Source: a virus
Strand: one strand, 5' to 3'
Virus record (IMG/VR): IMGVR_UViG_3300045988_179183
Length of the DNA stretch: 64,000 nt
Shown here piece by piece: positions 1 through 64,000 of the stretch (the first letter of the stretch is position 1; every line of letters begins with the position of its first letter). The notes beneath the pieces were generated by a model. The model ran no database searches. It saw only the letters and a program-made list of their open reading frames with translations, and had not been told where the DNA came from. The position numbers and the translations under genes were made by a program.

Positions 1-469
1 ATTTTTTTTGGCTTATATTAACTCTTCTCCTCAGTATCGTACGATTCTTATCACCCCACTCTGTGAAAGAGCCTTCCGACAAATAATAACCTAAAAATTC
101 ACAAAACAAATTGGTGTCATATTTTTTATTATCAATGACTATAAAGGGGGTATCAATGCCCTTCCATGAAGGAATATGCGAGAGGAATGAAAAATTATCC
201 TTGATATCACTTTCGTTCACCAATGAAATGTGTTTTTGCCCATGTTTCCTACCTACATGAACATGGTTCGGCGTGTTGGCGAGATCGAAACATTTTGATT
301 TCCGGTACACCATATCACCTTCATAATACTGATTAATCCACGCCACCGCCGGAACGTATTCTCCTTCTCCTGTTTCAGGATTAATTGATAAAAATAGTTC
401 GGTTTTATCCAAATCCTTAAAAAATTTCCACCCCTTATTCGTTAACACCTCGACTTTATCATCGTAGCA
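1..469 (-). mobile_element. Intein (N-terminal part, continues off-window) in minor head protein
   Basis: Begins at Cys codon 469-467. CYDDKVEVLTNKGWKFFKDL (block A), LANTPNHVHV (block B TxxH), FLGYYLSEGS (LAGLIDADG-type motif). Confidence 0.6.
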
Positions 470-1264
470 GAACGGATGAACTGCCGTGATGATCGTCGGT
501 TTCCAATCAGCCACCCTTCTACCGATATTCGTTCCGTTGCCAATTAACTCCTCGGCTGTGAATAATTTAGGCTCGCTTCCTATTCCAGCCGTCAAATATA
601 ATCTTATACAATGACGACATGCGGCTGGGTATACGTCGAAGTAAATCAATGTGTTAGACCCATCTCCTTCTCTCATATAAGATTGAACCCTACCCATATT
701 AAACACACCCTGATATTCGGTCTCCACGATTCGATTCCAATCCCTCGACCAATCATTTAGTTGATTGCTTATCTTGGCAGCTATCAACTTGGTCGTATCC
801 CTCTCAACAATTCCTCTTTTAACACCTTCTTTAATGGTGCGTTCCTGTTCCATCCTCATCCTAAGTTCAGAATCCGAGATATAACTGGAGATATCTTTTT
901 TCATCTTATCACCCAACCCCTTTAAATAGCCGTAAGTTCGATTACAGGCCATCTCATATTCCTCGATTTCCCTCTTGGAAGGCGTTTCATATTGTCTTCT
1001 AGCGAGGTAATCAAGAAGATCCTTGTAAGATATTTGTTTGGTCTGATAATCGCTTAATTTACCGGATAAAAGACCAAACATCCAATTCGCCCAGTACGGC
1101 GGTATCTTTTTAACGAGTGAACCGGGATCTATACCGTGTTTTTTCAAATTCTCTTTATCCTGAGATGTTAGGTGACTTGGCCCGAATATTTTCCAGACCA
1201 AGTCAGCAAACCTGAAATCCACCAATGACAATATTTCCTGTATCTGCTCGTTATTGAAAATCAT
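1..1264 (-). CDS. Minor head / head-morphogenesis protein (Mu F / SPP1 gp7-like); 3' end off-window; intein-interrupted
   Basis: ATG at 1264. My manual translation (MIFNNEQIQEILSLVDF...) stays open to nt 1. ...YPAACRHCIRLYL... and ...TAVHPF|C resemble the Cys/HPxC end of Mu F-like domains. Lies in the portal/head block. Confidence 0.55.
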   Translation of the reverse strand, partial: MIFNNEQIQEILSLVDFRFADLVWKIFGPSHLTSQDKENLKKHGIDPGSLVKKIPPYWANWMFGLLSGKLSDYQTKQISYKDLLDYLARRQYETPSKREIEEYEMACNRTYGYLKGLGDKMKKDISSYISDSELRMRMEQERTIKEGVKRGIVERDTTKLIAAKISNQLNDWSRDWNRIVETEYQGVFNMGRVQSYMREGDGSNTLIYFDVYPAACRHCIRLYLTAGIGSEPKLFTAEELIGNGTNIGRRVADWKPTIITAVHPFCYDDKVEVLTNKGWKFFKDLDKTELFLSINPETGEGEYVPAVAWINQYYEGDMVYRKSKCFDLANTPNHVHVGRKHGQKHISLVNESDIKDNFSFLSHIPSWKGIDTPFIVIDNKKYDTNLFCEFLGYYLSEGSFTEWGDKNRTILRRRVNISQKK

Positions 1265-1279
1265 AATTCTTTTTAACGA

Positions 1280-1483
1280 TTATTTTGGTTTAATAATATC
1301 AACCATTTTCTTAACAATATCAGCGAATAGAATGTTTAGCTCCTCGTTAAATATTTTCTTGGTTTCATTCTCGTATCCGTTTATAACATCAGGGAAACGA
1401 ACGGGATCTTTAACCCCCATTCGTTCCTTTTTGACAACCGGCCTAACCGTTTTTATATCTATACCGGATACCTTCTTTTCCAC
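1280..1483 (-). CDS. Hypothetical 67-aa protein, paralog of 2295..2501
   Basis: About 75% aa identity with 2295..2501 (GIDIKTVRP.VKKER.GVKDPVRFPDVINGYENETK). Tightly packed after 1492..2292. Confidence 0.6.
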   Translation of the reverse strand: MEKKVSGIDIKTVRPVVKKERMGVKDPVRFPDVINGYENETKKIFNEELNILFADIVKKMVDIIKPK

Positions 1484-1491
1484 GATCAGGT

Positions 1492-2292
1492 TTATTTTTT
1501 ATTCAACAATATTCTTGCGAAATCTTCTGCCTCGGACTTGCTATCAAATACATGACGTTTCGAATCATCAGTGATATATTTATAGTTCTCATCCCAAACT
1601 TTCACCTCGAATTTACCATCACCTTCTGAAATTTGAGCACCACCCTTTCCCGGGATTTCCAATTCAAATTTACCACCGCCCTTATCTTCAAATTTAAAAT
1701 GCTTATTATCCTTTCTTCCCCAAGAATCAGTTAGATTCTTATAATCATCACTACCAACTTTCACGGTATCCGTCCAATTCTTCTCGCCCTTTCTTCGATA
1801 CTCAACAATCAAATCACCGTTAGGTTTCGTGTCAATGATCCGACCCTCGTTACCTCCGAATAACGGTACGAATTTATCTTCCCGTGCGTTACCAGTAATC
1901 GGTGTTGCGTACATCATGTTTCCCACCTTCGTCTTTGACCCAGTTGGAGTTGTCTCACCTTCCTTGGCGAATTTCATTTCAATGCCGTTCTGAAACCGAC
2001 CATCCTTACTAATCCGTGTAAGAATCATTTCCTTCCCGGCATACATAATATGATCACCAACTTTAAGTTTATCCGTAACATTTTTAGGTGTCGTTTTCTC
2101 CGGTTTTATAACAGGGTTACCTTTCGGTGTTGTCTCTTTCGTTTCGCTTTCTTTATATCCTTTCGGTTTCGGTCTCCAACCTTTCGGAGTTTTGACGTAC
2201 TCTTTTCCTCCCCAAACACGGATTTCGCCAATAGCCGCTCCCTTACCGGCTTTCTCGATCGTTTCAAGTGCCTTTATGTTAATATCTTCCAT
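1492..2292 (-). CDS. Hypothetical protein sharing an N-terminal module with 2498..3028
   Basis: Shared motif GEIRVWGGKEYVKTPKGWRPKPKGYKE; divergent Lys/Gly-rich C-terminus. Confidence 0.6.
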   Translation of the reverse strand: MEDINIKALETIEKAGKGAAIGEIRVWGGKEYVKTPKGWRPKPKGYKESETKETTPKGNPVIKPEKTTPKNVTDKLKVGDHIMYAGKEMILTRISKDGRFQNGIEMKFAKEGETTPTGSKTKVGNMMYATPITGNAREDKFVPLFGGNEGRIIDTKPNGDLIVEYRRKGEKNWTDTVKVGSDDYKNLTDSWGRKDNKHFKFEDKGGGKFELEIPGKGGAQISEGDGKFEVKVWDENYKYITDDSKRHVFDSKSEAEDFARILLNKK

Positions 2293-2294
2293 AA

Positions 2295-2501
2295 CTATTT
2301 TTCTTTAACCATCTCAACCATCTTCTTCACAAGGTCTCCGAATAGAAGGTTGAGATTTTCATTAAACATTCGTTTCGTTTCGTTTTCATAGCCGTTTATG
2401 ACATCAGGAAAACGAACAGGGTCTTTAACACCTGCTCGTTCCTTCTTGACGATCGGTCTGACCGTCTTTATATCAATTCCAGCCACTTTCCTTTCCATCA
2501 C
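2295..2501 (-). CDS. Hypothetical 68-aa protein, paralog of 1280..1483
   Basis: See 1280..1483. Start overlaps the stop of 2498..3028 by 4 nt. Confidence 0.6.
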   Translation of the reverse strand: MMERKVAGIDIKTVRPIVKKERAGVKDPVRFPDVINGYENETKRMFNENLNLLFGDLVKKMVEMVKEK

Positions 2502-3028
2502 CTGCCTGATTTTTGATGTTTCTTTTCATTCCACATTTTATCGGAAAGTAAATCATAAAACTTTTCAATGAATGCATTTGATTTATCTGTTGATGAATCA
2601 AATGTCATTTTATCTAAGCCATCCCAAATCCGTTTTGTCGCACCCTCACCCAAATATTTATCAACAAACGCGGTGATTTTCCCCGGTGTTGTTTTTCGAT
2701 TAAAAAATATCTCCGAAAATTCATCGGTAATTGACTCGGCTGTCCGGCTACCGGTAGACGATCCACCCTCACTACCAACATGTTCCTTATCTTTATTCTC
2801 CACTTCACTTTTTGCACCCTCTTTATAGCCTTTCGGCTTCGGACGCCATCCTTTCGGCGTCTTTATGTATTCCTTTCCTCGCCATGTTCTCACCTCGCCC
2901 ATAACAGCACGACGTCCCATGGCCTTTTCAATTTCTTCAAGATAATTTTCATCCGTGAATTCCTGACCCATGGATTTAGCTATAAACGCTTTTCTTTTTA
3001 TTTCTTCTACAAGGGCTTCGTATAACAT
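2498..3028 (-). CDS. Hypothetical protein sharing an N-terminal module with 1492..2292
   Basis: GEVRTWRGKEYIKTPKGWRPKPKGYKE motif. Promoter box 26 nt upstream of ATG 3028. Confidence 0.6.
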   Translation of the reverse strand: MLYEALVEEIKRKAFIAKSMGQEFTDENYLEEIEKAMGRRAVMGEVRTWRGKEYIKTPKGWRPKPKGYKEGAKSEVENKDKEHVGSEGGSSTGSRTAESITDEFSEIFFNRKTTPGKITAFVDKYLGEGATKRIWDGLDKMTFDSSTDKSNAFIEKFYDLLSDKMWNEKKHQKSGR

Positions 3029-3054
3029 AACCTTCTTTATTTATTTTGTTCATC

Positions 3055-3086
3055 TAAAGGTACGAAATAGGCACCTATTCACCAAC
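3055..3086 (-). promoter_or_regulatory. Promoter, variant -7 box (TACCTTTA)
   Basis: Minus-strand reading: TTGG-N19-TACCTTTA, 26 nt upstream of ATG 3028. Confidence 0.4.
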
Positions 3087-3502
3087 TATTTCGCGATAAA
3101 AAATCCTGTCAAAAAACTAACACCCACGCCAATCCAGAATAATCGTTTTCGGCGTTTTATCTTGTCTTCTAGCGCGGCTTTGTTTTTTTGATATTCTAGG
3201 TTTACTGCCATCTCGTTCTCAAGCCTAAAACGATAATCGACGTTTAATTTCAAGAGGCTATCGATCTGAATATTCTTAATCTGAATAAACTTCGTTAAAT
3301 CCAAGTAGCGTACCCGCAACGTATCATTCTCCTCCATGAGGAACCTCCGGTGAAGTAGGCGGTGGTTGATAACCTTGACTTGCGGCATCGTTATGATAAC
3401 GCAGGTATCGCCACCCACTTCAATCTTCCTTGGATAGTTCTTCTGACAGAAGCCGCACGTGCTCGTCATCAGTAAGATTGCTAAGATTGCGAAGTTTTTC
3501 AT
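3086..3502 (-). CDS. Secreted/lipoprotein-like protein with a C-terminal TM segment (u-/o-spanin-like architecture)
   Basis: N-terminal MKNFAILAILLMTSTCGFC signal with Cys. C-terminal hydrophobic LFWIGVGVSFLTGFFIA. Start is embedded out-of-frame in the 3' end of 3420..3767. Confidence 0.5.
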   Translation of the reverse strand: MKNFAILAILLMTSTCGFCQKNYPRKIEVGGDTCVIITMPQVKVINHRLLHRRFLMEENDTLRVRYLDLTKFIQIKNIQIDSLLKLNVDYRFRLENEMAVNLEYQKNKAALEDKIKRRKRLFWIGVGVSFLTGFFIAK

Positions 3503-3767
3503 CGTATTCTTTTTTTAACCGCTCGGTTTCCCGTTTAAACTTATCAAATGATTCCGCCTCTCTCCTCTTCTGCTCCTCTATCACGCGGACCAACTCGCCA
3601 CCCACGTTGTTCAAAGAATCCAACAATTTCCTGTTCTGAAAATCCTTCTCCTTCAAAAGCTCGGTGTTATCATCCTTCTGATCCCGGTTCACGTAAATGA
3701 ATAACGCTATCAGAATAAAGGTCAGTACAATGACCAACCCTTTATAACTTTTTCGCTTGGTCGTCAT
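3420..3767 (-). CDS. N-terminal TM, coiled-coil protein (i-spanin-like architecture)
   Basis: KGLVIVLTFILIALFIYV TM segment followed by a charged helical region. ATGA overlap with the portal stop. Confidence 0.5.
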   Translation of the reverse strand: MTTKRKSYKGLVIVLTFILIALFIYVNRDQKDDNTELLKEKDFQNRKLLDSLNNVGGELVRVIEEQKRREAESFDKFKRETERLKKEYDEKLRNLSNLTDDEHVRLLSEELSKED

Positions 3768-6700
3768 TCTTGAAAACTTTTATCTATGAATTCACATGCA
3801 CGTTCAAAAATGGGGTTACCTTTCATGCTTTTCTCCACTTCCTCGAACGGATTCGGAACACCCGCTTCAGGTTCACCCGTTTCATCATCCACGATCTGAT
3901 TCATACCCTCACCCCCGAACATGGAGGCCTGTTTCTGGGTTTGGTAAACCTGATTAAGGATGATATCCTTGTTCTCATCAAACTCCCTGCCGGAATACTT
4001 ACGGAACATATCCTGCATCGAAACCATACCGGCGGACAATTTTTCACTATCAAGTTTCACCTGTTTTTCTTCGTCTTCAACCTCGATACCCGTAAACGCG
4101 AACTCCATTTCTTCGTCTAACTCAGAAATCAAGAACTTATTTATGATATCCTGCAGGAAGATTAACAGGGGGTATAAACCTTTTTGCTTACTATGATCCA
4201 ATCTCTCTCGCTGACCTTGTTGCCCGAATAAATTCGCCGCTTCCCTGAATTGGAATCCCAGCTCGCTCGGATCGATTCGGTACACGGAACATAGTAGCAC
4301 GATCAAAAACTTGGTCCAGTTATCAAATTCCATGTCACGGTTTCCCTTCTGCAAATCCACCCACTCTAGATCAAGACCTGCGAAAATTGGGATTTTATGC
4401 GAGTTATGAGTAAGCATTCCATTTACGATAAATTGATGCTTATTATCATATATTTCGACATCATACATTGGAATTTCCTCATCAAAGGACGACAGTTCAA
4501 CTATAGGGGAGAACCAAAATTCACTAAACTCATCATGAAGTTTATATCCAATTCTCTCCGCGATACCGGTCAATCGCTGGTACGAACATTTATCTTTTCC
4601 AATCGATATCCTGTGTAAATCCGTCGTTAATCGCTGATCGCCAACACAACCACTTTCACCAAAAACCCATCTCCGATAAAGTTCAACTCTCATCTTTTTC
4701 GCTTCGAGTTTACCCATTTCGGGGTGTAATGAAAACATAGTTGAGTAATTTTTTTTATAATCATACCCCAACTGTTTATGTGGTTGAAGGAATCCGATTC
4801 TCTCATAAAATTCTCGTCTATCTTTCACTAAAAGATGAATTCCCTTCTTATCGGACTTACGTAACCTCGTTTTTGAATGATATTCCTCAATTGAACATTG
4901 TATTCCTTCCGATATCAATAACATCCTTGTTTGATATCGTAATAGATCGGATGAAATTGTAATCCTAACTCCCAACCCTTCACTCACAACACTACCATCC
5001 GCGGAGAAAAATCCTCTTAAAAACGCGCACCTTGATTCCGAATCAATATCATGTATCATAGGTGGGATAACCTTTCCTACATGGCTACAGGTAAATCCAA
5101 TACCAATTAGAAATTCATAAAAATCAGCATCAAATATACCTATTTTACAATATTTATCCGCCACAGATTTGAACCCATACACCTTTTTACAGGATTCTAT
5201 CTGATCGAATGATCTACAATAATCCTGCGATTTTGCATTTATGCCATATCGATTTAATACACATAGATGCTGCTCCCTTATATGTAATTCCTTTTCACTG
5301 TGATAGAATAATTCCATTCTTTTACGACGACTCTCACCGTTATCAATATAGCCATCACCGGTCAACCAGCCAAGAATCTCAAAAAGATCGTTCTCGACCA
5401 CCTTGCCCTTATAATAAAATTTTCGTGTACCTTCCACAGGTTTTTTATTACAAAGAACAAAATCTCCCACTTTAAGATCTTTTCTCTCCTTCCACTCTAT
5501 AATTCCTGAATCCGACACAACCTTAAACTTATGATTATCCGATGAAGTAATGGATAATCCATTTGCCAGGGTTAATGTACATTTCTTTTTAAGACCTGTC
5601 CTATACACACGGCCATACTCAAAGTTTTTCCCAGTCCAAATGATCGCCTCTTTTTCTTGTGATCCATTTAAAAAATCTTCAATGGACGTTACCCCGATAT
5701 TCTTTAATACCAATAACGAATCACCTGCTAAACAGTTATCCACTCCGGTAAGCATCTGACGCCACTTCTGTTTGAAATCATTTAACTGGGTTTGGTTCGT
5801 ATTTGGTCCGTTCATTTTTATGAACCCCTTCGGATTCGAGCCATTCTTGAAGAAATTACCGTTATATTGAACACCATTAAGGATATACGTGATAATCTCA
5901 ATTAACGATTCCAACTCACTTCTCCCGTATCCATTTTGCCAAATATCAGTTCCCACATTCCTTATCCCGAACCCAAGTTCCCACGGATAATACATGACAT
6001 AAGTGTTCAACTGTTTGTTGAACACAATCTGCTGATCAAAAACTTGACAATATTTGGGTAGGTACCCTTTATACCTGTATTGATCGAATTGATGTGCGTA
6101 ATTAGGGTCGACCGTGTCGAGAAAACGAATCATACTTCCATCAATCGCTTTGAATTGATGAAGTTCCTGTCCCCGGGTTCTTGTTATTTCAAAAGCGAGT
6201 TGATCTATCGAAAGTGAATCCTGCATGATCTTTCTCACAAATGTCACGAATGAATCGGGCATTTCCCATTTATCCGTTTCACCCCCATCTTCTAGAAATC
6301 TAACGATCCTTTCAACCCTTTTCTGTTCAGCCTTCGTCATCTCCTTCATATCCTCCTTGCTGTTAAACAAGGATCTTTTCCGTCGAATGGTGAACCCTTC
6401 TTTCTGTTCATCGGTTGAAAATTTCAAAAACCGCGTGATCTGTTCAATTCGAGTTGAGATAACATTCTTCACACAATACAGGTTACCCATTCTCTGCAGG
6501 GTCTGAAATGAGATTCTACTTAGAGTCTCCTTGTACCCTCTACCCGAATACGCTATACTATCAGGTAGGAAGAAAATGGATTTATTCTGCTCGGCGGATC
6601 GAATTCTCTGCTTTTCAACATACAAACCCGCTTCAATCGCCTTTTCAATATCATCCGATGCTAATGAAGCCTGTAATTTCGAATTCAAGATGGTGGGGAT

Positions 6701-6817
6701 TGCTTCACCCAGAGAACCCAATTCGCTGAATGACATGTTAGCGATACTCTTTATAACGCGATCATAATCGTTCGCGCTCTGACGCGATGCCGCTATTTTT
6801 CTTCCCTTTCTACTCAT
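3764..6817 (-). CDS. Portal protein, interrupted by one intein
   Basis: Exteins (361 + 212 aa) carry the portal-type motif FKQKWRQMLTGVDN|SHKIPIFAGLDLEWVDL. The spliced product would be 573 aa. Confidence 0.8.
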   Translation of the reverse strand: MSRKGRKIAASRQSANDYDRVIKSIANMSFSELGSLGEAIPTILNSKLQASLASDDIEKAIEAGLYVEKQRIRSAEQNKSIFFLPDSIAYSGRGYKETLSRISFQTLQRMGNLYCVKNVISTRIEQITRFLKFSTDEQKEGFTIRRKRSLFNSKEDMKEMTKAEQKRVERIVRFLEDGGETDKWEMPDSFVTFVRKIMQDSLSIDQLAFEITRTRGQELHQFKAIDGSMIRFLDTVDPNYAHQFDQYRYKGYLPKYCQVFDQQIVFNKQLNTYVMYYPWELGFGIRNVGTDIWQNGYGRSELESLIEIITYILNGVQYNGNFFKNGSNPKGFIKMNGPNTNQTQLNDFKQKWRQMLTGVDNCLAGDSLLVLKNIGVTSIEDFLNGSQEKEAIIWTGKNFEYGRVYRTGLKKKCTLTLANGLSITSSDNHKFKVVSDSGIIEWKERKDLKVGDFVLCNKKPVEGTRKFYYKGKVVENDLFEILGWLTGDGYIDNGESRRKRMELFYHSEKELHIREQHLCVLNRYGINAKSQDYCRSFDQIESCKKVYGFKSVADKYCKIGIFDADFYEFLIGIGFTCSHVGKVIPPMIHDIDSESRCAFLRGFFSADGSVVSEGLGVRITISSDLLRYQTRMLLISEGIQCSIEEYHSKTRLRKSDKKGIHLLVKDRREFYERIGFLQPHKQLGYDYKKNYSTMFSLHPEMGKLEAKKMRVELYRRWVFGESGCVGDQRLTTDLHRISIGKDKCSYQRLTGIAERIGYKLHDEFSEFWFSPIVELSSFDEEIPMYDVEIYDNKHQFIVNGMLTHNSHKIPIFAGLDLEWVDLQKGNRDMEFDNWTKFLIVLLCSVYRIDPSELGFQFREAANLFGQQGQRERLDHSKQKGLYPLLIFLQDIINKFLISELDEEMEFAFTGIEVEDEEKQVKLDSEKLSAGMVSMQDMFRKYSGREFDENKDIILNQVYQTQKQASMFGGEGMNQIVDDETGEPEAGVPNPFEEVEKSMKGNPIFERACEFIDKSFQE
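4403..5734 (-). mobile_element. Intein (444 aa) with LAGLIDADG homing endonuclease, in portal
   Basis: CLAGDSLLVL... (block A), TSSDNH (block B), LGWLTGDGYID and FLRGFFSADGSV (LAGLIDADG x2), ...FIVNGMLTHN|S. Confidence 0.85.
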
Positions 6818-6825
6818 CTTTCTAT

Positions 6826-6870
6826 TTATTGAATAAAACGGGTCTAACCTGTCATCGAGAAAGTTAGACC
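6826..6870 (-). terminator. Hairpin terminator candidate after 6880..7701
   Basis: gggtctaac/gttagaccc 9-bp stem (6839-6847 / 6862-6870), followed on the minus strand by GTTTTATT. Confidence 0.45.
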
Positions 6871-6879
6871 CTGAATATG

Positions 6880-7701
6880 TTACGCAACTGTGAACTCACG
6901 AGAAGGTACGATCACCATGGATGAGTTACCGATATTTGCCATCACCATCCATTTATACTTAACCCCCGTTGCGAGAGCGATTGATAATTGGTTAGATGTT
7001 GTCTTGTTAAATTCATTCGGAATGAAATCTTTCGTTGCTTCTACGACGTACACGGAGTAATCAGTCGCACCATCAACGGCATCCCATTCAAGATTAACCG
7101 GTGATGCCACCCCCGTGGCTGCAGCAGCGGGTGTCGCATTAACAACGGGTGCTTTTGATTCGAATGATAATACTTGACTTTTCTTAGTTGAACCGTCCTC
7201 CATCGTTACAAAGAAGAAGAAGTTTAACTTACCCGGAAGGAATGTGTTTTTCATTGAAACGGGCATGTCAACAACCGTTAATGTCGGTGAAGTGTAATTA
7301 ACAGGTTTCGTTTCTGGGTACACGAAGATCTCATAGAATGATGCATTCTCAATCGCTTCCCAATCAAATTCGATATCATCACCGTATTCAACAGGATCTG
7401 TGGGCGAGATAATTTCCATGTTTTCATCCTCAGGTACACTAACCAACGTACCCAGGAATGTATTGTCCGACCATTTTTCCAAGGTTAGCTGTGCGATTTT
7501 AGCCATGTTGATGAAATCAACTTCATTGTACATGCCAACTTCGATATTTATACCAGCCTGTACAATTTCAGGTGATACCTCTCTTAACTCGGTTACATAG
7601 AACTGACGTAATGATTTCAGTTCATTTACATCGTAAAAAGCATCCGTTATATATTTAGCTGATGCCGTTTTATCACCGTTCAAAAATTTATAAAGTATCA
7701 T
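6880..7701 (-). CDS. Structural protein with FN3/Ig-like repeats
   Basis: DIEFDWEAIENASFYEIFVY and VNLEWDAVDGATDYSVYVV are FN3-like signatures. Own promoter, and directly upstream of portal. Confidence 0.5.
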   Translation of the reverse strand: MILYKFLNGDKTASAKYITDAFYDVNELKSLRQFYVTELREVSPEIVQAGINIEVGMYNEVDFINMAKIAQLTLEKWSDNTFLGTLVSVPEDENMEIISPTDPVEYGDDIEFDWEAIENASFYEIFVYPETKPVNYTSPTLTVVDMPVSMKNTFLPGKLNFFFFVTMEDGSTKKSQVLSFESKAPVVNATPAAAATGVASPVNLEWDAVDGATDYSVYVVEATKDFIPNEFNKTTSNQLSIALATGVKYKWMVMANIGNSSMVIVPSREFTVA

Positions 7702-7754
7702 ACTACCGTTTTTTAATTCTAATTTCTCATTCTTATTGAGTGATATAAGCGTGA

Positions 7755-7785
7755 TAAAGATACGGATTAATTTTAATAACTCAAA
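7755..7785 (-). promoter_or_regulatory. Promoter (-33 TTTG / -7 TATCTTTA)
   Basis: Minus-strand reading: TTTG-N19-TATCTTTA, 53 nt upstream of ATG 7701. Confidence 0.6.
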
Positions 7786-7981
7786 AATTTTGATTAGTAT
7801 TAATCAATCACCTATTCCTTCCTTCTTTTTACAAGGGTTATATTTGAATGTTTCCCTTTTCCTATTACCCGGATACCAGAGGTGAAAGCCCGTTTACGGG
7901 CCAATATCTTTACAATATTAGATATGGATTTTAATTTATTAAAATCCTATATGTCTTTATAAATACCTATATTATCTTTAT

Positions 7982-8091
7982 TCCCCCTCTTTTTTACCCC
8001 ATTTGCCCGCTCTTTTTTACCCCATTTGCCCGCTCTTTTTTACCCCATTTCTCCATGTACAAAAAGTTGCCCGCTCTTTTTTACCCCATTT
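7982..8091. repeat. Four direct 23-bp repeats (iteron-like)
   Basis: gcccgctcttttttaccccattt at 8005-8027, 8028-8050 and 8069-8091. A degenerate copy lies at 7982-8004. Located in the divergent intergenic region. Confidence 0.9.
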
Positions 8092-8154
8092 GATTTACAA
8101 CCTATTTTAGACCGTATCGAACCTCTATTTTATAAAATAAACTTTGTTTATTTG

Positions 8155-8185
8155 TTTGGAATAAGATAAATAAGATGTATCTTTA
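8155..8185 (+). promoter_or_regulatory. Promoter (-33 TTTG / -7 TATCTTTA) for the plus-strand island
   Basis: TTTG (8155-8158)-N19-TATCTTTA (8178-8185), 108 nt upstream of ATG 8294. Confidence 0.55.
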
Positions 8186-8293
8186 CACAGCGAAACGATA
8201 AATCCGATTTTGTGGTTTTTCATAATATTATACCCCTGATTAATCGGATTTATCCTTTCAATAAATCAGTTTTTTAATTTTAAAATTAATATT

Positions 8294-8875
8294 ATGGATA
8301 AAAACATCCTCATATATAATTATGATTATTCAATACTGGGGCTCACCCTTGAAGGAGAGTTTTTCATATCATCAATATTGGTCTTTCAAACATATATCAA
8401 ATCAAAAAGCAAAAGGGACTTTTTACTCCAATACGAAAAAACAGCACCTTATTCATTATCTCAAATAAAACTTCTAATAAAAAAATATGCAACTATAATT
8501 TATTGGGATGGTGACTTAAAGAGATTTCGAATGGAAAATAAGAAATGGGCTCTGAGAAAATCTTTAATTGAAAGGAATGGTTTCATGCACCTAATTGTAC
8601 CACCGTGGCTATTCAACATCATGAATATTTTTAAATTAAATTTCACCCAGCTATATATCATGGCGCTTGTTCTGTCCTATTTTTATGATAAAAAGAAATT
8701 TAACTGGGCGAACGAAACCATCGCTCGTAAACTAGATATGGTAAGTGGTTATTCCATAACGAAAAATATCAATAAATTACAAAACTTAGGTTTGATTGAG
8801 ATAATAAGAACGAATAGAACGAATATTTTAAATGTAACTGATAAATTTTTATTTTATGAAAACAAATCTAACTGA
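8294..8875 (+). CDS. Winged-HTH DNA-binding protein (replication-initiator or regulator-like)
   Basis: C-terminal NETIARKLDMVSGYSITKNINKLQNLGLIEI looks like a wHTH. First gene after the 23-bp repeat array. Confidence 0.5.
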   Translation: MDKNILIYNYDYSILGLTLEGEFFISSILVFQTYIKSKSKRDFLLQYEKTAPYSLSQIKLLIKKYATIIYWDGDLKRFRMENKKWALRKSLIERNGFMHLIVPPWLFNIMNIFKLNFTQLYIMALVLSYFYDKKKFNWANETIARKLDMVSGYSITKNINKLQNLGLIEIIRTNRTNILNVTDKFLFYENKSN

Positions 8876-9167
8876 AGAAGAAAAGCTTAAATTACAGGAG
8901 AAACTCGGTAAAAAAATCAAGCAGTATGAAACCTTGGTCGAGATGGTTCATGACCTCGGCATCGAAACCGCTGAACTTGATAATAGTAAGGAAACAGTCG
9001 CGCTCAGAAACGCATATAACGAACGAAAAAAAGAGATAGCCGGGATGCGTGCCCAGATTAAAACATTTGCTCTTCAAGCGAAAGCGATCAAGAATGAGAT
9101 CGATGAAATCCAAGAGATATTAATCGGCCCCCGTCGAAAAAATCGAAGAAAATCCGAGGAAAATTGA
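8856..9167 (+). CDS. Coiled-coil hypothetical protein
   Basis: Charged heptad-like sequence. Overlaps the previous gene by 20 nt. Confidence 0.5.
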   Translation: MKTNLTEEEKLKLQEKLGKKIKQYETLVEMVHDLGIETAELDNSKETVALRNAYNERKKEIAGMRAQIKTFALQAKAIKNEIDEIQEILIGPRRKNRRKSEEN

Positions 9168-9186
9168 TACACTTTGTGTATCTTTA
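9160..9186 (+). promoter_or_regulatory. Promoter-like -7 box with a perfect inverted repeat
   Basis: GATACACTTTGTGTATC (9166-9182) overlapping TATCTTTA (9179-9186). Weak -33. 43 nt upstream of ATG 9230. Confidence 0.45.
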
Positions 9187-9229
9187 CTGTTGAAAGAAAC
9201 TGAGTTATTAACTGAAATTTTAAAGGAAT

Positions 9230-9706
9230 ATGAGAACGAAAATTTTTCTATTATTAATCACGATCACCCTTGTTGGGTGTAACAATAAAATGAAAATCTC
9301 TCCGGGAACATACGAAGCGGTTGCCATGGGAGGTACCCACCCTGTTAAACAGGATAGTAGTTACAGTTACAAGGCGTCCTTCGCCAAGAGCACTATAAAA
9401 CTCATGGATCTTCCTAACGGAAGACAACGTGCGCTTCTTTCCACGACGCTTGATATCTCTGACGGTAACTGGCTTGAGGAGGGTTATTTCGACGGACACG
9501 GTAATTTCGTGATTGGCATCTTCAACAAGGAAACTCTTGAACAGAAAAATGACACTTGTTTTTACAAGGTGAAGAAAGGTTACCTTCTACTCGAAGATAA
9601 AAAGAAAGTACTCCTACTTTCCGATTTTAGTAGAAGATTTAACGAAAAGTTCAAACCGAGTGAGGCAGGTTATATCACTGTCTATTTGTTTAAGATAAAT
9701 CAATGA
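9230..9706 (+). CDS. Lipoprotein
   Basis: MRTKIFLLLITITLVGC: signal peptide plus lipobox-like LVGC. Confidence 0.6.
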   Translation: MRTKIFLLLITITLVGCNNKMKISPGTYEAVAMGGTHPVKQDSSYSYKASFAKSTIKLMDLPNGRQRALLSTTLDISDGNWLEEGYFDGHGNFVIGIFNKETLEQKNDTCFYKVKKGYLLLEDKKKVLLLSDFSRRFNEKFKPSEAGYITVYLFKINQ

Positions 9707-9710
9707 GATC

Positions 9711-9872
9711 ATGAGTCAAATAACAACAACAGGGTATTATGGTAGTGGCTGGTGGTGGTACTGCCCTTTAGGTGGCAAAATCACATCGGTGAGTAATGAA
9801 GGAAATTTGATAACAGTGAACCTGTGTATTTCAAATGTTTCGATGACGGGTAATGGACGAGTTTTTATTTAG
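9711..9872 (+). CDS. Small Trp/Gly-rich ORF (53 aa, below the ORF-track cutoff)
   Basis: My translation: MSQITTTGYYGSGWWWYCPLGGKITSV... Fills the gap between 9706 and 9889. Confidence 0.3.
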   Translation: MSQITTTGYYGSGWWWYCPLGGKITSVSNEGNLITVNLCISNVSMTGNGRVFI

Positions 9873-9888
9873 AAAAGGAGGATTAAAT

Positions 9889-10233
9889 ATGAAAGTTAAA
9901 GATTTAAGCATATCAACGAAAATTTATAGTGTTAACGAGGATGAGATAATATCAGTAAGTATTGATGCAATCAATAAAATAAATAATAAAATTAAAATAA
10001 CAATTGACGATTATTGTTATGATACAAATAAAGATGCGGAGGTAATTAAAACAATAAATGATAATTTATTCCTTAATTTTAATCAGGCGCAAGAAGAACA
10101 ATCAAGATTACGGAAGAAAATAATCGAATCTAGATTTGAGGACATGTCCAAAGCTATCACCAATTATAATGCTGCTGTATTGAAGTATTTTAACAAACCA
10201 TTATCAACATTAAAAGAATCATGTACAGATTAG
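9889..10233 (+). CDS. Hypothetical protein
   Basis: Track ORF 9853..10233 trimmed to ATG 9889, which is preceded by AAAGGAGGA (SD-like) about 7 nt upstream. Confidence 0.5.
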   Translation: MKVKDLSISTKIYSVNEDEIISVSIDAINKINNKIKITIDDYCYDTNKDAEVIKTINDNLFLNFNQAQEEQSRLRKKIIESRFEDMSKAITNYNAAVLKYFNKPLSTLKESCTD

Positions 10234-10568
10234 AAGACTTGAACCTCGGCGACAAGGTAACACTAGATGGTGGTGAAACAGGCATAGTGGCATGTATAAT
10301 GACCGACGATTACAAGGATGAACTAGACGTGTTTGGTAACATTGTTATTCGAAAATGTGTGTGTCCACACGGGATGAATCCATATTTATCCATTGAAATT
10401 GATAGTATTGTAAAAGTAGAAAAGAGCATGGAAAACTTAATCAGAAATTTGATTTCGGCTCTAAATGGAGAAGCCTATGAAGAAGCAAAGGCCATTACGG
10501 ATCAGATAATCGCCACCGGAGATGAAGAGTTAATTAAACAAGCAGAGTATATTAACTCTGTTTTGTAA
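10221..10568 (+). CDS. Hypothetical protein
   Basis: ORF in an operon-like tight array. No motif recognised. Confidence 0.5.
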   Translation: MYRLEDLNLGDKVTLDGGETGIVACIMTDDYKDELDVFGNIVIRKCVCPHGMNPYLSIEIDSIVKVEKSMENLIRNLISALNGEAYEEAKAITDQIIATGDEELIKQAEYINSVL

Positions 10569-10587
10569 GAAACTTAATTATAACATT

Positions 10588-10971
10588 ATGAAACCATTTG
10601 ATTTAGAATTAGCGAAACAAGGTAAATCTGTGTGTAACGGATACGGGATGGATGTTCGAATCCTTTGTTATGACTTGAAAGACGATAAATACCCGATTGC
10701 CGGAGCGATCACTGATCCAGAAACTAACAGAGAAACGTTACAGAAATACACCCTCGATGGTTACGTTATCGGTGATGGAGCTAACAATAACGGTGATCTA
10801 TTCATGAAGCCGGAGAAGAAAGAAGGGTGGATAAACGTGTTTATAAACGCTTCTTATTTCGGTTCTAAAACAGCCGGCACAATATACCCAACAAAAGAGG
10901 AGGCGTTAAAAGATGTTGATACAAAAAGTCCACATTATATCGACACTGTTAAAATAGAATGGGAGGAATGA
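10588..10971 (+). CDS. Hypothetical protein
   Basis: ORF in the array. No motif recognised. Confidence 0.5.
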   Translation: MKPFDLELAKQGKSVCNGYGMDVRILCYDLKDDKYPIAGAITDPETNRETLQKYTLDGYVIGDGANNNGDLFMKPEKKEGWINVFINASYFGSKTAGTIYPTKEEALKDVDTKSPHYIDTVKIEWEE

Positions 10972-10973
10972 TC

Positions 10974-11333
10974 ATGACACAGAAAGAATTTCAGGAAAAA
11001 CTAACCGAATTTCACTCTCAGTGCACTATTACATCAAACGGAAGACTTTACAGAGTGCCTGAATCACTGAAAAACGAGTTTTATCGCGTTTTGGACGAAA
11101 GATTACGGGATATCGAACGTAATTCTTCATGCCTGATTATTCGGGGTGGTAGAAAACCACTAAGACGCGTTCATATAATCAACGTTTCAGGTCTTTCGTT
11201 CACCGGCGTGTTCTTCGTGAAAGTCAAAGATGAGAGCGGTCTGGTAACCACATCCTCGACGTTTAACATCTGGGTGGATGATAAAACCCTTCTATCTGAT
11301 CTCATGAAATGGAAAGGTCCGGGAAAGAAATGA
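10974..11333 (+). CDS. Hypothetical protein
   Basis: Track ORF 10959..11333. ATG 10974 is preferred because GGAGGA lies 6 nt upstream. Confidence 0.45.
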   Translation: MTQKEFQEKLTEFHSQCTITSNGRLYRVPESLKNEFYRVLDERLRDIERNSSCLIIRGGRKPLRRVHIINVSGLSFTGVFFVKVKDESGLVTTSSTFNIWVDDKTLLSDLMKWKGPGKK

Positions 11334-11346
11334 TCAATCCCGGACC
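11316..11346. terminator. Hairpin at the convergent gene junction
   Basis: ggtccggga/tcccggacc 9-bp stem, 13-nt loop, between the plus-strand island and the minus-strand block. Confidence 0.4.
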
Positions 11347-11380
11347 CGAAACAAACAACTCACATAAAGACAAGAAGAGA

Positions 11381-11824
11381 TCATTTAAGTTTCTTCCACC
11401 ATCCGAATATCTCGTAATTATTCGATAAATTATCAGGTTCCCACCAAGTTTCCTCGATATAATTAGCCTGACGTTCGAATCCAACACGGAGATACGCGTC
11501 ATAACTTTTATACCCCTTGCACCTCCAATACAGGTACTCGATCCCGTAAATGATGTAATAAAGGATGAACGGGATGATGATAAGCGACAACATCCACCAT
11601 GATGTGACATCATAAAGAAAGCATGGAAGGAAAATGAGCACAGAGATTGCGAAGCCTAGCTGAACGATATCCCAGTACTGTTTTATATGGGTACCTTCGT
11701 GAGATATCGTTCTCCCACCCAACTTCTCCCGTTCGGTTATAACGACACCGAAAAACATCATCGTGGTAAAACCATCAAGAAAGGTGAGGATTTTCGCCAA
11801 TTTAGATTTGTAATAAATTTTCAT
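11381..11824 (-). CDS. Multi-pass membrane protein with an HExxH motif
   Basis: ISHEGTHIKQ (HExxH) plus several hydrophobic segments. Trimmed from a TTG at 11884 to ATG 11824. Confidence 0.45.
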   Translation of the reverse strand: MKIYYKSKLAKILTFLDGFTTMMFFGVVITEREKLGGRTISHEGTHIKQYWDIVQLGFAISVLIFLPCFLYDVTSWWMLSLIIIPFILYYIIYGIEYLYWRCKGYKSYDAYLRVGFERQANYIEETWWEPDNLSNNYEIFGWWKKLK

Positions 11825-11849
11825 AGATTCCGTTTTTAAAAATTCATAT

Positions 11850-12416
11850 TCACGATGGATCGACCCATGTGGGCTTTCCTCCAACTATTTTCAATATCTG
11901 ACCTTCGGTTCCATTATTAAAAGGTAACGTAGGGCCATATTGACCGTTATCTAACAAACATTTATCCCCGTCACCACTATGATCAAAAGATTGAGATGAT
12001 GATTTCACGGTAACCGCGTGTACACCGTTCTCGGACTCAACGGAAATATCATATTCTATCGATGTGAGGGTTAACGCGGTGCCAGTATCAAAGGTGTGAT
12101 CCGCACGGAGACTCAAAATATCTTCCGATACCTTTACATCATTAATGATTCGAAGATACGTGTTTGATCCTATCATAACGATGTTACGGGCGTTGATCGC
12201 GGCTAACAAACCATTGTATTGTTCATCGGTAACACTCTCCGTTTTCTCGTTAATAAAATCACAAAAGAAAACTTCGTTTTTTGAAATGTGGTCACGGAGT
12301 GTTTCGATATCAACCTTGTAATTATAAAAACCTTCCTGAACCACGAAATTCTCCCTCCCCGTGAAACTCTGCAGGGAGGGAAATTGACTTATTTTTATAC
12401 CGTTAATCTCTTCCAT
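11850..12416 (-). CDS. Tail fibre-like protein (short)
   Basis: N-terminal KISQFPSLQSFTGRENFVVQEGFYNYKVDIETL parallels the N-terminus of 13045..14439. C-terminal GTEGQILKIVGGKPTWV. Confidence 0.5.
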   Translation of the reverse strand: MEEINGIKISQFPSLQSFTGRENFVVQEGFYNYKVDIETLRDHISKNEVFFCDFINEKTESVTDEQYNGLLAAINARNIVMIGSNTYLRIINDVKVSEDILSLRADHTFDTGTALTLTSIEYDISVESENGVHAVTVKSSSQSFDHSGDGDKCLLDNGQYGPTLPFNNGTEGQILKIVGGKPTWVDPS

Positions 12417-12489
12417 GTTTATTTTTTAATTATATGTCTGACTGCAAAATTTTAGTGGCACTATTTTGCAGTACCACTGTTAAAAATTG

Positions 12490-12852
12490 TTAAACATAAG
12501 AAGCTAAGTCTCGTTTCACCCTCTCCTTTATAGAGACCACTTCACGAAGGTAGCCTTCGTACTCCTCAACGATACTCTCATCCGTTATGATACCTGCCTT
12601 GTAAGCGTTGTACTTGTTGATCATGGCGAACTCCTCGTCCGCAGTGTAAGTCTCTCGGATGACTGCTTCCACGCACTTCCCGTACCCTGGTTCCCCTTTA
12701 ACGGTAGTCTCCTTGCAAGACCATTGAACTGTAGGCTCCACGCCTTCTTCTCTCTCAACTGTTTCTTCTTGAATGTCCCAACGGTAAAGGTAGTTACCGT
12801 TTCCCACGGCCTCAAATACTGAAGGCTCATGATCGTAATAAGCATTTGTCAT
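12490..12852 (-). CDS. Hypothetical protein (tail block)
   Basis: ORF between the two fibre-like genes. Acidic. Confidence 0.5.
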   Translation of the reverse strand: MTNAYYDHEPSVFEAVGNGNYLYRWDIQEETVEREEGVEPTVQWSCKETTVKGEPGYGKCVEAVIRETYTADEEFAMINKYNAYKAGIITDESIVEEYEGYLREVVSIKERVKRDLASYV

Positions 12853-12863
12853 AAAACTGTGGT

Positions 12864-12998
12864 TTAATTATAGTTCTTAACAAGTTCCGTGAGTCGCTGT
12901 ACTTCACCCAGCCTAACCAACCGCATACTCCTGCTGTTTTCATCACGCTTGATGTTCAGGAAACTTAAACTTCCATCATCTTCTGTCACTTTATCCAT
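12864..12998 (-). CDS. Small ORF (44 aa, below the ORF-track cutoff)
   Basis: My translation: MDKVTEDDGSLSFLNIKRDENSRSMRLVRLGEVQRLTELVKNYN. Fills an intergenic gap. Confidence 0.3.
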   Translation of the reverse strand: MDKVTEDDGSLSFLNIKRDENSRSMRLVRLGEVQRLTELVKNYN

Positions 12999-13044
12999 CT
13001 TTTTAGTACTTTAAGTTTAACGTGTTATTCGTGCGTGTAGGCGT

Positions 13045-14439
13045 TTATTCGGGTATAAAGCAAAGCCGAGAGCTTGTTCTCGAACTCCCCTGCGCGGGGT
13101 TGAAAACCGAGGAAGAGTAAACGAGACCCGCAGAACCCCCGTCTTTTACGTCCCCACTGCACAAGACACCATTTAGCTGTTCTATTGTCAGTATATCGGT
13201 GTAATGATAATCACAGAAATAAGTAGTTGATCCTCCACCAACCGTTTCAGCCATTATTTCTCCACCTTCACCGAACAAGACAGACTTAACAAACCCACTG
13301 ATTCTCCCCTCGTTGCCTATGTACCTATACCCTTCACAGTTAGAGTCGTTAAACAGACTAGGATCGTCTGTCACGAACACTTTACTGAGGTTATCACCTC
13401 CTTTCTCCTCAGTAGGAGAGATTCTAACATTAACCCCGTCCGTCCATGTCGAAGTATGACCGAAAGGATTCTCCACTCCCCTGTACCGAGGCACTTGCAC
13501 AGTCTTTTGAACTTCTCCCGTCTCGTTCATCATGTTGTAGTTCACGTACCCTGTCTTGTTACCTAACGAATCAGTATGACCGCAAGGCACGAAAGGGTAG
13601 TAACCGTTGTAGTTATTCCACTCATCTTGACTGAGTGTTGTCACCCCGAGACCGAGTCCGCCTTGAGCGAAACCGTTAGAATCTTTCTCTGAGTTGAAGG
13701 TCGCCTGAGAGTTCAAGTTAGCGTACTCGATTGCGAACAACCAGAAGAGGTCTTTCTGAATGTCGTAAGTCATGCAGTTCCACTCATTGGAGCCTTCTTT
13801 CCTCTTCCTTGCGTAGGTACGGAAATTGGTACGTGAAATGGCAGTTGCAGGTCTTCCAAGTACAGAGCGGTATGTGTTGTCCCAAACAGCTTGATTATTT
13901 CCACCCCTGTAATCAGGGTCCTCGTTCACTACGGAGCAAAGAGTAGTAGTAGACCTTTGCACGGACGCTTCATAGGCGGAAACGTACTTCTTCTTCACGA
14001 GGTGATACCCGGGGAGTGCCATCTCGGAGATTCTCACCCGCCTCTTCGTACCTTCCGTCTCAAACTTGCGGTAATAAGAAGGTATTTCTACCATGACCTG
14101 ACCTTGAGAACCGTCCCTAGTCTCGTTCACCCAAGTGCTAGGGTCTAGGTACTTCTGTACCGTCCCACCATCGGAAAGTAGACATCCCTTCATCTTCGAG
14201 TGGATCGGTAAAGACCTGTGATAGTTGAAGTTACCGATCCTAGTACACTGAGGTGAAGACACCGTGGTATCGTACTCTATACCGTAACTCAGTTGGTCTT
14301 CCATCTGAGAAACTTTGTTGAGGAGAGTCTCCACGGTGACCCCGTAGTTGTCACCTCCTTTTGCGACTACCAATTTCTCGTCACCAGAAAGAGTGTCTAA
14401 CACGTCTAACTGGCTTATTTTCTTTCCTGCCATAATCAA
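13045..14439 (-). CDS. Tail fibre / receptor-binding protein
   Basis: N-terminal KISQLDVLDTLSGDEKLVVAKGGDNYGVTVETL is a typical fibre/spike N-terminus. 464 aa, in the tail/lysis block. Confidence 0.6.
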   Translation of the reverse strand: MIMAGKKISQLDVLDTLSGDEKLVVAKGGDNYGVTVETLLNKVSQMEDQLSYGIEYDTTVSSPQCTRIGNFNYHRSLPIHSKMKGCLLSDGGTVQKYLDPSTWVNETRDGSQGQVMVEIPSYYRKFETEGTKRRVRISEMALPGYHLVKKKYVSAYEASVQRSTTTLCSVVNEDPDYRGGNNQAVWDNTYRSVLGRPATAISRTNFRTYARKRKEGSNEWNCMTYDIQKDLFWLFAIEYANLNSQATFNSEKDSNGFAQGGLGLGVTTLSQDEWNNYNGYYPFVPCGHTDSLGNKTGYVNYNMMNETGEVQKTVQVPRYRGVENPFGHTSTWTDGVNVRISPTEEKGGDNLSKVFVTDDPSLFNDSNCEGYRYIGNEGRISGFVKSVLFGEGGEIMAETVGGGSTTYFCDYHYTDILTIEQLNGVLCSGDVKDGGSAGLVYSSSVFNPAQGSSRTSSRLCFIPE

Positions 14440-14591
14440 TCTTGTTTTTCAAGTAAAATCACCTCGTCATCTTCCAATAACAAATCCTCGCTGTCTTCCA
14501 ATAGAAGGACTTGTTCATCTCCCGGCTCCGGGGCTCCGTTACCTCGGTTCACTCGGAGACCGATTCCGAATCCAATTCCGATTGATGTCAT
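14436..14591 (-). CDS. Small acidic protein (51 aa)
   Basis: Track ORF 14436..14711 trimmed to the internal ATG 14591 (ATGA overlap with the stop of 14588..14890). Ends LLLEDSEDLLLEDDEVILLEKQD. Confidence 0.35.
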   Translation of the reverse strand: MTSIGIGFGIGLRVNRGNGAPEPGDEQVLLLEDSEDLLLEDDEVILLEKQD

Positions 14592-14890
14592 AATCCAATT
14601 ATTATATCGGATGTCGCGACAACTTTCCTTACCTGAATAGGGAGGAAAGAGCCGATGTTCGCCGAAATCAAAGCGGCCGGCAAAACAACATCCTCGTTTT
14701 GGTTCAGGCATCTCACCGTTAACGTACCCTCACTCAAAGGACAGATATAAAAATAAGGCAGGTCCACGTCTTTCGCCTCAACAGTTCCGTTTACCGTTTT
14801 CAGGTACGATACAGCAAATGAATGTACCCCCCCTACCACGCTGACATTTCCAGACCGTGGCACGCTTTTATCCAAGTTTTTCATCTCCAA
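14588..14890 (-). CDS. Hypothetical protein
   Basis: ORF in a tight array. No motif recognised. Confidence 0.5.
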   Translation of the reverse strand: MEMKNLDKSVPRSGNVSVVGGVHSFAVSYLKTVNGTVEAKDVDLPYFYICPLSEGTLTVRCLNQNEDVVLPAALISANIGSFLPIQVRKVVATSDIIIGL

Positions 14891-15053
14891 AAATTTCCTT
14901 TATTAAAACACTAATCGTATCCGGGTTCACTTTCTCGTTCTCCCAGTATTCAATGACTTCCTCTTTAGTCCAGCCATTTCGCTCGAATTCCGCCTTCATG
15001 TAAGCGGCATCCATCTGTTCACCGTCTTTCGGTAATGTGAAAGGTTTCGCCAT
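14868..15053 (-). CDS. Hypothetical protein
   Basis: ORF following the holin-like gene. Confidence 0.45.
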   Translation of the reverse strand: MAKPFTLPKDGEQMDAAYMKAEFERNGWTKEEVIEYWENEKVNPDTISVLIKEIFGDEKLG

Positions 15054-15054
15054 A

Positions 15055-15270
15055 TCATCTAATCCAATGTTGGAAAATGGTTAGAACGAACCCTCCACCG
15101 AAACCGATGGTGTTATAGAGGTCAAACCGTTTCGCGTAAAGCATGTCGCAAACCCACATGATAACGGTCGCAACCAGTCCGGTGAAAGTTCCCAGGAAGG
15201 AACAGATCATGAAGGTGATCAGCATACAGAGAAAACCTTCACTTTTTAAGAAATCGATAATATACGTCAT
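15055..15270 (-). CDS. Holin-like small membrane protein
   Basis: 71 aa with two hydrophobic segments. A 4-nt overlap places it directly downstream of the endolysin. Confidence 0.5.
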   Translation of the reverse strand: MTYIIDFLKSEGFLCMLITFMICSFLGTFTGLVATVIMWVCDMLYAKRFDLYNTIGFGGGFVLTIFQHWIR

Positions 15271-15743
15271 TTCACAAATCTTTTATAGTTAGCCTTATAT
15301 TCCTCTTCGGTTCCCTTTCCGAGAACCGTGTTATAATACTTTTTCCAATACGCTGCCTGCCCGTCAAGACTGGCGGGGATCGAAGCCGGTTTTCTCAAGT
15401 AATGAACCCTCGCCATACAGATGGCAAGACGATCATTATTCTCAAGATCCTTCGCGTTGAATTCTCTCACACCCGCTATCTCGAGAATCTTCTCTTTCAA
15501 GGGGATTCTGTTATTGAGATAATTCGCGACAATATCATTGAACGTGGCGGGTTCCATCTGAAAGATTCCCAGCGCGGGGCCACCACCTATCTGTTTCCTG
15601 TACTTACCGAGATGACTTTCTTGCGCGCAAGTACCCATCAACAACTCGATGGCCTCCTCTCGGTTCACGGTCGGATAGTTCGGTAAAGATGCAATCTTCC
15701 CTAACGTGTCAGTTATAATCTCTCTTAATTCATTCGAATTCAT
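15267..15743 (-). CDS. Endolysin, lytic transglycosylase (SLT-like)
   Basis: GTCAQESHLGKYRKQIGGGPALGIFQMEP matches the SLT catalytic E-S ... G(L/I)(M/F)Q pattern. Confidence 0.75.
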   Translation of the reverse strand: MNSNELREIITDTLGKIASLPNYPTVNREEAIELLMGTCAQESHLGKYRKQIGGGPALGIFQMEPATFNDIVANYLNNRIPLKEKILEIAGVREFNAKDLENNDRLAICMARVHYLRKPASIPASLDGQAAYWKKYYNTVLGKGTEEEYKANYKRFVK

Positions 15744-15794
15744 GTTCCATGTTTTTATTAATTCACGGGAAAGTTAAGTATAAACTTTCAATTA

Positions 15795-15827
15795 TCAAAT
15801 AAAAAGTGAACCTTTTGAGGGTTCACT
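15795..15827 (-). terminator. Rho-independent terminator
   Basis: agtgaacc/ggttcact 8-bp stem (15805-15812 / 15820-15827), followed on the minus strand by TTTTTATTT. Confidence 0.6.
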
Positions 15828-15929
15828 TTGAAAGAACTGAAGTTAAAAGCCTTTTGGGTGGGGGATTGAAAAAGTGTTGAGGAAATGTGTGGAATACCCA
15901 CCCGCAAATATATGAACGCAAATTTTAAT
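15795..15929 (-). ncRNA. Candidate short transcript / leader between promoter 15936-15966 and terminator 15795-15827
   Basis: A good promoter is followed about 100 nt later by a terminator, with an internal GGGUGGG...CCCACCC stem. No ORF. Confidence 0.3.
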
Positions 15930-15935
15930 ACACCG

Positions 15936-15966
15936 TAAAGATATTGAAAATCGGGGTTAAATCAAA
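15936..15966 (-). promoter_or_regulatory. Promoter (-33 TTTG / -7 TATCTTTA)
   Basis: Minus-strand reading: TTTG-N19-TATCTTTA. 192 nt upstream of the endolysin ATG, with a terminator in between. Confidence 0.55.
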
Positions 15967-16164
15967 ATAAAAAGGGAAGATTTTTCCTCCCTTTCATGCT
16001 AACTGATTCACATCAGGTCACACCTTTTTATCATGAATACTGAAAACCAACTCTTTGACGTCGTAAAGATAAGAGTTTTATATCAAACAAACACGGGTTC
16101 TCACCTCCTAGCGTAGAATTCGACCCCTCAAAATGATATTTTCCATGATATTATATTTTAATAC

Positions 16165-16209
16165 CATGATTAACATAAACGGGCGAAAAGAAATAAATCC
16201 CGCCCGTTT
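16165..16209 (-). terminator. Hairpin terminator candidate after 16246..16671
   Basis: aaacgggcg/cgcccgttt 9-bp stem (16177-16185 / 16201-16209), then TTTATGTT on the minus strand. Confidence 0.45.
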
Positions 16210-16245
16210 ACGTTGTAATTTTCAATTATCAGAAAGATATCACTC

Positions 16246-16671
16246 TCACTCTTTGTATTCAAGAACCTCTCGGATAGGTGATTCTTTGACCATGATTATA
16301 TCCCAATCAAGAACACATTCCTTCCACTCCTCCTGTATGATCGAAATGGCGCCATCAGGGTTCTGGCTCCCAACGAGATAGTAGCGTTTGTAATTCTTCC
16401 TCTTCCCGCTATCGATCTCCTCGGAATACACAACGGTTACGTTGAAGAATTTCACCTCATCACTATCGGCATCACTTTTGATGACCTCGTTAACTTTCGA
16501 ACGTGCGATAGAAATGACCCCGTAATCACTGGCATACACCTTCGCATGTTCAATTATCCGGGCTTCCGCCTCCGTGAAGGACATCGAGTCGATGAGAAAA
16601 GTGCGGGTAACACACTTTTCCTTGCCGATCTCATCCACCTCCAATGTCTTGATTTTAACTTCGTAATACAT
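16246..16671 (-). CDS. Hypothetical protein
   Basis: 141-aa ORF. No motif recognised. Confidence 0.5.
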   Translation of the reverse strand: MYYEVKIKTLEVDEIGKEKCVTRTFLIDSMSFTEAEARIIEHAKVYASDYGVISIARSKVNEVIKSDADSDEVKFFNVTVVYSEEIDSGKRKNYKRYYLVGSQNPDGAISIIQEEWKECVLDWDIIMVKESPIREVLEYKE

Positions 16672-16679
16672 AATCCGGG

Positions 16680-16985
16680 TTATTTTTTAGGTTTCATACC
16701 CTCTCTTTTCTCTTCCTCCTTGACATCAATGCCGTACTTCTCAGCATCTTTTTTCGTTTCATCGATCTCCTCCTCGAGGGGTGTCTGTTTCAATTGTTGT
16801 TCCAATACCGTGTTAATGATCACATCCTTGAACTGGGCGAAATTGAACTGAGATTCAAGCACCGCCCTCTTCTCCGTTACAACTTGGTTGATGATCATGT
16901 TTTTAGCGAACTCGAATCCCAGGCCGATATAATTCTCGTTACCCTGCAATTCAGCTTTTAAGCGATCTAACTCTGCTTTTTTCAT
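16680..16985 (-). CDS. Hypothetical coiled-coil protein
   Basis: 101-aa charged helical ORF. Confidence 0.5.
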   Translation of the reverse strand: MKKAELDRLKAELQGNENYIGLGFEFAKNMIINQVVTEKRAVLESQFNFAQFKDVIINTVLEQQLKQTPLEEEIDETKKDAEKYGIDVKEEEKREGMKPKK

Positions 16986-17005
16986 AATTCTCTTTGTTTT
17001 ATGTG

Positions 17006-17161
17006 TTAATTATTAAGTTCATCTTCGTGAACCTTTGAAATACTGTTCTCATCTTTTCCCACCGTTGAAGGTGGGCGGTTATTCTCATCGACGATACCCT
17101 GGCCTTCGCATAAAGGACATTCATCATCGTTACCACCGCATCGCGGACATGTTTTATACAT
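17006..17161 (-). CDS. Small zinc-ribbon protein (51 aa, below the ORF-track cutoff)
   Basis: My translation: MYKTCPRCGGNDDECPLCEGQGIVDE... (CxxCxG ... CxxCxGxG). Start overlaps the stop of 17154..17759. Confidence 0.45.
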   Translation of the reverse strand: MYKTCPRCGGNDDECPLCEGQGIVDENNRPPSTVGKDENSISKVHEDELNN

Positions 17162-17759
17162 ACCGTTCACTTCTCAGAAACGATTCCAGATCCCTGAGTG
17201 ATTTCATAACCGCGTCAATCTTGGAAATGAATTTCTCAGTCAGTGCCATTCCTTCACTTTCTACCCCCGGTTGTGTTGAAATAAATCTTTCTTTGAACTC
17301 ACTGAAAGAAAGGATAGTGTACCCGGGTTTAAGACAGTAGGCTGGATAAAGGTTGCCGTTTTGTAAATTGAAGAAAGGAATTTCCTCGAGAAATCTCGAA
17401 TTTCTTATTTTCTGGCCCGTTACAGTTTGAAAATAATCTATACACGTGTCAACGTCGGATTGACTCTCGCATTGAACGCAAACCGTGTCACCCACATCCG
17501 CTTTCATGGTGCTCGTTATCACATCGATCATGGATAAAAAATCTTTCACATCCATGTTTAGAGGTCTGTCTTTCACATCTTCCATGGTGAGAACCTTGGC
17601 GTCCTTCACCGAGAAGAAAAACGGGTATTGACCGTTACACGTATACTGCTTCTTAACCGGGTAACCAACTTTTTTAGCACCCAGAACCACGTTCTGTAAA
17701 TCTTTAGGTTCACGTAGGATTATCACCCCGCCCTGATCTACGAATTCTTTTAAACTCAT
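17154..17759 (-). CDS. Hypothetical protein
   Basis: 201-aa ORF. No motif recognised. Confidence 0.5.
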   Translation of the reverse strand: MSLKEFVDQGGVIILREPKDLQNVVLGAKKVGYPVKKQYTCNGQYPFFFSVKDAKVLTMEDVKDRPLNMDVKDFLSMIDVITSTMKADVGDTVCVQCESQSDVDTCIDYFQTVTGQKIRNSRFLEEIPFFNLQNGNLYPAYCLKPGYTILSFSEFKERFISTQPGVESEGMALTEKFISKIDAVMKSLRDLESFLRSERYV

Positions 17760-17767
17760 CTTTTTAT

Positions 17768-17995
17768 TTATTCTATGTTAAAAACTAAAATATCATCTAT
17801 ACCTTTCAATATCGTCTCTGCTTCCGCCTTGTTCTTCACAGGGACGAGAAAAGAAGTTCGTGAAGTTACGATTTTTATTTTATATCTCTCGCTTTCGTTT
17901 GAGATATGTGAGTATTCCACCAAGCTGTAAGAATTAATGGTCGAGATTCGAACTCTTGTATCGCCGACCTTGATAAAATAAGAATTACCTTTCAT
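17768..17995 (-). CDS. Hypothetical protein
   Basis: 75-aa ORF. Confidence 0.45.
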   Translation of the reverse strand: MKGNSYFIKVGDTRVRISTINSYSLVEYSHISNESERYKIKIVTSRTSFLVPVKNKAEAETILKGIDDILVFNIE

Positions 17996-18028
17996 TTCAC
18001 TTTATTTTATGGATTAAAATTTCTATGA

Positions 18029-18190
18029 TCATAACGATGTTTTCCGATTCACGAAAAACCCCACGCCCAGGAAGAAAAATGTCAATGCCAACCACCAAAA
18101 TTCATAACGAGGTTCCTCGTAAAACATAGGTCTCACACATTGAAAACAGGCGTAAAATGACGCCAAGCTGAGAAAAATTTTTGTCTTCAT
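18029..18190 (-). CDS. Small membrane protein
   Basis: Track ORF 18029..18247 trimmed to ATG 18190 (MKTKIFLSLASFY...), because the promoter 18218-18248 lies inside the longer version. Confidence 0.45.
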   Translation of the reverse strand: MKTKIFLSLASFYACFQCVRPMFYEEPRYEFWWLALTFFFLGVGFFVNRKTSL

Positions 18191-18217
18191 AATTTTCAGT
18201 TCTTTATTTTGTTCATC

Positions 18218-18248
18218 TAAAGATACATAAACAAAGTGTATTCTCAAA
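18218..18248 (-). promoter_or_regulatory. Promoter (-33 TTTG / -7 TATCTTTA)
   Basis: Minus-strand reading: TTTG-N19-TATCTTTA, 27 nt upstream of ATG 18190. Confidence 0.55.
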
Positions 18249-18263
18249 CTTTTTCATGAGAAA

Positions 18264-18614
18264 TTATTCAAGAATTTCGTACCCGGCGAGCTTCAATGAA
18301 GTCACGGAGATGTACCATTCATTCTCGGAAGGTACGCGGATAACACCGTTTGAATCCTGGGTGGCGAGAAGTATTTTACCGTCAAAATCTCTCCTAAGCT
18401 GGTAATATCTCGTCTTCGATTCATTTTCTTCTTGATGGTCTACCCGAAATTCAGCCCTTAATTCATCTTCATTCAATGACGAGATATAACGCGTCAGTTC
18501 GTTAACCCTTGATTTAAGGATGGCGTTCTCCGCCTCCAACTCCTCGCATCGATTTCGTAAACGTGAAAGTTCACCGTATTCCTTCAATGTCGCCATCTTT
18601 TCCCTCCTTTTCAA
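18264..18614 (-). CDS. Hypothetical coiled-coil protein
   Basis: 116-aa ORF with an N-terminal heptad-like region. Confidence 0.5.
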   Translation of the reverse strand: MKRREKMATLKEYGELSRLRNRCEELEAENAILKSRVNELTRYISSLNEDELRAEFRVDHQEENESKTRYYQLRRDFDGKILLATQDSNGVIRVPSENEWYISVTSLKLAGYEILE

Positions 18615-18807
18615 TTATCCTGATGATCGCATCCTGTCTGTATTTCATGTACAATGACTCCCATATCAGAACGATTAACAGGGAGGCGGGGAACCAATCG
18701 ATTATACCGATAATTACGTCGATGATAAACAAAATGATCAATACGATCATCCACGGTATCGTCTCGAAGAAACAGCTTCGAGATATATCATTTCTTTTCA
18801 TGTTCAT
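18571..18807 (-). CDS. Small membrane protein
   Basis: Two hydrophobic segments (IPWMIVLIILFIIDVIIGIIDWFPASLLIVLIW). Confidence 0.45.
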   Translation of the reverse strand: MNMKRNDISRSCFFETIPWMIVLIILFIIDVIIGIIDWFPASLLIVLIWESLYMKYRQDAIIRIIEKEGKDGDIEGIR

Positions 18808-18810
18808 TTT

Positions 18811-19023
18811 TCAATATTGATCAATTAACTTAAACACAACATTCTTCCCATCCTTTCGAAGCATCGCTTCGCAGTGACCAATATGTCTCATAACACGAAC
18901 ACATTCCGAGTACGATTTATCTTTCAGGAAACATTCTTTACACCCATCTTTCTCAATACAAACTAGGTGGAGTCTCTTCCGTCCGAAGAGGAATTTCTCA
19001 CCGATCTTTTTCTCGTTTTCCAT
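18811..19023 (-). CDS. Cys-rich small protein, family member 1 of 3
   Basis: KIGEKFLFGRKRLHLVCIEKDGCKECF...C...C...DGKNVVF. Paralogous to 24320..24550 and 24543..24755. Confidence 0.55.
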   Translation of the reverse strand: MENEKKIGEKFLFGRKRLHLVCIEKDGCKECFLKDKSYSECVRVMRHIGHCEAMLRKDGKNVVFKLIDQY

Positions 19024-19041
19024 GACATTCTATTTTTGGAT

Positions 19042-19077
19042 GAATGTTATTATATATTATAATATATAATAACATTC
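19042..19077. repeat. 36-bp perfect AT-rich palindrome
   Basis: gaatgttattatatatta|taatatataataacattc; checked base by base. Lies 18 nt upstream of ATG 19023. Confidence 0.95.
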
Positions 19078-19096
19078 AAGGGTTTCATCCTAATAA

Positions 19097-19342
19097 TCAA
19101 AATTCGACCAGAATCAGTCTCTTCTTAGATATCTTACCATCGATTTTCTCATGTACCCACATGTGGTGGGCACCGAACCCCCACTCGAAGTAGATTTTAT
19201 ACCAATCCACTTTCTTACCCGAAAATGCATCTCTCAATTCACTCTCGTTCTCGCAAGCGTTGATGCGGTTCAATATGCTGATTAACACTTCTAATTTCTC
19301 TAATTCCGTGTAACTGATTCTGCTTTCAACTTGTGCTTTCAT
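19097..19342 (-). CDS. Hypothetical protein
   Basis: 81-aa ORF behind promoter 19387-19418 and the conserved leader. Confidence 0.5.
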   Translation of the reverse strand: MKAQVESRISYTELEKLEVLISILNRINACENESELRDAFSGKKVDWYKIYFEWGFGAHHMWVHEKIDGKISKKRLILVEF

Positions 19343-19386
19343 ATATCTTCCATTTTTGGTTTGTTATCTCATTATTTTCAACACTA

Positions 19387-19418
19387 TAAAGATACACAAT
19401 GTTTATCTATTCTCCAAA
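19387..19418 (-). promoter_or_regulatory. Promoter (-33 TTTG / -7 TATCTTTA) with extended cassette
   Basis: TTTG-N20-TATCTTTA. GATACACAATGTTTATC imperfect inverted repeat. An upstream TCATGTAACATGA inverted repeat lies at 19436-19448. Confidence 0.65.
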
Positions 19419-19453
19419 TGTTTTCACGGAAAAGTTCATGTAACATGAGAAAA

Positions 19454-19984
19454 TTATTTCACGTAATCATCCGGCCGGTATTCCTTATCGTTATACACCA
19501 TCTTCCATCCACTTTGTTTCATCGTACACCCGATAGAATAGGGTTGAACGCCATGGGTGTCGACACTCATTTCCCTGGCGAAGGAAAGAGTGAAAGGAAA
19601 CGCTTTCAAGTCATTCTCAGCCAATATCTTGAATCCGTGTTCAAGGATAGCACGAACCTCGTCCCTGGTTTTCTCCTCACCCATAACCATGTACAACCTA
19701 CCGGAATGAATGAAATTGTGGCAGTAATGGCATAGAGGGACGATATCCGTGACGGTTCCCACCCCGTTCTCATAATCAAACTGCCACATCTCATGAGCTT
19801 CCAACCTTCCCGTTTCCGTCATGAAAGCGGGTCTCCCGCATGCGATACAGCAATTTCCACTCGATTGATACGCCGCCTGCCGTTTCATGTTCCACCACGA
19901 TTCGCCGAAAACAACCCGGGGTGCCATCCCGTGTAAGGGAGTTGGAACGTTAGGCTGGCATAATATTTCAGGCTTCAGTTTCAT
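19454..19984 (-). CDS. HNH-type nuclease-like protein
   Basis: CIACGRP...LEAHEMW...VPLCHYCHNFIH (CxxC ... H ... CxxCHxxxH) arrangement. Confidence 0.45.
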   Translation of the reverse strand: MKLKPEILCQPNVPTPLHGMAPRVVFGESWWNMKRQAAYQSSGNCCIACGRPAFMTETGRLEAHEMWQFDYENGVGTVTDIVPLCHYCHNFIHSGRLYMVMGEEKTRDEVRAILEHGFKILAENDLKAFPFTLSFAREMSVDTHGVQPYSIGCTMKQSGWKMVYNDKEYRPDDYVK

Positions 19985-20151
19985 AATTTACCGAGTTTAT
20001 CGTAGAATTTGTCGATAAAATCAAACGGAGCCACCTCGCTCTCATCGCCCAGAATGATGTAACTGAATGCGGGTATGATAAGACTGAGTATAAACACGAT
20101 AGGTGATAGAATAACCCCCAGAAATCTAAGAAAAATAACAAGACATCTCAT
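19981..20151 (-). CDS. Small membrane protein (56 aa, below the ORF-track cutoff)
   Basis: My translation: MRCLVIFLRFLGVILSPIVFILSLIIPAFSYIILG... ATGA overlap with the next gene. Confidence 0.4.
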   Translation of the reverse strand: MRCLVIFLRFLGVILSPIVFILSLIIPAFSYIILGDESEVAPFDFIDKFYDKLGKL

Positions 20152-20162
20152 ATCATCTAAAA

Positions 20163-21098
20163 TTAAAAAGGTAAATCTTCATTGTCGGGGACGATCTCTT
20201 TCCTCATTTTATAGTTTTCAAACGTTTTAGCGAGGAGTTTATGATCCCGGTTAAGAATGTTAAACAATTCAAACTCGGCGCATTCAACACAATCCCCGAC
20301 AGGTAAAATACTGGGATTATCGTTGCCGAAATCTTTTCCCCTCTCATCCACGAAATAAGTCCTCGAGGGTCGGTGAAGGTAATAGTACATGTTTTTAGTC
20401 GAAGGTCGTGTACCTATATAGTGGAATGTATGACCGAAATCGAGGTACCTCTCACCTTCCTGCCATAACTCACATACCTCGTCAACCGAATCTTTTTTGC
20501 ATTCACCCACGGAGATGTGATGCGTTTCCCTTTTCACCCGGTCCGCGTACACCTCGTCATTATCCATGTCATAGAAATAATACAATTTCAATTTCTTCTC
20601 TTCTTTGAGGGGGATATCCAACTCATACCCGTTCTGATTCTTGTAAGATGCGAGGTAATCAGCCACGTTATTGCCGAGAACGATTTCGTTATCCAAGTTA
20701 TCTTGGTGCCCTTTCACATGAACATACGACTTTAACACCTTTTCCGTTCGGTTCAATTCCGTGAGAACTTTTTCCCAGAGATCCCGGTTCTTCACCGGCC
20801 CGGCGTAACCCATCCAATTATTCTCCAACCATGAGGGCATGTATTCTAAGACGCTTTTCATGACGTACTCCGAATCCATGTAGAAGGTGGCGGAAATCGG
20901 TTCGTTCTCCAAGTGTTGGAGTGCTAGGAGAAAGGCGTGAATCTCGGCCCTGCCGGTTTTCGTGTTCTCCCACCCTTTCGATAACATCAATTCCCGGCCG
21001 TCATCCCACACCATGTACACACCGCTACCACCCAGTTTATTATCCTTGAGGGTGGCAGAGCCATCCGTCCATATTTTAACGCTTTTCATCTCTTTCAA
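20163..21098 (-). CDS. rnhA: RNase HI fused to a ~150-aa C-terminal domain of unknown function
   Basis: VKIWTDGS ... RAEIHAFLLAL ... YMDSEYV ... VKGHQDN..N..AD follows the RNase HI D-E-D-D pattern. The C-terminus has two similar YY...Y.D...VG(E/D)C segments. Confidence 0.8.
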   Translation of the reverse strand: MKEMKSVKIWTDGSATLKDNKLGGSGVYMVWDDGRELMLSKGWENTKTGRAEIHAFLLALQHLENEPISATFYMDSEYVMKSVLEYMPSWLENNWMGYAGPVKNRDLWEKVLTELNRTEKVLKSYVHVKGHQDNLDNEIVLGNNVADYLASYKNQNGYELDIPLKEEKKLKLYYFYDMDNDEVYADRVKRETHHISVGECKKDSVDEVCELWQEGERYLDFGHTFHYIGTRPSTKNMYYYLHRPSRTYFVDERGKDFGNDNPSILPVGDCVECAEFELFNILNRDHKLLAKTFENYKMRKEIVPDNEDLPF

Positions 21099-21315
21099 AA
21101 TTTAGATTGCAATCCTCGCAATGATAATATTCCATGTATTTGATCTTCGATGTTCTATCACTCTTACATCTCGGACACCGAGGGTGACGTTTCCGAAAAA
21201 CCTCGATCACGTAACAGTAGGCGATAACTAAGATCACCCATAATGTAAACGCGACTGTTATCACGATGTGAACTATTTTGGAGGGATCGACATCAACCAT
21301 TTTGCCTTCCATCAT
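21076..21315 (-). CDS. TM plus zinc-ribbon small protein
   Basis: Hydrophobic IVITVAFTLWVILVIAYCYVI followed by CPRC...CEDC. Confidence 0.5.
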   Translation of the reverse strand: MMEGKMVDVDPSKIVHIVITVAFTLWVILVIAYCYVIEVFRKRHPRCPRCKSDRTSKIKYMEYYHCEDCNLNFERDEKR

Positions 21316-21698
21316 TTAAAATTTTTAGGGTCAACGAAATAGAGGTCCTTATCGTATATACAATCGGCGAGAAACCGGGCCTCATCACCTTTAACTTTTT
21401 CGAGAATCACAGTCGGACAGAGGGTGAGACCGGTTCCTCGACTTTCATGTGCCTCGTGAATGACGGCGATGACCCTGAAAAATTCAACCTCGCGAACGTA
21501 ATCCCTGCCATCCTCCGTTTGTTCGTTACATCCCTCTTCGTCTTGGTAGAATTCGAGTGTATCCTGGGAGATAATCTCACCGACTCTCGGTGTGAAGTTC
21601 ACATGTCTCTCATCCATCTCTTCACGCGAGATGATGTTACCTTTACTATCTCGCTCTATCAGAGCCAGATAAACCTCTTGAAGAAAGCTTCCTGCCAT
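21312..21698 (-). CDS. Hypothetical protein
   Basis: Track ORF 21312..21752 trimmed. ATG 21752 lies inside the promoter box. ATG 21698 (MAGSFLQ...) gives the usual ~43-nt leader; ATG 21728 is an alternative. Confidence 0.45.
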   Translation of the reverse strand: MAGSFLQEVYLALIERDSKGNIISREEMDERHVNFTPRVGEIISQDTLEFYQDEEGCNEQTEDGRDYVREVEFFRVIAVIHEAHESRGTGLTLCPTVILEKVKGDEARFLADCIYDKDLYFVDPKNFK

Positions 21699-21741
21699 TT
21701 TCTTTGTTTTTAAGTTGTTATTCTTCATTGTTTCAACACCA

Positions 21742-21776
21742 TAAAGATACACAATGTTTATCTATTCTCCAACAAA
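21742..21776 (-). promoter_or_regulatory. Promoter (-33 / -7 TATCTTTA) with extended cassette
   Basis: Same cassette as 19387 and 26281 (caacaccataaagatacacaatgtttatctattctccaa). Confidence 0.6.
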
Positions 21777-21790
21777 AATCAGGAAAAAGT

Positions 21791-22035
21791 TCATGTAACA
21801 TGTCATTTTATCATGTCTTCATTTCTCATGATTCTGGTAAGTGTCATGTTTTCATGTTCACCCTCTTTTGGGTGAGACAAAACCCCGGTGGAAAATTTGA
21901 CTCGCCCCTTCATAATCAACAAGTTAATTTTTCTCATGTTTTCGCGATAAATACATTGTTCATCCCGAAATTTTAAACTTCGTTACCCATTACTGGTGTT
22001 ACCCTGCGTGAAAGCCGATTTATATCAGTTCATGT
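21791..22035. repeat. Cluster of TCATGT hexamers in a non-coding region
   Basis: TCATGT at 21791, 21811, 21844, 21852, 21933 and 22030, plus ACATGT at 21798 and TCATGA at 21826. Confidence 0.85.
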
Positions 22036-22066
22036 ACCGTGATTGAATTACCCGTTTTAACCAGGG

Positions 22067-22102
22067 ATGATGTATTATATTATATATAATATAATACATC
22101 AT
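22067..22102. repeat. 36-bp perfect AT-rich palindrome
   Basis: atgatgtattatattata|tataatataatacatcat; checked base by base. Followed by ttcatcc, as is the 19042 palindrome. Confidence 0.95.
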
Positions 22103-22110
22103 TTTCATCC

Positions 22111-22142
22111 AAATAAAAATGAGAGGGCGGGGAAGCCCTCTC
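22111..22142 (-). terminator. Rho-independent terminator after 22240..22512
   Basis: gagagggc/gccctctc 8-bp stem, 6-nt loop, then ATTTTTATTT on the minus strand. Confidence 0.65.
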
Positions 22143-22239
22143 ACTGTCAAAATTAGCGCTATGATAATCATACACGTCTCACGACGATACCAGTATGATA
22201 GACACTCTAAACATATCTATATAATAGAAAAGAAAATAA

Positions 22240-22512
22240 TTAACTAACAGCATTCTTTATATAACTGATAATATCGTCAATATCAATCATCTCACTGACG
22301 TGTTCATGGTTCAACTCCGCCTTCAATCTAGTGAAGAACGCCTGACCCAGTTCATCATCATCCCCGAACGTGAACCTACACGGTTTCGGCAAATGTTTCA
22401 TGTACACTAGAACCTCGCACTGGGTGTACCCGTTGAACCACCTTTTCTTCCTCGATGGGTTCATCTCGATCCCGTAAATATCTGATTTTCTGATCATTAT
22501 CTTCTTCGTCAT
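22240..22512 (-). CDS. Hypothetical protein
   Basis: 90-aa ORF. Confidence 0.5.
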   Translation of the reverse strand: MTKKIMIRKSDIYGIEMNPSRKKRWFNGYTQCEVLVYMKHLPKPCRFTFGDDDELGQAFFTRLKAELNHEHVSEMIDIDDIISYIKNAVS

Positions 22513-22581
22513 ACCTTGTACCCGTTAAATTTCGTTAAAATACGTAATCGTTCATCCACTTGGCCCGTTCCGTGAACCCTC

Positions 22582-22779
22582 CTATCTCTCAACGGTTAAT
22601 CCCACGCTCCTCATCTTATCCACCAACACACCTTCCACGGTTTCCCTCATGTTGAACAGGGTTTCGAATTCCCATCCCTTACCCATCCGGGTGGCCCTGT
22701 CCATTCTCTCTTTCAGATAATCCATGATGGCTTTCAGATCACTGATCGATTTCACCTGTAATTTCTCTTCCAGCTTCAT
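22582..22779 (-). CDS. Hypothetical protein
   Basis: 65-aa ORF, 30 nt downstream of promoter 22810. Confidence 0.5.
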   Translation of the reverse strand: MKLEEKLQVKSISDLKAIMDYLKERMDRATRMGKGWEFETLFNMRETVEGVLVDKMRSVGLTVER

Positions 22780-22809
22780 AATTTTCTTCCTTTTCGTTCT
22801 TTCAATGTC

Positions 22810-22841
22810 TAAAGATACACAATGTTTATTTATTCTCCAAA
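22810..22841 (-). promoter_or_regulatory. Promoter (-33 TTTG / -7 TATCTTTA)
   Basis: TTTG-N20-TATCTTTA; the inverted repeat is GATACACAATGTTTATT. Confidence 0.6.
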
Positions 22842-22968
22842 TTTTTCTCTGAGAAAATAACGTAAAATTTGATTTTTCTCGTTTTATCCTGTCTTTCCCT
22901 TCTTTCCACCGATATTCTGATAGAATTACTCGATCGTTGACTCTTCCCTTTTCAAAGACGAGATAAAA

Positions 22969-24246
22969 CTACTTATCATTACTTTCCTCGCCGTCCTTTT
23001 TCTTTCCTTTCATCTTGTGATACCGTTGTCTTCGATACTCCCTCATCTTCGCGGTCTTCTCATCTTCCGGACCCCTTTCCACCTTTCTCTGACGGTAAAC
23101 CCTTTTCGTGATATCGTTCACGGAAGTTATCTCCTTTTTATCCGCGTCAATTTCTTCCTTCGAGGGGCCCTTTTTCAGAAGTTCCAGTAGCTTGGATCTA
23201 CCCTCTTCGACTTTTACCACCTCCCTCTCTTCCACGACGATAGCGTCCTCGATGGGTGATATTTCGTTGGATTGCGTCATCACCCTTCCCGCCAGTTCAT
23301 CCCACGATGTGTTCCGGATTATGTCACCCGGTAGTTGGATATCCTTGCCGTCGAGGAAATTCGCGTTATATCCGTTATGATCCTTGTAGTAGGAGGATGC
23401 CAGCTGCCCTATGATCGTTGCCGGGTTGATTCCCGCCTTCGCCGCGACTAACCCTATCACTATCATGTTAATAGGGAGTTTCTGGAGGGCCTCCGCCACG
23501 TTATCCTGACCGTGAATCATGGCGTTTATATCGATCTTCCCATCGACCGTTAAAAACAGCTGTTCACCCTTACACTCTTTCCGAGCCTGCTCCAGAACTT
23601 TTCGTATCTCCGTTGAATACGAGATCTTCTCCTCTTGGCTGAACTTCATCCTCCATGTGAGAAGTAACTCGTTGAGGACCTGTAATCTACCCGTTTCCGT
23701 CGCTATGAAGAAATCCTTCTTCGAATCTATGAATTTCAGCTTTCTCCTCTCTATCGTTTCCCGGTTATCTTGGTAGAATACTTTCAACAAAGTCGGTGAT
23801 ACCGAGTATCCTTTCTTCACTTTCAGGACGTTAATGATATCATTAACGGTGTAGAACTGGGCGAACAAATCGATGATTTCATCCGCGTGTTCCACGATTG
23901 CCGGGCTGTATTTCGTTCCGAACAGACCTTTGATCTTACCTTTATGAGCGCTCATCCTTCGTATGATAGGAAGGGCGTAAGTGTTCCTATGTTGTACCGC
24001 GGCTTCCGCCTGCTCATCGGTTCCGCCCTGTTTCTTGACGGATAATCTCACGTTCACTGTGTTAGTGTCGACCGAGCACTCCACCCCCTGCCGGTTTGTG
24101 AAATGGAAGTACCGTTCCGGGAACGTTTCCCAGTACCGTTTCAGAAGCTCATATTCGATGTAATGTTCTTGGATTTCATCCTTCTGACCTTTTATGTAAT
24201 CAGGGAGGTTCTCCCTAATCGTCTCTCTTAATTCTTGTATCTCCAT
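22969..24246 (-). CDS. Hypothetical 425-aa protein with a possible HTH and a highly charged C-terminus
   Basis: Long ORF with its own promoter. FYTVNDIINVLKVKKGYSVSPTLLKVF is HTH-like. No firm family call. Confidence 0.5.
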   Translation of the reverse strand: MEIQELRETIRENLPDYIKGQKDEIQEHYIEYELLKRYWETFPERYFHFTNRQGVECSVDTNTVNVRLSVKKQGGTDEQAEAAVQHRNTYALPIIRRMSAHKGKIKGLFGTKYSPAIVEHADEIIDLFAQFYTVNDIINVLKVKKGYSVSPTLLKVFYQDNRETIERRKLKFIDSKKDFFIATETGRLQVLNELLLTWRMKFSQEEKISYSTEIRKVLEQARKECKGEQLFLTVDGKIDINAMIHGQDNVAEALQKLPINMIVIGLVAAKAGINPATIIGQLASSYYKDHNGYNANFLDGKDIQLPGDIIRNTSWDELAGRVMTQSNEISPIEDAIVVEEREVVKVEEGRSKLLELLKKGPSKEEIDADKKEITSVNDITKRVYRQRKVERGPEDEKTAKMREYRRQRYHKMKGKKKDGEESNDK

Positions 24247-24272
24247 ATGGTGTGTTACTCTGATTTAATAAG

Positions 24273-24304
24273 TAAAGATACACTTTTTACACTAACTCCC
24301 CCAA
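24273..24304 (-). promoter_or_regulatory. Promoter (-7 TATCTTTA, weaker -33)
   Basis: TTGG-N21-TATCTTTA, 26 nt upstream of ATG 24246. Confidence 0.5.
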
Positions 24305-24319
24305 TAATCCGTCGAATTT

Positions 24320-24550
24320 TCACGAATCCTCCTCGCTGTTATCACACACCTCTCCCACTTTTTCAAAGAAGACATGTTCACGATCATCTCTTTCCACGCC
24401 ACTGCATGCCCCCACCATTTCTGACGTGAACACAGTGCAGGAAGATCCTTTATCAAAAAAATAACATTTCGTACAATCACTTCCTTTTGTACACCTTAAC
24501 AACACCCGACCTAGCTCGAATATCGTACCCACTTTGAATTCTTTAACCAT
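24320..24550 (-). CDS. Cys-rich small protein, family member 2 of 3
   Basis: FKVGTIFELGRVLLRCTKGSDCTKCYF...C...C...REHVFF. Confidence 0.55.
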   Translation of the reverse strand: MVKEFKVGTIFELGRVLLRCTKGSDCTKCYFFDKGSSCTVFTSEMVGACSGVERDDREHVFFEKVGEVCDNSEEDS

Positions 24551-24755
24551 TGTTCTCTTCTTTTAATTCAATAAATATCACGTTCTTGTGATCCGATCTT
24601 TTATTCCAATTACATTCTCCAATACATGATATGCAATACGCAAAGCTTAATAAGAAACATCCAGTACAATCGCTTGGAGCTTCCACGCATTTCAGTTTAA
24701 TTTTCCCGAATTGGAACACTTCGCCTACTTTATATTCTTCCATTTTTAATATCAA
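24543..24755 (-). CDS. Cys-rich small protein, family member 3 of 3
   Basis: YKVGEVFQFGKIKLKCVEAPSDCTGCFL...C..C..C...HKNVIF. Confidence 0.55.
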   Translation of the reverse strand: MILKMEEYKVGEVFQFGKIKLKCVEAPSDCTGCFLLSFAYCISCIGECNWNKRSDHKNVIFIELKEENNG

Positions 24756-24984
24756 TTACTAATCTTTTAAATTCTTCTTCGGTATCGCAAATAGTGAACT
24801 CATTTGCATCATCATCTGTATCATAACGAAGGCCATCACTATACATTACCATTTCTCCATTACAATTAGGATACGGGGCGGTCAGTCCTTGACGTTCGCA
24901 ATCTGGGTAAGTTTCAGGGATCAGTCCTTGACTTTTTAACCATTCTCTCAGTTCGGGAGTGTTCTCGTTAAAATATGCTTCCAT
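24730..24984 (-). CDS. Hypothetical protein
   Basis: 84-aa ORF in a tight array. Confidence 0.45.
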   Translation of the reverse strand: MEAYFNENTPELREWLKSQGLIPETYPDCERQGLTAPYPNCNGEMVMYSDGLRYDTDDDANEFTICDTEEEFKRLVIDIKNGRI

Positions 24985-24986
24985 GA

Positions 24987-25220
24987 TTATTTTGATTTAA
25001 GTGAACTCCAATCCCTGTTATCCTTGGATGGAAATATCAAACATTCTCCGTTGGTGTTGTACGCGCCATCCTTATTTAACACCATTCTATCATGGCTGTC
25101 ACTGATGATTATTTTACCGTATACTTCATCAAGATAAACAATACATCCACCGAATATTGGAGACCAACCCTCGAATACTCCCAATTCTTTTATTCTATCA
25201 TATACTGTCATAATTAGCAT
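24987..25220 (-). CDS. Hypothetical protein
   Basis: 77-aa ORF. Confidence 0.45.
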   Translation of the reverse strand: MLIMTVYDRIKELGVFEGWSPIFGGCIVYLDEVYGKIIISDSHDRMVLNKDGAYNTNGECLIFPSKDNRDWSSLKSK

Positions 25221-25257
25221 CCTTTAATATTCGATAAAACCTTTAGGAAAATGTTCT

Positions 25258-25455
25258 TTATTTTAACTTCTCTTTGAGTGGTGCTTCTAATTTCTTTGCC
25301 TTTTCTCTCATTGACATCCCGATCTCATCTATGTAATGTATGATCAATTGTGCGTCATCGGTAGAATACACGCTCCAATCGCAATTATTAACCATCTCGT
25401 CAACGAGACTGGCAAAATAATTGTAAGCTATTGATTTCGCCTTTCTCTTATTCAT
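25258..25455 (-). CDS. Hypothetical protein
   Basis: 65-aa ORF. Confidence 0.45.
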   Translation of the reverse strand: MNKRKAKSIAYNYFASLVDEMVNNCDWSVYSTDDAQLIIHYIDEIGMSMREKAKKLEAPLKEKLK

Positions 25456-25459
25456 AAAG

Positions 25460-25681
25460 TCAGTTTTTATTTCTCTTGATTTTACGTTGTTTCCTACTTA
25501 TTTTCTTCTTACCCATATAGGGTTTAACCATTTTCCCGGCCTTTATCTCACCACTTTGATTATCCTTATAATTAACGTTGGCATCATTAAACACAGGTTT
25601 CGTGATGTCGAAAGGATTCCTTTGGGCTTCACAGGCTGTCATCAACATGAATACACCCAGCGATCCTAATAAATTAGCCAT
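25460..25681 (-). CDS. Small secreted/lipoprotein-like protein
   Basis: MANLLGSLGVFMLMTACEAQ signal-like N-terminus with Cys. Basic C-terminal tail. Confidence 0.45.
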   Translation of the reverse strand: MANLLGSLGVFMLMTACEAQRNPFDITKPVFNDANVNYKDNQSGEIKAGKMVKPYMGKKKISRKQRKIKRNKN

Positions 25682-25919
25682 GATTATATTTCTTTTTAAG
25701 AACGGCCGATCTCCTTGATTTACCCAACTTGCCGAAATAGAAAGACTCTAGTTTCTGATATTCCAGCCACCTAGCTTTTCTTTCTTGTTCCCTCCTTTCA
25801 CGACGTCTTTCACGACCGCTTCTGAAGTCACGGGGCACCAAACCCTCATCACCTTTATACCTCCTATTATTTTCCATCTTTCGTAAGATTTGTTTTTGAA
25901 TACATTCCAGATATAACAC
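25674..25919 (-). CDS. Small highly basic protein
   Basis: RSGRERRRERREQERKARW. The start may be the internal ATG at 25877. Confidence 0.4.
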   Translation of the reverse strand: MLYLECIQKQILRKMENNRRYKGDEGLVPRDFRSGRERRRERREQERKARWLEYQKLESFYFGKLGKSRRSAVLKKKYNHG

Positions 25920-26061
25920 TCTTTATCTCCCGGTATGATCTCTCCTTCAATCTCTCTTCTAATTCATGCCGACTACCATTTCGACGCAAGTTTAATATGC
26001 GGGCAGCTTCTTCCAATAAAGGCCGCGTGAACAACCACGTTCTGATTAAATAATCTTTCAT
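25867..26061 (-). CDS. SAP-motif-like small protein
   Basis: LLEEAARILNLRRNGSRHELEERLKE resembles a SAP DNA-binding motif. Confidence 0.45.
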   Translation of the reverse strand: MKDYLIRTWLFTRPLLEEAARILNLRRNGSRHELEERLKERSYREIKSVISGMYSKTNLTKDGK

Positions 26062-26185
26062 ACCACCCCCTCGACTTCACTGGTGAACATTTATCAGAAC
26101 TAACACTTAACACATGGATCTCTGTTGGATCTTTAACCAACGGGATCGTGAAATGTGAATAATCAATTTTCGGTAACTGCCTCAT
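25973..26185 (-). CDS. Hypothetical ORF overlapping both neighbours out of frame
   Basis: 70-aa ORF. Its last 89 nt overlap 25867..26061. See the finding on stacked ORFs. Confidence 0.3.
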   Translation of the reverse strand: MRQLPKIDYSHFTIPLVKDPTEIHVLSVSSDKCSPVKSRGWYERLFNQNVVVHAAFIGRSCPHIKLASKW

Positions 26186-26280
26186 AACTTTTAAATTTTG
26201 AAATTATTTCGTTTTTTCTTTCGGCGTTCGTTTTCATATCTTCTTATTTTTAGTTTGTTAACTCATTATTTTCAACACTA

Positions 26281-26312
26281 TAAAGATACACAATGTTTAT
26301 CTATTCTCCAAA
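26281..26312 (-). promoter_or_regulatory. Promoter (-33 TTTG / -7 TATCTTTA)
   Basis: TTTG-N20-TATCTTTA. The conserved leader then reaches ATG 26237 (24-codon ORF). Confidence 0.65.
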
Positions 26313-26340
26313 TATTTTCACGGAAAAGTTCATGTAAAAA

Positions 26341-26369
26341 GATAAAAAAGAGGAGGGAAATTCCTCCTC
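26341..26369 (-). terminator. Rho-independent terminator after the RNR gene
   Basis: gaggagg/cctcctc stem (26350-26356 / 26363-26369), followed on the minus strand by TTTTTTATCTTTTT. Confidence 0.7.
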
Positions 26370-26410
26370 GGTATTAAACTAAAAAAATTAAAATATATGA
26401 AAGCTGAAAA

Positions 26411-28756
26411 TCATTTCAATTCACAGGAACCCCCCGAACACGCTTGCGCGATGGTCGATCCCGCGTCAACCCATTCTTCGTCCCAGTCCGTTATCGAGGA
26501 CCAATCGATATGTTTCATATCCTTCAACTTCTGCCAACGATGAAATAATGAAACATGTTTCAAGCAGAACTCGGTCTTGGTGAGATCCCCTCCCAGGTAT
26601 TTCCCGGCGAATTTCTTGAACCTGCGAACCCAATCAATTTTCTTATCCACGAGGGATCGTAGGTGAGAGGATATCGCGTTAACATCACTAATCATCACTC
26701 CGTTCACTTCGACAAGTAACTTCCCATTCTTTAGATGGGAAAGAATGAAATCGGTTATATCCTGATCCGTGAGAGTTAGGTGATGTAGGTTTCTACCCAT
26801 CGCGACATCACAGGCCAGCCAGAGATCATCGTTAAACACGGCCAGCCCGTCAACGATTAAACCACCGGCGAGTATCGCACCCGCACCGTATCTTTCTGCC
26901 AACTCTTTTTCATCCAAAACACTGGTATAAGGAGCTTGCGGGTATAAAAGGTCACCCCCCTTAGGAAGGAAACTTATACCTGAGAACACATTCCTGTTAT
27001 TCCACACGTACTCCCTCACCTCGTCCCACTCATCATCTTTGACCGTGCAGGTGTTTGACACGTTCATGCGAAGTGATTTCAATTCCGGATGTTCCTTGTA
27101 GAAGGGATGTTCCAGATTCGTTCCCTCCTCGATCCAACATTGTTTCGTTAACTTAACAAGCTGAAGGAAGCTGATCGCGCTAGAGGACTCACTCGTTAAA
27201 ACATTCTCACTCAGTTCCACCGGGAAAGATATGACACTTTCGTCTTCCTTGTTATAGGAGGAAGGTCTCACCATGACGGGATTGATTTTCTCAACCCATT
27301 TCAACGCCTGTTCGGTGTTGGACGCTTGAATATTCCGGATGAATCTTCTGAACGGGAACTTATGAATACCCGAACTAGTACACCCGAGTAACTGACTTGA
27401 ATTACCTGACGGTTTTATAACTGTCGTTCTTGCCGCGTGATTTATGCCAATCAGATCGGCGATAAGAGCGTTCGTCTCTTTCACGATACGGGCACCCGCT
27501 CTCTGTATCTCGGGGTTGAAAAATATCTCGGGATTCTCACACATACCCGTTATACCCACGCCTATCAGAGCATCCCTCTCTGCTATTTTCCTTGAAATAG
27601 GTGAAAGAATCTTGAAATCAGTATACGACGCTTGGATTGTTCCGAGAATGGCAGCCGCCCGGCACGCGTTGAAGAACTCTTCCTTCGTTTTTATCTTGGC
27701 ACCGTTAATCTCGGTTAAATTACAGAATGAGAAACCCGATTCTTTCTCTCCCGTTTCAGGATTTCTAAACTGAGGATAGGTTCCTACCTCACAACACGGA
27801 TTGTACACGATATCTCTATGCGTTAAAAAAATAAGACCCGGTTCCCCGAATTCCTTTATCGATTCAAACAACGCGTCATAAACTTCCTTCGGCGTTGAAG
27901 GCAGAATGACAGCGCTATTATTCGCCCTTGCGAGTTCCGGATACTCACTGAACCAATTGCCCGTCTTACAAGTTAGCATCTCCCGGTCATCCGCGTCAAA
28001 CTGACACAGAAGGGCTGAACGTCGGATACCGCCCGATATAACCGCGTCGGCAATGATGCAAGCCAGTCGATGCAATTCAAACGGGGTTGCTTTTCTCCCC
28101 TTTATCTTACGAAGTACCTTGTCAAGTTTCTCCACGCACCTTTTCAAAGGTTCGGGCCCGGGAGCTTTGAAGCCACCCGTGATGAATGATCCTTTCGGTC
28201 GTATCTTGGAATAATCAAAAGCGATCTCCGCCAATCCCAGATAATGAGCCCTCACAACCTCGTTAACGGCGAACGCCCATCCCTCTATCGAATCCTCCAC
28301 CACGAATTCGATCGGTTCGTGCCGGGTATCTATCCCCTTGACTTTGGGTAACTTTTCTATATGAACTCTCTGAACGGAATACCCGACACCCGCACCGCAA
28401 AGAAGAAGATGCATCAATTCGTGAAAGAATTCGATTCTATCAACGTGGGATGCCGAACAGTTAAAATTTCTCGCGTGATTTTTTAATAGCGAGTCACCCC
28501 CGTATTGAAGCGCACGCTGAGCGCCGAGAATTAGCTGGCCCCTGTAACACCCTTCCGCGAACGCCATTTCTTTCGATAAAACACCCCATGCTGACTCGGG
28601 GATCGCCATATCATTCGCGAGATGTTTCCGGTGCATCCGCATCACGCGGTCGATACTTTCGTCCCACGTTTCCTTCTTCCCGTTCACCGTTCTGGCGTAC
28701 TTGCTGACAAAGATGTAGTCTCCGATCTCTTTTCTACTGTTTACAATATTCTCCAT
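26411..28756 (-). CDS. nrdJ: Ribonucleotide reductase, class II (B12-dependent, NrdJ-like)
   Basis: N-terminal FVSKYARTVNGKKETWDESIDRVMRMH; active-site-like YNPCCEVG and SFCNLTEIN; C-terminal Cys pair ACSGGSCELK. Confidence 0.75.
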   Translation of the reverse strand: MENIVNSRKEIGDYIFVSKYARTVNGKKETWDESIDRVMRMHRKHLANDMAIPESAWGVLSKEMAFAEGCYRGQLILGAQRALQYGGDSLLKNHARNFNCSASHVDRIEFFHELMHLLLCGAGVGYSVQRVHIEKLPKVKGIDTRHEPIEFVVEDSIEGWAFAVNEVVRAHYLGLAEIAFDYSKIRPKGSFITGGFKAPGPEPLKRCVEKLDKVLRKIKGRKATPFELHRLACIIADAVISGGIRRSALLCQFDADDREMLTCKTGNWFSEYPELARANNSAVILPSTPKEVYDALFESIKEFGEPGLIFLTHRDIVYNPCCEVGTYPQFRNPETGEKESGFSFCNLTEINGAKIKTKEEFFNACRAAAILGTIQASYTDFKILSPISRKIAERDALIGVGITGMCENPEIFFNPEIQRAGARIVKETNALIADLIGINHAARTTVIKPSGNSSQLLGCTSSGIHKFPFRRFIRNIQASNTEQALKWVEKINPVMVRPSSYNKEDESVISFPVELSENVLTSESSSAISFLQLVKLTKQCWIEEGTNLEHPFYKEHPELKSLRMNVSNTCTVKDDEWDEVREYVWNNRNVFSGISFLPKGGDLLYPQAPYTSVLDEKELAERYGAGAILAGGLIVDGLAVFNDDLWLACDVAMGRNLHHLTLTDQDITDFILSHLKNGKLLVEVNGVMISDVNAISSHLRSLVDKKIDWVRRFKKFAGKYLGGDLTKTEFCLKHVSLFHRWQKLKDMKHIDWSSITDWDEEWVDAGSTIAQACSGGSCELK

Positions 28757-28773
28757 ATATCAAATGTTAAAAA

Positions 28774-29106
28774 CTATATCTCATTCTCGTCACGAGGTAC
28801 GACACGACAGATCGGTAGGTTACCCGATTGAACTATTAAATTGATATAATCGAGTGATTTAACCCGCCCGCCCTTGCGTGCCAGTTCTCGCAAAACAGAA
28901 TTAAAGATACCATTTTCTAACACGATAACCAAGGGTTTCGGGTGCCTATTTTTATCCAATTCACAGGCCCTTCTCTCGTAAATCATATGATTTTGAAGTT
29001 TCTTTAAATCAGGTAAATAAGGTTCCAAGACAGGTATTTTATTGGCACAAACCAATGTTATCGCGTGTTTAACACCCGTCTCAATGTACAATTTCGGTTT
29101 TTTCAT
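28774..29106 (-). CDS. Hypothetical protein
   Basis: 110-aa ORF overlapping the helicase stop. Confidence 0.5.
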   Translation of the reverse strand: MKKPKLYIETGVKHAITLVCANKIPVLEPYLPDLKKLQNHMIYERRACELDKNRHPKPLVIVLENGIFNSVLRELARKGGRVKSLDYINLIVQSGNLPICRVVPRDENEI

Positions 29107-30565
29107 TTTTCTCTTTATATGGTAAAAAAATTAATGTATTCTTCGCCCGTGTAACCGCTACAAATTGGAGACATCTTTCTCCGTAAAGTGCGAGTTCGGT
29201 TGTGGCGTATTTACTCGGGATCAATTCATGAAAGCCCAAAATAAATACCCTGTCAGCCTCTAACCCCTTGCTCTTATGAATCGTTGACAGGAGAATCTTA
29301 TCCTTCGATTCATCACCGAAAATATCGGTTAAGACTTTTTTGACCTCCTGAAAAGACCCGTATCTTCTATTAAGAAGTAATAATATCTGAACCTTTTCAA
29401 GAAGGACAACATAAGATTCATTCACCGAAAAGTTTTTGATACCCCGTTCAATGAGTTCATCTTTCTTTTCCCGCAACAATTCCAAAAGACCTCTCTCTGA
29501 TTCGACACGATTTAAAAGCAAAAGGATGCTCTCACCGTAATCTTTTCCGAGTATCACTGATTTCTTCCCCTCACCCAGTAATTTGATGAAAGTTTCAACC
29601 AAGGGAAGATTATTCCTGCATATTATATAATCGCCGTTACGAACTTCGTCCAACGACCCCTCTCTCACCTCACCTTCGTTAGCATCCTCCTTCGCTTCTA
29701 TGTCCGGCGAATATTTCCGGGCAACATCGACTATACGTTTGGCACATCTATACGTTAAATTCAAGGGTAATGAGATTGTGTTCGGTCTCATTTCAAACGC
29801 TTTGAATGAATCAACTGAACAACCTTGAAACCCATAAATCGCCTGCATTTCGTCGCCTACAGTGATTAACCGCCCGTTTTCTTTGAGCATTCTCAATATC
29901 AACTCTCTCTGCAAGACATTCAGATCTTGCGCCTCGTCACAGAAAATAACATCGTATTTCGGGTATAATTCCGCGGGAACATACTTGTACGCTAGGTATA
30001 GTTGGTCCGTGAAGTCAATATCTAACTTATTAACCCTTAAATGATTCGTTTCCTCGTCAATCGCTTCAATGAATTTTCTCATATCCTTGTAATAGGAGGG
30101 GTCAAAGTCAACATCCCATCTCGCACAAACACTTTCCAACGTCTCGAAATCATCAATATCTATCAGATTCATTCTCATGAATTGGTAGATCCTCGATATG
30201 TTCATAATCCTAGAATTCTCATATTTTGGATCAATACTCCATGTGGGTGAAAGATATTTTTTGCAAATCGAATAATCCCTCCATTTTGAAAGTTTAAACG
30301 TACACTTTTTGTTTTTCAATAACGTCGAATACGCTTTACTGTGTATCGTTTTAACCTCGGCCCTTCCCAAGCATTTTCTCTCTAATTCTTCAACAATACT
30401 CCTATTGAATGCCAAAAACAAGCAATCCTTGTAGGAGGGCGTGATATTTAGGAGGTGAAGGAGTAATGAAGTCTTACCTGCACCCGCACTTGCATTAACA
30501 AAAATATTTTTATTCGATCGTAAGTACTCATCTGCGATCGCCTGTTTGTATTTATCAAGTTTCAT
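29081..30565 (-). CDS. UvrD/PcrA-like SF1 DNA helicase
   Basis: NASAGAGKTS (Walker A), IFCDEAQDLN (motif II), VGDEMQAIYGFQG, TIHKSKGLEADRVFI, VAVTRAKNTL. Confidence 0.85.
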   Translation of the reverse strand: MKLDKYKQAIADEYLRSNKNIFVNASAGAGKTSLLLHLLNITPSYKDCLFLAFNRSIVEELERKCLGRAEVKTIHSKAYSTLLKNKKCTFKLSKWRDYSICKKYLSPTWSIDPKYENSRIMNISRIYQFMRMNLIDIDDFETLESVCARWDVDFDPSYYKDMRKFIEAIDEETNHLRVNKLDIDFTDQLYLAYKYVPAELYPKYDVIFCDEAQDLNVLQRELILRMLKENGRLITVGDEMQAIYGFQGCSVDSFKAFEMRPNTISLPLNLTYRCAKRIVDVARKYSPDIEAKEDANEGEVREGSLDEVRNGDYIICRNNLPLVETFIKLLGEGKKSVILGKDYGESILLLLNRVESERGLLELLREKKDELIERGIKNFSVNESYVVLLEKVQILLLLNRRYGSFQEVKKVLTDIFGDESKDKILLSTIHKSKGLEADRVFILGFHELIPSKYATTELALYGERCLQFVAVTRAKNTLIFLPYKEKNEKTEIVH

Positions 30566-30569
30566 GATA

Positions 30570-30773
30570 TTATTTAATGTATACTTTTTTAATACAGTAT
30601 TCAGGTTCCCAGTTTGCCTCGTCTAGCAACTTGGATATCTCTTCCTCCGCGGCCTCGTAGGTTTCATAATCACACCCAACTTTACGTGTTGCAATGCAAT
30701 TAGTGTATCTATCTACTTCGATACTCTGATCGAAAGCTCTTATTATTTCATAAATTTGAAAAACTGTTTTCAT
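30570..30773 (-). CDS. Hypothetical protein
   Basis: 67-aa ORF behind promoter 30812 and the conserved leader. Confidence 0.5.
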   Translation of the reverse strand: MKTVFQIYEIIRAFDQSIEVDRYTNCIATRKVGCDYETYEAAEEEISKLLDEANWEPEYCIKKVYIK

Positions 30774-30800
30774 ATCTTCTTACCTTTAGTTCTTTTATTA

Positions 30801-30860
30801 TTTCAACACCATAAAGATACACAAAGTGTATCGAATTATCAACAAAAACAGAGATTATTT
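30801..30860 (-). repeat. Promoter cassette variant, copy A (near-identical to 51899-51958)
   Basis: caacaccataaagatacacaaagtgtatcgaattatcaacaaaaacagagattatt is shared. It contains the perfect inverted repeat GATACACAAAGTGTATC (30816-30832). Confidence 0.9.
30812..30846 (-). promoter_or_regulatory. Promoter (-7 TATCTTTA) with a perfect 7-3-7 inverted repeat
   Basis: 38 nt upstream of ATG 30773. A TTTG/TTGA -33 candidate lies 20-23 nt upstream of the -7 box. Confidence 0.6.
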
Positions 30861-32540
30861 CCCCGAATCACTCAATCTTTTCATCACCATGAAATTAATA
30901 TCCATCTCACTGACATCAACGTCCACCCCCTTATTTATAGCATCCGTGACTTTTTTCTTACCTTCAACCAGTTCCGCCATGTACGTGTCGATGGTATCCG
31001 GGCAGAGAAGGTAAAACACATTTATGTTATTTTTCTGACCCATTCTCTCCAATCGGGAATTTGTCTGATCCAATGTTGTGAACTTATCCGGCAATTCTAT
31101 ATACACGAGGTTACTGCAGCAATCCTGCAATCCATCGACACCTGTTCCCACCGCGTCTATATTCGCGAATAAAAACTGTTCGCCGCTCGTTCTATAAGTT
31201 TGAACAGTGTTAAATTTATCTTTCGCGGTCATACCACCCTGAATAATCGGACTTCGATACTTCTCGGCAAGTTTTTTCAAAGGCTCTCTTCTAACACCGA
31301 ATATTAATAGCTTTTCTTCTGAAATCTCCCTCCATTCATTAAGAAACACTTCTATATCCTTCATCTTTCCCTTCAAAGACAATTCTTTCAACGTGCTTAA
31401 CTTTACAAGATGGGGCGCGTTCTCTGCCTTCTCGGCACGTTCAATATCAATCTTACTCAGATAATCGATCAGGCTATTCTCCGCCCTTTTATACTCTTTC
31501 ATATTACTGATATGAACGGGAACGACGTTCTCAATCAACGGAGGTAACTCTGTGAGAACGTCCCTCTTCTCCTTTCTAAAATAGCATGAATTCGATATGA
31601 TTTTATTTAATTCCAACGTATTGCTCGCGCAAGAAATATCCCAGCCGTAGGATTGGCCCCTCACACACCTTTTCTTTCCATTACAATACCTGTAAACAAA
31701 TGAAGTCCAATCGTTAAACAGTTCTTTGAACCACCCCGTTAATTCGAGTATATTAATCAATTCTGCGGGTCTGTTCATAACCAACGTACCCGTTAGGGGG
31801 TAAATGAACTGCGATTTCTTCGCCACTTTCCTAACCCATTCACTTCGGAGGCTCTTTTTGTTTTTACACATATGCGCTTCATCCAAGAACATTGATTCCC
31901 ACTCCATTTCCAATAATTCGGGGAATCTAATTTGAATACCATTTTCCTTATCCTTCTTATACAATATGTCATAATTTAGAACGTAAACATCTTGGTGAGG
32001 TTTCCATTTGTCCTTGCTTTCAAGTACTTGAACTTTTCTCTTTCTCATATCAACCCATTTCTGCCACTCAGCCTTCCACCCATACTTTACCGACGCGGGA
32101 GTTACGACGAGACATGGAAATAATTGAAGTGCTTCAACTAAAACGATTGACACACCCGTTTTTCCCAATCCCGGTGAACACCCGTTTATAGCGTTAGGGT
32201 GATTTGCAAGGTAATGAATACATTCAATCTGATAATCACGTAAATTTCTTTTCAGATGGAGATCATTTATCAATTCCTTTATATTTTCCAACGAAATAAT
32301 CTCCTCGTATTCTGGGAGAGTGAGATTATCCAATGAAGGTTGAGGTCTCTTGTTTACAAAATCATTCTGTTCAAGGAATCGTTCTATCAGTTTACCCTTA
32401 TCCAACGAGATCTCACGGTACCATTCCTTCGTTTGGGGATTATAGAAGAAACCACCGATTTGCTTGAGCATGGATACAAGTGATGGGTCATATTTGAAAC
32501 CCACATAGATGTATGTCTTCTCCAAATAAAAATACCGCAT
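30855..32540 (-). CDS. SNF2-family helicase/translocase
   Basis: LRDYQIECIHYL, SPGLGKTG (motif I), LDEAHMCKN (DEAH), LTGTLVMNRPAELINIL; C-terminal helicase lobe. Confidence 0.85.
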   Translation of the reverse strand: MRYFYLEKTYIYVGFKYDPSLVSMLKQIGGFFYNPQTKEWYREISLDKGKLIERFLEQNDFVNKRPQPSLDNLTLPEYEEIISLENIKELINDLHLKRNLRDYQIECIHYLANHPNAINGCSPGLGKTGVSIVLVEALQLFPCLVVTPASVKYGWKAEWQKWVDMRKRKVQVLESKDKWKPHQDVYVLNYDILYKKDKENGIQIRFPELLEMEWESMFLDEAHMCKNKKSLRSEWVRKVAKKSQFIYPLTGTLVMNRPAELINILELTGWFKELFNDWTSFVYRYCNGKKRCVRGQSYGWDISCASNTLELNKIISNSCYFRKEKRDVLTELPPLIENVVPVHISNMKEYKRAENSLIDYLSKIDIERAEKAENAPHLVKLSTLKELSLKGKMKDIEVFLNEWREISEEKLLIFGVRREPLKKLAEKYRSPIIQGGMTAKDKFNTVQTYRTSGEQFLFANIDAVGTGVDGLQDCCSNLVYIELPDKFTTLDQTNSRLERMGQKNNINVFYLLCPDTIDTYMAELVEGKKKVTDAINKGVDVDVSEMDINFMVMKRLSDSGK

Positions 32541-32542
32541 AA

Positions 32543-34498
32543 CTACCCGTTAATTTTCGACAAAATACCCTCCCTGTCATCGATCGATAAAATATCAACA
32601 CCGAGTTCCTTCGCTTTATTAATCTTTGAGGAATTCCCGTTCACATCCTTGACGATCAGAATATCCGTGTTTTTACTAACCCCCGATACTATTTTATGAC
32701 CCCTCCCCTCTAATTCACTTTCAAGCGATTTATCCCTCACACCAGAAAAACATATTGAGTAAGATTTACCCTGGCACTCAGTTCTCTTTTTTCGAATATA
32801 CGTTTTAAATTTATCCAAGGGTATCATGTCCTTGTCTAATTCAATCATGCTTGATAGAAATTTTGATGCCACAATGGCACCGATCCCTTTGATTTCCCGT
32901 AGACGGTTTTCAAGGTCGAACCGGCGATGTTCCGGGGAAGGCATCTTCCTCCATATCTCATCAAACTCAACATCATCAATGTTATCGAAAATTAACTGGC
33001 ATGTTTTCTCACCGAACGCACCACCGAAAACGTTACACGCGGTTAAAAGTCTCGCGAGGGGTATCTCGGTGAACAACCCGATCTTCTCTATCTGTAAAAA
33101 GATCTTATCATAATTCGCCACGCCAAGTCCCTCTATCTTGGTCCAAGCCTCTTTTGACATTGATAATATGTCCTTGATCGTTTTATAACCGTTTTCGTAT
33201 AATTTCTTAACCGTTGGTTCACCTATCTCCTCGATACCCATCGTGACAAAGAAAAACAGGTTTCTCGCGATGATCTTTTCCTTGCAATCTCGGTTGACAC
33301 AAACAAGTTCGACAAGGTTCTTATCCCAGCGTAACGGTCTCCCACAACTCGGACATATAATCATATCATCACGCATCTTTTCATAATCCGGTGCATCGTA
33401 CATTATCGTTTTATCATGCTTCGGTATGACATCGCCGGATCTCCTAACCTTGATGTTCGCTCCCTCGCAAATACAATTATCCACGATATATGCCGCGTTA
33501 TGTCCTGTAACATTTGTCACAGTCGCACCGGCCAGCTCAACGGGTTCTATGTTAATCACCGGTTTTGAGAGACCGTCCTTGCTGATCTTCCACGTGATAC
33601 CTGTTACCTTCGTTAGCTTACTATCATTCCATTCAGGAAATTTCACTGCCACGGCATATCGTGGGTTTCCATTTGGCAATCTTCCCAACTCCTTTCTAAG
33701 ATCGACGGAACTAATCTCCATGACGATACCGTCAATGTTATAAACATCGCCCCACTCGTCGTATAGCTGCTGGAAGATATCGGGATTATCCAATATTTCA
33801 TGAACAGTGGTAACCTCGTACTTGATATCACTAACCTGTTTCAGTTCGGCCATCTGGATCGATTTATCGAGATCAAGATCACAACCGTAAATAACGTAGT
33901 CAATTTTTGTCATAATATCAGCTCGCCATTTATCACCGTTAAACTGACCGGCAACCATGTTTCGAGCCGTTTTGTACTCGCCACTTTCAAGATACGGTTT
34001 GAATTCATCCTTTCTCATGATAGCCTCTCCCCAACAGTAATGCGCGCCAATCTCTCTCAAATGGATCATACCACGGCGCCTGTACCATAAAAGTTTGAAC
34101 CTTTCCGAACTCTCCTGACCTTCATCACCATCACCTCTTGTCCAAGCCTTCCCGTAAAGATCCGTCTCCGTGAGGAGGGAAATGCCGTCATATTTAGGTG
34201 TCAAAACCAATTTTGTTTCCCCGGGGAACGTTTTTAACCACTTTAACCACGAGATAACCTCATCCATCGTTTTAACTTTTTCCAAGCTAAACATCGGTAG
34301 AGGGAGTTTACTCACTCGATCCTTACCTTTTACCGACTCGATAACGCTTCTCGTCAACAGCATATGGTCGGGTTCTATCTCCCGTAAGTCGTCGATCAAT
34401 GAATCGTACTCCGCGTCCGTCATAATGGGAGACCCCTTTCTGTATAAATTATTCGCGTTCAGTATTTTTTCAACTAAAATCTCAACATCAGTTCTCAT
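32543..34498 (-). CDS. ligA: NAD-dependent DNA ligase
   Basis: N-terminal YRKGSPIMTDAEYDSL, adenylation TPKYDGIS (KxDG), Zn finger CPSCGRPL...CVNRDC, HhH region, C-terminal BRCT-like ICFSGVRD. Confidence 0.9.
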   Translation of the reverse strand: MRTDVEILVEKILNANNLYRKGSPIMTDAEYDSLIDDLREIEPDHMLLTRSVIESVKGKDRVSKLPLPMFSLEKVKTMDEVISWLKWLKTFPGETKLVLTPKYDGISLLTETDLYGKAWTRGDGDEGQESSERFKLLWYRRRGMIHLREIGAHYCWGEAIMRKDEFKPYLESGEYKTARNMVAGQFNGDKWRADIMTKIDYVIYGCDLDLDKSIQMAELKQVSDIKYEVTTVHEILDNPDIFQQLYDEWGDVYNIDGIVMEISSVDLRKELGRLPNGNPRYAVAVKFPEWNDSKLTKVTGITWKISKDGLSKPVINIEPVELAGATVTNVTGHNAAYIVDNCICEGANIKVRRSGDVIPKHDKTIMYDAPDYEKMRDDMIICPSCGRPLRWDKNLVELVCVNRDCKEKIIARNLFFFVTMGIEEIGEPTVKKLYENGYKTIKDILSMSKEAWTKIEGLGVANYDKIFLQIEKIGLFTEIPLARLLTACNVFGGAFGEKTCQLIFDNIDDVEFDEIWRKMPSPEHRRFDLENRLREIKGIGAIVASKFLSSMIELDKDMIPLDKFKTYIRKKRTECQGKSYSICFSGVRDKSLESELEGRGHKIVSGVSKNTDILIVKDVNGNSSKINKAKELGVDILSIDDREGILSKING

Positions 34499-35060
34499 AA
34501 TCAGTTTTTCTATATTGTTTCAACACTTCTTGGAATTCATTCGTTTTATCATACCCGCACCCCTCCATCTCCGGGCAAAAACCTCTGTATACACAGGACG
34601 GTACGCACTTATCCGCCATCACAGGATCTATCTCCCTCACCGCGTCTATAACTTGACGCCACGCCCTTCTCGTTTCTTTCGATGCCTTCATGCAGAGACG
34701 AACCTTCGATATATTTATTAACGCTTGTGCGTTAGCAGTCATATCCATGTCATTCAGTGAACCTTGTTCGAGTTTATCCCGGGGTACAATCAAATTCCTC
34801 CGATCCTCTCTCTGGGAATGAATAAATTTCTCACATCCCTCATGATGTCTCACTAGATGAACAGTGATCCATTGTTTTATATCCTGCCACGTCCATTCGA
34901 ATTCAACCAACCGAATCGGGCTATGCTCTGCCAGTAGCATTTTCGCTTCCCATGATTTTGAAGGCTCCCTGTCTAAAGGTCGTTTGCCAACCGTTCTTCT
35001 CGCTGCATTAAGAGCCCTCCCCCATGAGGTAACCCTTTCCATTCTAATTATTTTACTCAC
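34488..35060 (-). CDS. ThyX-like (flavin-dependent thymidylate synthase family?) divergent protein
   Basis: HLVRHHEGCEKFIHSQRED loosely resembles the ThyX RHRxxSxxxxSxR motif, with one extra residue and the second R replaced by H. GTG start at 35060; alternative ATG at 35042. Confidence 0.35.
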   Translation of the reverse strand: MSKIIRMERVTSWGRALNAARRTVGKRPLDREPSKSWEAKMLLAEHSPIRLVEFEWTWQDIKQWITVHLVRHHEGCEKFIHSQREDRRNLIVPRDKLEQGSLNDMDMTANAQALINISKVRLCMKASKETRRAWRQVIDAVREIDPVMADKCVPSCVYRGFCPEMEGCGYDKTNEFQEVLKQYRKTDYEN

Positions 35061-35100
35061 AATCGTATTTATTGAATCTTGTTCTTATCTTTCAACACCA

Positions 35101-35132
35101 TAAAGATACACAATATTTATCTATTCTCCAAA
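35101..35132 (-). promoter_or_regulatory. Promoter (-33 TTTG / -7 TATCTTTA)
   Basis: TTTG-N20-TATCTTTA, 40 nt upstream of GTG 35060. Confidence 0.65.
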
Positions 35133-35160
35133 TGTTTTCACGGAAAAGTTCATGTAAAAA

Positions 35161-35188
35161 GATAAAAAGAGGAGGAAAATTCCTCCTC
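35161..35188 (-). terminator. Rho-independent terminator after 35195..35500
   Basis: gaggagg/cctcctc stem (35169-35175 / 35182-35188), then a T-run on the minus strand. Confidence 0.7.
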
Positions 35189-35194
35189 GCATGG

Positions 35195-35500
35195 TTACTC
35201 AACATTTAAGACCCAGATATAATTATCGTGCCCAAACTTCATTGTTACCCGTTTCACCCCCTGCGCCTGCTCCAACAAGGATTTTCCACTCGGTGAATAA
35301 AACGCTTGATGAGATAAATACTGTGTGACATCTTTCCCGGTCAACTCATTGTAGCTTTGACCGATACCTTTTGTTGAAAAACTGTCAACGATCCAGAAAC
35401 TCAACTCCCCGAAATTCTCAAGGACCATGAGCTGAACTCCCTGATGTTTGACAATACCCAAACAAACTTCCCAGATATTGTTTGTTAATAACTCCGCCAT
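35195..35500 (-). CDS. Hypothetical protein
   Basis: 101-aa ORF. Confidence 0.5.
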   Translation of the reverse strand: MAELLTNNIWEVCLGIVKHQGVQLMVLENFGELSFWIVDSFSTKGIGQSYNELTGKDVTQYLSHQAFYSPSGKSLLEQAQGVKRVTMKFGHDNYIWVLNVE

Positions 35501-35501
35501 A

Positions 35502-35822
35502 TTAATCTAAATTTGTACCGAGAATCTTCTTTTCATAGAATCGCTTCATCTCGGCATCGTGTTTTCGAACCTTTTTATTTCTCTCCATTATCCATCTCTT
35601 TTTATCATCATTGGAGAGAGAATCGAACCGTGCGAGATTAAACCCCACACCCCCTTCATTTTTCACATTCACCATCTCAACTTCTTGGTTACAATGATCG
35701 CAAACAAGCCGCTCCTTTGGTGTGAGATGTCCATCCCGAATCACGTAACTGACCGAATTAAAATGAATTTCTTCATTGTACTTGTCGCATTTCTCATTTC
35801 GACAATAAAATTTCGTCGCCAT
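35502..35822 (-). CDS. Zinc-ribbon protein
   Basis: CRNEKCDKY ... CDHCNQ (two CxxC pairs). Basic C-terminus. Confidence 0.5.
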   Translation of the reverse strand: MATKFYCRNEKCDKYNEEIHFNSVSYVIRDGHLTPKERLVCDHCNQEVEMVNVKNEGGVGFNLARFDSLSNDDKKRWIMERNKKVRKHDAEMKRFYEKKILGTNLD

Positions 35823-35823
35823 A

Positions 35824-36357
35824 TCAAAAATTTTTACGTTTTAAGTACATCGCGATGAGCAAACTATCGCATTTATTATCATCCATCTTCGTTGATCTTT
35901 CAGTTCTTCTAAGATCAACGGTGGGGAATAATTTCTTGCAGGCCTTGATAGAGGTTGCCTTCGTATCAGTTACCTCGGTCTTCCCGGACGATGATTTCTT
36001 CTTAATCAAACCCACGCCCTCCCACATAACCTTTTGCCATTCCTTCGGCTGTGGGTTAACAATGGTGATGCCTTTTGCCGCGACGAGACCGTTCAGCACC
36101 CCGGTTATATAACCGAAGTTAAACGTACTACCTGCCGACGCACCGAATAATGCATGAACCGATTCAATACCAACGATAATATCCATACCCTCAAACCGAG
36201 TGAATATACCCTCAATAACACCCCTAATGTGCCACAGATCGAATTCCGCTTTCGGATCTTTTTGAATCGGTATAAATTCAATCTCTTCATACGGTGGCAA
36301 GATACATATAAAACCCGCTTTTCCGGGATCAATTCCAATATAAACCTTCTCTTTCAT
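35824..36357 (-). CDS. RuvC-like Holliday junction resolvase
   Basis: N-terminal VYIGIDPGKAGF, GIESV, and C-terminal DDNKCDSLLIAMY fit the RuvC D-E-D-D layout. Confidence 0.7.
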   Translation of the reverse strand: MKEKVYIGIDPGKAGFICILPPYEEIEFIPIQKDPKAEFDLWHIRGVIEGIFTRFEGMDIIVGIESVHALFGASAGSTFNFGYITGVLNGLVAAKGITIVNPQPKEWQKVMWEGVGLIKKKSSSGKTEVTDTKATSIKACKKLFPTVDLRRTERSTKMDDNKCDSLLIAMYLKRKNF

Positions 36358-38354
36358 TATTCTATCCTACTTATGTCGTTTTCCTTGATAACCTTCAAAA
36401 CCTTACTTCCAACCGCTTGGTTCACAACGTGAGTCGTTATCAGTATGGGAAATGAAAATTGATTCAATGATTTCACGAGGGATTTTAAACCCAGCGCATC
36501 GATTCCTTCCGCTATCTCATCCGTGAACAAAAAATTCAAACCGTTATGTTTACTTGAATTATTGATCATTTTCTGTTGTGCGAGTACCATCGCGTATTCC
36601 AATCTACCCCTCTCACCCCCTGAAAAAGAATTGAACGGCATCGCTTCATCCCTTATGATTGTCGGTGTGATCTCCTCCTTGATTGTACCATCGGCCTTTC
36701 TTTTGAAACCGTCAATACTAACTCGCAAATCGGACCCCATATCTTTCAACATCTCATTACAATTATATTGTATCTCCTTGATACTGATATTCGCAAGGTA
36801 CATTCTGAATTCTTTATATTGAATGAGCCAAACCCTCATATTTTCAATCTCCGACTCAACCTCTTTTAAAAGGTTATCGATATCTTTTAGAGTTACCTGG
36901 GCCTCGTATAAATCTGTCCTTCTTCTCGTTATTTCCTCGTTCCATGAATCACTCGGATCTTTCTCACTTATTTTTTTAATACATTCTTCCCATTTCGTTA
37001 TCTCATCCCTGCTATCGAGTATACTTTTTTCCTCCAATTTAATACGTCTATTATTGTTTTCAATCATCGATTGATTTTTATCGATGTCTTCTTCAATTTG
37101 AAGAATATTTTTCCTTAAAGACGATAATTCACGGGAAAAAGATATCTCGATCTCCCTTTCCGATTTTAATGAGTTCGTTGATTCGCAGCTTTCGTCCTCC
37201 AATCGCGATAAATCGTTCCTTAACGATTGGATGGATTTTTCAATCTCTTTTTTCAACGAAAGAATTTCCACCTTCTTCGATTCCTCTTCGTCAACATCCG
37301 AATCCTCATCAACGAGGAATCTATGGCCGCACTTGGGGCAGGTAATAACACCCGCGAGTTTCTTGTTTATCTCACCAAGCGCCATTTCAATTTCACGTTC
37401 AGTATCAACCGCGTCCTTTACTGCTGAATTCAATTCAATCTCTCTCTCTCGATAACCCTTCAAGCTCGCTTCGATATCACCGATTTTTCTATTTATCAAT
37501 GAATGTTCATCAACTTTTCGTGAGAGCGAATCGGTGTATTCCTTTAATTTCTTATTAACGGATACCAACTCCCCTTTAATATCCTCGTTTTCAGTCGAAA
37601 GACGGTCAATCGTTTTTCTACTCAATTCGATTGAATTTTCATAATTATCTATCTCATCCCTGTACTTTGATATCGCCTCCTCTTTCGCTTTCTCAAACTT
37701 CTCAAGAGAACATTCATTAATCTGTTCTTCGAGAACCGAAATTTTTCCTTGAATAAATGATTTTTTTTCAAGAATGTCCGCCCTTTCATGTTCCTTCGTT
37801 GATATCCCGACTTTGATATCATTATCAATATCATCAAGAAAACCTACGTTACTAAATCGGGCCATCAACTGAAGTTTTTGCGAATTTGATGATGAGAAGA
37901 AAGATGCAAAACGCTCCTTGTTCACTATATAATAATTACTCAGATCCTCCTTTGTGATACCGATCCATTCGATGATTCGATTATTCCCATCGTTCACTGT
38001 GGCGAATTGAATTGGTTCATCATTGATATAGAGTTCAAGTTTGTTACCCTTTCTCGTTAAAACCCTTTTGATGTGAAGAACTTGATCTCTTACCGCGCAA
38101 TAAATCCATGATTCGATAACCGATTCATTTTGGCCCCTTCTAATTAAATCGATGTCTCGGACATTCTTTCTAGAAGTATAATCGAGCCAACATTTCTCTA
38201 TCGCGGATTGAATCGCAGTCTTCCCACTTCCATTACTCTCCTGACCCTCATCGGATCTATTCTCACCAACCAGAAGCACCGGTCCTTCCTCGAAATCATA
38301 CTCAAGTTCCTTGAACGAAAGAAAATTCGTTAACTTTAATTTTATCGGTTGCAT
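36357..38354 (-). CDS. Rad50/SbcC-like ATPase (gp46-like)
   Basis: N-terminal Walker A ESNGSGKTA, long coiled coil with a CPKC zinc hook, signature FSGGERGR, Walker B LLFTDE. Confidence 0.8.
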   Translation of the reverse strand: MQPIKLKLTNFLSFKELEYDFEEGPVLLVGENRSDEGQESNGSGKTAIQSAIEKCWLDYTSRKNVRDIDLIRRGQNESVIESWIYCAVRDQVLHIKRVLTRKGNKLELYINDEPIQFATVNDGNNRIIEWIGITKEDLSNYYIVNKERFASFFSSSNSQKLQLMARFSNVGFLDDIDNDIKVGISTKEHERADILEKKSFIQGKISVLEEQINECSLEKFEKAKEEAISKYRDEIDNYENSIELSRKTIDRLSTENEDIKGELVSVNKKLKEYTDSLSRKVDEHSLINRKIGDIEASLKGYREREIELNSAVKDAVDTEREIEMALGEINKKLAGVITCPKCGHRFLVDEDSDVDEEESKKVEILSLKKEIEKSIQSLRNDLSRLEDESCESTNSLKSEREIEISFSRELSSLRKNILQIEEDIDKNQSMIENNNRRIKLEEKSILDSRDEITKWEECIKKISEKDPSDSWNEEITRRRTDLYEAQVTLKDIDNLLKEVESEIENMRVWLIQYKEFRMYLANISIKEIQYNCNEMLKDMGSDLRVSIDGFKRKADGTIKEEITPTIIRDEAMPFNSFSGGERGRLEYAMVLAQQKMINNSSKHNGLNFLFTDEIAEGIDALGLKSLVKSLNQFSFPILITTHVVNQAVGSKVLKVIKENDISRIE

Positions 38355-38355
38355 G

Positions 38356-40356
38356 TTAATCCAATTTTATCTGTTTACGTATTTCCTCCAATAATTCCGG
38401 GTTGTCGGATAGTACTGTTTTAACATTCACCTCTCCTTGACCCAGACTCGTTCCATTATAGGAGAACCAACTTCCGTTCTTCTTGATGATACCCTGCTCG
38501 ATCGATAAATCTAATATTTCTTGCATGATATCGATCCCCTTACCGAAAGCGATTGAAATCTCCGCCTGCTTAAACGGGGGTGCTATTTTGTTTTTTTTAA
38601 CGGTGACCTTGCTCCGAATAGCGGTGACATCGTCACCCTCTTTTTTATTACCCATCCTGCAAATCTCGATACGCTGGGATGCGTAAAATTTCATCGCGTT
38701 TCCTCCGGGTGTTGTGTTCGCCGCACCCATAAATCCGATATTACTTCGGTATTGATTTATGAATATAACCAACGTCTTATTCTTCTTTGCCTTCTGCGCT
38801 ATAAGGGGTAACTCCGCGCTCATCAACCGAGCGACTAATGCGATCACGGCATCACCGACCTCACCATCTATCCTCGCCTTGGGTACTAACGCGGCGATGG
38901 AGTCAAGGATAATTATACCAATATCCGGGCAATCCAACATCCTCCTCATGATGGAAAGGGCCATCTCTGCCGAATCTGCCTGACTTAACACAAACTTTTC
39001 CGGGCTCAAATCAACCCCGAGTGCCCTCATATAATCAGGATCCATTGCTTGCTCGGTATCGATATAACCCGCCGAGCGACCCATATCCTGTACTTCCCTG
39101 CACGCGTGAATGGCGAGGGAAGTATTATGTGTTATAACATGATCCTCAAGCAAATATGAATGATCGGGTGAATCTATGCTAATACAAGTACATTCGCCTG
39201 CATCAACCTCATCTATTGCGACAACCTTTCTATGACACCCCCTTCCTGTGAGAAGAGCGGCTTTACTATGCTTTCTTTTGCAACTAAATGGATTGAACGT
39301 CACCCTCAACGAAATAGAGTAATAGGAAAAACCTTTCGTGTTATGACATAATTTAACCGGGGACGTATATCCACCTAAACTTTGAACAAGATAAATGATA
39401 TCGTTTATAAGTTGAAGTGATGCGCTTGTATATGATACAACACTTGCCGAAACGCAACCATCCGTATCCATTAATCCCGCCAACAGATCCCTTCTTTGCG
39501 AAATAGAACCGTTGAGATAGTTTTTTGGTATAAACTTATCGGACGAAGGAACTCGAATACCTAATCGATCAAGTTCAGAAATATATTCATTTTCACGACT
39601 ATAAATATCCTTTACAATTCGATATTGAGAACAATTTTTCTGATTTCTACAAACAGTTATCCTGTAACCATCATTTAATTCTAATTTAACTCGATCGATA
39701 ATATCGGAATCAGTGTTTCCTATCGCCATAGTGGGATAACAATGGAGGCATCCATCGCCAAGAAGAACCCCCAAAATATAAGGAGAGATAAAACAATCAA
39801 TAGGTTCTCTCTCTAAAGGTTTGCATAAAGGAATCTCCCATCTATAATTAGGCTTTGTTATGCCCCTCCTATAATCACTCGGAACGCGATTTCTTAAAAC
39901 GCCTTTTTCTATCATTGATTTAAGCGTTCTGGGTGCATATTTTCGAATATGAGGGTTACCCATATCTTTTGCGAACCAAATATGGTCCTCCGAGCATATT
40001 TTTTCAACACCATCAATAAACCGAACCTTATATAATCGTTTTATTCCTTGAGGATAAACACCGGTTACAGGATAAAGGTTTCCATCCGACGCGTAAACCT
40101 TATCCCCTATTCTTAAACTCTCAATAGGCGTGAGACCTTGTTCCGTAAATATCTTTGTACCATTCTTTAGGGCTTTGCCACTCGATTCATGTCCGAATAT
40201 CTCAACCAGCCTACCCAGTCCGTAACCACCACCTAGCGCTCTATCTAGAATCAACGAACCCGATGGCACTCTCTCAACATCTATGTAACTACCACATATT
40301 GCTTCCTTGCCGAACTCTTTCTCAATTCCGGCAATCATACTTTTTAAATCCATCAC
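38356..40356 (-). CDS. recA: RecA recombinase, interrupted by one intein in the P-loop
   Basis: The exteins align along their whole length with bacterial RecA: GRLVEIFGHESSGK|TSLAIHA, IDTEQAMDPDY, ILDSIAALVPKA, IFINQYR, GGNAMKFYASQR, KNKIAPPFKQAE. Confidence 0.9.
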   Translation of the reverse strand: MMDLKSMIAGIEKEFGKEAICGSYIDVERVPSGSLILDRALGGGYGLGRLVEIFGHESSGKALKNGTKIFTEQGLTPIESLRIGDKVYASDGNLYPVTGVYPQGIKRLYKVRFIDGVEKICSEDHIWFAKDMGNPHIRKYAPRTLKSMIEKGVLRNRVPSDYRRGITKPNYRWEIPLCKPLEREPIDCFISPYILGVLLGDGCLHCYPTMAIGNTDSDIIDRVKLELNDGYRITVCRNQKNCSQYRIVKDIYSRENEYISELDRLGIRVPSSDKFIPKNYLNGSISQRRDLLAGLMDTDGCVSASVVSYTSASLQLINDIIYLVQSLGGYTSPVKLCHNTKGFSYYSISLRVTFNPFSCKRKHSKAALLTGRGCHRKVVAIDEVDAGECTCISIDSPDHSYLLEDHVITHNTSLAIHACREVQDMGRSAGYIDTEQAMDPDYMRALGVDLSPEKFVLSQADSAEMALSIMRRMLDCPDIGIIILDSIAALVPKARIDGEVGDAVIALVARLMSAELPLIAQKAKKNKTLVIFINQYRSNIGFMGAANTTPGGNAMKFYASQRIEICRMGNKKEGDDVTAIRSKVTVKKNKIAPPFKQAEISIAFGKGIDIMQEILDLSIEQGIIKKNGSWFSYNGTSLGQGEVNVKTVLSDNPELLEEIRKQIKLD
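39124..40173 (-). mobile_element. Intein (350 aa), Ala-1, class-3-like (WCT) with LAGLIDADG endonuclease, in RecA
   Basis: Begins ALKNGTKIFTEQG (Ala, not Cys/Ser). Block B SEDHIW, block F ECTCISID..DHSY, ends VITHN|T. ILGVLLGDGCL and LLAGLMDTDGCV are the LAGLIDADG motifs. Confidence 0.8.
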
Positions 40357-41411
40357 TCAACGTATTTTTTCAGGAAATTATATCCCGCGTTAAAATCATA
40401 TTTTTTCTCGTCACAGAATTTTTTAAACACATCTTTCATACTTGCCCTCGACACCGGATTATTTTCTTCCCCGTTAACGGGAGCAACATCACACTCTATA
40501 TCCTTTCTCCGCTTCTTCACAACAATACCCTTCTCCGTGAAAATTTCATCAGCAAGTGATTTAAGTTTACTTTCAGATCCGATAAATTCAATTTTCACGT
40601 TTGAATTCGATGTGTCTTGCTCTTCAGCGAGCTTAACTAGCTCTGATTTCGATATGTTATCTAGGTCAACCTTGAATGAACGGTATTCCCTGAATCGTGC
40701 CTTCTCAAAAATCACCTCGCCGTCATCACATAGCAACCAAAAGCCTTTTTCCGGATCCTCGCCGAAATTATTCTGCCTTATCGAAGATAGGTGATATATT
40801 CCCTGTGATACTTCTTGAGCGTTGTGATAGTGGCCGAGATAAACTCTCGTGAAGGTTTCTTTCAATAACTTGGGTGTGATCTTGCTTATGACTTTTGAGC
40901 CGTCATTGTTGACACTCCCCGTTAACGCGGTATGACTCAACAATACCTTGGGTGCCGATGCCGCGATACCGTTCTCGGAGATCTTTCTCCTCAACTTCTC
41001 ATACCTCTCCAACCATATTTCAGTGTCATAAAACGGTATAACACCCACCGCTAGATCTTGAATTGATATTAATTCCTCGGTTCTGTGAAGGTGAAATGCC
41101 GGGTGATGATAAAACGGATCCAAAAAACTACTATCACTTTTATAATCAGTCTTATCATGGTTTCCGGGAATACAACTCAGACCCATGTGATTCTCCCTGA
41201 TCATGTCAAGTATCGCCGTGAACGCATTCAAAACTTCCTCTCTCTGTGAAATCCTACTATCGAACACATCTCCCAAACAGAGCAATGTCTTGCAATCATG
41301 TTGTTGTGCAAGTTTGATCTGCTGATCGATAAGATCTTTCACGATAGCTATATTAGATTGTTGTAGATGCCAATCCGTTGAGATGACACCTATGACTCTA
41401 TCCTTATCCAT
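40353..41411 (-). CDS. Mre11/SbcD-like nuclease (gp47-like)
   Basis: Calcineurin-like phosphoesterase motifs: STDWHL, LGDVFD, PGNHD, LSHTAL, LGHYHN. Confidence 0.85.
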   Translation of the reverse strand: MDKDRVIGVISTDWHLQQSNIAIVKDLIDQQIKLAQQHDCKTLLCLGDVFDSRISQREEVLNAFTAILDMIRENHMGLSCIPGNHDKTDYKSDSSFLDPFYHHPAFHLHRTEELISIQDLAVGVIPFYDTEIWLERYEKLRRKISENGIAASAPKVLLSHTALTGSVNNDGSKVISKITPKLLKETFTRVYLGHYHNAQEVSQGIYHLSSIRQNNFGEDPEKGFWLLCDDGEVIFEKARFREYRSFKVDLDNISKSELVKLAEEQDTSNSNVKIEFIGSESKLKSLADEIFTEKGIVVKKRRKDIECDVAPVNGEENNPVSRASMKDVFKKFCDEKKYDFNAGYNFLKKYVE

Positions 41412-41426
41412 ATTTCATATTGATAA

Positions 41427-41450
41427 AAGAAAGGGTGTTACCCCTTTCTT
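41427..41450 (-). terminator. Hairpin at the stop of 41449..42759
   Basis: aagaaaggg/ccctttctt 9-bp stem, 6-nt loop, with T-rich flanks on both strands. Confidence 0.4.
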
Positions 41451-42759
41451 ATTTTTTTCGATTAAGAATGTTTCTTAAAGAAGCTTTCACATCTTTCGGA
41501 TCGTGAACCTTAACACCTGTATCCTCCTGTTTTACCTCTCTTTTTTCGGTTACCGGTGATGCATTGGGCACTTCATCCATGACTCCGGGTTCATCCCCCT
41601 CTATTTCATCAAACGGTAATTCTTCCCCCTCCATCGCGAGTTGATACCACTTAACAAGATCCTCTTTCGATAAATTCGGTAAGGTATACCCTTCGTCGGA
41701 ATAATTGGATGCTATATACTCACGAAGCATTTTTTTCATCTTCAGTGGTGTCACTTCATTCGATTCTTCTTTTTTAAATGCCTGCTCGACCTCATCCTCG
41801 GCAACTTGTTTCGGTTCCGGAACGATTTCATATAACTTACTTACAAGTTCTTCAAAATCTGGATCACGCAACACGTCGAACTCCGGGTGTTGCGCTTCGA
41901 GATTCTTCAACCCCTCTAACGCAAGATTCAAATCACGAGTTGTGTAGCAGTCAACGTATAATTCTTTCAAGGATGGCTGACCTACCAATCTTTCTAATTC
42001 CGAATCGGAGATCTTACATTTTTCAAAGAAATCTTCCCATGATTGTCCAACCGTGGGTTTTCCCGCCTCAACATCGTAATAAACTCTTTCCTTTCCGTTC
42101 TGCGTTTTAGTTCCCTTCACAATAATCAACGGGAAACCATCGTCAGGTGATGAGAACATATCCAAGGATACTTTATTGCACTCTTCCGCCAATTCGATTG
42201 ATTTCTTGTGCAATAAATTGAACCAATTTGTTCTCAATTCGAGACGATACAAATCCCTTTTTGCATCCTGCACGTAGCAGACCCAGGTTGATTGAGGAAT
42301 ACACCCAGGTTTCCAATTCTTTCCCGATCCCCCACCCTGTATCGGAAATAAGAATTTCTTCTTATCATTCTCATCCTGAAAATCTTCCGCTTTTTCAAAC
42401 ACCTTTTGGATGTAGAACTCAACGGGATCCTGAAGACCTGATTCCTTAACCGCGTCACAGTGGGTTGTTGCGATGAAAATTTTCTTATTCTTCATCACTT
42501 TCCGCCCTGTTTTCTCACCGTTTTCCCATTCGTCATCTAAAACGGGTAACTGCGTTGTACGCATCGCGACGTACGCCGCCGTTTCCGGGTCTGATGATGG
42601 TAGCACGCGGAGCCAATTTCGTCCGTCGCTGATTGTGTAAAAGGGAGCTCGTCGTCCATCGGTTTGATAAAATGTTTTATTCGTTTCCTTCTGTTTCTGT
42701 TCCTCTTTCTGAATAGTCTCAAAACTTGATGCTTTAAATCTACTTCTGTCAAATGCCAT
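41449..42759 (-). CDS. Possible ssDNA-binding protein (gp32-like)
   Basis: N-terminal ...DGRNWLRVLPSSDPE recalls the gp32 ...IRFLPS segment. Acidic EGEELPFDEIEGDE region. Sits in the replication/recombination block. Weak call. Confidence 0.35.
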   Translation of the reverse strand: MAFDRSRFKASSFETIQKEEQKQKETNKTFYQTDGRRAPFYTISDGRNWLRVLPSSDPETAAYVAMRTTQLPVLDDEWENGEKTGRKVMKNKKIFIATTHCDAVKESGLQDPVEFYIQKVFEKAEDFQDENDKKKFLFPIQGGGSGKNWKPGCIPQSTWVCYVQDAKRDLYRLELRTNWFNLLHKKSIELAEECNKVSLDMFSSPDDGFPLIIVKGTKTQNGKERVYYDVEAGKPTVGQSWEDFFEKCKISDSELERLVGQPSLKELYVDCYTTRDLNLALEGLKNLEAQHPEFDVLRDPDFEELVSKLYEIVPEPKQVAEDEVEQAFKKEESNEVTPLKMKKMLREYIASNYSDEGYTLPNLSKEDLVKWYQLAMEGEELPFDEIEGDEPGVMDEVPNASPVTEKREVKQEDTGVKVHDPKDVKASLRNILNRKK

Positions 42760-42779
42760 AACTTTACGTTTTAAATTGT

Positions 42780-43055
42780 TTAATTAATCTTTTTACTTAA
42801 CTCTGATAATCTACTTAAAAATTCGTCCTTCAATAAATGATATTTATTTAACAATGAACTTAAATCACTAGCCGTATCAAATGACACTCTCTCAACTGCG
42901 AGAGATATCGCCCTTTCTAAAGTGACACCGTATGCTAAATCTTTCGAATATGATTCCTTGATTTTCTCGCCGCTTCTTATTTCGAACACGTCATATCTAC
43001 CAAGGGTACCCGGGCAGGGTTTGATCTCAATATTCTCAATTATTAATGAATCCAT
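42780..43055 (-). CDS. Hypothetical protein
   Basis: 91-aa ORF. Confidence 0.5.
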   Translation of the reverse strand: MDSLIIENIEIKPCPGTLGRYDVFEIRSGEKIKESYSKDLAYGVTLERAISLAVERVSFDTASDLSSLLNKYHLLKDEFLSRLSELSKKIN

Positions 43056-43056
43056 G

Positions 43057-43623
43057 CTATAATCCTTTCTTGATTAAAAATGTGTTTACTTTTGCTTCAA
43101 CTAATTCGGATAAAAATTCCTCCGGTGATACGGGTCGAACTATCGAACTTAACTTCTTACTTTTATCATTGATCGCCCAGAACCAAGAATCCAAAATATT
43201 CAACATTCTCTGATTCTCAATCATATCATCCTTCAACGCCTGAAATTCAGTGTCAGTATAGATAGCTTCATCAACTGATTTCTCCGTTAATTTGATATAA
43301 TCATCACCGAATTTAAACTTTCCTTGATTTTTATTCGCTTCGATACGGATATCCTTGCGAAAATTCGCCTCGTAAATATCACATTTCAATTTACTCCTAT
43401 TGTATAGCGCCTCTGCTTCCGCCTTCCAGATCCCCACCTTGTTCAACAATGCTGAAACGGTCACTATCTCGCCGTACAAATTTCCATGATCGATCCTGCA
43501 CAAAGCGTCAATATCTATTTCATCTTCCGAATCCTCCGATATCAGCACAACAGGCCTATTTCCTATATGAACAACAGTATTCATCTCTTCTTGTTTTCGT
43601 TTACGTCGTTTAAAGATACCCAT
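43057..43623 (-). CDS. Hypothetical protein
   Basis: 188-aa ORF between the SSB-like gene and dnaE. Confidence 0.5.
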   Translation of the reverse strand: MGIFKRRKRKQEEMNTVVHIGNRPVVLISEDSEDEIDIDALCRIDHGNLYGEIVTVSALLNKVGIWKAEAEALYNRSKLKCDIYEANFRKDIRIEANKNQGKFKFGDDYIKLTEKSVDEAIYTDTEFQALKDDMIENQRMLNILDSWFWAINDKSKKLSSIVRPVSPEEFLSELVEAKVNTFLIKKGL

Positions 43624-43656
43624 TCAAAAATCAAATCACAACAACCAAAATAACCG

Positions 43657-45624
43657 TTACGTTAGTATCAACACCTCCGTGTTTTCATTCGCGTAAATAG
43701 CCATTTGTTGATTTCTCTCGTCCCAGTTTGTTCGACCGTTCATAAACAGGATCGTATCCTTACAGTTTTTCAAAATATTTTCGAACGATTCATATTCATT
43801 GGACCAGAAAACAACCGTTCGAAACTGGTAATTCTGCTCAAGCGTGATGATGGCGTAATCACCCTTTCGTCCAGTTTTTATTGCGATTTCATACACATAA
43901 CCCCCAGCCGTTAAATTATAACTTTTCGTTTCCAAGGGATCGTCCACTATTTCCGAAAAATCTTTGAAAGGATACTCCGAATCACCAACCATCTCCTTGA
44001 AATAATCCAAGTATAATTTTGAGTAATTGAAAAACGCCAAACCACACAATTTCTTCTGCCTCAAATTATGCCACCACTCTAGTTTCACCTTATCGGGATT
44101 CAACTCAAACACATCTTTTTCCTTATCGATTTTTACCTTATTAACGGTTCTGTATCGTTTTATAAGTTTTATCCTGTCTATAACGTTTGATATTGATTCT
44201 AGCTTATCGAAAGCACCACATGAAATCAAATTTTCTATAACACTTTTATTAACGGCACTTCCTTTCTGTGAATGACGGTCTAAAAATTCATCAAAACCAA
44301 AGTAGGGGCCGTTCTCGGATCTTTCCTTCATGATCTCCGCTTGTGCCTTCTCGCCGACCTGTTTCACTGATGAGATTGACCACACCAAACTTTTATCAGT
44401 GAAATCTGTCTTGATCTTATCCGTCGATTCATTAATATCAGGGGGGGTCACCTTGATATTTCCTATTTCATTTATCTCGTGTAGATAAACGGGGAAATCA
44501 TCATCATCAGCGTAGGAGAACGCAACGGACCAGAAAGCTAACGGATAATTTACTTTTAACCACTGACACGCGTATCCTGTGTTTGCATACGCGACCGCGT
44601 GGGATTTATTGAACTGATAATCAGCCATATTCTCAATTTCCTTCCATGTCTCTTCCGCGTATTTTTGATCAACACCGAAATTCTCGATATAATTTTTCAA
44701 AAATCTTTCCCTGAAGGGTTGAAGTTTCTCCACGTTCTTCTTACCAATCGCACGGCGTGCGCCATCCGCGTCAACAAGATTAAACCCTCCTAACACTTGG
44801 AACATTTTCATTGTCTGCTCCTGCCATATCATGATATACCGGCTACTTTGAAGTATTTCTCCCGCCCCTTTTCTAAATGATACTTCCCTCTCACCCTTTT
44901 TACGAAGGATATACTCGTTATGGAAATTTCCCTCCATAACCCCCGGTCGATATAACCCAATACAGTTTACAAGCTCTGTTATGTTATCGGGCTTTAACAT
45001 CTTACAATATCCGGTTAACCCTTTCGCGCCAAAATGAAATACATCACCATTCCACCCCCTTTGAAAATACGAGTAAACTTTCGGATCATCAAGAGGTAAT
45101 TCATAGAGGTTGATTTCTTCACCAGTATCATCTTTGATTAATTTCAATATATCACCGAACTTACTTAACTGCAAGATTCCCAGAATATCCTCTTTCAAAA
45201 AACCCGCGGTGTCAAGTTCACCACCCTCCCACTCACTGATCAACATATCACCCTGCCGGCGAATCGGATTCCAATGATACATATCCTTTTCATCCGGGTA
45301 AATCATCATGGCACATGCGTGAATCGATTTCGCCTTAGGTTGACCCTGTATCAAGCCGACCATCTCGATGATCTCCGGGTTTCTGTTAATGAAATTCGCG
45401 ACATCTTTTTTCTGACAGGCGATTCTGAATAAATCATCAAAATCCTTCACACCATCTATTTTAGAAGTAAATGAGTTTACCTCTGCGACGGGGACACCTT
45501 TCAACCTACATAGATCCTTGACGGCGGCCTTGACTTGAAGAGTCGTGTAGGTTCCCACGGAGCAAACTTGATCGGCACCGTAACGCTCCTCCATGTATCT
45601 TTTAACTTCCGGTCTTCTCGCCAT
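43657..45624 (-). CDS. dnaE: DNA polymerase III alpha (DnaE), C-terminal segment
   Basis: RRPEVKRYMEERYGADQVCSVGTYTTLQVKAAVKDLCR matches the DnaE palm/fingers. The frame is open upstream to 45693 and encodes ...RLRDIDTDFE (catalytic Asp motif) before the first ATG. Confidence 0.85.
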   Translation of the reverse strand: MARRPEVKRYMEERYGADQVCSVGTYTTLQVKAAVKDLCRLKGVPVAEVNSFTSKIDGVKDFDDLFRIACQKKDVANFINRNPEIIEMVGLIQGQPKAKSIHACAMMIYPDEKDMYHWNPIRRQGDMLISEWEGGELDTAGFLKEDILGILQLSKFGDILKLIKDDTGEEINLYELPLDDPKVYSYFQRGWNGDVFHFGAKGLTGYCKMLKPDNITELVNCIGLYRPGVMEGNFHNEYILRKKGEREVSFRKGAGEILQSSRYIMIWQEQTMKMFQVLGGFNLVDADGARRAIGKKNVEKLQPFRERFLKNYIENFGVDQKYAEETWKEIENMADYQFNKSHAVAYANTGYACQWLKVNYPLAFWSVAFSYADDDDFPVYLHEINEIGNIKVTPPDINESTDKIKTDFTDKSLVWSISSVKQVGEKAQAEIMKERSENGPYFGFDEFLDRHSQKGSAVNKSVIENLISCGAFDKLESISNVIDRIKLIKRYRTVNKVKIDKEKDVFELNPDKVKLEWWHNLRQKKLCGLAFFNYSKLYLDYFKEMVGDSEYPFKDFSEIVDDPLETKSYNLTAGGYVYEIAIKTGRKGDYAIITLEQNYQFRTVVFWSNEYESFENILKNCKDTILFMNGRTNWDERNQQMAIYANENTEVLILT

Positions 45625-45657
45625 CTCGAAATCAGTATCGATGTCCCTTAGTCTGGC

Positions 45658-46643
45658 AGCGAACCGTGCTTGATTCGCTGCCGCTTTTCTAATTTAATTG
45701 ATTTAACTATATATTCCATTTCAAATTTTGTTTTATCTGTTTTACAAATCTAGATTTTTCAATAAAAGACATCACCTTTCTCCTTATATCTGTTTCTCTT
45801 AAATACACCTCCGTATATAAAGGAACCCATTTCCTTTCGAATAGCTTGCCTTTCTGAAGAAAAGTAAGTAATGTATCATGATTACCACTCGGTGATAATG
45901 TTTTTTGTGCGTCATAAGCAGATAGAAATTTATGTACCTCTAAAGTATAAATATTTATCATCACAATCGGTTTCGCATTCGGATTAAGACTCCCTTTCGC
46001 AACACCCCGGTCTTTTCGGATTACTGAGATATGATCCTTCATTTCCTGGGACCATTTATTCCCATAATTACCATTTTTCCCACCCACTCGTCTCGGCGGC
46101 TTAATACCGCCAATTTTTAAATTTAGTGTTCGTCGATCTCTCACCCACTGATGATCAACTACACGTTTTTCCTGAATCAATGCATCATCTACGGTATTAA
46201 AATACAACAAATTCACTCTCTTAAACGCACCAACCCCGTACAATCTCACGCAATTACCTAATGGCATTGGTAAAGGGTCCTTGTAATCTTTTAAACCGGT
46301 GGAGTAATCCGTCTTGATTCCGCCACCAATATAAGAATCTTCCACTGTTTTTGATGAATGAACCCCAACATATACTTTTCCGTTTACCATACAGGTTGTT
46401 TTATACAAAATATTATAAAGGTTATTGTCACCCTTAAACGGATTCTTTTGTCCGTTCGAGCATTTTGCTAATATCTCCTGATCCGACACTAACGATTCTA
46501 TCTCCATCTTTTAAATCTTGAGCTTTTACATCTAATTTTTCTCCCGATCTAAAAATACACACTTTATCATCAAAATCCAACTCTATATCTAAATTATTAT
46601 CGAATGTGATTTTTACAACGTCCACTTCAACTTGTTGACCGAT
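45658..46643 (-). mobile_element. ~1-kb insertion splitting dnaE: GIY-YIG endonuclease cassette, possibly a group I intron (boundaries approximate)
   Basis: DnaE homology stops after FERFLNKGR (codon at 46646-46644) and resumes at ARLRDIDTDF (from ~45657). The endonuclease ORF fills most of the gap. Confidence 0.45.
45707..46507 (-). CDS. GIY-YIG homing endonuclease
   Basis: NILYKTTCMVNGKVYVGVH (GIY...YVG), later GGKNGNYGNKWSQEMKDHIS and NPNAKPIV repeats typical of I-TevI-like enzymes. Confidence 0.75.
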   Translation of the reverse strand: MEIESLVSDQEILAKCSNGQKNPFKGDNNLYNILYKTTCMVNGKVYVGVHSSKTVEDSYIGGGIKTDYSTGLKDYKDPLPMPLGNCVRLYGVGAFKRVNLLYFNTVDDALIQEKRVVDHQWVRDRRTLNLKIGGIKPPRRVGGKNGNYGNKWSQEMKDHISVIRKDRGVAKGSLNPNAKPIVMINIYTLEVHKFLSAYDAQKTLSPSGNHDTLLTFLQKGKLFERKWVPLYTEVYLRETDIRRKVMSFIEKSRFVKQIKQNLKWNI

Positions 46644-48056
46644 ACGACCTTTATTCAGAAAACGTTCGAATAGCAAATCGTAATCAAACGGGTTAATGTG
46701 CGTCAGACCCAATAAATAGGCGACGAGGGAGCCACAAGCTGATCCACGGCCGAACCCTACGAGTATACCTTGACGTTTACACCATTGGGTGATATCCCAA
46801 AGTATCAAGAAATAATCAACAACATCTCCGTATTTAATTACATCTATCTCAGTTTCAAGTCTATCAAGATACTTCTCTTGTTCATCAACATCACTTATCC
46901 CCATGCTATTAAACCCATCCGCGACCAAGGATATAAGCATATCAACTTTTGATCCATCATATTTCTTGAACTCCTCCTCGGTCATTTTATATTTAGGAAG
47001 ATGACGTTGTGATAGATCGACCTTGAAATTACTACACCTTTCAGCGATATCATTTGTGTTCTCGATCGCGAATCCGATGATATCAAGCATAATATCTTGG
47101 TCATTATCAGAGAATAACTCCCTAATCTCCATCAAATATTCTTCGTTACATTTGAAGTATTGATTTTTTGAAAAATCGTTACTTATACCCGCGGATGAAT
47201 TCAACGCTTTTTTCAGATAGAAATATTCTTGGTCCAAATAATACGCATCACAGATATTTGTGGGCAACATGGAACTTGAGAAATATTCCTGAAGATTCAA
47301 AAGATATACCCTATCTCTTTCATTTGAATCAAACTTAACTGAATCAAGTTGATAGTATGTGTTCATCAATTCTTTCGGCACATCTTTAAATTGCAGGCTC
47401 TTCGGGTCAATCACGATAATTAATCCCTCTCTCAATGACAGAAACTTTCCTTCATCGATCCTCACATTATTATCAACGTTAATTTCCTTGTTGATAGAAA
47501 GAAGGTTCATCCACCCTGTTTCATCCACGACGTAAACCTTCACATCGTACAGAAGATCTTTCTTTTGATTGAACACGGTAACGGTTTCACCGATCACCGG
47601 TTTCAAACCGTGTTTCTGGCATTCCAACTGAAATTTAAGCACACCCGCAAGTGTGTTTTTCTCACAGATACCCAAAATACTCACACCGAAAAAATTCGCT
47701 TTTCGACACCAATCTCCATAATCTCCGGTTCCGTTCAATAATTCAAACGGACCTCTCACTCCCAGAAATGATTCGGTCGGTAAATCACTATCAACCTTAC
47801 CGATATATTTCAAGAGTTTCAACTTCACTTTCGATTCATTACCCTTTCTCAAAGTGTAATACAGACGGCCGAACTTATAGATGTAATTATTCGCAGTGAT
47901 GGGTGTTCCTATGTAATTAAACCCTCGATCAAACAGAAGTCCGTCGACATTGGGCCCTGATAATTCATATGTATCACCATCCATTGTGATAATACCCAGG
48001 TCGGAAATATCATATATAAATCCATTGCGATCGAGATACGATAACAGTTCTTTCAT
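46434..48056 (-). CDS. dnaE: DNA polymerase III alpha (DnaE), N-terminal segment (PHP-like domain plus start of palm)
   Basis: GFGRGSACGSLVAYLLGLTHINPFDYDLLFERFLNKGR is the DnaE signature. The last 69 codons (46437-46643) have no DnaE counterpart. Confidence 0.85.
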   Translation of the reverse strand: MKELLSYLDRNGFIYDISDLGIITMDGDTYELSGPNVDGLLFDRGFNYIGTPITANNYIYKFGRLYYTLRKGNESKVKLKLLKYIGKVDSDLPTESFLGVRGPFELLNGTGDYGDWCRKANFFGVSILGICEKNTLAGVLKFQLECQKHGLKPVIGETVTVFNQKKDLLYDVKVYVVDETGWMNLLSINKEINVDNNVRIDEGKFLSLREGLIIVIDPKSLQFKDVPKELMNTYYQLDSVKFDSNERDRVYLLNLQEYFSSSMLPTNICDAYYLDQEYFYLKKALNSSAGISNDFSKNQYFKCNEEYLMEIRELFSDNDQDIMLDIIGFAIENTNDIAERCSNFKVDLSQRHLPKYKMTEEEFKKYDGSKVDMLISLVADGFNSMGISDVDEQEKYLDRLETEIDVIKYGDVVDYFLILWDITQWCKRQGILVGFGRGSACGSLVAYLLGLTHINPFDYDLLFERFLNKGRIGQQVEVDVVKITFDNNLDIELDFDDKVCIFRSGEKLDVKAQDLKDGDRIVSVGSGDISKMLERTKESV

Positions 48057-48079
48057 ATTTTAAATATAATGGGAACCCT

Positions 48080-48097
48080 TTTACGGGGCCCCGTAAA
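48080..48097 (-). terminator. 18-bp GC-cored perfect palindrome (hairpin) between genes
   Basis: tttacggggccccgtaaa. No clear U-tract, so terminator function is uncertain. Confidence 0.3.
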
Positions 48098-48104
48098 TTC
48101 AAAT

Positions 48105-48701
48105 TTATATCTCGCCCTGGCTGGAATCACAACTCGATGCCTCAATTGCCTTAACACACTTGTAAATATACACGTTGCTTTTTCCAAGAATGGTTGCTAT
48201 TTCAGCTTTTTTCTTTCCCTCAGAGAGAAGTTGTTTGATTTGAGGTAATAGTGGGTTACTGAGAGAGATCACACCGTTTCTCTTCCCGGTCACTGACTGT
48301 TTCTTCGCCTTCTTCTCAGCCGGTTTTTCATCCACACTTTTATCCGTTTCAACTGTGTGCTTCCTGAAATCATCCGGGTTGAAATTTTCACGGAATGAAA
48401 GGATCGCATCCAACTCACTCTCTTCAAGATCCTTCATATCGCGATCATCAACAATCGCGTCAACCCTGGCGTATAAATCGCATGCGCCAAACGCCGCCAG
48501 TTGATCGTAAAATTCGGTTGCCTGATCGCACTTGCTCTTTACATCCTGACCCAGTTGATCCGCAACCGAATTCTTTCGAGCCTCATATTCTTCCAATGTC
48601 TCAACTAATTTTAAATTAGACATTGTGATATAATTTTTAATTCCACGAATTGATGCTTCTTTACGAAGTTCCTCACGGGTCATTTCACTAAACTTTTTCA
48701 T
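48105..48701 (-). CDS. Putative DNA-binding protein (SAP-like N-terminus, HTH-like C-terminus)
   Basis: MTREELRKEASIRGIKNYITMSNLKLVETLEE (SAP-like); KKKAEIATILGKSNVYIYKCVKAIE (HTH-like). Confidence 0.45.
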   Translation of the reverse strand: MKKFSEMTREELRKEASIRGIKNYITMSNLKLVETLEEYEARKNSVADQLGQDVKSKCDQATEFYDQLAAFGACDLYARVDAIVDDRDMKDLEESELDAILSFRENFNPDDFRKHTVETDKSVDEKPAEKKAKKQSVTGKRNGVISLSNPLLPQIKQLLSEGKKKAEIATILGKSNVYIYKCVKAIEASSCDSSQGEI

Positions 48702-48745
48702 AATCTCTTGTTTTTAAGTTGTTACTGTTTCATTGTTTCAATGTC

Positions 48746-48776
48746 TAAAGATACACAATGTTTATTTATTTACCAA
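48746..48776 (-). promoter_or_regulatory. Promoter (-7 TATCTTTA)
   Basis: TTGG-N20/21-TATCTTTA, 44 nt upstream of ATG 48701. Abuts the stop of 48766..49569. Confidence 0.55.
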
Positions 48777-49569
48777 CGAATCCAGCAAAAAATCGGTACT
48801 TTTCAATATTAAATTTTATGTCATTCCATTGAGATTGTTGTACATCGATACCCACCATCTTATGAAGCATCACGGGAATTTTTTCTTCAAGTCCGCTATC
48901 CGTATATCTTACACCGTGTAAACCATGAATAACTGGATTAGATGTATCGATACTTCTGATAAAGTGATACTTATCCTCGTTATATTGGCAAACTTCTTGC
49001 GGTAATACTGTGCCCAGTAAATGCAACGGCTTTTCACAATCCATAACACCGTGATTGATGAGCTGGTCAATGAACATTTTTCTTCCTCTACAATATGCCT
49101 TCGATGTATTCTCATCAGCCGCGAGACTTAAATAAATGGGTAAGTTGAAAGGTAGCGCAACCATATCACAGCATTCGACCATGCATTTATAGCATTCGAC
49201 AAGTTCATTCCAACTTATCCCCTGAACAACACCGATTGAATAGCTGCACGATATTTTCTCCCACGTTCTCGCCATTCTCATCGTTTCTTTCGCATTTCTC
49301 AAAACATCGGGTAAAACGTAATAAGTTGGCTTCAGTGCCTTAATCCATGAACGAAATCTATTTGCGTCAAATGCCGACCCCAATTCGAACACTGAATTGT
49401 CAAGAATTACCTCGCGTCCCTTGTTAACAAGCGCATCCATGAAAAATTCGAAATAATCGCCACCTATATCGGGATCTTCAAACAAGTGAACAAGTGCGTA
49501 ATCATAATCAGTCATCGATTGAACCTTGTTCATAATCGATAACGGTGCTTCATGCGCTATCTTAATCAT
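48766..49569 (-). CDS. Uncharacterised protein, possibly a second TGT/DpdA-fold paralog
   Basis: REVILDNSVFELG vs DpdA DRIWLDSGGFTLF; GVVQGISWNE vs SIGGLAQGRE; PLHLLGT vs YVHLLGC. An 8-nt overlap with the queC stop suggests coupling. Confidence 0.4.
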   Translation of the reverse strand: MIKIAHEAPLSIMNKVQSMTDYDYALVHLFEDPDIGGDYFEFFMDALVNKGREVILDNSVFELGSAFDANRFRSWIKALKPTYYVLPDVLRNAKETMRMARTWEKISCSYSIGVVQGISWNELVECYKCMVECCDMVALPFNLPIYLSLAADENTSKAYCRGRKMFIDQLINHGVMDCEKPLHLLGTVLPQEVCQYNEDKYHFIRSIDTSNPVIHGLHGVRYTDSGLEEKIPVMLHKMVGIDVQQSQWNDIKFNIEKYRFFAGFVGK

Positions 49570-51292
49570 TGTGTTGATATTTTATGGGATCCGTCATTCC
49601 GTTTAATTCAAACGCTTCGAGCCGCTCGGTACAATTATGCACCAAATATCCCTCACAAATAAATGAACCAGCACTAGTCTTAATATCATATACATGTGCC
49701 TCCTTAACTGGTTCATCTATTTTATTTACCACCACTTGGTCTAAAAGCCTTATTGAATTATATGTGCCTAACTTTTCAAGCATCGACGCACGTTTTCCCG
49801 CACCGTACTTTAATGTAATTATGTACGGTCTTGTTACTCTCCAAGTTTGCATAAGGGTACCGCCCTCTTTAAAACCGGGCGTAACGGATTGCGACCTGTC
49901 ACACTTAATCCCCAACAATGATAATGCTTTATCGATTTGAATACACTTTTCTTTATTCACAATCACTGCTTGGCTTATAGAAAAACCGAATGATCCATTT
50001 GATTTATTATGACAAGCACACCCATCAGCTATCAACATTCCGTTTAAATACCCGCGCAAATACTCAGGGTGTTCATTAAATTTTGTCTTCTCAAGAAACA
50101 CAGGACCATAACCGCCACCAGCACGGTGCATGTTGGTATCCTCCCTGTAAGTGATTTTTACATCACATGGCTTGATATATTTATCATAAAGAGACCAAAA
50201 TTCTTCCAATACATCGAACTCCTTTTGAAATGTATGAACACCCCGTGTGTCAATGGATCCATCACCATCAGCAAATCCACGTAAATAACCCAGGGCGAAT
50301 TTTTCATCATCAACCTCTTTTCTTGTATTTGATACTGGCCAAAATTTCACCATATAAGTAGCATCCTTTCTCTTCATCTCCTCGTACTTTCTATATCTTG
50401 GCCTTAACTTCATATTTGAAGCATACACATAATGATCCTTCGTTAAAAGAAGACCCGCCATATCATATACCGGTTGAATACCATTATCAAACTTATCCAA
50501 TACCTTCGCCACACAAATTTTCTTCGTGTTTTCATCCACGGACCACACTTCGTCTCCAATACAAATATCCTTAATTTGCTTCCATGTATTATCACTCATC
50601 AGTACTTTCTGCGATTCTTCTATACACGACCCACACCTTCCACACGATCTTCCTTCTGGATCGGGATTATAGCACGTGTGAGTGTTACCCAGAACCAAAT
50701 TAATTTCATAATCATTGAACCCGAGGATCGTCATCGCACGTAACCCTTCGGCAAGTACACCGCCCTTATCCATGTGATTGAACGGAGCTTCGTATCCCAC
50801 TCTTTCACTACCCCAATTCGATACTTTAAACGCGTGCTCACAAGCGATTCGAGATTCCTCGGATGTATCAGGATAACAGCAATGATCGCCGCTATGTAGG
50901 CCTAAAAACACATCAACATTACTCTCCGTTTTATTCGCCCATGAAAGTGCCTTCCCATAAATGATAGCGGAAAAGATCACGTTTCTATTTTCAATAACCG
51001 TTGATTTCATATTTTCGGACGCGTAATGACCTTCCGGTATAGGTTCACCACCTACATGAAGGGACGAATTACTGTCACTGAAACAATCCCTCAGATCGAT
51101 AATCTGGTGTGATAACTTAAACCTCTTACCTTGCAAGAACTCAATATTTCTTTTCACCTTCTCCAATTCAACCTGATGCTTCTGACCGTATTGAAAAGAA
51201 TAAGCCTTAACTTCGTAATCATGAGCAAGTAAATACATGAGCAAGCACGTACTATCCAATCCGCCCGATAAACTTAAAATCGCCTTTTTCAT
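49562..51292 (-). CDS. queC: 7-cyano-7-deazaguanine (preQ0) synthase QueC, interrupted by one intein
   Basis: MKKAILSLSGGLDST (PP-loop), Zn-site Cys cluster SCGRCGS[intein]CTERLEAF. Start trimmed from 51349 to ATG 51292, 1 nt after the upstream stop. Confidence 0.85.
   Translation of the reverse strand: MKKAILSLSGGLDSTCLLMYLLAHDYEVKAYSFQYGQKHQVELEKVKRNIEFLQGKRFKLSHQIIDLRDCFSDSNSSLHVGGEPIPEGHYASENMKSTVIENRNVIFSAIIYGKALSWANKTESNVDVFLGLHSGDHCCYPDTSEESRIACEHAFKVSNWGSERVGYEAPFNHMDKGGVLAEGLRAMTILGFNDYEINLVLGNTHTCYNPDPEGRSCGRCGSCIEESQKVLMSDNTWKQIKDICIGDEVWSVDENTKKICVAKVLDKFDNGIQPVYDMAGLLLTKDHYVYASNMKLRPRYRKYEEMKRKDATYMVKFWPVSNTRKEVDDEKFALGYLRGFADGDGSIDTRGVHTFQKEFDVLEEFWSLYDKYIKPCDVKITYREDTNMHRAGGGYGPVFLEKTKFNEHPEYLRGYLNGMLIADGCACHNKSNGSFGFSISQAVIVNKEKCIQIDKALSLLGIKCDRSQSVTPGFKEGGTLMQTWRVTRPYIITLKYGAGKRASMLEKLGTYNSIRLLDQVVVNKIDEPVKEAHVYDIKTSAGSFICEGYLVHNCTERLEAFELNGMTDPIKYQHND
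49634..50626 (-). mobile_element. Intein (331 aa) with LAGLIDADG endonuclease, in QueC
   Basis: CIEESQKVLMSDNTWKQIKDICIGDEVWSV (block A), LLLTKDHYV (block B), LGYLRGFADGDGS and LRGYLNGMLIADGCA, ends EGYLVHN|C. Confidence 0.8.
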
Positions 51293-51293
51293 T

Positions 51294-51878
51294 TTATAAT
51301 CTGTAATTAAATTCCATAATATCCAATACCTGGGAAACTCTTTCGTCAATACTTCCGCTCACATAGTGTATCCCTCGTGGTGCGAAGTCTTGTAACATAC
51401 GCGCGTTTTTCTCAAATAAACGATCGATTTCCTTTTGAAATACTTCATCAGTTGACCGAACTCCGTCGTCCACGATTTTAAACTCCGGCCTCAGTACAAT
51501 GTGATGGCTGTAAAGGGGCTCTATATGAAATAGAAGTTGGGTGACCGTGTCAACCATTTCATCCCAGAGAGGCCTATCCTCGCTCGATGACCTGTCCCGG
51601 TTATACTCCGTGTAGCATAGAACATCTAATAAACATCTATCGGAAATAATATGATCATGCGCTGACATCGCTGACTCGATAATTTCTTTCACATACGAAG
51701 TTGCGATCCAAAGTTGATCATAAATACCCGCTTCCTTATTAATCTTTATGCCGCGATCATTACCTTTCCTTGAAGGAGATCCCATAAAGAGAGATCCCTT
51801 CAAACACTCCTCCTTTTTCAACGCCTCAATTAACGTTGTCTTACCTGTGCATTGAGCACCTGAAATTGATATAATCAT
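51294..51878 (-). CDS. P-loop nucleoside/nucleotide kinase-like protein
   Basis: MIISISGAQCTGKTTLIEAL (Walker A at the extreme N-terminus), later ISDRCLLD (kinase-like DR motif). Confidence 0.5.
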   Translation of the reverse strand: MIISISGAQCTGKTTLIEALKKEECLKGSLFMGSPSRKGNDRGIKINKEAGIYDQLWIATSYVKEIIESAMSAHDHIISDRCLLDVLCYTEYNRDRSSSEDRPLWDEMVDTVTQLLFHIEPLYSHHIVLRPEFKIVDDGVRSTDEVFQKEIDRLFEKNARMLQDFAPRGIHYVSGSIDERVSQVLDIMEFNYRL

Positions 51879-51898
51879 TTTTAAACAATTAATTTATT

Positions 51899-51958
51899 TC
51901 TAACACCATAAAGATACACAAAGTGTATCGAATTATCAACAAAAACAGAGATTATTTT
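51899..51958 (-). repeat. Promoter cassette variant, copy B
   Basis: Near-identical to 30801-30860. Perfect inverted repeat GATACACAAAGTGTATC at 51913-51929. Confidence 0.9.
51909..51943 (-). promoter_or_regulatory. Promoter (-7 TATCTTTA) with a perfect 7-3-7 inverted repeat
   Basis: 30 nt upstream of ATG 51878. An internal promoter inside the deazaguanine cluster. Confidence 0.6.
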
Positions 51959-52452
51959 CTCTGTTTGTCGTTTTGATATTGGCCGTTATATAAATCTTCC
52001 TCGTTTACATCCGTGCAATCATAACAGTAGAACTGGGCCACGCGGGCGTTCTTCTCGATCGTGATTGTGTGAAACACTTCCATGAACGTACCCATCGAAT
52101 CAGTGTGAAAACCCGCGTCGAAAATCGATGAATAAATCCAAGCACCGCACCGGGCAACTGAACTTCGCTGTACTATCCGACCCATTTTGTTTTTGGGTAT
52201 GTTACAACCTTCAATGAAATCAACCATGTAATACCCCGGAGGTAGATGCCAAACTTCGTTTCCATTTATATCAGGAAAACATCGAACTTCTTCGTATGAG
52301 GGTAACATTGTTTTGCCCTCGCGGGGTATGAATCCATGACCTTTCACAACACTTACCTTTCTCAACCGAATATCACATCCGTGCTGGGTTAGATTCTCTT
52401 CTAAATGATTAACGATAACACCTTCTCCGTGTAATTCCTTTCCGTTTAACAT
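51952..52452 (-). CDS. dCTP deaminase / dUTPase-superfamily protein
   Basis: GRIVQRSSVARCGAWIYSSIFDAGFHTDSMGTFMEVF...ARVAQF matches the RSS.aR.G...DpGf.G pattern of Dcd/Dut trimeric enzymes. Confidence 0.65.
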   Translation of the reverse strand: MLNGKELHGEGVIVNHLEENLTQHGCDIRLRKVSVVKGHGFIPREGKTMLPSYEEVRCFPDINGNEVWHLPPGYYMVDFIEGCNIPKNKMGRIVQRSSVARCGAWIYSSIFDAGFHTDSMGTFMEVFHTITIEKNARVAQFYCYDCTDVNEEDLYNGQYQNDKQRK

Positions 52453-52476
52453 AATCTCTAATTTATTAAAATTTAA

Positions 52477-53373
52477 CTATTCAATTATTTCATCATTCTG
52501 TTTTTCATACAAGAACTCTCTCGCTCTCGCGTCAGCGAACGCGTACAAAACTATATCTCGACTCAGATAATGATACGGTATCCTGCCAGATAGATCGGGG
52601 CCGGCACTCCCATACGCATCTTGCCCCGGTACGAGGGTTCCCTCTGCCACTTTCTTCAAAAAATTATTACGTGCCTTCTCAATATTGATGGCGTACCTGA
52701 AAATAGAGAAATCGACCGAATCCGGCATGACAAACCGGGTTGTTTCAACGTTTGAACATCCCAGGAGATGAACGTATTTCCCTTTATCGCGAGCGTACTT
52801 CATCATCTTTCCCAGTTCATCCCTGTACACATGCCATTCCCTACCCTGAGCCAGACCTCCTATCGAAAGGATGGGGTAGAGGGGCGAGTCACAGAGATCC
52901 TTCCAGTATTGAAAACCCTGATGCATTTTAAATACCGGTGCGGGATAGTACCCTGTTATTTCCTTGATCTCGTCTCTCAGATAATTTTTAGGTGATAACA
53001 GGTTATCATCTTTTCTAAAATACTCGTTATCAAGTTCAAAACACATTTTAAACGGATACATTTTAAGAAACCGAAGAAACTTTTTCTTCATTTTCTCGCA
53101 TTCATTCCAAAAATCAGGGTTGTTTTCACCCAGTTTCTTCTGTTTTTTGAATAATGTGAAACCACCGGAATCCAACCATATTCGATCGCCTCCAACAACG
53201 GTTTGAATAAATTTAATATACCCGGCGGTCATATCAACGGTTGAAATTAGATAGTCGTTATCATGTGCAAGCAAAAGTTTTTCCAAGACCTTATCGGACC
53301 TACAACTACACACCAGACCACCACCCAATCCCATCACAAGCCTTTTTTTAGGTTTTTCAAACATATCAATCAA
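52477..53373 (-). CDS. dpdA: DpdA-type (TGT-family) DNA 7-deazaguanine transglycosylase
   Basis: WLDSGGFTLF (TGT DSGGFQ motif), LSIGGLAQG (GGLAVGE), VHLLG (YLMGVG). Embedded among preQ0 synthesis genes. Confidence 0.7.
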   Translation of the reverse strand: MIDMFEKPKKRLVMGLGGGLVCSCRSDKVLEKLLLAHDNDYLISTVDMTAGYIKFIQTVVGGDRIWLDSGGFTLFKKQKKLGENNPDFWNECEKMKKKFLRFLKMYPFKMCFELDNEYFRKDDNLLSPKNYLRDEIKEITGYYPAPVFKMHQGFQYWKDLCDSPLYPILSIGGLAQGREWHVYRDELGKMMKYARDKGKYVHLLGCSNVETTRFVMPDSVDFSIFRYAINIEKARNNFLKKVAEGTLVPGQDAYGSAGPDLSGRIPYHYLSRDIVLYAFADARAREFLYEKQNDEIIE

Positions 53374-53803
53374 TACCAGCTATTAATTTATCAAGTTCAT
53401 CTTTGTTATCTTGAAGGGTTGTGATACCGATTTCTTTCATCGCATCCTTGTTGCCTGATTTTTCAACAAGACGTTGAAGGCCTGTATAATTCCATGAGGA
53501 ATACTCACCAACTTTATTATCAGCGACCAAAAAACCAACCTTTTCCTCGTCCGTTAAACCACTAACGACTAAAACATCAAACTCTTCAACGCCAAGTAGC
53601 TGTAACGCTTTGAATCTCGTGTTTCCCGCAAGTATCGTTCCTTCTTCATCAACAACAATAGGATTGATATATCCATATTCTTGGATGCTTTTTGCAACAA
53701 TTTTCGCGGATTTCGAATTTTTTCGAGGATTCAATGGGTGGCAGCGTATGTCACCCACGCTCACCCATTTAATTTCCTTCCGTATTTTCTTTATCGCCGA
53801 CAT
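53366..53803 (-). CDS. ParB N-terminal-domain (ParB-like nuclease/NTPase) protein
   Basis: VGDIRCHPLNPRKN ... INPIVVDEEGTILAGNTRFKALQLLG is the ParBc box pattern. 8-nt overlap with the dpdA start. Confidence 0.7.
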   Translation of the reverse strand: MSAIKKIRKEIKWVSVGDIRCHPLNPRKNSKSAKIVAKSIQEYGYINPIVVDEEGTILAGNTRFKALQLLGVEEFDVLVVSGLTDEEKVGFLVADNKVGEYSSWNYTGLQRLVEKSGNKDAMKEIGITTLQDNKDELDKLIAGID

Positions 53804-53806
53804 ATT

Positions 53807-54448
53807 TTATTTTCTCCCGAGTTTATAAATCTGTATCGCTCTTAAAAACTCATCTCGGCTATTCATCTCATTTGTTAAAAACGCCCCCGAACAATAGTGG
53901 GTTGTCATCGTACTATTATCTTCCGCGCCCCGCATACTCACGCACATATGTTCCGCCTCAATATAAACTGCGATACCCAGCACTGTGTCGCCGAATATGT
54001 TAACCAAATAATCATGAATCTGACGAGTTAATTGTTCTTGTAATTGAGGCCGTTTGGCGAACCAGTGAACTATTCTGTTTAGTTTCGAAAGACCAATAAC
54101 TTGGCCACTTTCCTTGCTGATATACGCCAAACTACAGAATCCTGTGAACGGAAGTAAATGGTGTGAACACAATGAATTCACCTCGATCCCATGTTCAATT
54201 ACCATACCTGAGTATCCTGAACTTGGGAATACCGCCAATTTCGGAGGTGCAGAATACGCACCTGACGTGATTTCATTGACAAACATTTTCGCAACCCTGT
54301 ACGGTGTTTTTATCATGTTAGGGTCATTCTTCCAATCATACCCCAGGGCCTCCAAGAACTTACCGTACGCCTCGGTGGCCCTTGCCAACATCTCGTTTCT
54401 ATCATCATCGGAAAGAACGACGTTCCCTCCTGCCATTATTTTTTTCAT
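53807..54448 (-). CDS. folE: GTP cyclohydrolase I
   Basis: SLCSHHLLPFTGFCSLAYI and RPQLQEQLTRQI match FolE CEHHLLPF / QERLT motifs. Confidence 0.9.
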   Translation of the reverse strand: MKKIMAGGNVVLSDDDRNEMLARATEAYGKFLEALGYDWKNDPNMIKTPYRVAKMFVNEITSGAYSAPPKLAVFPSSGYSGMVIEHGIEVNSLCSHHLLPFTGFCSLAYISKESGQVIGLSKLNRIVHWFAKRPQLQEQLTRQIHDYLVNIFGDTVLGIAVYIEAEHMCVSMRGAEDNSTMTTHYCSGAFLTNEMNSRDEFLRAIQIYKLGRK

Positions 54449-54473
54449 ATTTCGTGTTTTATCTCGTTTTTAA

Positions 54474-55238
54474 CTAAGCATCTCTCTTATCTCCGAAGAT
54501 TATTATATGTAAGCGGTCAGAGTAGAAGTAGCCCAAATCTATACATCTCTGTGCCAACCATTTTCTTTTCTCTGCCAGTTTCTCCTCGGTATCCCCCTCC
54601 GGCATCAGATAGACTATTACAGGCCAGAAGGGGTCCAGTTTAGATACCTCCTTCTTAATTTTCCGAACTTGTCTCTCGACTTCCTTTATATCATCCTCCG
54701 AGGACACCACATATTTCAACTGCGAGAATTTCGATTCCATGATCCATGACACTATAGCGGGGATATTCTCCCTCGTTTTCGCGTGTTTCTCCGCGAATTC
54801 GCCCGAACTCGGAATTGAACTCTTCAATTTAGGTGAGATTGATACGACGTCTACGTACGTATCCTCATCCAGTACATCACCTCTCGCGATGGTTCCGTTC
54901 GTTTCCATGCTCACACTCAACTTATGTCTCCGACCTATCTCGATCAACGATCTCAACAATTCGGGATGAAGGGTCGGTTCTCCCCCGGTAATAAGCATGC
55001 ATTTTATCTGAGGGTTCATGATTATGATATCGACGACATCGTTCAATGAATATTTACCCTTTTCCGGGTTCCACGAGCTGTAGGCCGTGTCACATATACT
55101 CCCTTTAAAAGTACATCTCAGGTTACACCCAGATGTTCTTATAAGAATATGGGGGACCCCCACCTTCATACCCTCTCCCTGTATACAGGTGTGCAAATCA
55201 ATAATCGGTTGAATTTCTGAATAATCCATTTTTAACAT
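54474..55238 (-). CDS. queE: 7-carboxy-7-deazaguanine synthase QueE (radical SAM)
   Basis: IQGEGMKVGVPHILIRTSGCNLRCTFKGSICDT: QueE-type radical-SAM Cys cluster; LITGGEPTLH. Confidence 0.85.
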   Translation of the reverse strand: MLKMDYSEIQPIIDLHTCIQGEGMKVGVPHILIRTSGCNLRCTFKGSICDTAYSSWNPEKGKYSLNDVVDIIIMNPQIKCMLITGGEPTLHPELLRSLIEIGRRHKLSVSMETNGTIARGDVLDEDTYVDVVSISPKLKSSIPSSGEFAEKHAKTRENIPAIVSWIMESKFSQLKYVVSSEDDIKEVERQVRKIKKEVSKLDPFWPVIVYLMPEGDTEEKLAEKRKWLAQRCIDLGYFYSDRLHIIIFGDKRDA

Positions 55239-55465
55239 AAATAAGCGTTATACAATTCTATAAACTCGGCGAGATCCAGTTCTGAGAATCTCCGTTCTTT
55301 CGCAATCTCTTTAATAAGATCAAGTTGATTTTCATAAAGCTCGTCCGCCATCTCACCATACCCGCTCACCCTTAAATCAATCACAGGCAATGAAAGTTCA
55401 AATGCCAGACTTTCATCAAACCCATAGCGATCAACAAGATCATTTAGTTCCTTTTTCGTTATCAT
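55232..55465 (-). CDS. Small acidic protein of unknown function, coupled between queD and queE
   Basis: 77-aa ORF. Overlaps the queD stop (4 nt) and the queE start (7 nt). Confidence 0.5.
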   Translation of the reverse strand: MITKKELNDLVDRYGFDESLAFELSLPVIDLRVSGYGEMADELYENQLDLIKEIAKERRFSELDLAEFIELYNAYLC

Positions 55466-56037
55466 AACTTCACTTGTAGTTCAACCTTTGGGTTCACGAA
55501 TTTAATCCCTCGAAAAAGTTTATGATAAATCTCAGTTTTTGCCAGTGAAGGGCTAACTTCTATTTCTTCGGGATACATTTCCAAGTATCTATCATAATCA
55601 TTTCGATCCGATTCGGCATAACCAGTATCTGTTTCATGAACTCGCACTGATTGCACAACCACGTTACCCTCACCATTGTTAAATTCTGTTTTTTCCAATA
55701 TCGATTCAAAACAAGCGAAAAACATGGATGAGAGTAATTCAGCGGAGGGATTGCAAGGTAAAATTATCCACCTATCATTCATCGCCTGTATAAAATTTTT
55801 GTAAACCTCGTTATCCTTCGCCCACAATAAATGAGTATGATCGAATAAATCAACGACTTCTTTAAAATTACCAAGAAGACCGAAATCGACGACCATCCCT
55901 GCGTTATCCAAACGATCCGAGGTCAAAAATAACTCAACTTTATAGCTGTGTCCGTGAATTGAATGTGAACATCTGTCCGATGTACAATTTCTCACAATAT
56001 GGCTTCCCTCAAACTTAAACAATTTTCTAATTATCAT
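55462..56037 (-). CDS. queD: 6-carboxy-5,6,7,8-tetrahydropterin synthase QueD
   Basis: FKFEGSHIVRNCTSDRCSHSIHGHSYKVELFL: the QueD/PTPS Cys plus HGH motif. Confidence 0.85.
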   Translation of the reverse strand: MIIRKLFKFEGSHIVRNCTSDRCSHSIHGHSYKVELFLTSDRLDNAGMVVDFGLLGNFKEVVDLFDHTHLLWAKDNEVYKNFIQAMNDRWIILPCNPSAELLSSMFFACFESILEKTEFNNGEGNVVVQSVRVHETDTGYAESDRNDYDRYLEMYPEEIEVSPSLAKTEIYHKLFRGIKFVNPKVELQVKL

Positions 56038-56064
56038 ACTATCAATATTTTTAAATCAACACCA

Positions 56065-56096
56065 TAAAGATACACAATGTTTATCAGATAAACAAA
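56065..56096 (-). promoter_or_regulatory. Promoter (-33 TTTG / -7 TATCTTTA) for the deazaguanine operon
   Basis: TTTG-N20-TATCTTTA, 27 nt upstream of queD ATG 56037. Confidence 0.6.
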
Positions 56097-56554
56097 TCTT
56101 CAACCAACAATTCTACGTCTATATAGCGTAATGGTATACTTTCTCCTTTCGGTGTTGTGACGATTATTTTTTCCCAATTAGGATTATTCTCCTTCACAAC
56201 ACACACTTCACCCTGATACCTTACCTTTCTCCCTGATTTAAATGCGTAAAATCTATCATATATCACCGGACTGTTTTTTAAAGGGTCATATTTCAAACTC
56301 GGCATCCCGTACGGTTGAAGGAACACATCCTTCAACATGCGATGGTATTCTTGACTATCCTTGAAAATACTACGCAGTTGGTATTGATGCGAGATTTTCA
56401 TTATCTTAGCCTTTTTCTTCTCGCAAATATCATTACACATTTTAATAAAACAAGGTTCCTCGTACACCAAGGCCCTGAATAAATATGAGAAATATTCCAA
56501 CTCCAATTGTTCAAAATATTCCCTTACCGTTAATTTTCCGTTCTGAGGTATCAT
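56084..56554 (-). CDS. Hypothetical protein
   Basis: 156-aa ORF after the primase gene. Confidence 0.5.
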   Translation of the reverse strand: MIPQNGKLTVREYFEQLELEYFSYLFRALVYEEPCFIKMCNDICEKKKAKIMKISHQYQLRSIFKDSQEYHRMLKDVFLQPYGMPSLKYDPLKNSPVIYDRFYAFKSGRKVRYQGEVCVVKENNPNWEKIIVTTPKGESIPLRYIDVELLVEDLFI

Positions 56555-57566
56555 ATATCGTTTTATCTAGGTTATTTAAATAAAAATTCAAAGGATCCTG
56601 CATATCGATCAGAACTCGTTGTAAATATTGCATCGTCATATTTCCGGGATCAACATCTTTATCCTTTATCCGACAAACTTTCACATTGAAAAATTTACTC
56701 AAATGGAGTGCTGTTTCCTTGCTTTCCCTTAAAGCGTCCTCATCGTACATTAAGATCACCGTTTTGACGTTCGTTTTTCTTAATTGATTCAATTGACCCG
56801 GACTTATCTTCTTGCCAAATGTGAAGCAACATGCGATTTCTTGGTTAAATCCCAGGTTAATCAGATAATCAACGTTCACCTTATCAAACAAACCCTCAAC
56901 CAATATCACCGTTTCTGTTTCCGGCCCGATAAAATTATACCCACCCAGAATATGAGAAAAACCATCCTGACTGTTCATGTATCGTAGAACCATTTTGCCA
57001 ATACCTTCCTTGAATAACGTTCTATTATTATCATGCCACGTTTTATTGTATCGTGACCTTGCCAGCCACGCGACAACCCTATCTCCTTCCTTAATCTTGA
57101 AGATAATGTAATTATGCTTGGCTAACGTCTCCTCCAAAACTGATTTAGTGTATGATGGTTCAAATTCTTCATAGTGTTCCTTTAAAAAATGCCTGCTCTC
57201 CAGATACGGATCGTTGACCAAAGGTTTCAACCCAATGGGGAGTCTTGTGTTTGATTGAACATTCTCTTCAATATCATCCTCTTCTTTGATTAAAGGTGTT
57301 AATTTAGTATTTTTTTTCGACATTTGGTAATCATTTCTTATCAAATCTTTTCGGTCCATTTTGATAAGATAATTACGAATACTTGTTTTCGTTCCGCATT
57401 TAAAACAATGGAATACTGCCGAATGTCCATCGTCCGTGAAAATTAATGCATTCTTCCCATCTTTCCCACAAAACGGGCACGGTTCTTTCGAACTTAACCA
57501 ACCTTTTTGGCCGAAGGGCTTGAGGTTTAATTCGGCGATTATCTCATCCTTATCAATAATCATCAC
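56511..57566 (-). CDS. dnaG: DNA primase (zinc finger plus TOPRIM)
   Basis: CPFCGKDGKNALIF...FHCFKCG zinc finger; VILVEGLFDKVN and VILMYDEDA TOPRIM acidic motifs. Confidence 0.8.
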   Translation of the reverse strand: MMIIDKDEIIAELNLKPFGQKGWLSSKEPCPFCGKDGKNALIFTDDGHSAVFHCFKCGTKTSIRNYLIKMDRKDLIRNDYQMSKKNTKLTPLIKEEDDIEENVQSNTRLPIGLKPLVNDPYLESRHFLKEHYEEFEPSYTKSVLEETLAKHNYIIFKIKEGDRVVAWLARSRYNKTWHDNNRTLFKEGIGKMVLRYMNSQDGFSHILGGYNFIGPETETVILVEGLFDKVNVDYLINLGFNQEIACCFTFGKKISPGQLNQLRKTNVKTVILMYDEDALRESKETALHLSKFFNVKVCRIKDKDVDPGNMTMQYLQRVLIDMQDPLNFYLNNLDKTIYDTSERKINGKGIF

Positions 57567-58981
57567 ACAACCCTCCCTTTCTGTTCGTTTGAATTAGATC
57601 TTGTTCGTTTTCTCCCACCACCATGTGTGTGTGTAATTTTTAAATCATAGAATTCCTCTAGGGTTCTCTTTCTATCATAGAACCGTCCGGCGTTATAATT
57701 CGTTGCCACTTTAAAAACAGGATCGATATTTTCATAATCACGGACCTTATCCTTGAAAATCCTACAAGTTTTATGTTTCACCTCCTCTAATGTTTGATTA
57801 ATAGAAAATACCCAACTAAAAGGTTGAACAACAGTTCTATCACCTTCCGCGTAGCTTCGATCTATAACTTTTTCTTCGTCATTCCAAACTTCAAAAGGAA
57901 CATCACCCGTCTGAATCGCGGTTACACAGGACATACTGAATTCCTCACACATATTTTTCAATCTTTTTCCACACTCCTGAAACTTATATTTTGGTCGGGG
58001 GTCATTATCAAAACTCGGTATACCCGTTCTTATCAGGTTAAATGAATCTATGATTAAAATCCTAGGAAACTTACCCACTAATTTCTTATATTCGAGGCAT
58101 ATCGTCCTCACATCAAGAATGGTCGCATCACCAAATTTCTTGAAACTGTAAATTTTAATATCATTCGCATAGGATTCTATATCCTTCAATGTCTTATGTA
58201 AATCATCAAGCTCATCCTGGGTGAAATTATCCTCCTTCAAATCGGTATACGTCTTAAAGGTCCACATCTGGGAATATTTCATATGTATTTTCTCTTTCGC
58301 CTCCTCACATTGGATATGAAGAACGTCTGCCCCGGTAAGTGCGGATGTTAACCCCCTCCATCGTAACACTGTTGACTTTCCCACCCCGGATCTGGCCAAC
58401 CATAACTCAGTGTCGCCCACATCAATTCCCCCGTATTTATCATCAAGTGCATCTATTCCGAATGCAACAGGAGGCTGCTGCTCTGTTTTTTCGGCCCAAT
58501 CTTTCCGGCATTTATCAAAATCACTAAACACCCCTAAAAACATCTCCGACTGAGCCCTTAATGAAAATTCCAAAATCCTCGTACTTTCCTCCTTGCTTAA
58601 CCTCATCGCCTCTTCTTTTTTTCCTTCACCATAAAGATCAACGATGGCCTTGTTAAGGAGAAGAAATTCACTGTCACGAATATAGCTTTCAAGTTGATTT
58701 AAAAGGACTTCGTCATCAACAATTTGAGATTCCTTTATCTGATCAACCGCGAGTTGAACAGACTCCATGTCACTATATTTTTGGGAGATAACCCCCAGTG
58801 AAGGTATTTTATCATATTGGTGAAACTGTTCTTTCGCATCCTTCAAAATAAATTTATACCCCACTTCCTCTTTAGGAATAAATTTAAAATCAAGGTGTCT
58901 GTCAACAATAAACATCATTTCCTTGCTTAGAAACATTTTCCGAAACAGTTCACCTAAAAAATTTGCGTTTATTTTTTCCAT
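57563..58981 (-). CDS. DnaB-like replicative helicase
   Basis: LWLARSGVGKST (Walker A), RILIIDSFNL (Walker B), RecA-like C-terminal domain. Trimmed to ATG 58981, 1 nt after the terL stop. Confidence 0.8.
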   Translation of the reverse strand: MEKINANFLGELFRKMFLSKEMMFIVDRHLDFKFIPKEEVGYKFILKDAKEQFHQYDKIPSLGVISQKYSDMESVQLAVDQIKESQIVDDEVLLNQLESYIRDSEFLLLNKAIVDLYGEGKKEEAMRLSKEESTRILEFSLRAQSEMFLGVFSDFDKCRKDWAEKTEQQPPVAFGIDALDDKYGGIDVGDTELWLARSGVGKSTVLRWRGLTSALTGADVLHIQCEEAKEKIHMKYSQMWTFKTYTDLKEDNFTQDELDDLHKTLKDIESYANDIKIYSFKKFGDATILDVRTICLEYKKLVGKFPRILIIDSFNLIRTGIPSFDNDPRPKYKFQECGKRLKNMCEEFSMSCVTAIQTGDVPFEVWNDEEKVIDRSYAEGDRTVVQPFSWVFSINQTLEEVKHKTCRIFKDKVRDYENIDPVFKVATNYNAGRFYDRKRTLEEFYDLKITHTHGGGRKRTRSNSNEQKGRVV

Positions 58982-58982
58982 A

Positions 58983-61900
58983 TCAATCCAAATCAACAAA
59001 ATCAATCATTGCCTGTACGTTGTTTTCCCTCAAATCTTGTATTGCCATGAACGATGACATACATATATCATCATGTCCACAAACTGATTCAAGAGTCCCT
59101 TTCTTTGAGTTAAACGCGATTGAATTAAATTCACCAAACATCGTATCAACCAACTTTCGTGTGTTTTCATCTCCGTAAGGCACCCTCAAACGTGCACTTT
59201 CAAAAAACGCTGATAGTGAGGGTAGACCTGATTTCAGATCCTTTTTATTCCCTTCAGTTGTGATAAATTCCTCGACATTAACTAATCCCCTCTCTTTCGC
59301 CATACCCGCAAGAATTCTTTGAAATCCATTCGACTCACACACGGATTTGTTCGGTTTATATCTCGCGTTAAATTCAATAAGTTTATTCACTTGAAGATCA
59401 TGGCTCGCACCCTGCTCTCTAAATATATTTATAAGATATATCAATCCGTGTGCATCCATACCCCATACAGTGTATACTGTATAATCGGCACCCACATTAC
59501 CCGATATCGCAAAATCACATCCCACGACAACCCTGACTAACTTTATGGGGTAACTTTCTATATCATTTGCGAAACTGATATGTTCCATCCCACGTATCGA
59601 TCTTTTCAGAAATTCATACGGGAAAATCGTTGACGTGTCCGCGATCGGCACAACTAGATATTCTCGGTTGAAAACTAACGTTCCAAGTGATTTCCGTTCC
59701 TCCGTTAACCTTTTAAACGTAAGACGATCAGGTGCTAACAGTTGACCATTTGGGAAAACCGCCGGGTATTCAAATACCTTGAATCGGCCATCTTTTTTTA
59801 AATCCCCGTAAATATCCGTTGCCGAATACGGTGTGTTGTGTGATATTATCCCATTCGAAATAAACCGATGAGAAATTGGGATTTTGAAATCAACGGTGTA
59901 AGACTCACTCTCAATTATCGATTTTATCGGTGCGAAATGATACTTCAAATTCATATTACTCAAAATAATCTGAACATCAGGATCATTTTGAGGTAAAGAT
60001 AAAATCCATTTTTTTATCGGTCCGTTCATTCTTTTAAAAGAATGAACTTTCGTATAAAAATCCCCCGATCTCATACCGTAAAATTTCATCTTATCATTAC
60101 CCAACGGATATTTTGATCGAATCTTTCTTAATATCACCGATTGAAACGGTATTCCTTTATCAATGCAAGAGGATTCTCTCCTAGTTTCTCGCGGAACCTT
60201 CCCTTTTCCTGAATAAGTGAACCCGATTTTCTCCATGAATAGTTTCACGCTCGAATTTTTGCTTATAACCAAATTGTATCCTGTTCGGTTTGATTTAACT
60301 AATTCGGTTGATTGGCATTTTTTCTTCTCAATACGTGAATCAATCCCCATGTTAAGAAGAAGTATTTGAATCTGCTGGATTAAACGAAAGCTCGTTGAAA
60401 AATAGCTTACATTTATTCCTTTATCTGAACGATGTCCGTGATAGCAGCATCCATCGCCATCAAAACACCCTCGAAGAAACCATATAACATCCTCCTCGGA
60501 CGCACTCATGATTTTATCAGGAATTGTCTTGGTATGCGAATACATCCCTTTTCGATACCCTAAACTCAACCACGTGGAGATTTTCTCCTTGCTATTAAAC
60601 GACATCCCTATGTGATTTTTCTTAGGGTGATACCCCCTCTCATTAATCAGAAAATTTCTTATACCGGGATTCTTTTTTGTTATCGTGACCCTATTTCCAT
60701 AACCACTTAAATCCAACGTACCGTCCGCTATACAAAGCCCGATTTCATAAAGCTCCTCCCCTTCTATACCAAGAGAACGACCCCAAATATTTGACCCCAT
60801 CTTAAACGCGACAAAATCTCCTTCATACAAATCTTTCGCGTTAACCCATTCGAATAAGCCCGTTTCCGAATTACATCTAAGTAAAGGATGAATGAAACTT
60901 GTTTCAATCTCCAATCCGTTTGAAAGGGTTATGATTTTTGTGGGGGTTTTTCCGTTTACGTAATAGTCTGTCGCGTTAACAAATCCCTCACCATCATGAA
61001 TGTTCATATCAAGAGGGAAAAACCCCTTCTCTCTTTCAATATTAACAGGAGATAATTTGCCAATTTCAGTTAAACCGTTTTCGGTAAACACGTACGTATC
61101 TGGTCTCACACAACCGAGTACACATAAATAGCCGAACGGTTCCACGATCGGAGTGATTGACCCGTAAAAAACTTCATGAAGCTTCTCCCTTTGCTCTTGT
61201 GAATACAACGAACTTTCATCAGGCAGGTCGTCGCATACGACGGCACCAACGTGAAGACCTCGAATCATGGAATCTTTCGATCTCAAATGGAGGATTGAAT
61301 CTGTTTCAGTCGTGATTGATGTCGCGGCTAACTTAGCTTTTCCGTTGCGATTCAATTTCTCCCGAAGAATATCATTTTGCTCTATCTCGGAAATAATCAT
61401 CGCGATGTGTTTCTTGCCGAGTGTTTCATTATTCGTAATCATACACGTTTCCTTACGATTCTTATTGTCGATACTATCCCTAAGAAACGTGGTTGGTCGG
61501 TCATAAGAATATAACCTCCATAAAATGAATGCAAAACACCCCTCGTAACTATTATGTACAACGGTCCCATCTTTCAAGAGAAAAAGGTGATCTCCGTCAC
61601 AAGAAAAACCAACATAATCGCCATCACCGATACATTCAACCTTGAGAGAGGTTGATAAATTATCCTGCACCGTGATTTTTGAAGGTATCTTCTTTCTTTC
61701 TATTTTCACAGGAATTTCATCAACATCTCCCGAAATTGTTATCCTGTAATGAGTATAATCATGAAGGATGTTTTCACCCTTTAATGTTTTCACCTTTACA
61801 TCTGCCGTCCGAGTTATAATCGAATTACATCTGAATCCCAATGATTGAGCAAGTCTTTGCGTTTGCTCTATTAAATTCCTGTCCTTAAACCCAATTTCAA

Positions 61901-62996
61901 AAGCATATTTACTTCGAGGATTTCCTTTTTTATACTGGGATGAACCGTCAGTATCAATTAACCCGGCTAAAAGTTTCAACCGTTGTTCCCTTGATCCAAG
62001 AAGATAAATTTCAGGTATATGCTTATTACCAAGAACCCCTAAATCTTTAAGAGCGGTTTTTAGGCGGTTTTTGAATAACCTTTCTTTTTCAATAATTCGA
62101 TATGAATATTTATTTGAATTATGTTTTGACAAAATAAAACCGTTTTTCTCACAAAATTCATTTAAATATTCAATTATTTCATGATCAATAGTTGTCACTA
62201 CGGGTTCCGTGTATAAACCATCACCCAACCACAACCCCAATAAATACGGATCAACAGGAAGGTCTTTTTCAGGAAGGTCCCACCCCTTCGTTCTATACCC
62301 CATTATTTTTCTCTGAGTGTACCCTGGCATAGAGGGGATCTCCTCAACGGGAATATTAAAGGTTTTCCAGCGCATATCTTTCCCAATACGTTTTTCATAT
62401 CGAGATGGAACCTTCTTTTTGCAACAAACAATATGACCCTCGTTTACAACGTAATCAATACCCCATGTTTGTTTCACTTTCCACATTCTCGATCTACCTT
62501 TGTGTAAAGATAAAACGGTTCTTGGTTTTGAATCGGGCCCCATAACTTGATCTCCGATCGAAACATCCTTTATCTTGCGAATCGTTCCATCAGCCATCAC
62601 TATTTCTGTCTCGGGAGATAAACACTTTCCCGATGAGCGGCTCGCTAAAATGCAGTTATACAAATATAACTGGAATAGGTTACCCCATTCAAGGTTTCTC
62701 CATCCCTGTCGAAACGTTGGAAGACAAACAGTTTTAAAATAATTATAACTCTGCTTACGTAGCGAGAGGTCCATGCTCTTCTCCACGTTGGCGAGATATT
62801 CCAGTTTTTCCATGTCAAGAGTTCTATCCATGTGGGTAACGATGCATGTTTGTTCTCTCATCACGGATAGAAGCCGATCCAAATCATTTTCATAACCTGA
62901 AAGTAACTCTTGGATCGCCTTCGGTGGTAAACTCGATATTATCTCCCTGACGTAGTTATCTATATAGCTTTCTTGTACGGGAGATAATAACATCAT
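58983..62996 (-). CDS. terL: Terminase large subunit, interrupted by two inteins
   Basis: Exteins (124 + 146 + 283 aa): Walker A ASRSSGK|S, Walker B AVVCDDLPDE, VLG|TPYS coupling motif, nuclease VGCDFAISGNVGADYTV ... GHDDICMS. Confidence 0.85.
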   Translation of the reverse strand: MMLLSPVQESYIDNYVREIISSLPPKAIQELLSGYENDLDRLLSVMREQTCIVTHMDRTLDMEKLEYLANVEKSMDLSLRKQSYNYFKTVCLPTFRQGWRNLEWGNLFQLYLYNCILASRSSGKCLSPETEIVMADGTIRKIKDVSIGDQVMGPDSKPRTVLSLHKGRSRMWKVKQTWGIDYVVNEGHIVCCKKKVPSRYEKRIGKDMRWKTFNIPVEEIPSMPGYTQRKIMGYRTKGWDLPEKDLPVDPYLLGLWLGDGLYTEPVVTTIDHEIIEYLNEFCEKNGFILSKHNSNKYSYRIIEKERLFKNRLKTALKDLGVLGNKHIPEIYLLGSREQRLKLLAGLIDTDGSSQYKKGNPRSKYAFEIGFKDRNLIEQTQRLAQSLGFRCNSIITRTADVKVKTLKGENILHDYTHYRITISGDVDEIPVKIERKKIPSKITVQDNLSTSLKVECIGDGDYVGFSCDGDHLFLLKDGTVVHNSYEGCFAFILWRLYSYDRPTTFLRDSIDNKNRKETCMITNNETLGKKHIAMIISEIEQNDILREKLNRNGKAKLAATSITTETDSILHLRSKDSMIRGLHVGAVVCDDLPDESSLYSQEQREKLHEVFYGSITPIVEPFGYLCVLGCVRPDTYVFTENGLTEIGKLSPVNIEREKGFFPLDMNIHDGEGFVNATDYYVNGKTPTKIITLSNGLEIETSFIHPLLRCNSETGLFEWVNAKDLYEGDFVAFKMGSNIWGRSLGIEGEELYEIGLCIADGTLDLSGYGNRVTITKKNPGIRNFLINERGYHPKKNHIGMSFNSKEKISTWLSLGYRKGMYSHTKTIPDKIMSASEEDVIWFLRGCFDGDGCCYHGHRSDKGINVSYFSTSFRLIQQIQILLLNMGIDSRIEKKKCQSTELVKSNRTGYNLVISKNSSVKLFMEKIGFTYSGKGKVPRETRRESSCIDKGIPFQSVILRKIRSKYPLGNDKMKFYGMRSGDFYTKVHSFKRMNGPIKKWILSLPQNDPDVQIILSNMNLKYHFAPIKSIIESESYTVDFKIPISHRFISNGIISHNTPYSATDIYGDLKKDGRFKVFEYPAVFPNGQLLAPDRLTFKRLTEERKSLGTLVFNREYLVVPIADTSTIFPYEFLKRSIRGMEHISFANDIESYPIKLVRVVVGCDFAISGNVGADYTVYTVWGMDAHGLIYLINIFREQGASHDLQVNKLIEFNARYKPNKSVCESNGFQRILAGMAKERGLVNVEEFITTEGNKKDLKSGLPSLSAFFESARLRVPYGDENTRKLVDTMFGEFNSIAFNSKKGTLESVCGHDDICMSSFMAIQDLRENNVQAMIDFVDLD
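59835..61112 (-). mobile_element. Intein 2 (426 aa) with LAGLIDADG endonuclease, in terL
   Basis: CVRPDTYVFTENGLTEIGKL (block A), ETSFIHPLL (block B), IGLCIADGTLD and FLRGCFDGDGCC, ends NGIISHN|T. Confidence 0.85.
61551..62624 (-). mobile_element. Intein 1 (358 aa) with LAGLIDADG endonuclease, in the terL P-loop
   Basis: CLSPETEIVMADGTIRKIKDVSIGDQV (block A), LLGLWLGDGLY and LLAGLIDTDGSS, ends KDGTVVHN|S. Confidence 0.85.
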
Positions 62997-63655
62997 GATG
63001 GTATCTGAAATTTAAATTGTTCCCTGAAAGATCCCTCACCGTTTGATTGGGATGCTACACCTTCTCCTCTCAATTTTTTGATATACGTGATAAAAAGCTG
63101 AGCGTTCGATCTTGTATCATAGATCGCCCTGTGGGCCCCCACCAAGGCTATATCGTTATTACTACAACATGTCGCAAGCTTATAATCCTGCTGTTCAAGA
63201 GATGAGTAATAAGCTAATTTCTGCGTGTCCTCAACCCATTTCACATATTTCCACACATCATCACCGTAATATTTGAATAATTCGATCGTGAAAGGGTGGT
63301 CAAACCCCGTGAAATTATGTCCGCATACAATTGCTCCCTGACGCGGATTCTTATATTTCACATACAAATCTTTTATCTCCTTGTAAATGATTTTCGGATC
63401 TTTTCCTTGTTCGTCCAACATATCAAGTGTGAGACCGTTCACCTCCAGCGCTTTAGGTGCGTAGACAAGACCATCTTTGTAATGAGGCTTAAATAATGAT
63501 TGGTACTCTTCAATCACCTCCAACTTTTCCATATCAACGACAACGCACGCCACCTCGCATAACGCTATATCAATGAACGGTTGATGGTCTTTATCGGGTA
63601 ATCCCCCGGTCTCATAATCTTGAACGATTACATATTTTACACTACTTTTCGCCAT
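62993..63655 (-). CDS. dnaQ: DnaQ-like 3'-5' exonuclease (DEDDh)
   Basis: VIVQDYETGGL (Exo I), VCGHNFTGFDHPF (Exo II), GAHRAIYDTRSNAQL (Exo III, H-x4-D). Confidence 0.85.
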   Translation of the reverse strand: MAKSSVKYVIVQDYETGGLPDKDHQPFIDIALCEVACVVVDMEKLEVIEEYQSLFKPHYKDGLVYAPKALEVNGLTLDMLDEQGKDPKIIYKEIKDLYVKYKNPRQGAIVCGHNFTGFDHPFTIELFKYYGDDVWKYVKWVEDTQKLAYYSSLEQQDYKLATCCSNNDIALVGAHRAIYDTRSNAQLFITYIKKLRGEGVASQSNGEGSFREQFKFQIPS

Positions 63656-63899
63656 TTTCTTTCAATAAATTATACGTTTTTATTCTTGGATCTTTTTTTG
63701 AGATCACCTTTTCAATCCTATTTCCTCCCAAATACTTAGGTAGACGGCCCCTATTGCAATACGCTTTCACATCGTGAATAGTGAATTCCTTCGCTACACC
63801 CGACCCTTCCGTGGAAACGGGGGTTTTCATTTTATTCTCATTTAACCAATCTCTCAATGTTGAAAGAGTAACTCCCTCCAAAACAAACTTATTATCCAT
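63642..63899 (-). CDS. Hypothetical protein
   Basis: 85-aa ORF. No motif recognised. Confidence 0.45.
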   Translation of the reverse strand: MDNKFVLEGVTLSTLRDWLNENKMKTPVSTEGSGVAKEFTIHDVKAYCNRGRLPKYLGGNRIEKVISKKDPRIKTYNLLKENGEK

Positions 63900-64000
63900 T
63901 CTTTCTTCTTACTATTAAATCAAAATCATCATCACGGTCGTGTTCATCCGTATACGATAATACGGTGTTGTAAATTAACGGTCGACGCGTGACGTCCAAA
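63892..64000 (-). CDS. 3' end of an ORF entering from beyond the window
   Basis: My translation: ...LDVTRRPLIYNTVLSYTDEHDRDDDFDLIVRRKNG*. The stop overlaps ATG 63899. Confidence 0.3.
   Translation of the reverse strand, partial: LDVTRRPLIYNTVLSYTDEHDRDDDFDLIVRRKNG

Follow-up and report, generated by a model that had tools for sequence, protein, structure and literature searches.

Six LAGLIDADG inteins in five genes of a human-gut phage and their patchy occupancy among sister phages

The DNA analysed here (the window) is a stretch of 64,000 nucleotides from IMG/VR record IMGVR_UViG_3300045988_179183. Its source is a tailed phage of about 102 kb that is common in human-gut metagenomes and probably infects a Bacteroidales bacterium. 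Six inteins lie in-frame in five host genes, all on the minus strand, with a summed length of 6,195 nt (9.7% of the window); the coordinates given in the initial annotation of this sequence proved right to the base. Its description of the load as exceptional holds for density but not for precedent (mycobacteriophage Cane17 has seven inteins), and its phrase 'five essential genes' was too strong for recA and queC, neither of which is strictly essential. Eight polymorphic intein sites are known in the phage family, six of which are occupied in the window, the DnaB P-loop site and MuF site a being vacant. Pfam and PHROGs scans of the remaining ORFs of at least 150 aa found no seventh intein in the window, and no Rfam intron was found in the window.

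The terL precursor ORF (58983..62996, minus strand) encodes 1337 aa, or 553 aa without both inteins, and contains a Terminase_6C domain (Pfam); RefSeq names the precursor 'LAGLIDADG family homing endonuclease', and TerL is 34% identical to that of Bacteroides phages DAC16-23. An intein-free terL allele with 100% identical exteins is present in contig L001. Intein 1 (61551..62624, minus strand; 358 aa, class 1) interrupts the Walker A motif at SRSSGK|S, as confirmed from the sequence, with the junctions SRSSGK|CLSPET...TVVHN|SYEG (vertical bars mark splice points) and LAGLIDADG motifs at 62217-62243 and 61944-61973. It matched Hom_end_hint with 64 bits (cut-off 32.1), also Hom_end, and PI-SceI with E 1e-15; its site is vacant in 177702, 177254 and other contigs. 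Intein 2 (59835..61112, minus strand; 426 aa, class 1; LAGLIDADG motifs at 60720-60746 and 60450-60479) has the junctions CVLG|CVRPDT...IISHN|TPYS. Its site, CVLG|TPYS, is a putative ATPase coupling motif, the alignment of LG|TP with LGTP of T7 gp19 falling short of significance (E 0.9). LAGLIDADG_3 matched intein 2 in two stretches with 77.8 bits and Intein_splicing with 32.6 bits, the latter under the cut-off; the site is vacant in 177702, 174270, 171031 and others.

The recA precursor ORF (38356..40356, minus strand) encodes 666 aa, reduced to 316 aa on splicing, and spliced RecA matches the Pfam RecA profile over positions 3-262 of 262 (E 2e-80). The intein (39124..40173, minus strand; 350 aa; LAGLIDADG motifs at 39751-39777 and 39457-39486) has the junctions ESSGK|ALKNGT...VITHN|TSLA, and its insertion into Walker A, ESSGK|T, was confirmed at GK|T by sequence and Pfam. 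The site is vacant in 177456, 177254, 168653 and others. As a refinement of the initial annotation, this intein is not canonical but bears the class 3 signature, which is defined by Trp-Cys-Thr at B:12, F:4 and G:5 (PMC5050341, PMC7664689). Position 1 is the non-nucleophilic Ala, a start (ALKNGT) shared with four other contigs, and the triplet is present on the minus strand in SEDHIW (39976-39993; His B:10, Trp B:12), ECTCISID (39172-39195; Cys F:4) and ITHN (39124-39135; Thr G:5). Of 14 homologues inserted at GK|, all 14 keep Cys F:4 and Thr G:5, 12 keep Trp B:12 and 12 have a non-nucleophilic residue 1. The closest solved relative is gp41-1 (6qaz; E 1e-8), itself a class 1 intein; alignment with gp41-1_WCT puts W and C in register. 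The endonuclease domain was aligned with residues 208-454 of PI-SceI. The signature alone is no proof of class 3 chemistry, because grafting the WCT motif onto gp41-1 yielded no splicing-competent intein (PMC7664689); from its residues the recA intein is predicted to splice by the class 3 route. The RecA P-loop site is commonly invaded in metagenomes, with an insert at ESSGK| in at least 44 of the best 150 representative clusters, both of the Ala1/W/T type and of the Cys1 type.

The queC precursor (49562..51292, minus strand) encodes 576 aa from an ATG at 51290-51292, or 245 aa when spliced, and spliced QueC covers positions 1-208 of 210 in the Pfam QueC profile. Its intein (49634..50626, minus strand; 331 aa, class 1; LAGLIDADG motifs at 50258-50293 and 50021-50059) sits ahead of the fourth Cys in the Cx9CxxCxxC cluster, at CGRCGS|C, which confirms from the sequence the proposed insertion at Cx9CxxCxx|C. 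The junctions are CGRCGS|CIEESQ...YLVHN|CTER, and LAGLIDADG_3 matched with 27.7 bits (cut-off 22.5). Database proteins of 576 aa bear both PF06508 and PF14528, and all homologues of the intein (64/64, with identities down to 39%) lie within QueC proteins. The site is vacant in 183516, 177254, 171031 and others. A published description of a QueC intein was not found in the literature.

The portal precursor ORF (3764..6817, minus strand) encodes 1017 aa, or 573 aa when spliced, the spliced form giving one Phage_portal stretch (51-312/321, E 3e-19). The portal intein (4403..5734, minus strand; 444 aa, class 1; LAGLIDADG motifs at 5351-5377 and 4994-5023) is inserted at TGVDN|SHK with the junctions TGVDN|CLAGDS...MLTHN|SHKI; it matched Intein_splicing with 39.1 bits (cut-off 35.8) and LAGLIDADG_3 with 42.7 bits, and its site is vacant in 177456, 171031, 168653 and others. 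Downstream of the portal gene is placed a MuF-like minor head protein gene (1..1264, minus strand), of which the window holds the N-terminal 421 codons; the full precursor P0112 has 662 aa, 313 aa when spliced. The protein has a weak PHROG 'head morphogenesis' match (E 7.5e-4) and no Pfam match above threshold. MuF intein b (2..469, minus strand; class 1, at AVHPF|CRC) is represented by the first 156 of its 349 aa, the remainder lying beyond the window. Its N-terminal junction is AVHPF|CYDDKV, block B TPNH lies at 263-274 and the first LAGLIDADG-type motif, FLGYYLSEG, at 71-97 (both minus strand); beyond the window P0112 supplies the second motif, FLLGDG, and the end VCVSGN|CRC with a penultimate Gly. 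Empty alleles of site b read HPFCRC (L027, L028) or HPNCRC (L025). MuF site a, YPAA|CRHC (617..622, minus strand), is empty in the window and occupied in eight sister contigs by an intein of about 364 aa that is 31% identical to MuF intein b.

The other vacant site is the DnaB P-loop site SGVGK|STVL (58373..58378, minus strand), in a DnaB-like helicase gene (57563-59005). It is occupied in five sister contigs by a 361-aa class 3 intein at GK|S, in which Ala1, Trp B:12, Cys F:4 and Thr G:5 are all present and which matches the class 3 structures MchDnaB1 (6rix) and MsmDnaBi1 (6bs8) with E 1e-10. The split DnaE (43657-48056) was considered as a split intein or fractured gene and rejected: its N-tail starts with Ile-Gly, its C-leader ends with GG| or LR| and no Asn, and comparison of the tail with intein N-terminal halves (hhalign) gave a probability of 1.2%.

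In the order terL 1, terL 2, recA, queC, portal and MuF b, residue 1 is C, C, A, C, C, C, block B is NEGH, SFIH, SEDH, TKDH, SDNH, TPNH and the +1 residue is S, T, T, C, S, C, so that splice-junction residues are found in all six. The terminal HN ascribed to the inteins is present in the five that are complete in the window but not in the sixth, whose complete form (P0112) ends VSGN|C. The proposed Pfam scan for Hint and LAGLIDADG domains gave matches in four host ORFs (LAGLIDADG_3, Hom_end_hint, Hom_end, Intein_splicing) but nothing above threshold for the MuF insert. LAGLIDADG_3 exceeds its cut-off in the terL, recA, queC and portal inteins, as do Hom_end_hint for terL intein 1 and Intein_splicing for the portal intein. 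Hint-domain scores are under the curated cut-offs for terL intein 2, recA and queC, those of terL intein 2 and queC being nevertheless significant. For MuF intein b, LAGLIDADG_3 reaches 18.6 bits, under the cut-off, and its intein affinity was seen in profile-profile comparison of the two MuF inteins with the other six (hhalign, probability 97.3%, E 6e-11) and in weak PDB matches (E 0.01) to PI-PkoII and KlbA; the other inserts resemble Hint/intein profiles or solved inteins directly. Two LAGLIDADG motifs per insert lie within the LAGLIDADG_3/Hom_end domain, with an acidic residue (Asp or Glu) retained in 12/12, in agreement with the initial view that the endonuclease domains look intact. At all six sites an in-frame insert interrupts a conserved protein and its excision restores the host sequence, and in-silico removal gives a single contiguous Pfam match across the junction for spliced RecA, QueC and portal. 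Chance origin is excluded, because the empty alleles are nucleotide-exact and the Pfam matches of the spliced proteins contiguous. As judged from these sequence features, the six inserts are genuine inteins with LAGLIDADG homing-endonuclease domains.

Comparison with intein-free relatives, as the initial annotation had proposed, was made with sister contigs from human-gut metagenomes. At each site, some contigs of the same phage family have the intein and others are empty with gap 0. Combinations of sites are independent, e.g., contig 177702 has an empty terL (exteins 100% identical) together with occupied recA, queC, portal and MuF sites. All intein copies across contigs are open reading frames, and inteins with 99.6-100% identity are embedded in flanks with no more than 76-95%. 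In 7111_187 the portal intein reaches 99.85% identity between flanks of 76.5% and 79.2%; for the queC intein the value is 99.6% against a flank of 79.2%, and for the recA intein 100% against 94.7% in the flanks, the intein-less 177456 having flanks of 99-99.7%. Occupied and empty alleles of terL a, terL b and recA differ by 7-17 nt and 0-1 aa within ±36 nt, those of dnaB by 8 nt with no amino acid changes, and in 7111_187 co-conversion spans about 25 nt on the upstream side of the portal site and 10 nt on the downstream side. The clusters of synonymous changes at the junctions may stem either from co-conversion, the donor being diverged, or from empty sites having been recoded. The endonuclease regions have a dN/dS of about 0.05-0.14, similar to the Hint regions, and are under purifying selection. 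Site polymorphism, the gap between intein and flank identity and purifying selection strongly support the suggestion that the elements may still be mobile. Member sequences number 358 in the two-intein TerL cluster and 278 in that of the portal, and phage genes beside the precursors occur in 165-179 indexed blocks of the collection; phages bearing the precursors are viable, since precursors and neighbouring genes are this abundant, and their viability supports splicing indirectly.

These observations are very probably best explained by six full-size splicing and homing inteins that have moved recently between sister phages in the gut. Each would consist of a Hint splicing domain in which a homing endonuclease with two LAGLIDADG motifs is nested; translation of the host gene would yield a precursor from which the intein excises itself and ligates the exteins, restoring Walker A and LG|TP of TerL, Walker A of RecA, the QueC cysteine cluster, the portal protein and the MuF-like CRC motif. 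Five inteins are expected to splice as canonical class 1 elements, with Cys1, xxH in block B, a terminal Asn and Ser/Thr/Cys at +1, and in the recA intein, with Ala1, the block F Cys of the Trp-Cys-Thr triplet would be the first nucleophile. During co-infection the excised endonuclease may cut the intein-less allele of a sister phage, and repair would copy the intein and, from its flanks, a few to about 25 nt; by such cutting and copying the eight elements would segregate independently through the phage population. Splicing chemistry, cleavage and homing as the transfer route are here inferred from sequence.

That the inserts are artefacts of assembly or gene calling (chimeric contigs, misjoined reads) is conceivable for a metagenome-derived window, yet scarcely credible given identical or near-identical precursors in many independent assemblies (ENA, JGI, Logan, NCBI), all in frame and with correct splice junctions. 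The inteins could also be real and their patchiness due to ordinary homologous recombination of mosaic genomes, with endonucleases that are perhaps inactive passengers. For the window RNR, identity falls to about 80% with relatives that otherwise share 98-100%, and among contigs identical elsewhere the queC exteins vary between 80 and 100% in identity; because the genomes are mosaic anyway, such exchange could add to the patchy distribution. As the main cause it is nevertheless unlikely, for in diverged backgrounds (7111_187 portal, 29567_17 queC) the transfers end about 10-25 nt from the intein boundaries, which is predicted by homing and not by random crossover, the empty alleles are exact, the endonuclease regions have a low dN/dS similar to that of the Hint regions, and the set of acidic residues is complete.

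A further reading keeps the inteins as conditional switches (redox, zinc or nucleotide) of packaging, recombination and DNA modification, mobility being secondary. Three sites (QueC, MuF a, MuF b) lie at cysteine clusters with Cys1 and Cys +1, three more lie within P-loops, and zinc- or oxidant-conditional splicing of the class 3 mycobacterial DnaB intein is documented (PMC6195587, PMC7360933). However, each intein is dispensable, being absent from near-identical phages, homing elements in general insert at conserved motifs (PMC4760082), and the sequence offers no distinction of regulation from simple parasitism; this reading is accordingly rated improbable. A more speculative reading, judged less likely than not, is that the eight sites record not simple spread but an ongoing arms race, in which intein-less phages recode their homing sites and so keep the inteins as a balanced polymorphism, the cysteine-cluster inteins (QueC, MuF a, MuF b) being perhaps zinc- or redox-dependent. 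In the empty terL, recA and portal alleles, dense substitution clusters are confined to the endonuclease target; those of terL and recA are almost purely synonymous, and in diverged empty portal alleles the +1 residue is Ala. If this were true, the recoded sites would be cleavage-resistant or splicing-incompatible versions.

The inteins described here are new examples of a well-known element type at high density. Cluster C1 mycobacteriophages, with six to seven inteins each (Cane17 seven; Blubba and Colt six; Kelley et al. 2016, PMC5050341; bioRxiv 10.1101/2025.01.02.630785), are likewise tailed and rich in LAGLIDADG inteins of classes 1 and 3, share TerL, portal, minor capsid protein and helicase as hosts, with P-loop and TerL coupling-motif insertions, and include inteins with Gly for the penultimate His. 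The window phage differs in its host phylum (probably Bacteroidota, not Actinobacteria), its genome of about 102 kb, its QueC and RecA hosts, and the presence of all eight sites in both states within one near-clonal family. Class 3 DnaB P-loop inteins (MsmDnaBi1, MchDnaB1, mycobacteriophage Bethlehem DnaB) have the GK|S/T site and A1/W/C/T in common with the recA and sister DnaB inteins, whereas the recA intein differs from the solved class 3 and gp41-1 mini-inteins in its host and its full PI-SceI-type LAGLIDADG domain. terL intein 1 matches PI-SceI, the VMA1-derived endonuclease, over the Hint N-terminus and in having Hom_end_hint and Hom_end, but lies in a different host gene with an overall identity of about 25-30%. 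Delta/Zeta crAss-like phages, also human-gut Bacteroidetes phages with a heavy self-splicing load and up to two inteins in TerL, have group I introns (up to 14) as their predominant elements and at most three inteins (Yutin et al. 2021, PMC7886860), in contrast to the six inteins and lack of Rfam introns in the window, whose lineage is unrelated (DnaE-type polymerase, TerL nearest to DAC phages).

In virome catalogues such precursors are an annotation hazard, being mislabelled and inflating apparent gene lengths. QueC, of the 7-deazaguanine DNA-modification pathway, is an addition to the list of intein hosts, and full-length class 3 inteins are found outside Actinobacteria, as sequence relatives of the engineered gp41-1 scaffold. 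Intein saturation like that of cluster C1 mycobacteriophages extends to Bacteroidales-type gut phages. Most work on inteins has dealt with single elements from cultured actinobacteria, archaea or yeast. With eight independent homing sites, each found both filled and vacant in otherwise near-identical genomes, and with co-conversion tracts and apparent target-site recoding resolved to the nucleotide, this abundant and uncultured family of gut phages amounts to a natural experiment on the homing cycle of invasion, fixation, resistance and loss.

In an ORF survey, the minus strand carried all long ORFs of the window. Translation of the five ORFs named in the initial annotation showed six in-frame inserts with intein junctions exactly at the coordinates it had proposed, all on the minus strand (junctions are marked by a slash): terL intein 1 at 61551-62624 (358 aa, SRSSGK/CLSPET…TVVHN/SYEG), terL intein 2 at 59835-61112 (426 aa, CVLG/CVRPDT…IISHN/TPYS), the recA intein at 39124-40173 (350 aa, ESSGK/ALKNGT…VITHN/TSLA), the queC intein at 49634-50626 (331 aa, CGRCGS/CIEESQ…YLVHN/CTER), the portal intein at 4403-5734 (444 aa, TGVDN/CLAGDS…MLTHN/SHKI) and the intein of a MuF-like head protein at 2-469 (first 156 aa only, AVHPF/CYDDKV…). 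The inserts sum to 6,195 nt, or 9.7% of the window, which agrees with the claimed load of about 10%. The description of all hosts as essential was too strong for recA and queC, neither of which is strictly essential in phages. As annotated, every complete insert has the block B motif (xxH) and a pair of LAGLIDADG motifs, and the partial MuF insert has block B and one LAGLIDADG motif; all of these LAGLIDADG motifs contain an acidic residue. The terminal His-Asn holds for the five inteins that are complete in the window, but not for the sixth, which is complete in P0112, a full MuF precursor carrying the window's own MuF sequence variant (intein of 349 aa, C-terminus VCVSGN/CRC), and ends in Gly-Asn. 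A penultimate Gly has already been reported for phage inteins (PMC5050341).

A Pfam Hint/LAGLIDADG scan, the check suggested for the inserts, gave matches to LAGLIDADG_3, Hom_end_hint, Hom_end and Intein_splicing across four host ORFs, but none above threshold for the MuF insert. Compared as profiles, the two MuF inteins of the family matched the other six (probability 97.3%, E 6e-11, 326 columns), and the KlbA intein aligned with block F/G of the MuF insert. In the solved-structure search, terL intein 1 matched PI-SceI (1e-15), the recA intein matched gp41-1 and PI-SceI, terL intein 2 and the portal intein gave weak matches to the Pho RadA intein and PI-PkoII, and the queC intein gave no match. 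As LAGLIDADG inteins the elements are canonical, falling into classes 1 and 3, and the six inserts, predicted to splice, are very probably functional.

Related loci were fetched from IMG/VR using the spliced TerL, portal, RecA and QueC proteins as queries, and an occupancy matrix was built from the distance between N- and C-extein flanks in every contig. In this comparison with intein-free alleles, which had been proposed with the annotation, each site held either an insert of the same length or was empty with a gap of 0. The sister contig 177702 has an intein-free TerL with 100% identical exteins, yet carries the recA, queC, portal and MuF inteins; 1528_699 has inteins only at queC and at the upstream MuF site (MuF a), and 182771 and 183516 have one terL intein apiece. 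Splicing in silico restored a single contiguous Pfam match in RecA (3-262/262, E 2e-80), QueC (1-208/210) and the portal protein (Phage_portal, 51-312/321). Given the exact empty alleles and the restored matches, the inserts are real, precisely bounded and dispensable.

The family consists of human-gut metagenome contigs of about 100 kb, and its nearest cultured TerL proteins (34% identical) are those of the Bacteroides phages DAC16-23 and SJC03. The phage is common: 165-179 blocks of the assembly collection index proteins of the window, the contigs being 96-108 kb long, and the cluster of two-intein TerL proteins has 358 members. An exact look-up of the recA precursor found no copy in the collection, probably as a result of a different called start. 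Megablast against phage records and a scan of GTDB representative genomes with the portal protein gave no match. The sole hint at a host is the label Barnesiella intestinihominis on two RefSeq entries, WP_418448723.1 (P0027) and WP_418448735.1 (P0084), which correspond to the phage's QueC and TerL precursors. RefSeq names the TerL precursor 'LAGLIDADG family homing endonuclease', an annotation trap.

Two further sites, both on the minus strand, are empty in the window and occupied in sister genomes (loci L014, L015 and L031 cover both missing inteins): the DnaB P-loop site at 58373-58378, within 57563-59005, which holds a class 3 intein in the sisters, and a second MuF site, YPGA/C, at 617-622. 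The second MuF intein is located upstream of the first, at a distance of 50 residues; they are paralogues (31% identical), and each directly precedes a Cys of a CRxC motif. The sites of the family number eight, of which the window fills six; of the seven that can be seen in the sister contig 179604, at least six are filled. No seventh intein was detected in the window, either by home-made HMMs of the Hint N- and C-termini on the six-frame translation or by scanning the remaining ORFs (150 aa or longer) against Pfam and PHROGs. In relatives, the roughly 38 kb outside the window and 10 kb on each side of the ribonucleotide reductase (RNR) gene held only the known eight sites; the complete genome thus probably carries six inteins, or about one every 17 kb. 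One apparent candidate, the 687-aa form of a 332-aa protein encoded downstream of MuF (locus L105, 15574-17637), has a C-terminal extension instead of an intein.

By its sequence signature, the recA intein belongs to class 3 and is not canonical, a class missed in the initial annotation. It has Ala1, Trp at B:12 (SEDHIW), Cys at F:4 (ECTCISID) and Thr at G:5 (ITHN), following the definition of class 3 in PMC5050341 and PMC7664689; Ala1 was also found in four other contigs. Homologues with 30-37% identity occupy GK/ sites of other P-loop ATPases (SNF2, DnaA-like, ABC, PhoH and terminase-like), with Cys F:4 and Thr G:5 in 14/14 and Trp B:12 in 12/14. The element is not unique as a class 3 intein in the RecA P-loop: an exhaustive search returned many RecA proteins of 670-700 aa with ESSGK/A...THN/TT inserts, and metagenomic RecA representatives frequently have P-loop inserts, some of the Ala1/W/T type and others of the Cys1 type. 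The DnaB P-loop intein of the sister contigs (361 aa, SGVGK/ALTLDT…VPTHN/STVL) matched the class 3 structures MchDnaB1 and MsmDnaBi1 (1e-10). A recent switch of extein between the DnaB and RecA P-loops was considered and rejected; the two class 3 inteins are just 29.6% identical and are thus regarded as old paralogues.

The suggestion that the inteins may still be mobile gained support from open copies, from the contrast between intein and flank identity, from co-conversion and from low dN/dS. Intein copies were open in all contigs, and their identity was decoupled from that of the flanks. The portal intein of contig 7111_187 is 99.85% identical to that of the window, versus 76.5% and 79.2% for the 400-nt flanks; the queC intein of 29567_17 is 99.6% identical beside a flank of 79.2%; and the recA intein of 177702 is 100% identical with flanks of 94.7%, versus flanks of 99-99.7% in the intein-less 177456. 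In a junction alignment of the portal site of 7111_187, agreement with the window ended some 25 nt upstream and some 10 nt downstream of the site, with divergence beyond; judged from this alignment, the stretch is a short co-conversion tract. Between occupied and empty alleles of otherwise identical genomes, substitutions cluster within ±36 nt of the insertion point: at terL a, terL b (the two terL sites) and recA the alleles differ by 7-17 nt and 0-1 amino acids, and at dnaB by 8 nt and no amino acid. The portal exteins co-vary with occupancy (L023-L034; window 4388-4417 and 5735-5770), occupied alleles all reading GVDN/SHK and empty alleles all GTEN/S or, in diverged lineages, GTEN/A, which lacks the +1 nucleophile needed for splicing. 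Between diverged copies, dN/dS of the endonuclease region was 0.05-0.14, with similar values for the Hint regions. Such signs are the footprints that endonuclease-driven homing would be expected to leave, with cleavage and splicing presumed, and the inteins have likely spread by homing recently.

The gene for the DNA polymerase III alpha subunit (DnaE, 43657-48056, minus strand) consists of an N-terminal ORF (46434-48056) and a C-terminal part (43657-45693) separated by a free-standing GIY-YIG homing endonuclease ORF (45707-46507; phrog_314, E 6e-18). In the relative L081 the gene is intact and reads ERFLNKGRVQVSLPDLDTDF. Loci L093-95 and the distant L099 have no endonuclease, but their DnaE is still split: the two ORFs overlap, the conserved N-tail measures about 52-66 aa and the C-leader 17-18 aa. 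Protein-level conservation of the tails extends to the distant relative. A group I intron (no Rfam match even at E <= 1) and a split intein (probability of 1.2% against Hint in hhalign) were both rejected as readings; the free-standing endonuclease lies between the pieces of a fragmented dnaE gene. Upstream of the catalytic DIDTDF motif, no ATG, GTG or TTG occurs in the C-part (window 45630-45720, minus strand); its frame opens with ATT directly 3' of a TAA, and its leader contains an 11-bp perfect hairpin, GGCAGCGAAUC…GGUUCGCUGCC (-20.5 kcal/mol, z -3.3). An HNH endonuclease ORF adjoining the RNase H gene (19454-19984, minus strand, 176 aa; phrog_5200, E 4e-19) is probably another free-standing homing endonuclease.

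The intein host queC is part of a complete 7-deazaguanine (preQ0-type) DNA-modification cluster of the type FolE-QueD-QueE-QueC-DpdA-like at 49562-56037 on the minus strand, comprising genes for a QueD-like protein (55462-56037), a QueE-like radical SAM protein (54474-55238), GTP cyclohydrolase (53807-54448), a DpdA/TGT-like protein (52477-53373) and QueC (49562-51292), with thymidylate kinase and dCTP deaminase interspersed. The ribonucleotide reductase (26411-28756) is about 80% identical at the protein level to that of sisters whose neighboring genes are 98-100% identical; this segment is a replaced, mosaic one. Plus-strand ORFs (8294-8875 and 9230-9706) are confined to the region 8000-12000, where G+C is at its lowest (0.34) and the GC skew is inverted; the region probably represents either a divergent transcription unit or the boundary of a module.

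High intein loads have been described for crAss-like Zeta phages, with up to 3 inteins plus 14 introns, a density called unprecedented (PMC7886860), and for Cluster C1 mycobacteriophages, with 7 inteins in Cane17 and 6 in Blubba and Colt (bioRxiv 10.1101/2025.01.02.630785). Inteins are already on record for phage TerL, portal protein, minor capsid protein and helicase. No paper mentioning a QueC intein was found; the intein belongs to a QueC-specific family, since every one of its 64 homologues, the most distant at 39% identity, is a QueC protein. What this phage family adds is a population picture of eight independently segregating sites, with empty alleles that are exact, tracts of co-conversion and synonymous recoding, together with a second lineage of class 3 inteins from a gut phage.

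Follow-up and report, generated by a model that had tools for sequence, protein, structure and literature searches.

Among the closest described systems is gene 60 of phage T4, where translational bypassing occurs in a topoisomerase gene, 39/60, that is split by a MobA cassette (Manning & Atkins, bioRxiv 10.1101/2022.08.31.505936; Wills et al. 2024 preprint, 10.1101/2024.12.09.627546). The gene 60/MobA element is characterised by C-terminal and N-terminal extensions, by swaps of the endonuclease family, by take-off at an Asp or Gly of a metal-binding motif and by a progressive loss, first of the endonuclease and then of the bypass, in which the split is kept (10.1101/2022.08.31.505936). In the mitochondria of Magnusiomyces capitatus, translation bypasses byp elements, short inserts of 27-55 nt that form GC-rich hairpins, with roughly matching codons on either side. 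In E. coli, stop hopping has been described over 9 nt specifying one amino acid; when unstimulated, it is very inefficient.

The window, i.e., the whole stretch of 64,000 nt that was analysed, comes from a phage of the human gut. Its dnaE gene consists of two pieces with a homing endonuclease gene in between, and all features are on the minus strand:

48056..46434, minus: whole piece 1 ORF, tail included, from the ORF list
46644..48056, minus: polymerase-homologous part of DnaE piece 1 (PHP and start of the palm, through FERFLNKGR), an ORF matching Pfam PHP and DNA_pol3_alpha
46434..46643, minus: C-terminal extension of piece 1 (tail), 69 codons and a TAA stop, IGQQVEVDVVKITFDNN...GDRIVSV..., with homologous tails in split relatives
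45707..46507, minus: GIY-YIG-like free-standing homing endonuclease gene, 266 aa, matching phrog_314
45651..45719, minus: start of piece 2, an N-terminal extension (leader) from ATG 45719 to the putative take-off codon GAC at 45653-45651, encoding MEYIVKSIKLEKRQRIKHGSLPD
45655..45682, minus: 5' hairpin GGCAGCGAA/TTCGCTGCC, from predicted fold and covariation
45646..45650, minus: coding gap TAAGG, with TAA at 45650-45648, from reading the sequence
45643..45645, minus: proposed landing codon, GAC like the take-off codon
43657..45642, minus: body of DnaE piece 2, from ATC GAT ACT GAT TTC (IDTDF, with the catalytic aspartates) to the stop, matching Pfam

Judged from sequence comparison, this locus probably represents a two-piece polymerase that arose through a homing-endonuclease cassette and that is completed by a programmed short translational hop; ribosomes would most likely hop over the gap of 5 bases, stop codon included, that immediately precedes the catalytic site. 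If true, it would constitute a second natural family of translational bypassing beside that of phage T4 gene 60. The identical arrangement is present in about 20 independent contigs from different samples, which rules out an assembly artefact. The break falls inside Pfam DNA_pol3_alpha: the N-terminal piece covers profile positions 6-99 and the sequence from DIDTDF onward positions 103-260; the body of piece 2 also matches the finger and HHH_6 domains.

A preliminary description of this DNA had correctly delimited the N-terminal ORF (48056..46434, with FERFLNKGR ending at 46644 and 69 further codons) and the endonuclease ORF (46507..45707). It had also rightly noted that the first ATG of the C-terminal ORF, at 45624, lies 3' of DIDTDF, and that the DIDTDF frame is open back to a TAA at 45696-94 without ATG, GTG or TTG in between. 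The 69 codons were called unrelated in that description; they turned out to form a conserved tail with homologues in all split relatives compared. Codon differences in the tail among the L017/18/19/22 contigs, at synonymous:nonsynonymous ratios of 16:5 to 21:5, indicate that it is under purifying selection.

At the junction, the window reads GAC TAA GG GAC ATC GAT ACT GAT. The leader frame gives SLPD and then TAA, and the polymerase frame resumes with IDTDF 8 nt downstream. From ATG 45719, which is in a different frame from the one followed in the preliminary description, the leader comprises 19 aa, or 23 codons when counted through the take-off codon. Uninterrupted relatives carry FERFLN(K/E)GR-xxx-SLPD(I/L)DTDF, so joining the leader's SLPD to IDTDF restores their sequence. 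The junction proposed earlier, KGR-ARLR-DIDTDF, does not match GR-xxx-SLPD-IDTDF of these relatives: the ARLRDIDTDF reading is an accidental open frame, true coding running in another frame from ATG 45719 to ...GSLPD-TAA. The DNA_pol3_alpha profile gives 103.7 bits for the hop product from position 99, abutting the end of piece 1 at 99; the earlier frame scores 97.9 bits and the product from ATG 45624 only 80.9. A comparison of L017 with L018 revealed 7 synonymous and 0 nonsynonymous differences in the leader frame, against 0:7 in the other two frames, and SLPD is retained through synonymous codons in all alleles. The composite motif is not rare on its own, with 3 occurrences in the window versus 0.29 per shuffle.

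Endonuclease-free relatives (Cellulophaga phage phi13:1, Tenacibaculum phage Larrie and L018) show the same split as two adjacent ORFs, which bears out the two-piece polymerase that had been offered as one option. They have the same tail, and their ATG-leader ends in ...G(S/T)LPD(I/L)DTDF in a single frame. About 14 related alleles carry a gap at this point, of 4-7 nt or 19-41 nt; these lengths make frameshifting or readthrough impossible as a common mechanism. The codons flanking the gap match in 8 alleles (CTC/CTC, ATC/ATC, ATC/ATT, GAT/GAC, GAG/GAA), the rest being near-matches or mismatches:

Matched, short gap: CTC TGAGAC CTC; CTC TGAG CTC; ATC TAAG ATC; ATC TAAG ATT
Matched, other gaps: ATC..19 nt..ATT; GAT..37 nt..GAT/GAC; GAG TAG..GAA
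Near-match: ATT TGAGTGA GTC

Landing codons are mismatched in L008 (GGC, shared with L038 and silent at the protein level under a hop) and L194 (CCC). Some long-gap relatives fit a hop poorly: in L055/L056 the landing codon would be TAC, and a TTG or ATG start stands two codons ahead of DTD; L043 and L228 would go from GAT to GAA, and L141 would gain an extra Glu. The match between flanking codons could stem from the insertion event, as a small duplication, instead of reflecting a requirement for tRNA re-pairing. A C-frame stop directly precedes the resume codon in L017/L019, L054 and L098, and no AUG-like codon is found before the resume point in L017/19/22 and L054, so that upstream entry and initiation both fail there. 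The claim that splicing or unusual initiation is needed was right in so far as a non-standard step must supply the catalytic aspartates; the evidence favours a ribosomal hop over the 5-nt gap as that step, rather than splicing or odd initiation.

The 5' hairpin of the window has 9 perfect pairs, or 11 in the predicted fold, and a single nucleotide separates it from the take-off codon. Covariation was scored over 12 alleles, in which 84.6% of cells were paired, compared with 30-46% when the partners were slid; 6 pairs were altered on both sides, and the score was reached in 0/500 shuffles. All alleles whose gap measures 4-41 nt have such a hairpin, with runs of 8-13 bp and energies of -16 to -27 kcal/mol; none of the gapless split alleles does, their runs not exceeding 3 bp and their energies lying at -2 to -10 kcal/mol. 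Within the gap itself, no stem-loop is present in the window allele. In long-gap relatives, the gap contains a further hairpin, rich in GC. The coding gap is found in 11/11 endonuclease-bearing alleles, and the endonuclease is missing from all gapless alleles (Fisher p about 0.006 for a count of 8 lineages, a value not corrected for phylogeny).

In the proposed mechanism, a homing-endonuclease cassette would have created a DnaE-type replicative polymerase with its gene in pieces, in which, to judge from T4 gp39/gp60 and Aeh1 NrdA, the tail and the leader would keep the two pieces associated. The ribosome would pause with peptidyl-tRNA-Asp on GAC 45653-51, the stop TAA occupying its A site. Immediately behind the ribosome, the GC-rich hairpin might refold on exit and pull the mRNA forward; its role as driver is a conjecture, since the 3' arm sits inside the ribosome at take-off. 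Decoding would restart at ATC GAT ACT GAT, giving ...GSLPD-IDTDFEMARR... as in uninterrupted relatives, and the product would contain the junction peptide HGSLPDIDTDFEMAR. The gap probably shields the phage's own DNA from its endonuclease while leaving the invariant catalytic peptide unchanged, as has been proposed for T4 MobA/gene 60.

The resemblance of the dnaE element to T4 gene 60/MobA is one of analogy, not of homology. In both, a free-standing homing endonuclease splits an essential replication enzyme, the two pieces carry conserved C-terminal and N-terminal extensions, and piece 2 is interrupted after a few codons by a non-coding gap, at an Asp belonging to a metal-binding motif. Both also have landing codons that match the take-off codons, a stop or a rare codon after take-off and a stem-loop upstream, as well as interchangeable endonuclease families (GIY-YIG in the window, HNH in L054) and a decay series in which the endonuclease is lost, the gap is lost next and the split is retained. 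The gene is DnaE, however, instead of Topo2L, without sequence homology; the gap measures 5 nt in the window and 4-41 nt in relatives instead of 50 nt, and the window allele lacks the stem-loop in the gap. The dnaE hairpin is strong, covaries and abuts the take-off codon, whereas that of T4 is 9 nt away and poorly conserved, and the leader has 23 codons versus 46 in gene 60. The hosts, in contrast to that of T4, probably belong to the Bacteroidota, where Shine-Dalgarno pairing is not used; no Shine-Dalgarno usage was seen in the ORFs of the window.

Stop hopping in E. coli resembles the proposed event in that the peptidyl-tRNA detaches before a stop and re-pairs with a nearby matched codon downstream. 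It is low-level and unprogrammed or synthetic, whereas the dnaE arrangement is natural, conserved across lineages and found in an essential gene with a dedicated hairpin. The byp elements, which also function without Shine-Dalgarno pairing, resemble the long-gap relatives L043, L055, L100, L141 and L228, but they belong to a eukaryotic organelle, occupy many insertion sites and are unlinked to homing endonucleases or a split gene. In Aeh1, nrdA is similarly split by mobE, with the endonuclease within the ORF, tails on both products and function presumably kept through non-covalent assembly; unlike in dnaE, the second piece has no coding gap or recoding requirement.

An unlikely alternative, though the likeliest of those considered, is a three-piece polymerase, in which the leader ORF ends at TAA as a free 23-aa peptide and translation re-initiates at the near-cognate ATC 45642-40 to yield fMet-DTDFEMARR. 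This ATC is 5 nt past the stop, L055/L209 and L056/L213 have TTG or ATG two codons before DTD and 3' of a GGAGG-containing hairpin, and the L100 family has a C frame that is open from TTG onward. L017/L019/L022/L193 (CTC) and L054 (GTC), on the other hand, have no start-like codon between stop and DTD, and substitutions in the L100 family are silent when read in the leader frame but change amino acids in the TTG frame. SLPD varies purely synonymously in every allele, which fits its being joined directly to IDTDF, and the lack of Shine-Dalgarno usage in the window makes a restart driven by such pairing unlikely.

Removal or neutralisation of the 5 nt in the RNA before translation, by editing, a micro-intron or some hairpin-guided processing, is improbable. 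The conserved hairpin adjoining the gap would suit it, as would the second hairpin of the long-gap relatives. Yet no bacterial or phage mechanism is known for the precise excision of 4-41 nt, no Rfam family matched, and the recurrent stop or rare codon after take-off combined with matched codons is a translational signature.

About as improbable is a gap that disables the gene, so that piece 2 either starts at ATG 45624 and lacks the catalytic aspartates or is not produced, and another polymerase replicates the phage. In favour of this, no canonical start precedes ATG 45624 in the C frame, and matched codons could be left by an insertion. Against this, the body of piece 2 is under purifying selection in several gap-bearing lineages (synonymous:nonsynonymous 22:1, 54:5 and 67:4), the DTDF codons and 240 downstream codons varying almost only synonymously; the same allele recurs in about 20 contigs from different samples, and each of the about 14 different gap alleles has maintained its hairpin.

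The group I intron of about 986 nt suggested earlier, which would carry the endonuclease and join KGR to ARLRDIDTDF, is scarcely credible and already largely refuted. A GIY-YIG-type endonuclease within a conserved gene recalls I-TevI and the td group I introns, which likewise interrupt a nucleotide-metabolism gene in its conserved catalytic region, and the endonuclease weakly matches TIGR01453, 'group I intron endonuclease'. The covariance search with Rfam Intron_gpI gave no match at gathering or permissive thresholds in the window or the focused region, nor in a relative that lacks the endonuclease and has an insert of about 226 nt in total. Unlike in td, the flanking sequence is translated: tail and leader, inside the supposed intron, are protein-coding and under purifying selection, the dnaE pieces are each provided with a start and a stop, normal stop and ATG signals are present in relatives annotated with two genes, and the proposed junction conflicts with uninterrupted relatives.

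A split intein of tail and leader that would splice both pieces into one chain is equally implausible: the tail's resemblance to the Hint fold is weak and non-significant (block-B region, Pfam Intein_splicing E=0.056; PDB inteins 5o9j, 2lcj and 6riz, E=0.007-0.04) and a real intein is present in QueC of the same window, but the tail starts with I, L, M, A or V instead of Cys/Ser, the leader ends in Gly instead of Asn, their total of about 60-90 aa is too short for a Hint domain, hhalign against a real DnaE mini-intein was insignificant, and the coding gap in piece 2 would be left unsolved anyway.

The endonuclease ORF matched phrog_314 'homing endonuclease' (E=6e-18) and, below the cut-off, TIGR01453 (E=8e-4); a Pfam search of this ORF gave no match. 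The gene overlaps the tail by 74 nt and, with its 3' end, the leader ATG. Homologues occupy the same place in L019, L098, L043, L141, L199, L209, L228 and L002.

The DNA polymerase DnaE of this phage is encoded in two pieces on the minus strand, with an endonuclease gene between them. ORF calls and Pfam searches confirmed the ORFs and coordinates of the preliminary description:

48056-46434, minus strand: piece 1, the N-terminal DnaE ORF of 540 aa, which matches DnaE up to FERFLNKGR (ending at 46644) and then continues for 69 more codons
46507-45707, minus strand: endonuclease ORF of 266 aa, between the DnaE pieces
first ATG at 45624, minus strand: ORF of 655 aa, its frame open upstream to a TAA at 45696-45694

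In the Pfam profile DNA_pol3_alpha, piece 1 covers positions 6-99 and the part from DIDTDF onwards positions 103-260. The upstream extension of the 655-aa frame encodes ...ARLRDIDTDFEM and contains no ATG, GTG, or TTG. As in genes-in-pieces that carry a free-standing homing endonuclease, the two ORFs are collinear with one ancestral gene, each piece has its own stop and start, the endonuclease gene is located between them, and endonuclease-free as well as uninterrupted relatives exist. Most relatives have an uninterrupted gene with the sequence FERFLN(K/E/A)GR-xxx-SLPD(I/L)D(T/C/V)D(F/Y), and among them the split form has the scattered distribution that a mobile insertion would be expected to show. 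The annotations of Cellulophaga phage phi13:1 and Tenacibaculum phage Larrie list DnaE as two neighbouring genes without an intervening endonuclease; piece 1 ends in FERFLNSGR plus a tail of 53 aa, and piece 2 begins 1-2 nt after it, as MKIINIEQNTAPKLVNGTLPDIDTDF. Of the intron and the two-piece polymerase considered previously, the latter was borne out, as relatives without the endonuclease have two adjacent genes and both the tail (the C-terminal extension of piece 1 beyond FERFLNKGR) and the leader (the N-terminal extension of piece 2, the C-terminal DnaE ORF) are protein-coding. The tail, earlier regarded as 69 unrelated codons, proved to be alignable with its counterpart in every split relative, with the shared pattern ..G....(D/E)...(I/V).(I/L)..(E/D)(D/N)G...E(L/F)......A.(D/E)L..GD.(I/L). 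Among the related contigs L017, L018, L019, and L022, the tail codons differ by 16-21 synonymous versus 5-6 nonsynonymous changes; the leader shows 7 synonymous and 0 nonsynonymous differences in its own frame and 0:7 in the other two frames. We infer that tail and leader keep the two pieces associated.

Alignment with L017, L018, and L019 places the true start of piece 2 at ATG 45719, overlapping the stop of the endonuclease gene and in a frame different from that followed in the preliminary description. The leader reads ATG GAA TAT ATA GTT AAA TCA ATT AAA TTA GAA AAG CGG CAG CGA ATC AAG CAC GGT TCG CTG CCA GAC TAA, that is, MEYIVKSIKLEKRQRIKHGSLPD-stop, and it encodes the very SLPD that stands before IDTDF in genes without an interruption. 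The frame of the polymerase continues 8 nt beyond the first GAC, in the sequence GAC TAA GG GAC ATC GAT ACT GAT TTC; a stop-containing gap of 5 nt between matched GAC codons separates SLPD from IDTDF. Fusion of the frames at the matched GAC codons yields ...GSLPDIDTDFEMARR. As in gene 60-type bypassing, the gap is non-coding and lies between matched codons, and SLPD-IDTDF is restored in the joined product. This product, read as if the ribosome had hopped over the gap, scores 103.7 bits against DNA_pol3_alpha from profile position 99 (the end of piece 1), compared with 97.9 bits for the frame followed before and 80.9 bits for the product starting at ATG 45624. The junction of KGR, ARLR, and DIDTDF drawn previously gives GR-ARLR-D, where relatives read GR-xxx-SLP-D. 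An active polymerase had been thought to need splicing or unusual initiation; a non-standard event is still called for, albeit not splicing, and the missing ATG is explained by the frame that had not been followed together with a probable hop. Gene callers put the start of piece 2 at ATG 45624, which makes the annotated protein catalytically dead, and misannotation of this type probably affects many phage genomes.

Related contigs (L-numbers) carry gaps of varying length and composition at the same place.

Gap alleles in related contigs (take-off codon, gap, landing codon)
CTC TGAGAC CTC: L017, L019; short gap
CTC TGAG CTC: L022, L193, L198; short gap
ATC TAAG ATC: L040, L197; short gap
ATC TAAG ATT: L199; short gap
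ATT TGAGTGA GTC: L054; short gap, near-match
ATC TAG + 16 nt, then ATT: L098, L257; longer gap
GAT + 37 nt, then GAT or GAC: L100-102, L002, L157, L264; longer gap
GAG TAG + 31 nt, then GAA: L141, L151; longer gap
GAT AGG + 31 nt, then GAA: L043-45; longer gap
GAT + 36 nt, then GAA: L228; longer gap
GAT TAA + 36-38 nt, then TAC: L055 group, L056; longer gap
CCC TGA C: L106 (IMGVR_UViG_3300036663_000080), ~1790-1810; 1-nt insertion

Take-off and landing codons match in eight related alleles and nearly match in one, and several long-gap alleles are imperfect in this respect. The codon after take-off is TAA in the window, TGA, TAA, or TAG in nine alleles, and AGG in L043, with CAA in the L100 family and GTG in L228 as exceptions; in the short-gap alleles, the stop directly follows take-off. 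Every allele encodes SLPD in the leader frame, by synonymous codons (TCG/TCC/TCT, CTG/CTC/CTT/TTG, CCN, and GAY), and DTDF in the downstream frame, again by synonymous codons, which places the switch inside the gap. Synonymous to nonsynonymous differences downstream of the gap are 54:5 and 67:4 in the L017 group and 22:1 in the lineage of the window, and such purifying selection in gap-bearing genomes suggests that the protein is made and used. The landing codon is GGC in L008 and L038 and CCC in L194, a middle-base change amid almost purely synonymous divergence. If the codon were decoded, under whatever model, the changes would be D to G or L to P at an invariant residue; under a hop they would be protein-silent, which fits, yet re-pairing would be weakened, and they may be sequencing errors. 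In L106, a single extra C gives CTT CCC TGA CAT CGA, while its sister L107 is uninterrupted there. The CCC plus stop looks like what we take to be a classic +1 shift site; the allele may belong to the gap series, with a gap of 1 nt, or may reflect a sequencing error in a homopolymer.

A hairpin precedes take-off in the gap-bearing alleles. The codons for (G)SLP(D) form its 3' arm; the 5' arm is located 10-16 nt upstream.

Paired hairpin arms
Window: GGCAGCGAA / TTCGCTGCC
L017: ATCCGGCAAG / CTTGCCGGAT
L100: GGAGCGAT / ATCGCTCC
L043: GGCAGAGA / TCTCTGCC
L098: GTCGGGAAG / CTTCCCGAC
L228: GGCGTGGA / TCCATGCC

The predicted fold of the window has 11 bp, pairing 45682-45672 with 45665-45655 and ending 1 nt before take-off (9-11 bp), so that, as in gene 60, an upstream (5') stem-loop would be able to refold behind the ribosome. 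Across the alignment of 12 alleles, pairing holds in 84.6% of the cells as against 30-46% with slid partners, six pairs have changed on both sides, and the covariation score was reached in 0 of 500 shuffles. In gap-bearing alleles, 8-13 bp pair without a break, with folding energies of -16 to -27 kcal/mol; the gapless split alleles (L018, L192, phi13:1, Larrie, L103, L104, L107, and L108) have runs of at most 3 bp and -2 to -10 kcal/mol. The leader peptide of L018 is the same as that of L017, yet L018 lacks the hairpin. Confinement of the hairpin to gap alleles, even where the leader peptide is identical, ties it functionally to the gap. The predicted fold shows no stem-loop inside the gap of the window, where 5 nt leave no room for one; the long-gap relatives L098 and L141 (in both starting at the G of TAG), L043, L055, L100, and L228 do have an in-gap stem-loop. 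The hairpin was not called as an intrinsic terminator, and a T-run is absent. A loose composite motif (hairpin, codon, stop, and same codon) occurs 28 times in the window versus ~18 times in shuffles, and a strict version three times versus 0.29; the motif not being rare, it is weak evidence by itself, and the case rests on comparison. The strict motif is also found at ~57336 and ~15800 (minus strand), with codons AAA and ATT, the latter position being a terminator-like hairpin with a T-run; both matches are probably due to chance.

In the mechanism that we propose, the ribosome would pause on GAC with TAA in its A site, the peptidyl-tRNA-Asp would re-pair 8 nt downstream, and the hairpin, refolding on leaving the ribosome, would help to push the mRNA forward. 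Piece 2 would then be a protein of ~78 kDa starting with MEYIVK and yielding the tryptic peptide HGSLPDIDTDFEMAR. Judged from the sequences, a hop between matched codons over a stop probably explains all short-gap alleles, including that of the window, with the consensus peptide always restored. With a confidence only a little better than even, we lean towards a second bypass family, independent of T4 gene 60, in phages of gut and marine Bacteroidota: an endonuclease cassette would have split DnaE with a gap of 4-41 nt (perhaps 1 nt) before the catalytic DxD codons, the 8-nt GAC-GAC hop of the window being driven mainly by hairpin refolding in hosts without Shine-Dalgarno pairing, and the gap providing self-immunity. 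Full-text literature searches yielded no bypassing on DnaE, only gene 60 and its Topo2L homologs, a Streptomyces phage candidate, and the yeast mitochondrial byps.

Among the alternatives, termination followed by re-initiation fares best. It could apply to L055 and L056, where a TTG or ATG lies two codons ahead of DTD; in the window it would have to proceed via ATC 45642 and is of lower probability. A downstream-frame stop immediately before the resume codon in L017/L019, L054, and L098, and the absence of an AUG-like codon before the resume point in L017, L019, L022, and L054, exclude upstream entry and initiation in those alleles. The matched codons could also be footprints of the insertion, and several long-gap alleles fit a hop imperfectly. 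No single frameshift or readthrough mechanism can account for all alleles: the gaps represent all three frame classes, and their lengths differ by 2 nt between close relatives (L017 vs L022; L055 vs L056), which makes the mechanism frame-independent, and a simple +1 or -1 frameshift or readthrough would require a different event in each allele. Conservation of SLPD in the leader frame, together with the stop that several alleles have in the C-terminal frame right before the resume codon, led us to reject a frameshift further upstream. A suppressor tRNA or recoded stop was likewise dismissed, as no tRNA genes were found in the window and the gaps use TAA, TGA, and TAG as well as sense codons and change frame.

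A group I intron carrying the endonuclease ORF, as envisaged in the preliminary description, was rejected. The covariance-model scan proposed there gave no match to Rfam Intron_gpI at the gathering threshold in the whole window or at E<=10 in 45300-47000, nor in the endonuclease-free relative L018, of which the whole insert is only ~226 nt; Rfam scans for any other RNA family returned nothing relevant. A P3-P8 core was thus undetected, the junction is wrong, and the part outside the ORF is not a non-coding RNA structure. Protein-level selection on tail and leader together with the lack of a group I match decides for two pieces. A split intein was dismissed because the tails begin with I, L, M, A, or V instead of Cys/Ser, the leaders end in Gly or Val before S/T-LPD instead of in Asn followed by Cys/Ser/Thr, the combined extensions of ~60-90 aa are short of a complete Hint fold, and similarity of the tail to Hint domains is marginal and not significant (Pfam E=0.056; PDB inteins 5o9j, 2lcj, and 6riz, E=0.007-0.04; hhalign probability of 2.5% against a real DnaE mini-intein). 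The tail (46437-46643; leader, 45663-45719) weakly resembles the block-B region of Hint/intein domains, and the leaders (MKIEKIKEIEVERF...) presumably resemble the first strand of C-inteins. Tail and leader may derive from a split intein that has degenerated and whose remnants now serve association alone.

The endonuclease ORF matches PHROG 314 (phrog_314), "homing endonuclease," with E=6e-18 and, below the cut-off, TIGR01453 (E=8e-4); its homolog in L098 matches TIGR01453 with E=1e-10. No Pfam match was obtained even at E<=10, and a PDB sequence search gave noise only. The candidate GIY-YIG motifs ILY...KVYVG...YIGGG were recognized by eye. Eight other lineages have homologs at this position; in L054, an HNH/endonuclease VII-type gene (2646-3431; phrog_1035, 1.8e-27) replaces the GIY-YIG-like gene, endonuclease families having been swapped within one cassette. 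All 11 endonuclease-bearing alleles have the gap and every gapless allele lacks the endonuclease, while some endonuclease-free alleles still have a gap (Fisher p ~0.006, with eight endonuclease-bearing lineages then counted and relatedness uncorrected). We infer that the gap gives immunity against the cassette's own endonuclease. An ungapped junction identity profile aimed at co-conversion tracts was uninformative. The QueC (7-cyano-7-deazaguanine synthase) ORF of 595 aa (49562-51349, minus strand) is interrupted by an intein that includes a LAGLIDADG endonuclease domain (Pfam: QueC, 4.6e-36; LAGLIDADG_3, above cut-off; Intein_splicing, 5e-5), and with the dnaE cassette the phage thus hosts at least two kinds of selfish element.

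The likeness to T4 gene 60/MobA is one of mechanism: the interrupted gene is DnaE and not the Toprim domain of Topo2L, the cassette is not homologous, the gap is much shorter, and the dominant signal is different. The leader is rich in Lys/Arg and not homologous to the nascent-peptide signal of gp60. In the T4 element, ribosomes take off from an Asp or Gly codon within a metal-binding motif, the endonuclease is swappable between families, and a rare AGG can stand in place of the stop, as it does in L043. Its 5' stem-loop, 9 nt from take-off, is the proposed "initiating driver." The element is confined to Topo2L genes, its bypass cassette "remains unique," and the bypass insert shields the element's own DNA from MobA nicking (Manning and Atkins 2022, 10.1101/2022.08.31.505936). 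During decay, the endonuclease is lost first and bypassing next, while the split and the C- and N-terminal extensions stay (Manning and Atkins 2022, 10.1101/2022.08.31.505936); the same series is seen here in endonuclease-free gap alleles and gapless split alleles. An independent family in another enzyme would make a homing endonuclease with a translated-over gap a recurring way into invariant catalytic motifs. The DnaE family has gaps of 4-41 nt and a 5' hairpin that is simple and covaries. It would offer a minimal 11-nt system in which take-off and landing could be studied, and it would allow the proposed forward drive by mRNA refolding behind the ribosome to be tested with ribosomes that are insensitive to Shine-Dalgarno signals.

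No match to the locus was obtained by megablast among GenBank phages. The closest relatives by protein search are phages of Bacteroidota (Cellulophaga, Tenacibaculum, Chryseobacterium, and Bacteroides) and human faecal contigs. IMG/VR and metagenome scans revealed ~20 contigs 97-100% identical to the window and many more distant relatives; several of the near-identical ones carry a human gut metagenome label and are ~100-102 kb long (L187-L191 and L253). In a scan of bacterial genomes, relatives were found in Bacteroidota MAGs only, except for one remote match of 26%. Shine-Dalgarno sequences are not enriched at the ORF starts of the window (5/51 vs 16% background), upstream of which A/T-rich sequence is seen. 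The MAG distribution and the missing Shine-Dalgarno usage fit a Bacteroidota host, and these sequence data suggest a phage of gut Bacteroidota of ~101 kb.

In the marine relatives L106, L107, and L108, the DnaE pieces are non-adjacent, and unrelated genes intervene or precede piece 2. By eye, L108 has a PAPS-reductase-like ORF there, and the ORFs in L106/L107 are ThyX-, deoxyribosyltransferase-, and HD-like. Piece 2 is 833 aa long in L017 and 1245 aa in L022 versus 678 in the window, some relatives having extra insertions. L002 carries a mini-intein in piece 2 (~2050-2500) at an FNK|C...CN|SH site, which we take to be the site of the cyanobacterial DnaE split intein.

Follow-up and report, generated by a model that had tools for sequence, protein, structure and literature searches.

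The window analyzed here (64,000 nucleotides of viral DNA, IMG/VR record IMGVR_UViG_3300045988_179183) raises the question of how complete replacement of guanine in phage DNA arises. The source is an uncultured phage with a genome of ~102 kb, the host being probably a gut Bacteroidota species; the same gene order is found on many metagenome contigs of ~100 kb, with proteins 94-100% identical. By its sequence, the locus is classed as a DpdA3-type 7-deazaguanine genome-replacement module, and the pairing of the DpdA3 set with a second, undescribed transglycosylase and a ParB-like partner offers a way to test the question.

Gene content, proposed transcription units and predicted base

Ten ORFs occupy the minus strand from 48766 to 56037, in the order QueD, 77-aa ORF, QueE, FolE, ParB-N, 295/298-aa TGT-fold protein (hereafter TGT298), dUTPase-fold protein, P-loop kinase, QueC and 267-aa TGT-fold protein (Table 1). 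Set and order are those given by the first-pass annotation, made from the letters of the DNA, and its assignment of a 7-deazaguanine DNA-modification module in which FolE, QueD, QueE and QueC lead to preQ0 is supported by the Pfam families.

Table 1. Positions of module genes and associated elements in the window.
Feature	Position	Strand	Evidence or remark
QueD, 6-carboxy-tetrahydropterin synthase, 191 aa	55462..56037	-	Pfam PTPS 3.5e-22
77-aa acidic ORF, pI 4.2	55232..55465	-	no family match
QueE, 7-carboxy-7-deazaguanine synthase, 254 aa	54474..55238	-	Pfam Radical_SAM 5.4e-11 and Fer4_12
FolE, GTP cyclohydrolase I, 213 aa	53807..54448	-	Pfam GTP_cyclohydroI 1.3e-48
ParB N-terminal-domain protein (ParB-N), 145 aa	53366..53803	-	Pfam ParB_N 4.3e-08, phrog_620 1.3e-33
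TGT298, DpdA-like TGT-fold, undescribed subfamily	52477..53364	-	phrog_887 'queuine tRNA-ribosyltransferase' 1.6e-10
dUTPase-fold (Dcd/Dut-like) dNTP pyrophosphatase, 166 aa	51952..52452	-	Pfam DCD 1.6e-13
P-loop deoxynucleotide/deoxynucleoside kinase-like protein, 194 aa	51294..51878	-	Pfam AAA_28 4.5e-13, phrog_2107 'thymidylate kinase' 1e-27
QueC, preQ0 synthase, intein-interrupted	49562..51292	-	Pfam QueC 4.6e-36, with LAGLIDADG_3, Intein_splicing and Hint
LAGLIDADG intein, 331 aa	49634..50626	-	alignment with intein-free L004 allele
DpdA3, TGT-like, 267 aa	48766..49569	-	tblastn, phrog_19058 2e-46, AF2 fold
198-aa ORF, putative DNA-binding protein	48105..48701	-	weak KorB/KorA HTH matches only
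Promoter-like motif 1, TTGTGTATCTTTATGGTGTT	56058..56077	-	20 nt upstream of QueD ATG
Promoter-like motif 2	51902..51921	-	23 nt upstream of kinase ATG
Terminator-like hairpin	51943..51966	-	overlaps end of Dcd-like gene

The QueC ORF, described earlier as a plain queC, is 576 aa long (ATG at 51292) because an overlooked intein interrupts it, and would measure 245 aa after predicted splicing. The intein sits within the Zn-binding CxxCxxC motif, at CGRCGS/C, its boundaries (marked by slashes) being CGRCGS/CIEES...LVHN/CTERLEAF. The intein-free allele carried by L004, also 245 aa, reads CGKCGTCMERKEAF.

With FolE, QueD, QueE and a spliced QueC predicted to make preQ0, and DpdA3 encoded, the base predicted for the phage DNA is very probably dPreQ0 (2'-deoxy-7-cyano-7-deazaguanosine), probably replacing all or nearly all G. 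As proposed at first reading, dPreQ0 is the default because enzymes for later steps are not in evidence: QueF, already not recognised then, a DpdN-type formyltransferase, MazG, PRTase and Gat-QueC are all undetectable in the window, and the same families are absent from precomputed Pfam lists covering ~0-59 kb of it. Tailoring genes could lie outside the window, in the remaining ~38 kb of the genome, and QueC could stop at ADG.

The 77-aa ORF has no match in Pfam, PHROGs, NCBIfam or PADLOC, and no similarity to the small ORF found at the same position in immuto, the QueE of which is 33% identical to that of the module. It was found in ~30 of the fetched loci, every one of the window-type phage group, and is missing in L100 and L101, although both belong to this group.

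Most gene junctions had been said to overlap by 4-8 nt. Only three of the nine do (4, 7 and 8 nt); five are gaps of 1-25 nt, and the last, a gap of 73 nt, contains a hairpin and a promoter-like motif. The 20-nt repeat TTGTGTATCTTTATGGTGTT occurs seven times in the window, always on the minus strand, against 0.01 copies expected; including flanking bases, the pattern is TTTG-N20-TAnnTTTA, which resembles Bacteroidota promoters and suggests such a function. Both promoters proposed earlier overlap real copies of the repeat. Because a generic sigma-70 scan performs at chance level (23 sites vs. 26.8 expected), it is the repeated motif, and not sigma-70 sites, that the promoter claim stands on. The two phage-specific motifs appear to divide the module into two units, one that would run from QueD through the Dcd-like gene, the other comprising kinase, QueC, DpdA3 and possibly the 198-aa ORF. 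The same hairpin-plus-motif cassette precedes the motif copy at 30805. The 198-aa ORF is kept in relatives and followed by a hairpin at 48072-48092, to which the second unit probably extends; possibly it is the last gene of the unit and a candidate module member.

Two transglycosylase-fold proteins

The recognised DpdA of the locus is the 267-aa ORF, left unassigned at first reading. By tblastn it shows 43% identity (2e-57) with the DpdA3 annotated in Flavobacterium phage immuto_2-6A and 38% (1e-40) with CP220 gp056. Its AF2 model (pLDDT 94) best matches TGT 4q8n in the PDB (E 6.7e-6, TM 0.60), and D57, D88 and D208 are invariant in the family. On these comparisons the protein is a clear orthologue of the published DpdA3 family, carrying all family-invariant residues. 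Complete dG replacement goes with this family, and cells infected with CP220 were found to contain the ADG nucleoside (PMC10516641).

TGT298 has two candidate starts, an ATG at 53364 (giving 295 aa) and a TTG at 53373 (298 aa); the ATG, 1 nt past the ParB stop codon, is the likely one. The region 52477..53373 had been labelled dpdA/TGT-like. The TGT-like part of the label holds, the protein falling inside the TGT/DpdA group by PHROG profile, fold, DSGGF motif and Asp residues; it is not a recognised DpdA, and its sequence relationships place it in an undescribed, phage-restricted DpdA-like family. The AF2 model (pLDDT 93) has Z. mobilis TGT as best PDB fold match (E 1.7e-4, TM 0.46) and phage TGT/DpdA-like proteins as best BFVD matches (6.5e-8). 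Across 44 homologues, D68 (in DSGGF), D115 and D221 do not vary, and hhalign gives a weak match, over 135 columns, to DpdA1 of phage 9g. In the 12 TGT298 clusters, ParB-N lies directly upstream in ~10, and DpdA3 shares the locus in nine. Some relatives carry tandem TGT298 paralogues, 72% identical.

NPR and GNTRFKA (GxxRxxA) are kept across 16 ParB-N homologues. The protein is 53% identical to a 'DNA binding protein' of Campylobacter phage CC_R7, which adjoins the TGT298 homologue of that phage (47% identical to TGT298). Phage DNA methyltransferases have matching domains at their N termini (PADLOC MTase_II, 2.1e-16; phrog_498).

Kinase and pyrophosphatase genes near DpdA3

The ParB-like, Dcd-like and kinase-like proteins, unassigned extras in the first-pass annotation, are conserved members of the module rather than incidental ones. 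The Dcd-like protein matches the NCBIfam archaeal-type dUTPase (3.7e-27, under the curated cut-off) and, by profile, the 'probable dUTPase' 9w59 in the PDB (2.1e-23). The dUTPase motifs are invariant in its family, and the dCTP deaminase Glu is not conserved. The sole close cultured homologue is encoded by Chryseobacterium phage MA9V-3, a phage that likewise carries a DpdA3-like gene. The kinase matches thymidylate kinase (5e-8) and deoxyguanosine kinase (1.4e-7) in profile searches of the PDB, and is homologous to immuto_68 and CP220 gp057, both beside or near DpdA3. The family is also found in 89 Streptomyces phage records; Karimac, the single Streptomyces phage examined, has no 7-deazaguanine genes beside the kinase, and the module protein may be a kinase of general use, for dNMP or dTMP.

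Neighbors of DpdA3 were monitored in 35 lineages, dereplicated at 80% identity and flanked by 4 kb or more of sequence on both sides. In 26 lineages a kinase is found no more than 5 kb from DpdA3, and in nine it is missing from this interval; the figures for a dNTP pyrophosphatase are the same. The latter is MazG in nine lineages, Dcd-like in 16 and HD in one, and two types were never found together in the set. QueE and FolE score similarly, with 27 lineages each, as do QueC and QueD with 23 each, and kinase and pyrophosphatase are as close to DpdA3 as these preQ0 genes are. No other nucleotide-metabolism family is among the most conserved neighbors. A housekeeping dUTPase role is possible for the Dcd-like and MazG proteins, and would by itself account for their never occurring in the same genome.

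The three phages with experimentally full substitution all carry the DpdA3/kinase/pyrophosphatase triad: CP220 as gp055 (HD plus P-loop), gp056 (DpdA3) and gp057 (kinase), immuto as MazG, DpdA3, DpdN and kinase, phiST as MazG, an AAA_18 P-loop protein, DpdA3 and split DnaE. In CC_R7, QueC, a DpdA3-like gene, the kinase and DNA polymerase are consecutive, and one metagenomic protein is a dUTPase-DpdA3 fusion. In contrast, the DpdA1 module of 9g, where G is only partly substituted, has neither kinase nor NTPase inside.

Possible routes of insertion

The reading tentatively preferred, at a little under even confidence, has two arms: DpdA3, kinase and pyrophosphatase would make a modified dNTP before replication, and ParB-N with TGT298 would act on DNA. 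The evidence for the first arm is evenly balanced. The dUTPase-fold enzyme would split a dNTP (dGTP is proposed) into dNMP and PPi, both removing the canonical substrate and yielding dGMP; DpdA3 would swap guanine for preQ0 on the free deoxynucleotide by TGT double displacement, with one Asp as nucleophile and one as acid/base; the P-loop kinase would phosphorylate the modified dNMP, and host NDP kinase may finish the triphosphate, which the split DnaE polymerase encoded just downstream would then incorporate. To our knowledge, characterised TGT-superfamily enzymes all act on polynucleotides, which counts against this arm. The second arm stands at even chances too: ParB-N, which carries a GxxRxxA nucleotide-binding motif, would load on or scan DNA and help TGT298 to exchange residual G in the duplex. 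If the first arm alone gives 100% replacement, the need for the second has no explanation. That insertion might follow another mechanism, a caveat of the first reading, is the part of the finding that matters most.

A possible, though less probable, alternative is that all insertion is post-replicative, DpdA3 and TGT298 both being DNA-guanine transglycosylases that replace G by preQ0 in replicated DNA, perhaps differing in sequence context or timing, with ParB-N assisting one of them, and kinase and dUTPase-fold protein being ordinary nucleotide-metabolism genes that travel with the replication/modification block. Post-replicative insertion is the published view for every DpdA family, and the authors who defined DpdA3 propose it (PMC10516641). 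The catalytic Asp residues of TGT are retained in both proteins, each of which has TGT as top PDB fold match; DpdA1 of 9g, proven to act on DNA, equals DpdA3 in acidity; the tandem TGT298 paralogues suit sequence-context-specific enzymes; the dUTPase-fold protein scores highest against dUTPases, and the kinase family extends to Streptomyces phages. Yet the linkage of kinase and NTPase to DpdA3, tight as that of the preQ0 genes, is left unexplained, as are the interleaving (DpdA3-DpdN-kinase-QueF), the non-orthologous displacement and the dUTPase-DpdA3 fusion, and in CP220 and CC_R7 kinase and NTPase stay with DpdA3 despite scattered pathway genes. Moreover, the post-replicative DpdA1, DpdA2 and bDpdA reach at most ~30% substitution, whereas in phiST and immuto neither dG nor an intermediate was detected (302,000 dDG and 345,000 fdPreQ1 per 10^6 nt), and the plasmid assay in E. 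coli was negative for DpdA3 alone (PMC10516641).

It is improbable that TGT298 is the single functional DpdA, inserting preQ0 partially as in 9g and CAjan, with the 267-aa ORF and other extras accessory or unrelated, as the first annotation implied. TGT298 is indeed closer than DpdA3 to phage TGT/DpdA-like proteins (phrog_887, BFVD, the weak match to 9g DpdA1), but the 267-aa ORF has its family-invariant residues intact, and DpdA3 is the member common to all: in 69 IMG/VR loci from marine, freshwater and other sources (L021-L089) it occurs without the 298-aa family, and TGT298 was never seen without DpdA3 where enough genome was available. That the module leaves DNA unmodified, raising the supply of queuosine precursor in the host or modifying tRNA through TGT-like enzyme(s), is very improbable: the TGT fold is ancestrally that of a tRNA enzyme, and Hutinet et al. 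2019 weighed this for phages without a recognised DpdA (PMC6884629), but fully substituted DNA was shown experimentally in DpdA3 phages (PMC10516641), a ParB-N partner is part of the module, which adjoins replication genes and DNA polymerase, and no tRNA is encoded in the window.

In the two-arm reading, the first arm would parallel T4 gp56, gp42 and gp1. Complete base replacement in phages, as known for hmC in T4, hmU in SPO1 and Z in S-2L, is pre-replicative. As to the second arm, bacterial DpdA activity requires DpdB, a ParB-fold NTPase (PMC10164549). The ParB-N of the module is without the DGQQR motif and the C-terminal domain of bacterial DpdB, and the ParB-N and TGT298 pair would be analogous to, not orthologous with, bacterial DpdB and DpdA.

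Two TGT-fold enzymes in one module

The ten ORFs predicted on the minus strand between positions 48766 and 56037 are all present and tightly packed, and seven of them are named by Pfam (see the table). Pfam gave no match for the 77-aa, 298-aa and 267-aa ORFs, and the latter two, both TGT-like, have no match in NCBIfam or PADLOC either. The 77-aa ORF shows no similarity to the small ORF found at the same position in the Flavobacterium phage immuto_2-6A (immuto).

Positions of features in the window and in fetched comparison loci (L numbers; L002, immuto; L149, Streptomyces phage Karimac; L150, Chryseobacterium phage MA9V-3)
Feature	Sequence	Position	Strand	Match or content
QueD	window		minus	Pfam PTPS, 3.5e-22
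QueE	window		minus	Pfam radical SAM, 5.4e-11
FolE	window		minus	Pfam, 1.3e-48
ParB-N protein	window	53366-53803	minus	Pfam ParB_N, 4.3e-08
298-aa ORF	window	52477-53364/53373	minus	
DCD/dUTPase-fold protein	window		minus	Pfam, 1.6e-13
P-loop kinase-like protein	window		minus	Pfam AAA_28, 4.5e-13
QueC	window		minus	Pfam, 4.6e-36
267-aa ORF	window	48766-49569	minus	
20-mer TTGTGTATCTTTATGGTGTT	window	19380, 21735, 26274, 30805, 35094, 51902, 56058	minus	
DnaE, PHP/N-terminal ORF	window	46434-48056		540 aa
ORF between DnaE parts	window	45707-46507		266 aa
DnaE, C-terminal ORF	window	43657-45624		655 aa
Further inteins	window	3764-6817, 38356-40356, 58983-62996		
DUF4494 protein	window	16246-16671		141 aa
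ORF with ThyX end	window	34488-35060		190 aa; Thy1, 4.2e-06
NUDIX + DUF5856 protein	L145	18245-19987		580 aa
DUF4494 gene	L002	8032-8229		
DpdN-like gene	L100/L101	~12968		
Tandem 298-aa family copies	L103-L105	~9084-10885		
Extended 298-aa match	L107	1602-2869		
dUTPase-DpdA3 fusion	L147	1150-2376		
Kinase-GNAT-like fusion	L032	6123-7079		
MCSIIG protein	L074	14025-14660		211 aa; weak GATase_7
MA9V-3 region	L150 (PV245944.1)	~41.9-50.6 kb		
Karimac kinase	L149	67.8-68.4 kb		annotated thymidylate kinase
CP220 triad	CP220			gp055 (HD + AAA_33 P-loop), gp056 (DpdA3), gp057 (kinase)
immuto triad	immuto			MazG, DpdA3, DpdN, kinase
phiST triad	phiST			MazG, AAA_18 P-loop protein, DpdA3, split DnaE

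The 267-aa ORF, left unassigned in the first-pass annotation, is DpdA3 by homology and fold, a member of the family of Cui et al. 2023 (PMC10516641). In tblastn searches it is 43% identical to the annotated DpdA of immuto (2e-57) and 38% to Campylobacter phage CP220 (1e-40), with 37-39% identity to proteins of the CP220 group; it also matches phrog_19058 (2e-46), and gp042 of the Cellulophaga phage phiST matches the family HMM at 1e-15. A TGT-like TIM-barrel fold is predicted by the AF2 model (pLDDT 94), whose best PDB match is the tRNA-guanine transglycosylase 4q8n (E 6.7e-6, TMq 0.60), generic TIM barrels coming below it in the same listing. Residues D57 (LDNSxFE), D88 (PD) and D208 (SxDTSNP), by motif order the candidates for the acid/base, base-recognition and nucleophile Asp of TGT and DpdA, are invariant in 30 homologues. 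FolE, QueD, QueE and QueC are encoded together with DpdA3 here, as in most of the 35 DpdA3 lineages described below. In the literature searched, DpdA3 is named only in PMC10516641 and its preprint, which define the family and mention neither ParB nor a kinase.

The 298-aa ORF, previously taken as dpdA, belongs to a different family. Profile and fold matches do place it within the TGT/DpdA group, the point on which its annotation had been staked beforehand. Its sole PHROG match is phrog_887, 'queuine tRNA-ribosyltransferase' (1.6e-10); the best PDB match of the AF2 model (pLDDT 93) is a TGT, although weak (E 1.7e-4, TM 0.46), and phage TGT/DpdA-like proteins rank first in BFVD (6.5e-8). Among 44 homologues D68 and F72 (DSGGF), D115 and D221, a putative catalytic Asp triad with a putative base-stacking Phe, are invariant or nearly so, and DSGGF aligns with LDSGAF of DpdA1 from phage 9g. 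The family profile found no TGT or DpdA among PDB sequences; the silence of PDB and Pfam is not disqualifying, because the validated 9g DpdA1 has no such match either. Aligned by hhalign, the family shares with DpdA3 only 45 columns around HLLGC (probability 18%), and its similarity to 9g DpdA1 is marginal (E 0.003, probability 10%). The 298-aa ORF does not cluster clearly with a named subfamily, the profile comparison having covered DpdA3 and 9g DpdA1. Among 50,697 phage records it has a single match, to a protein that Campylobacter phage CC_R7 encodes and that lacks an annotation, and in 185,579 species genomes the family was found on four contigs only, all from MAGs and probably phage DNA. 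Net charge and pI were considered as a proxy for DNA binding, since DpdA3 proteins are acidic, with a median pI of 5.5, and those of the 298-aa family neutral to basic, and were rejected: the proxy does not discriminate, because 9g DpdA1 is acidic as well. Some relatives of this phage, about 85% identical to it, encode the 298-aa transglycosylase twice in tandem, as two paralogues with 72% identity; in a further locus the match spans 1268 nt vs. 894 nt, which suggests an insertion (intron, intein or frameshift).

Of 12 clusters of the 298-aa family, about 10 have a ParB-N gene immediately upstream, and 9 have DpdA3 in the same locus. CC_R7 keeps the pair (53% identity for ParB-N, 47% for the 298-aa protein), with DpdA3 elsewhere in its genome. 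The cassette is absent from all 69 diverse IMG/VR DpdA3 loci inspected (L021-L089), and is thus an optional add-on to DpdA3 modules. The ParB-N protein has 145 aa; invariant in it are NPR and GNTRFKA, the latter a nucleotide-binding motif of the ParB type (GxxRxxA). It is similar to the domain that phage DNA methyltransferases have at their N terminus. For inserting preQ0 into DNA, bacterial DpdA depends on DpdB, a ParB-fold ATPase which features a DGQQR motif and a C-terminal alpha-helical (SspE-like) domain (PMC10164549). DGQQR and a second domain are both missing in the 145-aa protein, and its relation to DpdB, as read from these motifs, is one of analogy, not orthology. The preferred reading of the ParB-N and 298-aa pair is a putative transglycosylase arm working at the DNA level, with about an even chance of being right.

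Predicted final base, host phage and gene organization

By homology FolE, QueD, QueE and spliced QueC take GTP to preQ0, in agreement with the first-pass annotation. QueF, DpdN, Gat-QueC, MazG and PRTase genes were not found in the window. As the pathway stops at QueC, without QueF, DpdN and DpdL, the predicted DNA base is dPreQ0, which by analogy with other DpdA3 phages would replace all or nearly all G. Two relatives have a DpdN-like formyltransferase gene after DpdA3, with no QueF in view, so that even closely related phages may not share one final base. Neither a preQ1 riboswitch or other Rfam family nor tRNA genes were detected in the window.

Nothing in the 50,697 phage records matched the module by megablast, and the phage has no close cultured relative among them. 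It is widespread in metagenomes: the 267-aa protein was found identical, in unchanged gene order, on many contigs of ~100 kb, and 151 blocks of the collection list exactly this DpdA3 sequence. The nearest cultured relatives of its replicative polymerase are found in Bacteroidota phages (Cellulophaga phiST, 41.6%; Tenacibaculum, Chryseobacterium and Bacteroides DAC phages), the best match overall being an unannotated human faeces contig. These relatives point to an uncultured phage of ~102 kb, probably of gut Bacteroidota. The polymerase, a DnaE-type DNA polymerase III alpha, is split into two ORFs with a further ORF in between; a similar split is found in the adjacent gp044 and gp045 of phiST. 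DUF4494 proteins are encoded both in the window and in the immuto module, there between FolE and MazG. The match of a 190-aa ORF to ThyX is confined to the C-terminal end, and a NUDIX + DUF5856 protein is encoded ~1.4 kb beyond the window start.

Two promoters had been claimed for the module. A generic sigma-70 scan performs at chance (23 sites vs. 26.8 expected), yet both intergenic regions carry the 20-mer TTGTGTATCTTTATGGTGTT, seven copies of which, all on the same strand, occur in the window (0.01 expected). What supports the two transcription starts is thus that each belongs to a repeated element specific to the phage. On the upstream side the copies have conserved flanks, 45-70 nt long and of two types, one with a terminator-like hairpin; a hairpin with a T-run behind it also closes the Dcd-like gene, immediately ahead of the second motif copy. 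With its flanks the 20-mer reads TTTG-N20-TAnnTTTA, which we take to resemble the Bacteroides -33/-7 promoter consensus. The element is a putative phage-specific promoter, in appearance of the kind found in Bacteroidota. Overlaps of 4-8 nt, said to occur at most junctions, are limited to three (4, 7 and 8 nt); the remaining junctions are gaps of 1-25 nt, with one of 73 nt.

The queC ORF of the first-pass annotation, 576 aa from the ATG at 51292, is far too long, an intein having been missed. The intein (331 aa, LAGLIDADG, CIEES...LVHN|C) is placed in the CxxCxxC zinc motif and features Cys1, C-terminal His-Asn, a +1 Cys, a Hint fold and a homing-endonuclease domain, with Pfam matches to Intein_splicing, Hint and LAGLIDADG_3. 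An intein-free QueC allele of 245 aa, from another metagenome (L004), aligns across the gap. Inteins are abundant in this phage: they were noticed in a portal protein of 1017 aa (Phage_portal, Intein_splicing and LAGLIDADG), in a RecA of ~660 aa with LAGLIDADG, and in a 1337-aa protein with Hom_end_hint. Their presence differs among metagenome alleles (loci L004, L006 and L007) of the helicase (833/472 aa), DnaE (934/655 aa), RecA (660/310 aa) and QueC (576/245 aa).

Kinases and dNTP phosphohydrolases near DpdA3

From IMG/VR, 80 loci with DpdA3 and 55 with a member of the 298-aa family were fetched, and their ORFs were called and searched with HMMs made from the window proteins and from immuto and CP220 neighbours. 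Counts refer to the 35 DpdA3 lineages left after dereplication at 80% DpdA3 identity, with a required flank of 4 kb or more to either side. Within 5 kb of DpdA3 the kinase family was found in 26 lineages, and a dNTP phosphohydrolase of any type also in 26 (MazG-like in 9, Dcd-like in 16, HD in 1); MazG-like and Dcd-like genes never occur together (0/35). Core genes are found at the same distance in 27 (QueE, FolE) or 23 (QueC, QueD) lineages. Two gene orders are usual, QueD-QueE-PRT-FolE-MazG-DpdA3-DpdN-kinase-QueF and QueE-QueD-FolE-DpdA3-DpdN-(kinase)-QueF-QueC-Dcd-like. The best-conserved neighbours include no further nucleotide-metabolism family; DNA polymerase genes often belong to them. 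The triad formed by DpdA3, a kinase and a phosphohydrolase resides in all three phages in which full substitution is experimentally established (CP220, immuto and phiST), and CC_R7 has a row of QueC, a DpdA3-like gene, a kinase and DNA polymerase. In one metagenomic protein a canonical dUTPase is fused to DpdA3, and QueF, DpdN, kinase, QueC and DnaE genes follow.

Other variants were noticed. In a locus without DpdN the kinase is fused to a domain weakly similar to GNAT acetyltransferases. A protein starting with MCSIIG, weakly matched to GATase_7, an Ntn glutamine amidotransferase type, is conserved in one marine locus (L074) and in eight others. In this class of DpdA3 modules its gene has QueC on one side and the Dcd-like gene on the other, and it may represent a Gat subunit encoded on its own.

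The profile of the kinase family picks up thymidylate kinase (5e-8), deoxyguanosine kinase (1.4e-7), further deoxynucleoside kinases and the NadR ribosylnicotinamide kinase. The family is not exclusive to DpdA3 phages, as it is also found in 89 Streptomyces phage records; in the one examined, Karimac, the gene adjoins a methyltransferase, and no 7-deazaguanine genes lie beside it. The Dcd-like profile matches dUTPase at 2.1e-23, well above dCTP deaminases. A dCTP deaminase reading was rejected: dUTPases score far better, and the position of the deaminase Glu is occupied by E, H or R. The Dcd-like protein is therefore a predicted dNTP pyrophosphatase. Its only close cultured homologue (41%, 2e-27) is found in MA9V-3, a 103-kb Bacteroidota phage encoding QueD, QueE, FolE, the Dcd-like protein and an unannotated DpdA3-like protein (HMM 1e-20), with no QueC in view. 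The DNA of MA9V-3 is probably modified, and this cultured phage could stand in as an experimental proxy.

Possible routes to substitution and known systems

In a pre-replicative route, the dUTPase-fold enzyme would yield dGMP and deplete dGTP, DpdA3 would swap the base on the free nucleotide, the kinase would re-phosphorylate the product, and the neighbouring polymerase would incorporate the modified nucleotide. We infer that this is the favoured route, and give it about an even chance of being correct. It is favoured because the triad is conserved and interleaved, with non-orthologous displacement, and because of the fusion protein; moreover, to our knowledge complete base replacement in phages is, as a general rule, pre-replicative. 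Literature data pointing in the same direction are that neither dG nor intermediates were detected in phiST and immuto DNA, that DpdA3 failed in an E. coli plasmid assay, and that the ADG nucleoside was seen in CP220-infected cells (PMC10516641).

According to the main rival explanation both TGT-like enzymes act on DNA, the kinase and dUTPase-like genes being housekeeping genes. For Campylobacter phages, a route by way of modified dGTP had been put forward in 2019, as a passage of PMC6884629 has it; in 2023, after DpdA3 had been found, all routes were argued to be post-replicative (PMC10516641). Set against the conserved triad and the fusion protein, action of both enzymes on DNA is the less probable explanation, though one of real weight. 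The pre-replicative route may also be combined with the DNA-level pair in two tiers. DpdA3 would then be the first TGT-superfamily enzyme working on free deoxynucleotides (dGMP), with a co-evolving pyrophosphatase and kinase feeding the polymerase a fully modified dNTP, and a ParB-type NTP-dependent clamp would recruit the second transglycosylase to residual G. The combination is tentative and rather unlikely as a whole; if true, it would explain how some phages rid their genomes of guanine entirely.

In kind the module is not new: it is a 7-deazaguanine replacement system of the DpdA3 type. What appears to be new is the predicted combination of a preQ0 end-point with DpdA3, the putative dUTPase-fold NTPase in a DpdA3 module, the intein-bearing QueC, and a candidate second transglycosylase family, undescribed as judged against DpdA3 and 9g DpdA1 profiles, with a ParB-N partner. 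DpdA3, kinase and dNTP pyrophosphatase make up a concrete, testable enzyme set bearing on the route to 100% substitution, and with the cassette the reliance of DpdA on a ParB-fold partner, seen in bacteria, would extend to phages. If the prediction is right, there are gut Bacteroidota phages whose DNA is free of guanine and fully dPreQ0, which would matter for sequencing bias, for phage therapy design, and for making 7-deaza-dNTPs and modified DNA by enzymes. In vitro, phage DNA with 7-deazaguanines blocks restriction enzymes and Cas9 (PMC10484667), and such DNA is in turn a target of recently reported defence glycosylases (bioRxiv 10.1101/2025.10.29.685425).

The closest systems are those of DpdA3 phages (PMC10516641), which share with the window a DpdA3 orthologue, FolE, QueD and QueE, a P-loop kinase-like gene and a dNTP phosphohydrolase beside DpdA3, and an adjoining DNA polymerase gene, DnaE being split as in phiST. 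Unlike theirs, the pathway of the window ends at QueC, and would lead to dPreQ0, a product so far unreported at full substitution; the NTPase has a dUTPase/Dcd fold, not MazG or HD, and QueC has an intein. The cassette is missing in the stretches of CP220, phiST and immuto examined. The DpdA/DpdB pair of Salmonella Montevideo (PMC10164549) similarly joins a TGT-fold enzyme, with the acid/base Asp of DSG(G) and a nucleophile Asp, for both of which the 298-aa protein has candidates, to an adjoining ParB-fold gene. In contrast to DpdB, the ParB-N protein of the window has GxxRxxA; the 298-aa enzyme is too short for Ins8 (residues 256-383 of DpdA), and has no detectable sequence match to solved DpdA/TGT structures. 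DpdC, judging from the gene list, and restriction genes D-K are missing in the module, the setting being that of phage counter-defence rather than of a restriction-modification island.

DpdA1 and DpdA2 phages (9g, CAjan, iggy and Vibrio phages) likewise combine a preQ0 pathway with a TGT-like transglycosylase, and substitute at most ~30% of G (PMC10516641). The 298-aa protein has in common with 9g DpdA1 the motifs LDSGGF, P-x-F-H and GGL, and it matches phrog_887, the profile similarity to 9g DpdA1 being weak; the 9g module, in turn, has no ParB-N, kinase or NTPase within. Complete replacement is achieved pre-replicatively by gp56 (dCTPase), gp42 (dCMP hydroxymethylase) and gp1 (dNMP kinase) in T4, and by DatZ, MazZ and PurZ in S-2L. 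The three activities predicted to be encoded together here, a dNTP pyrophosphatase, a dNMP-level base modifier and a dNMP kinase, would parallel those pathways, but the proposed dNMP-level enzyme is a TGT-fold base exchanger, on putative substrates, and we know of no precedent for such an exchange at the dNMP level.
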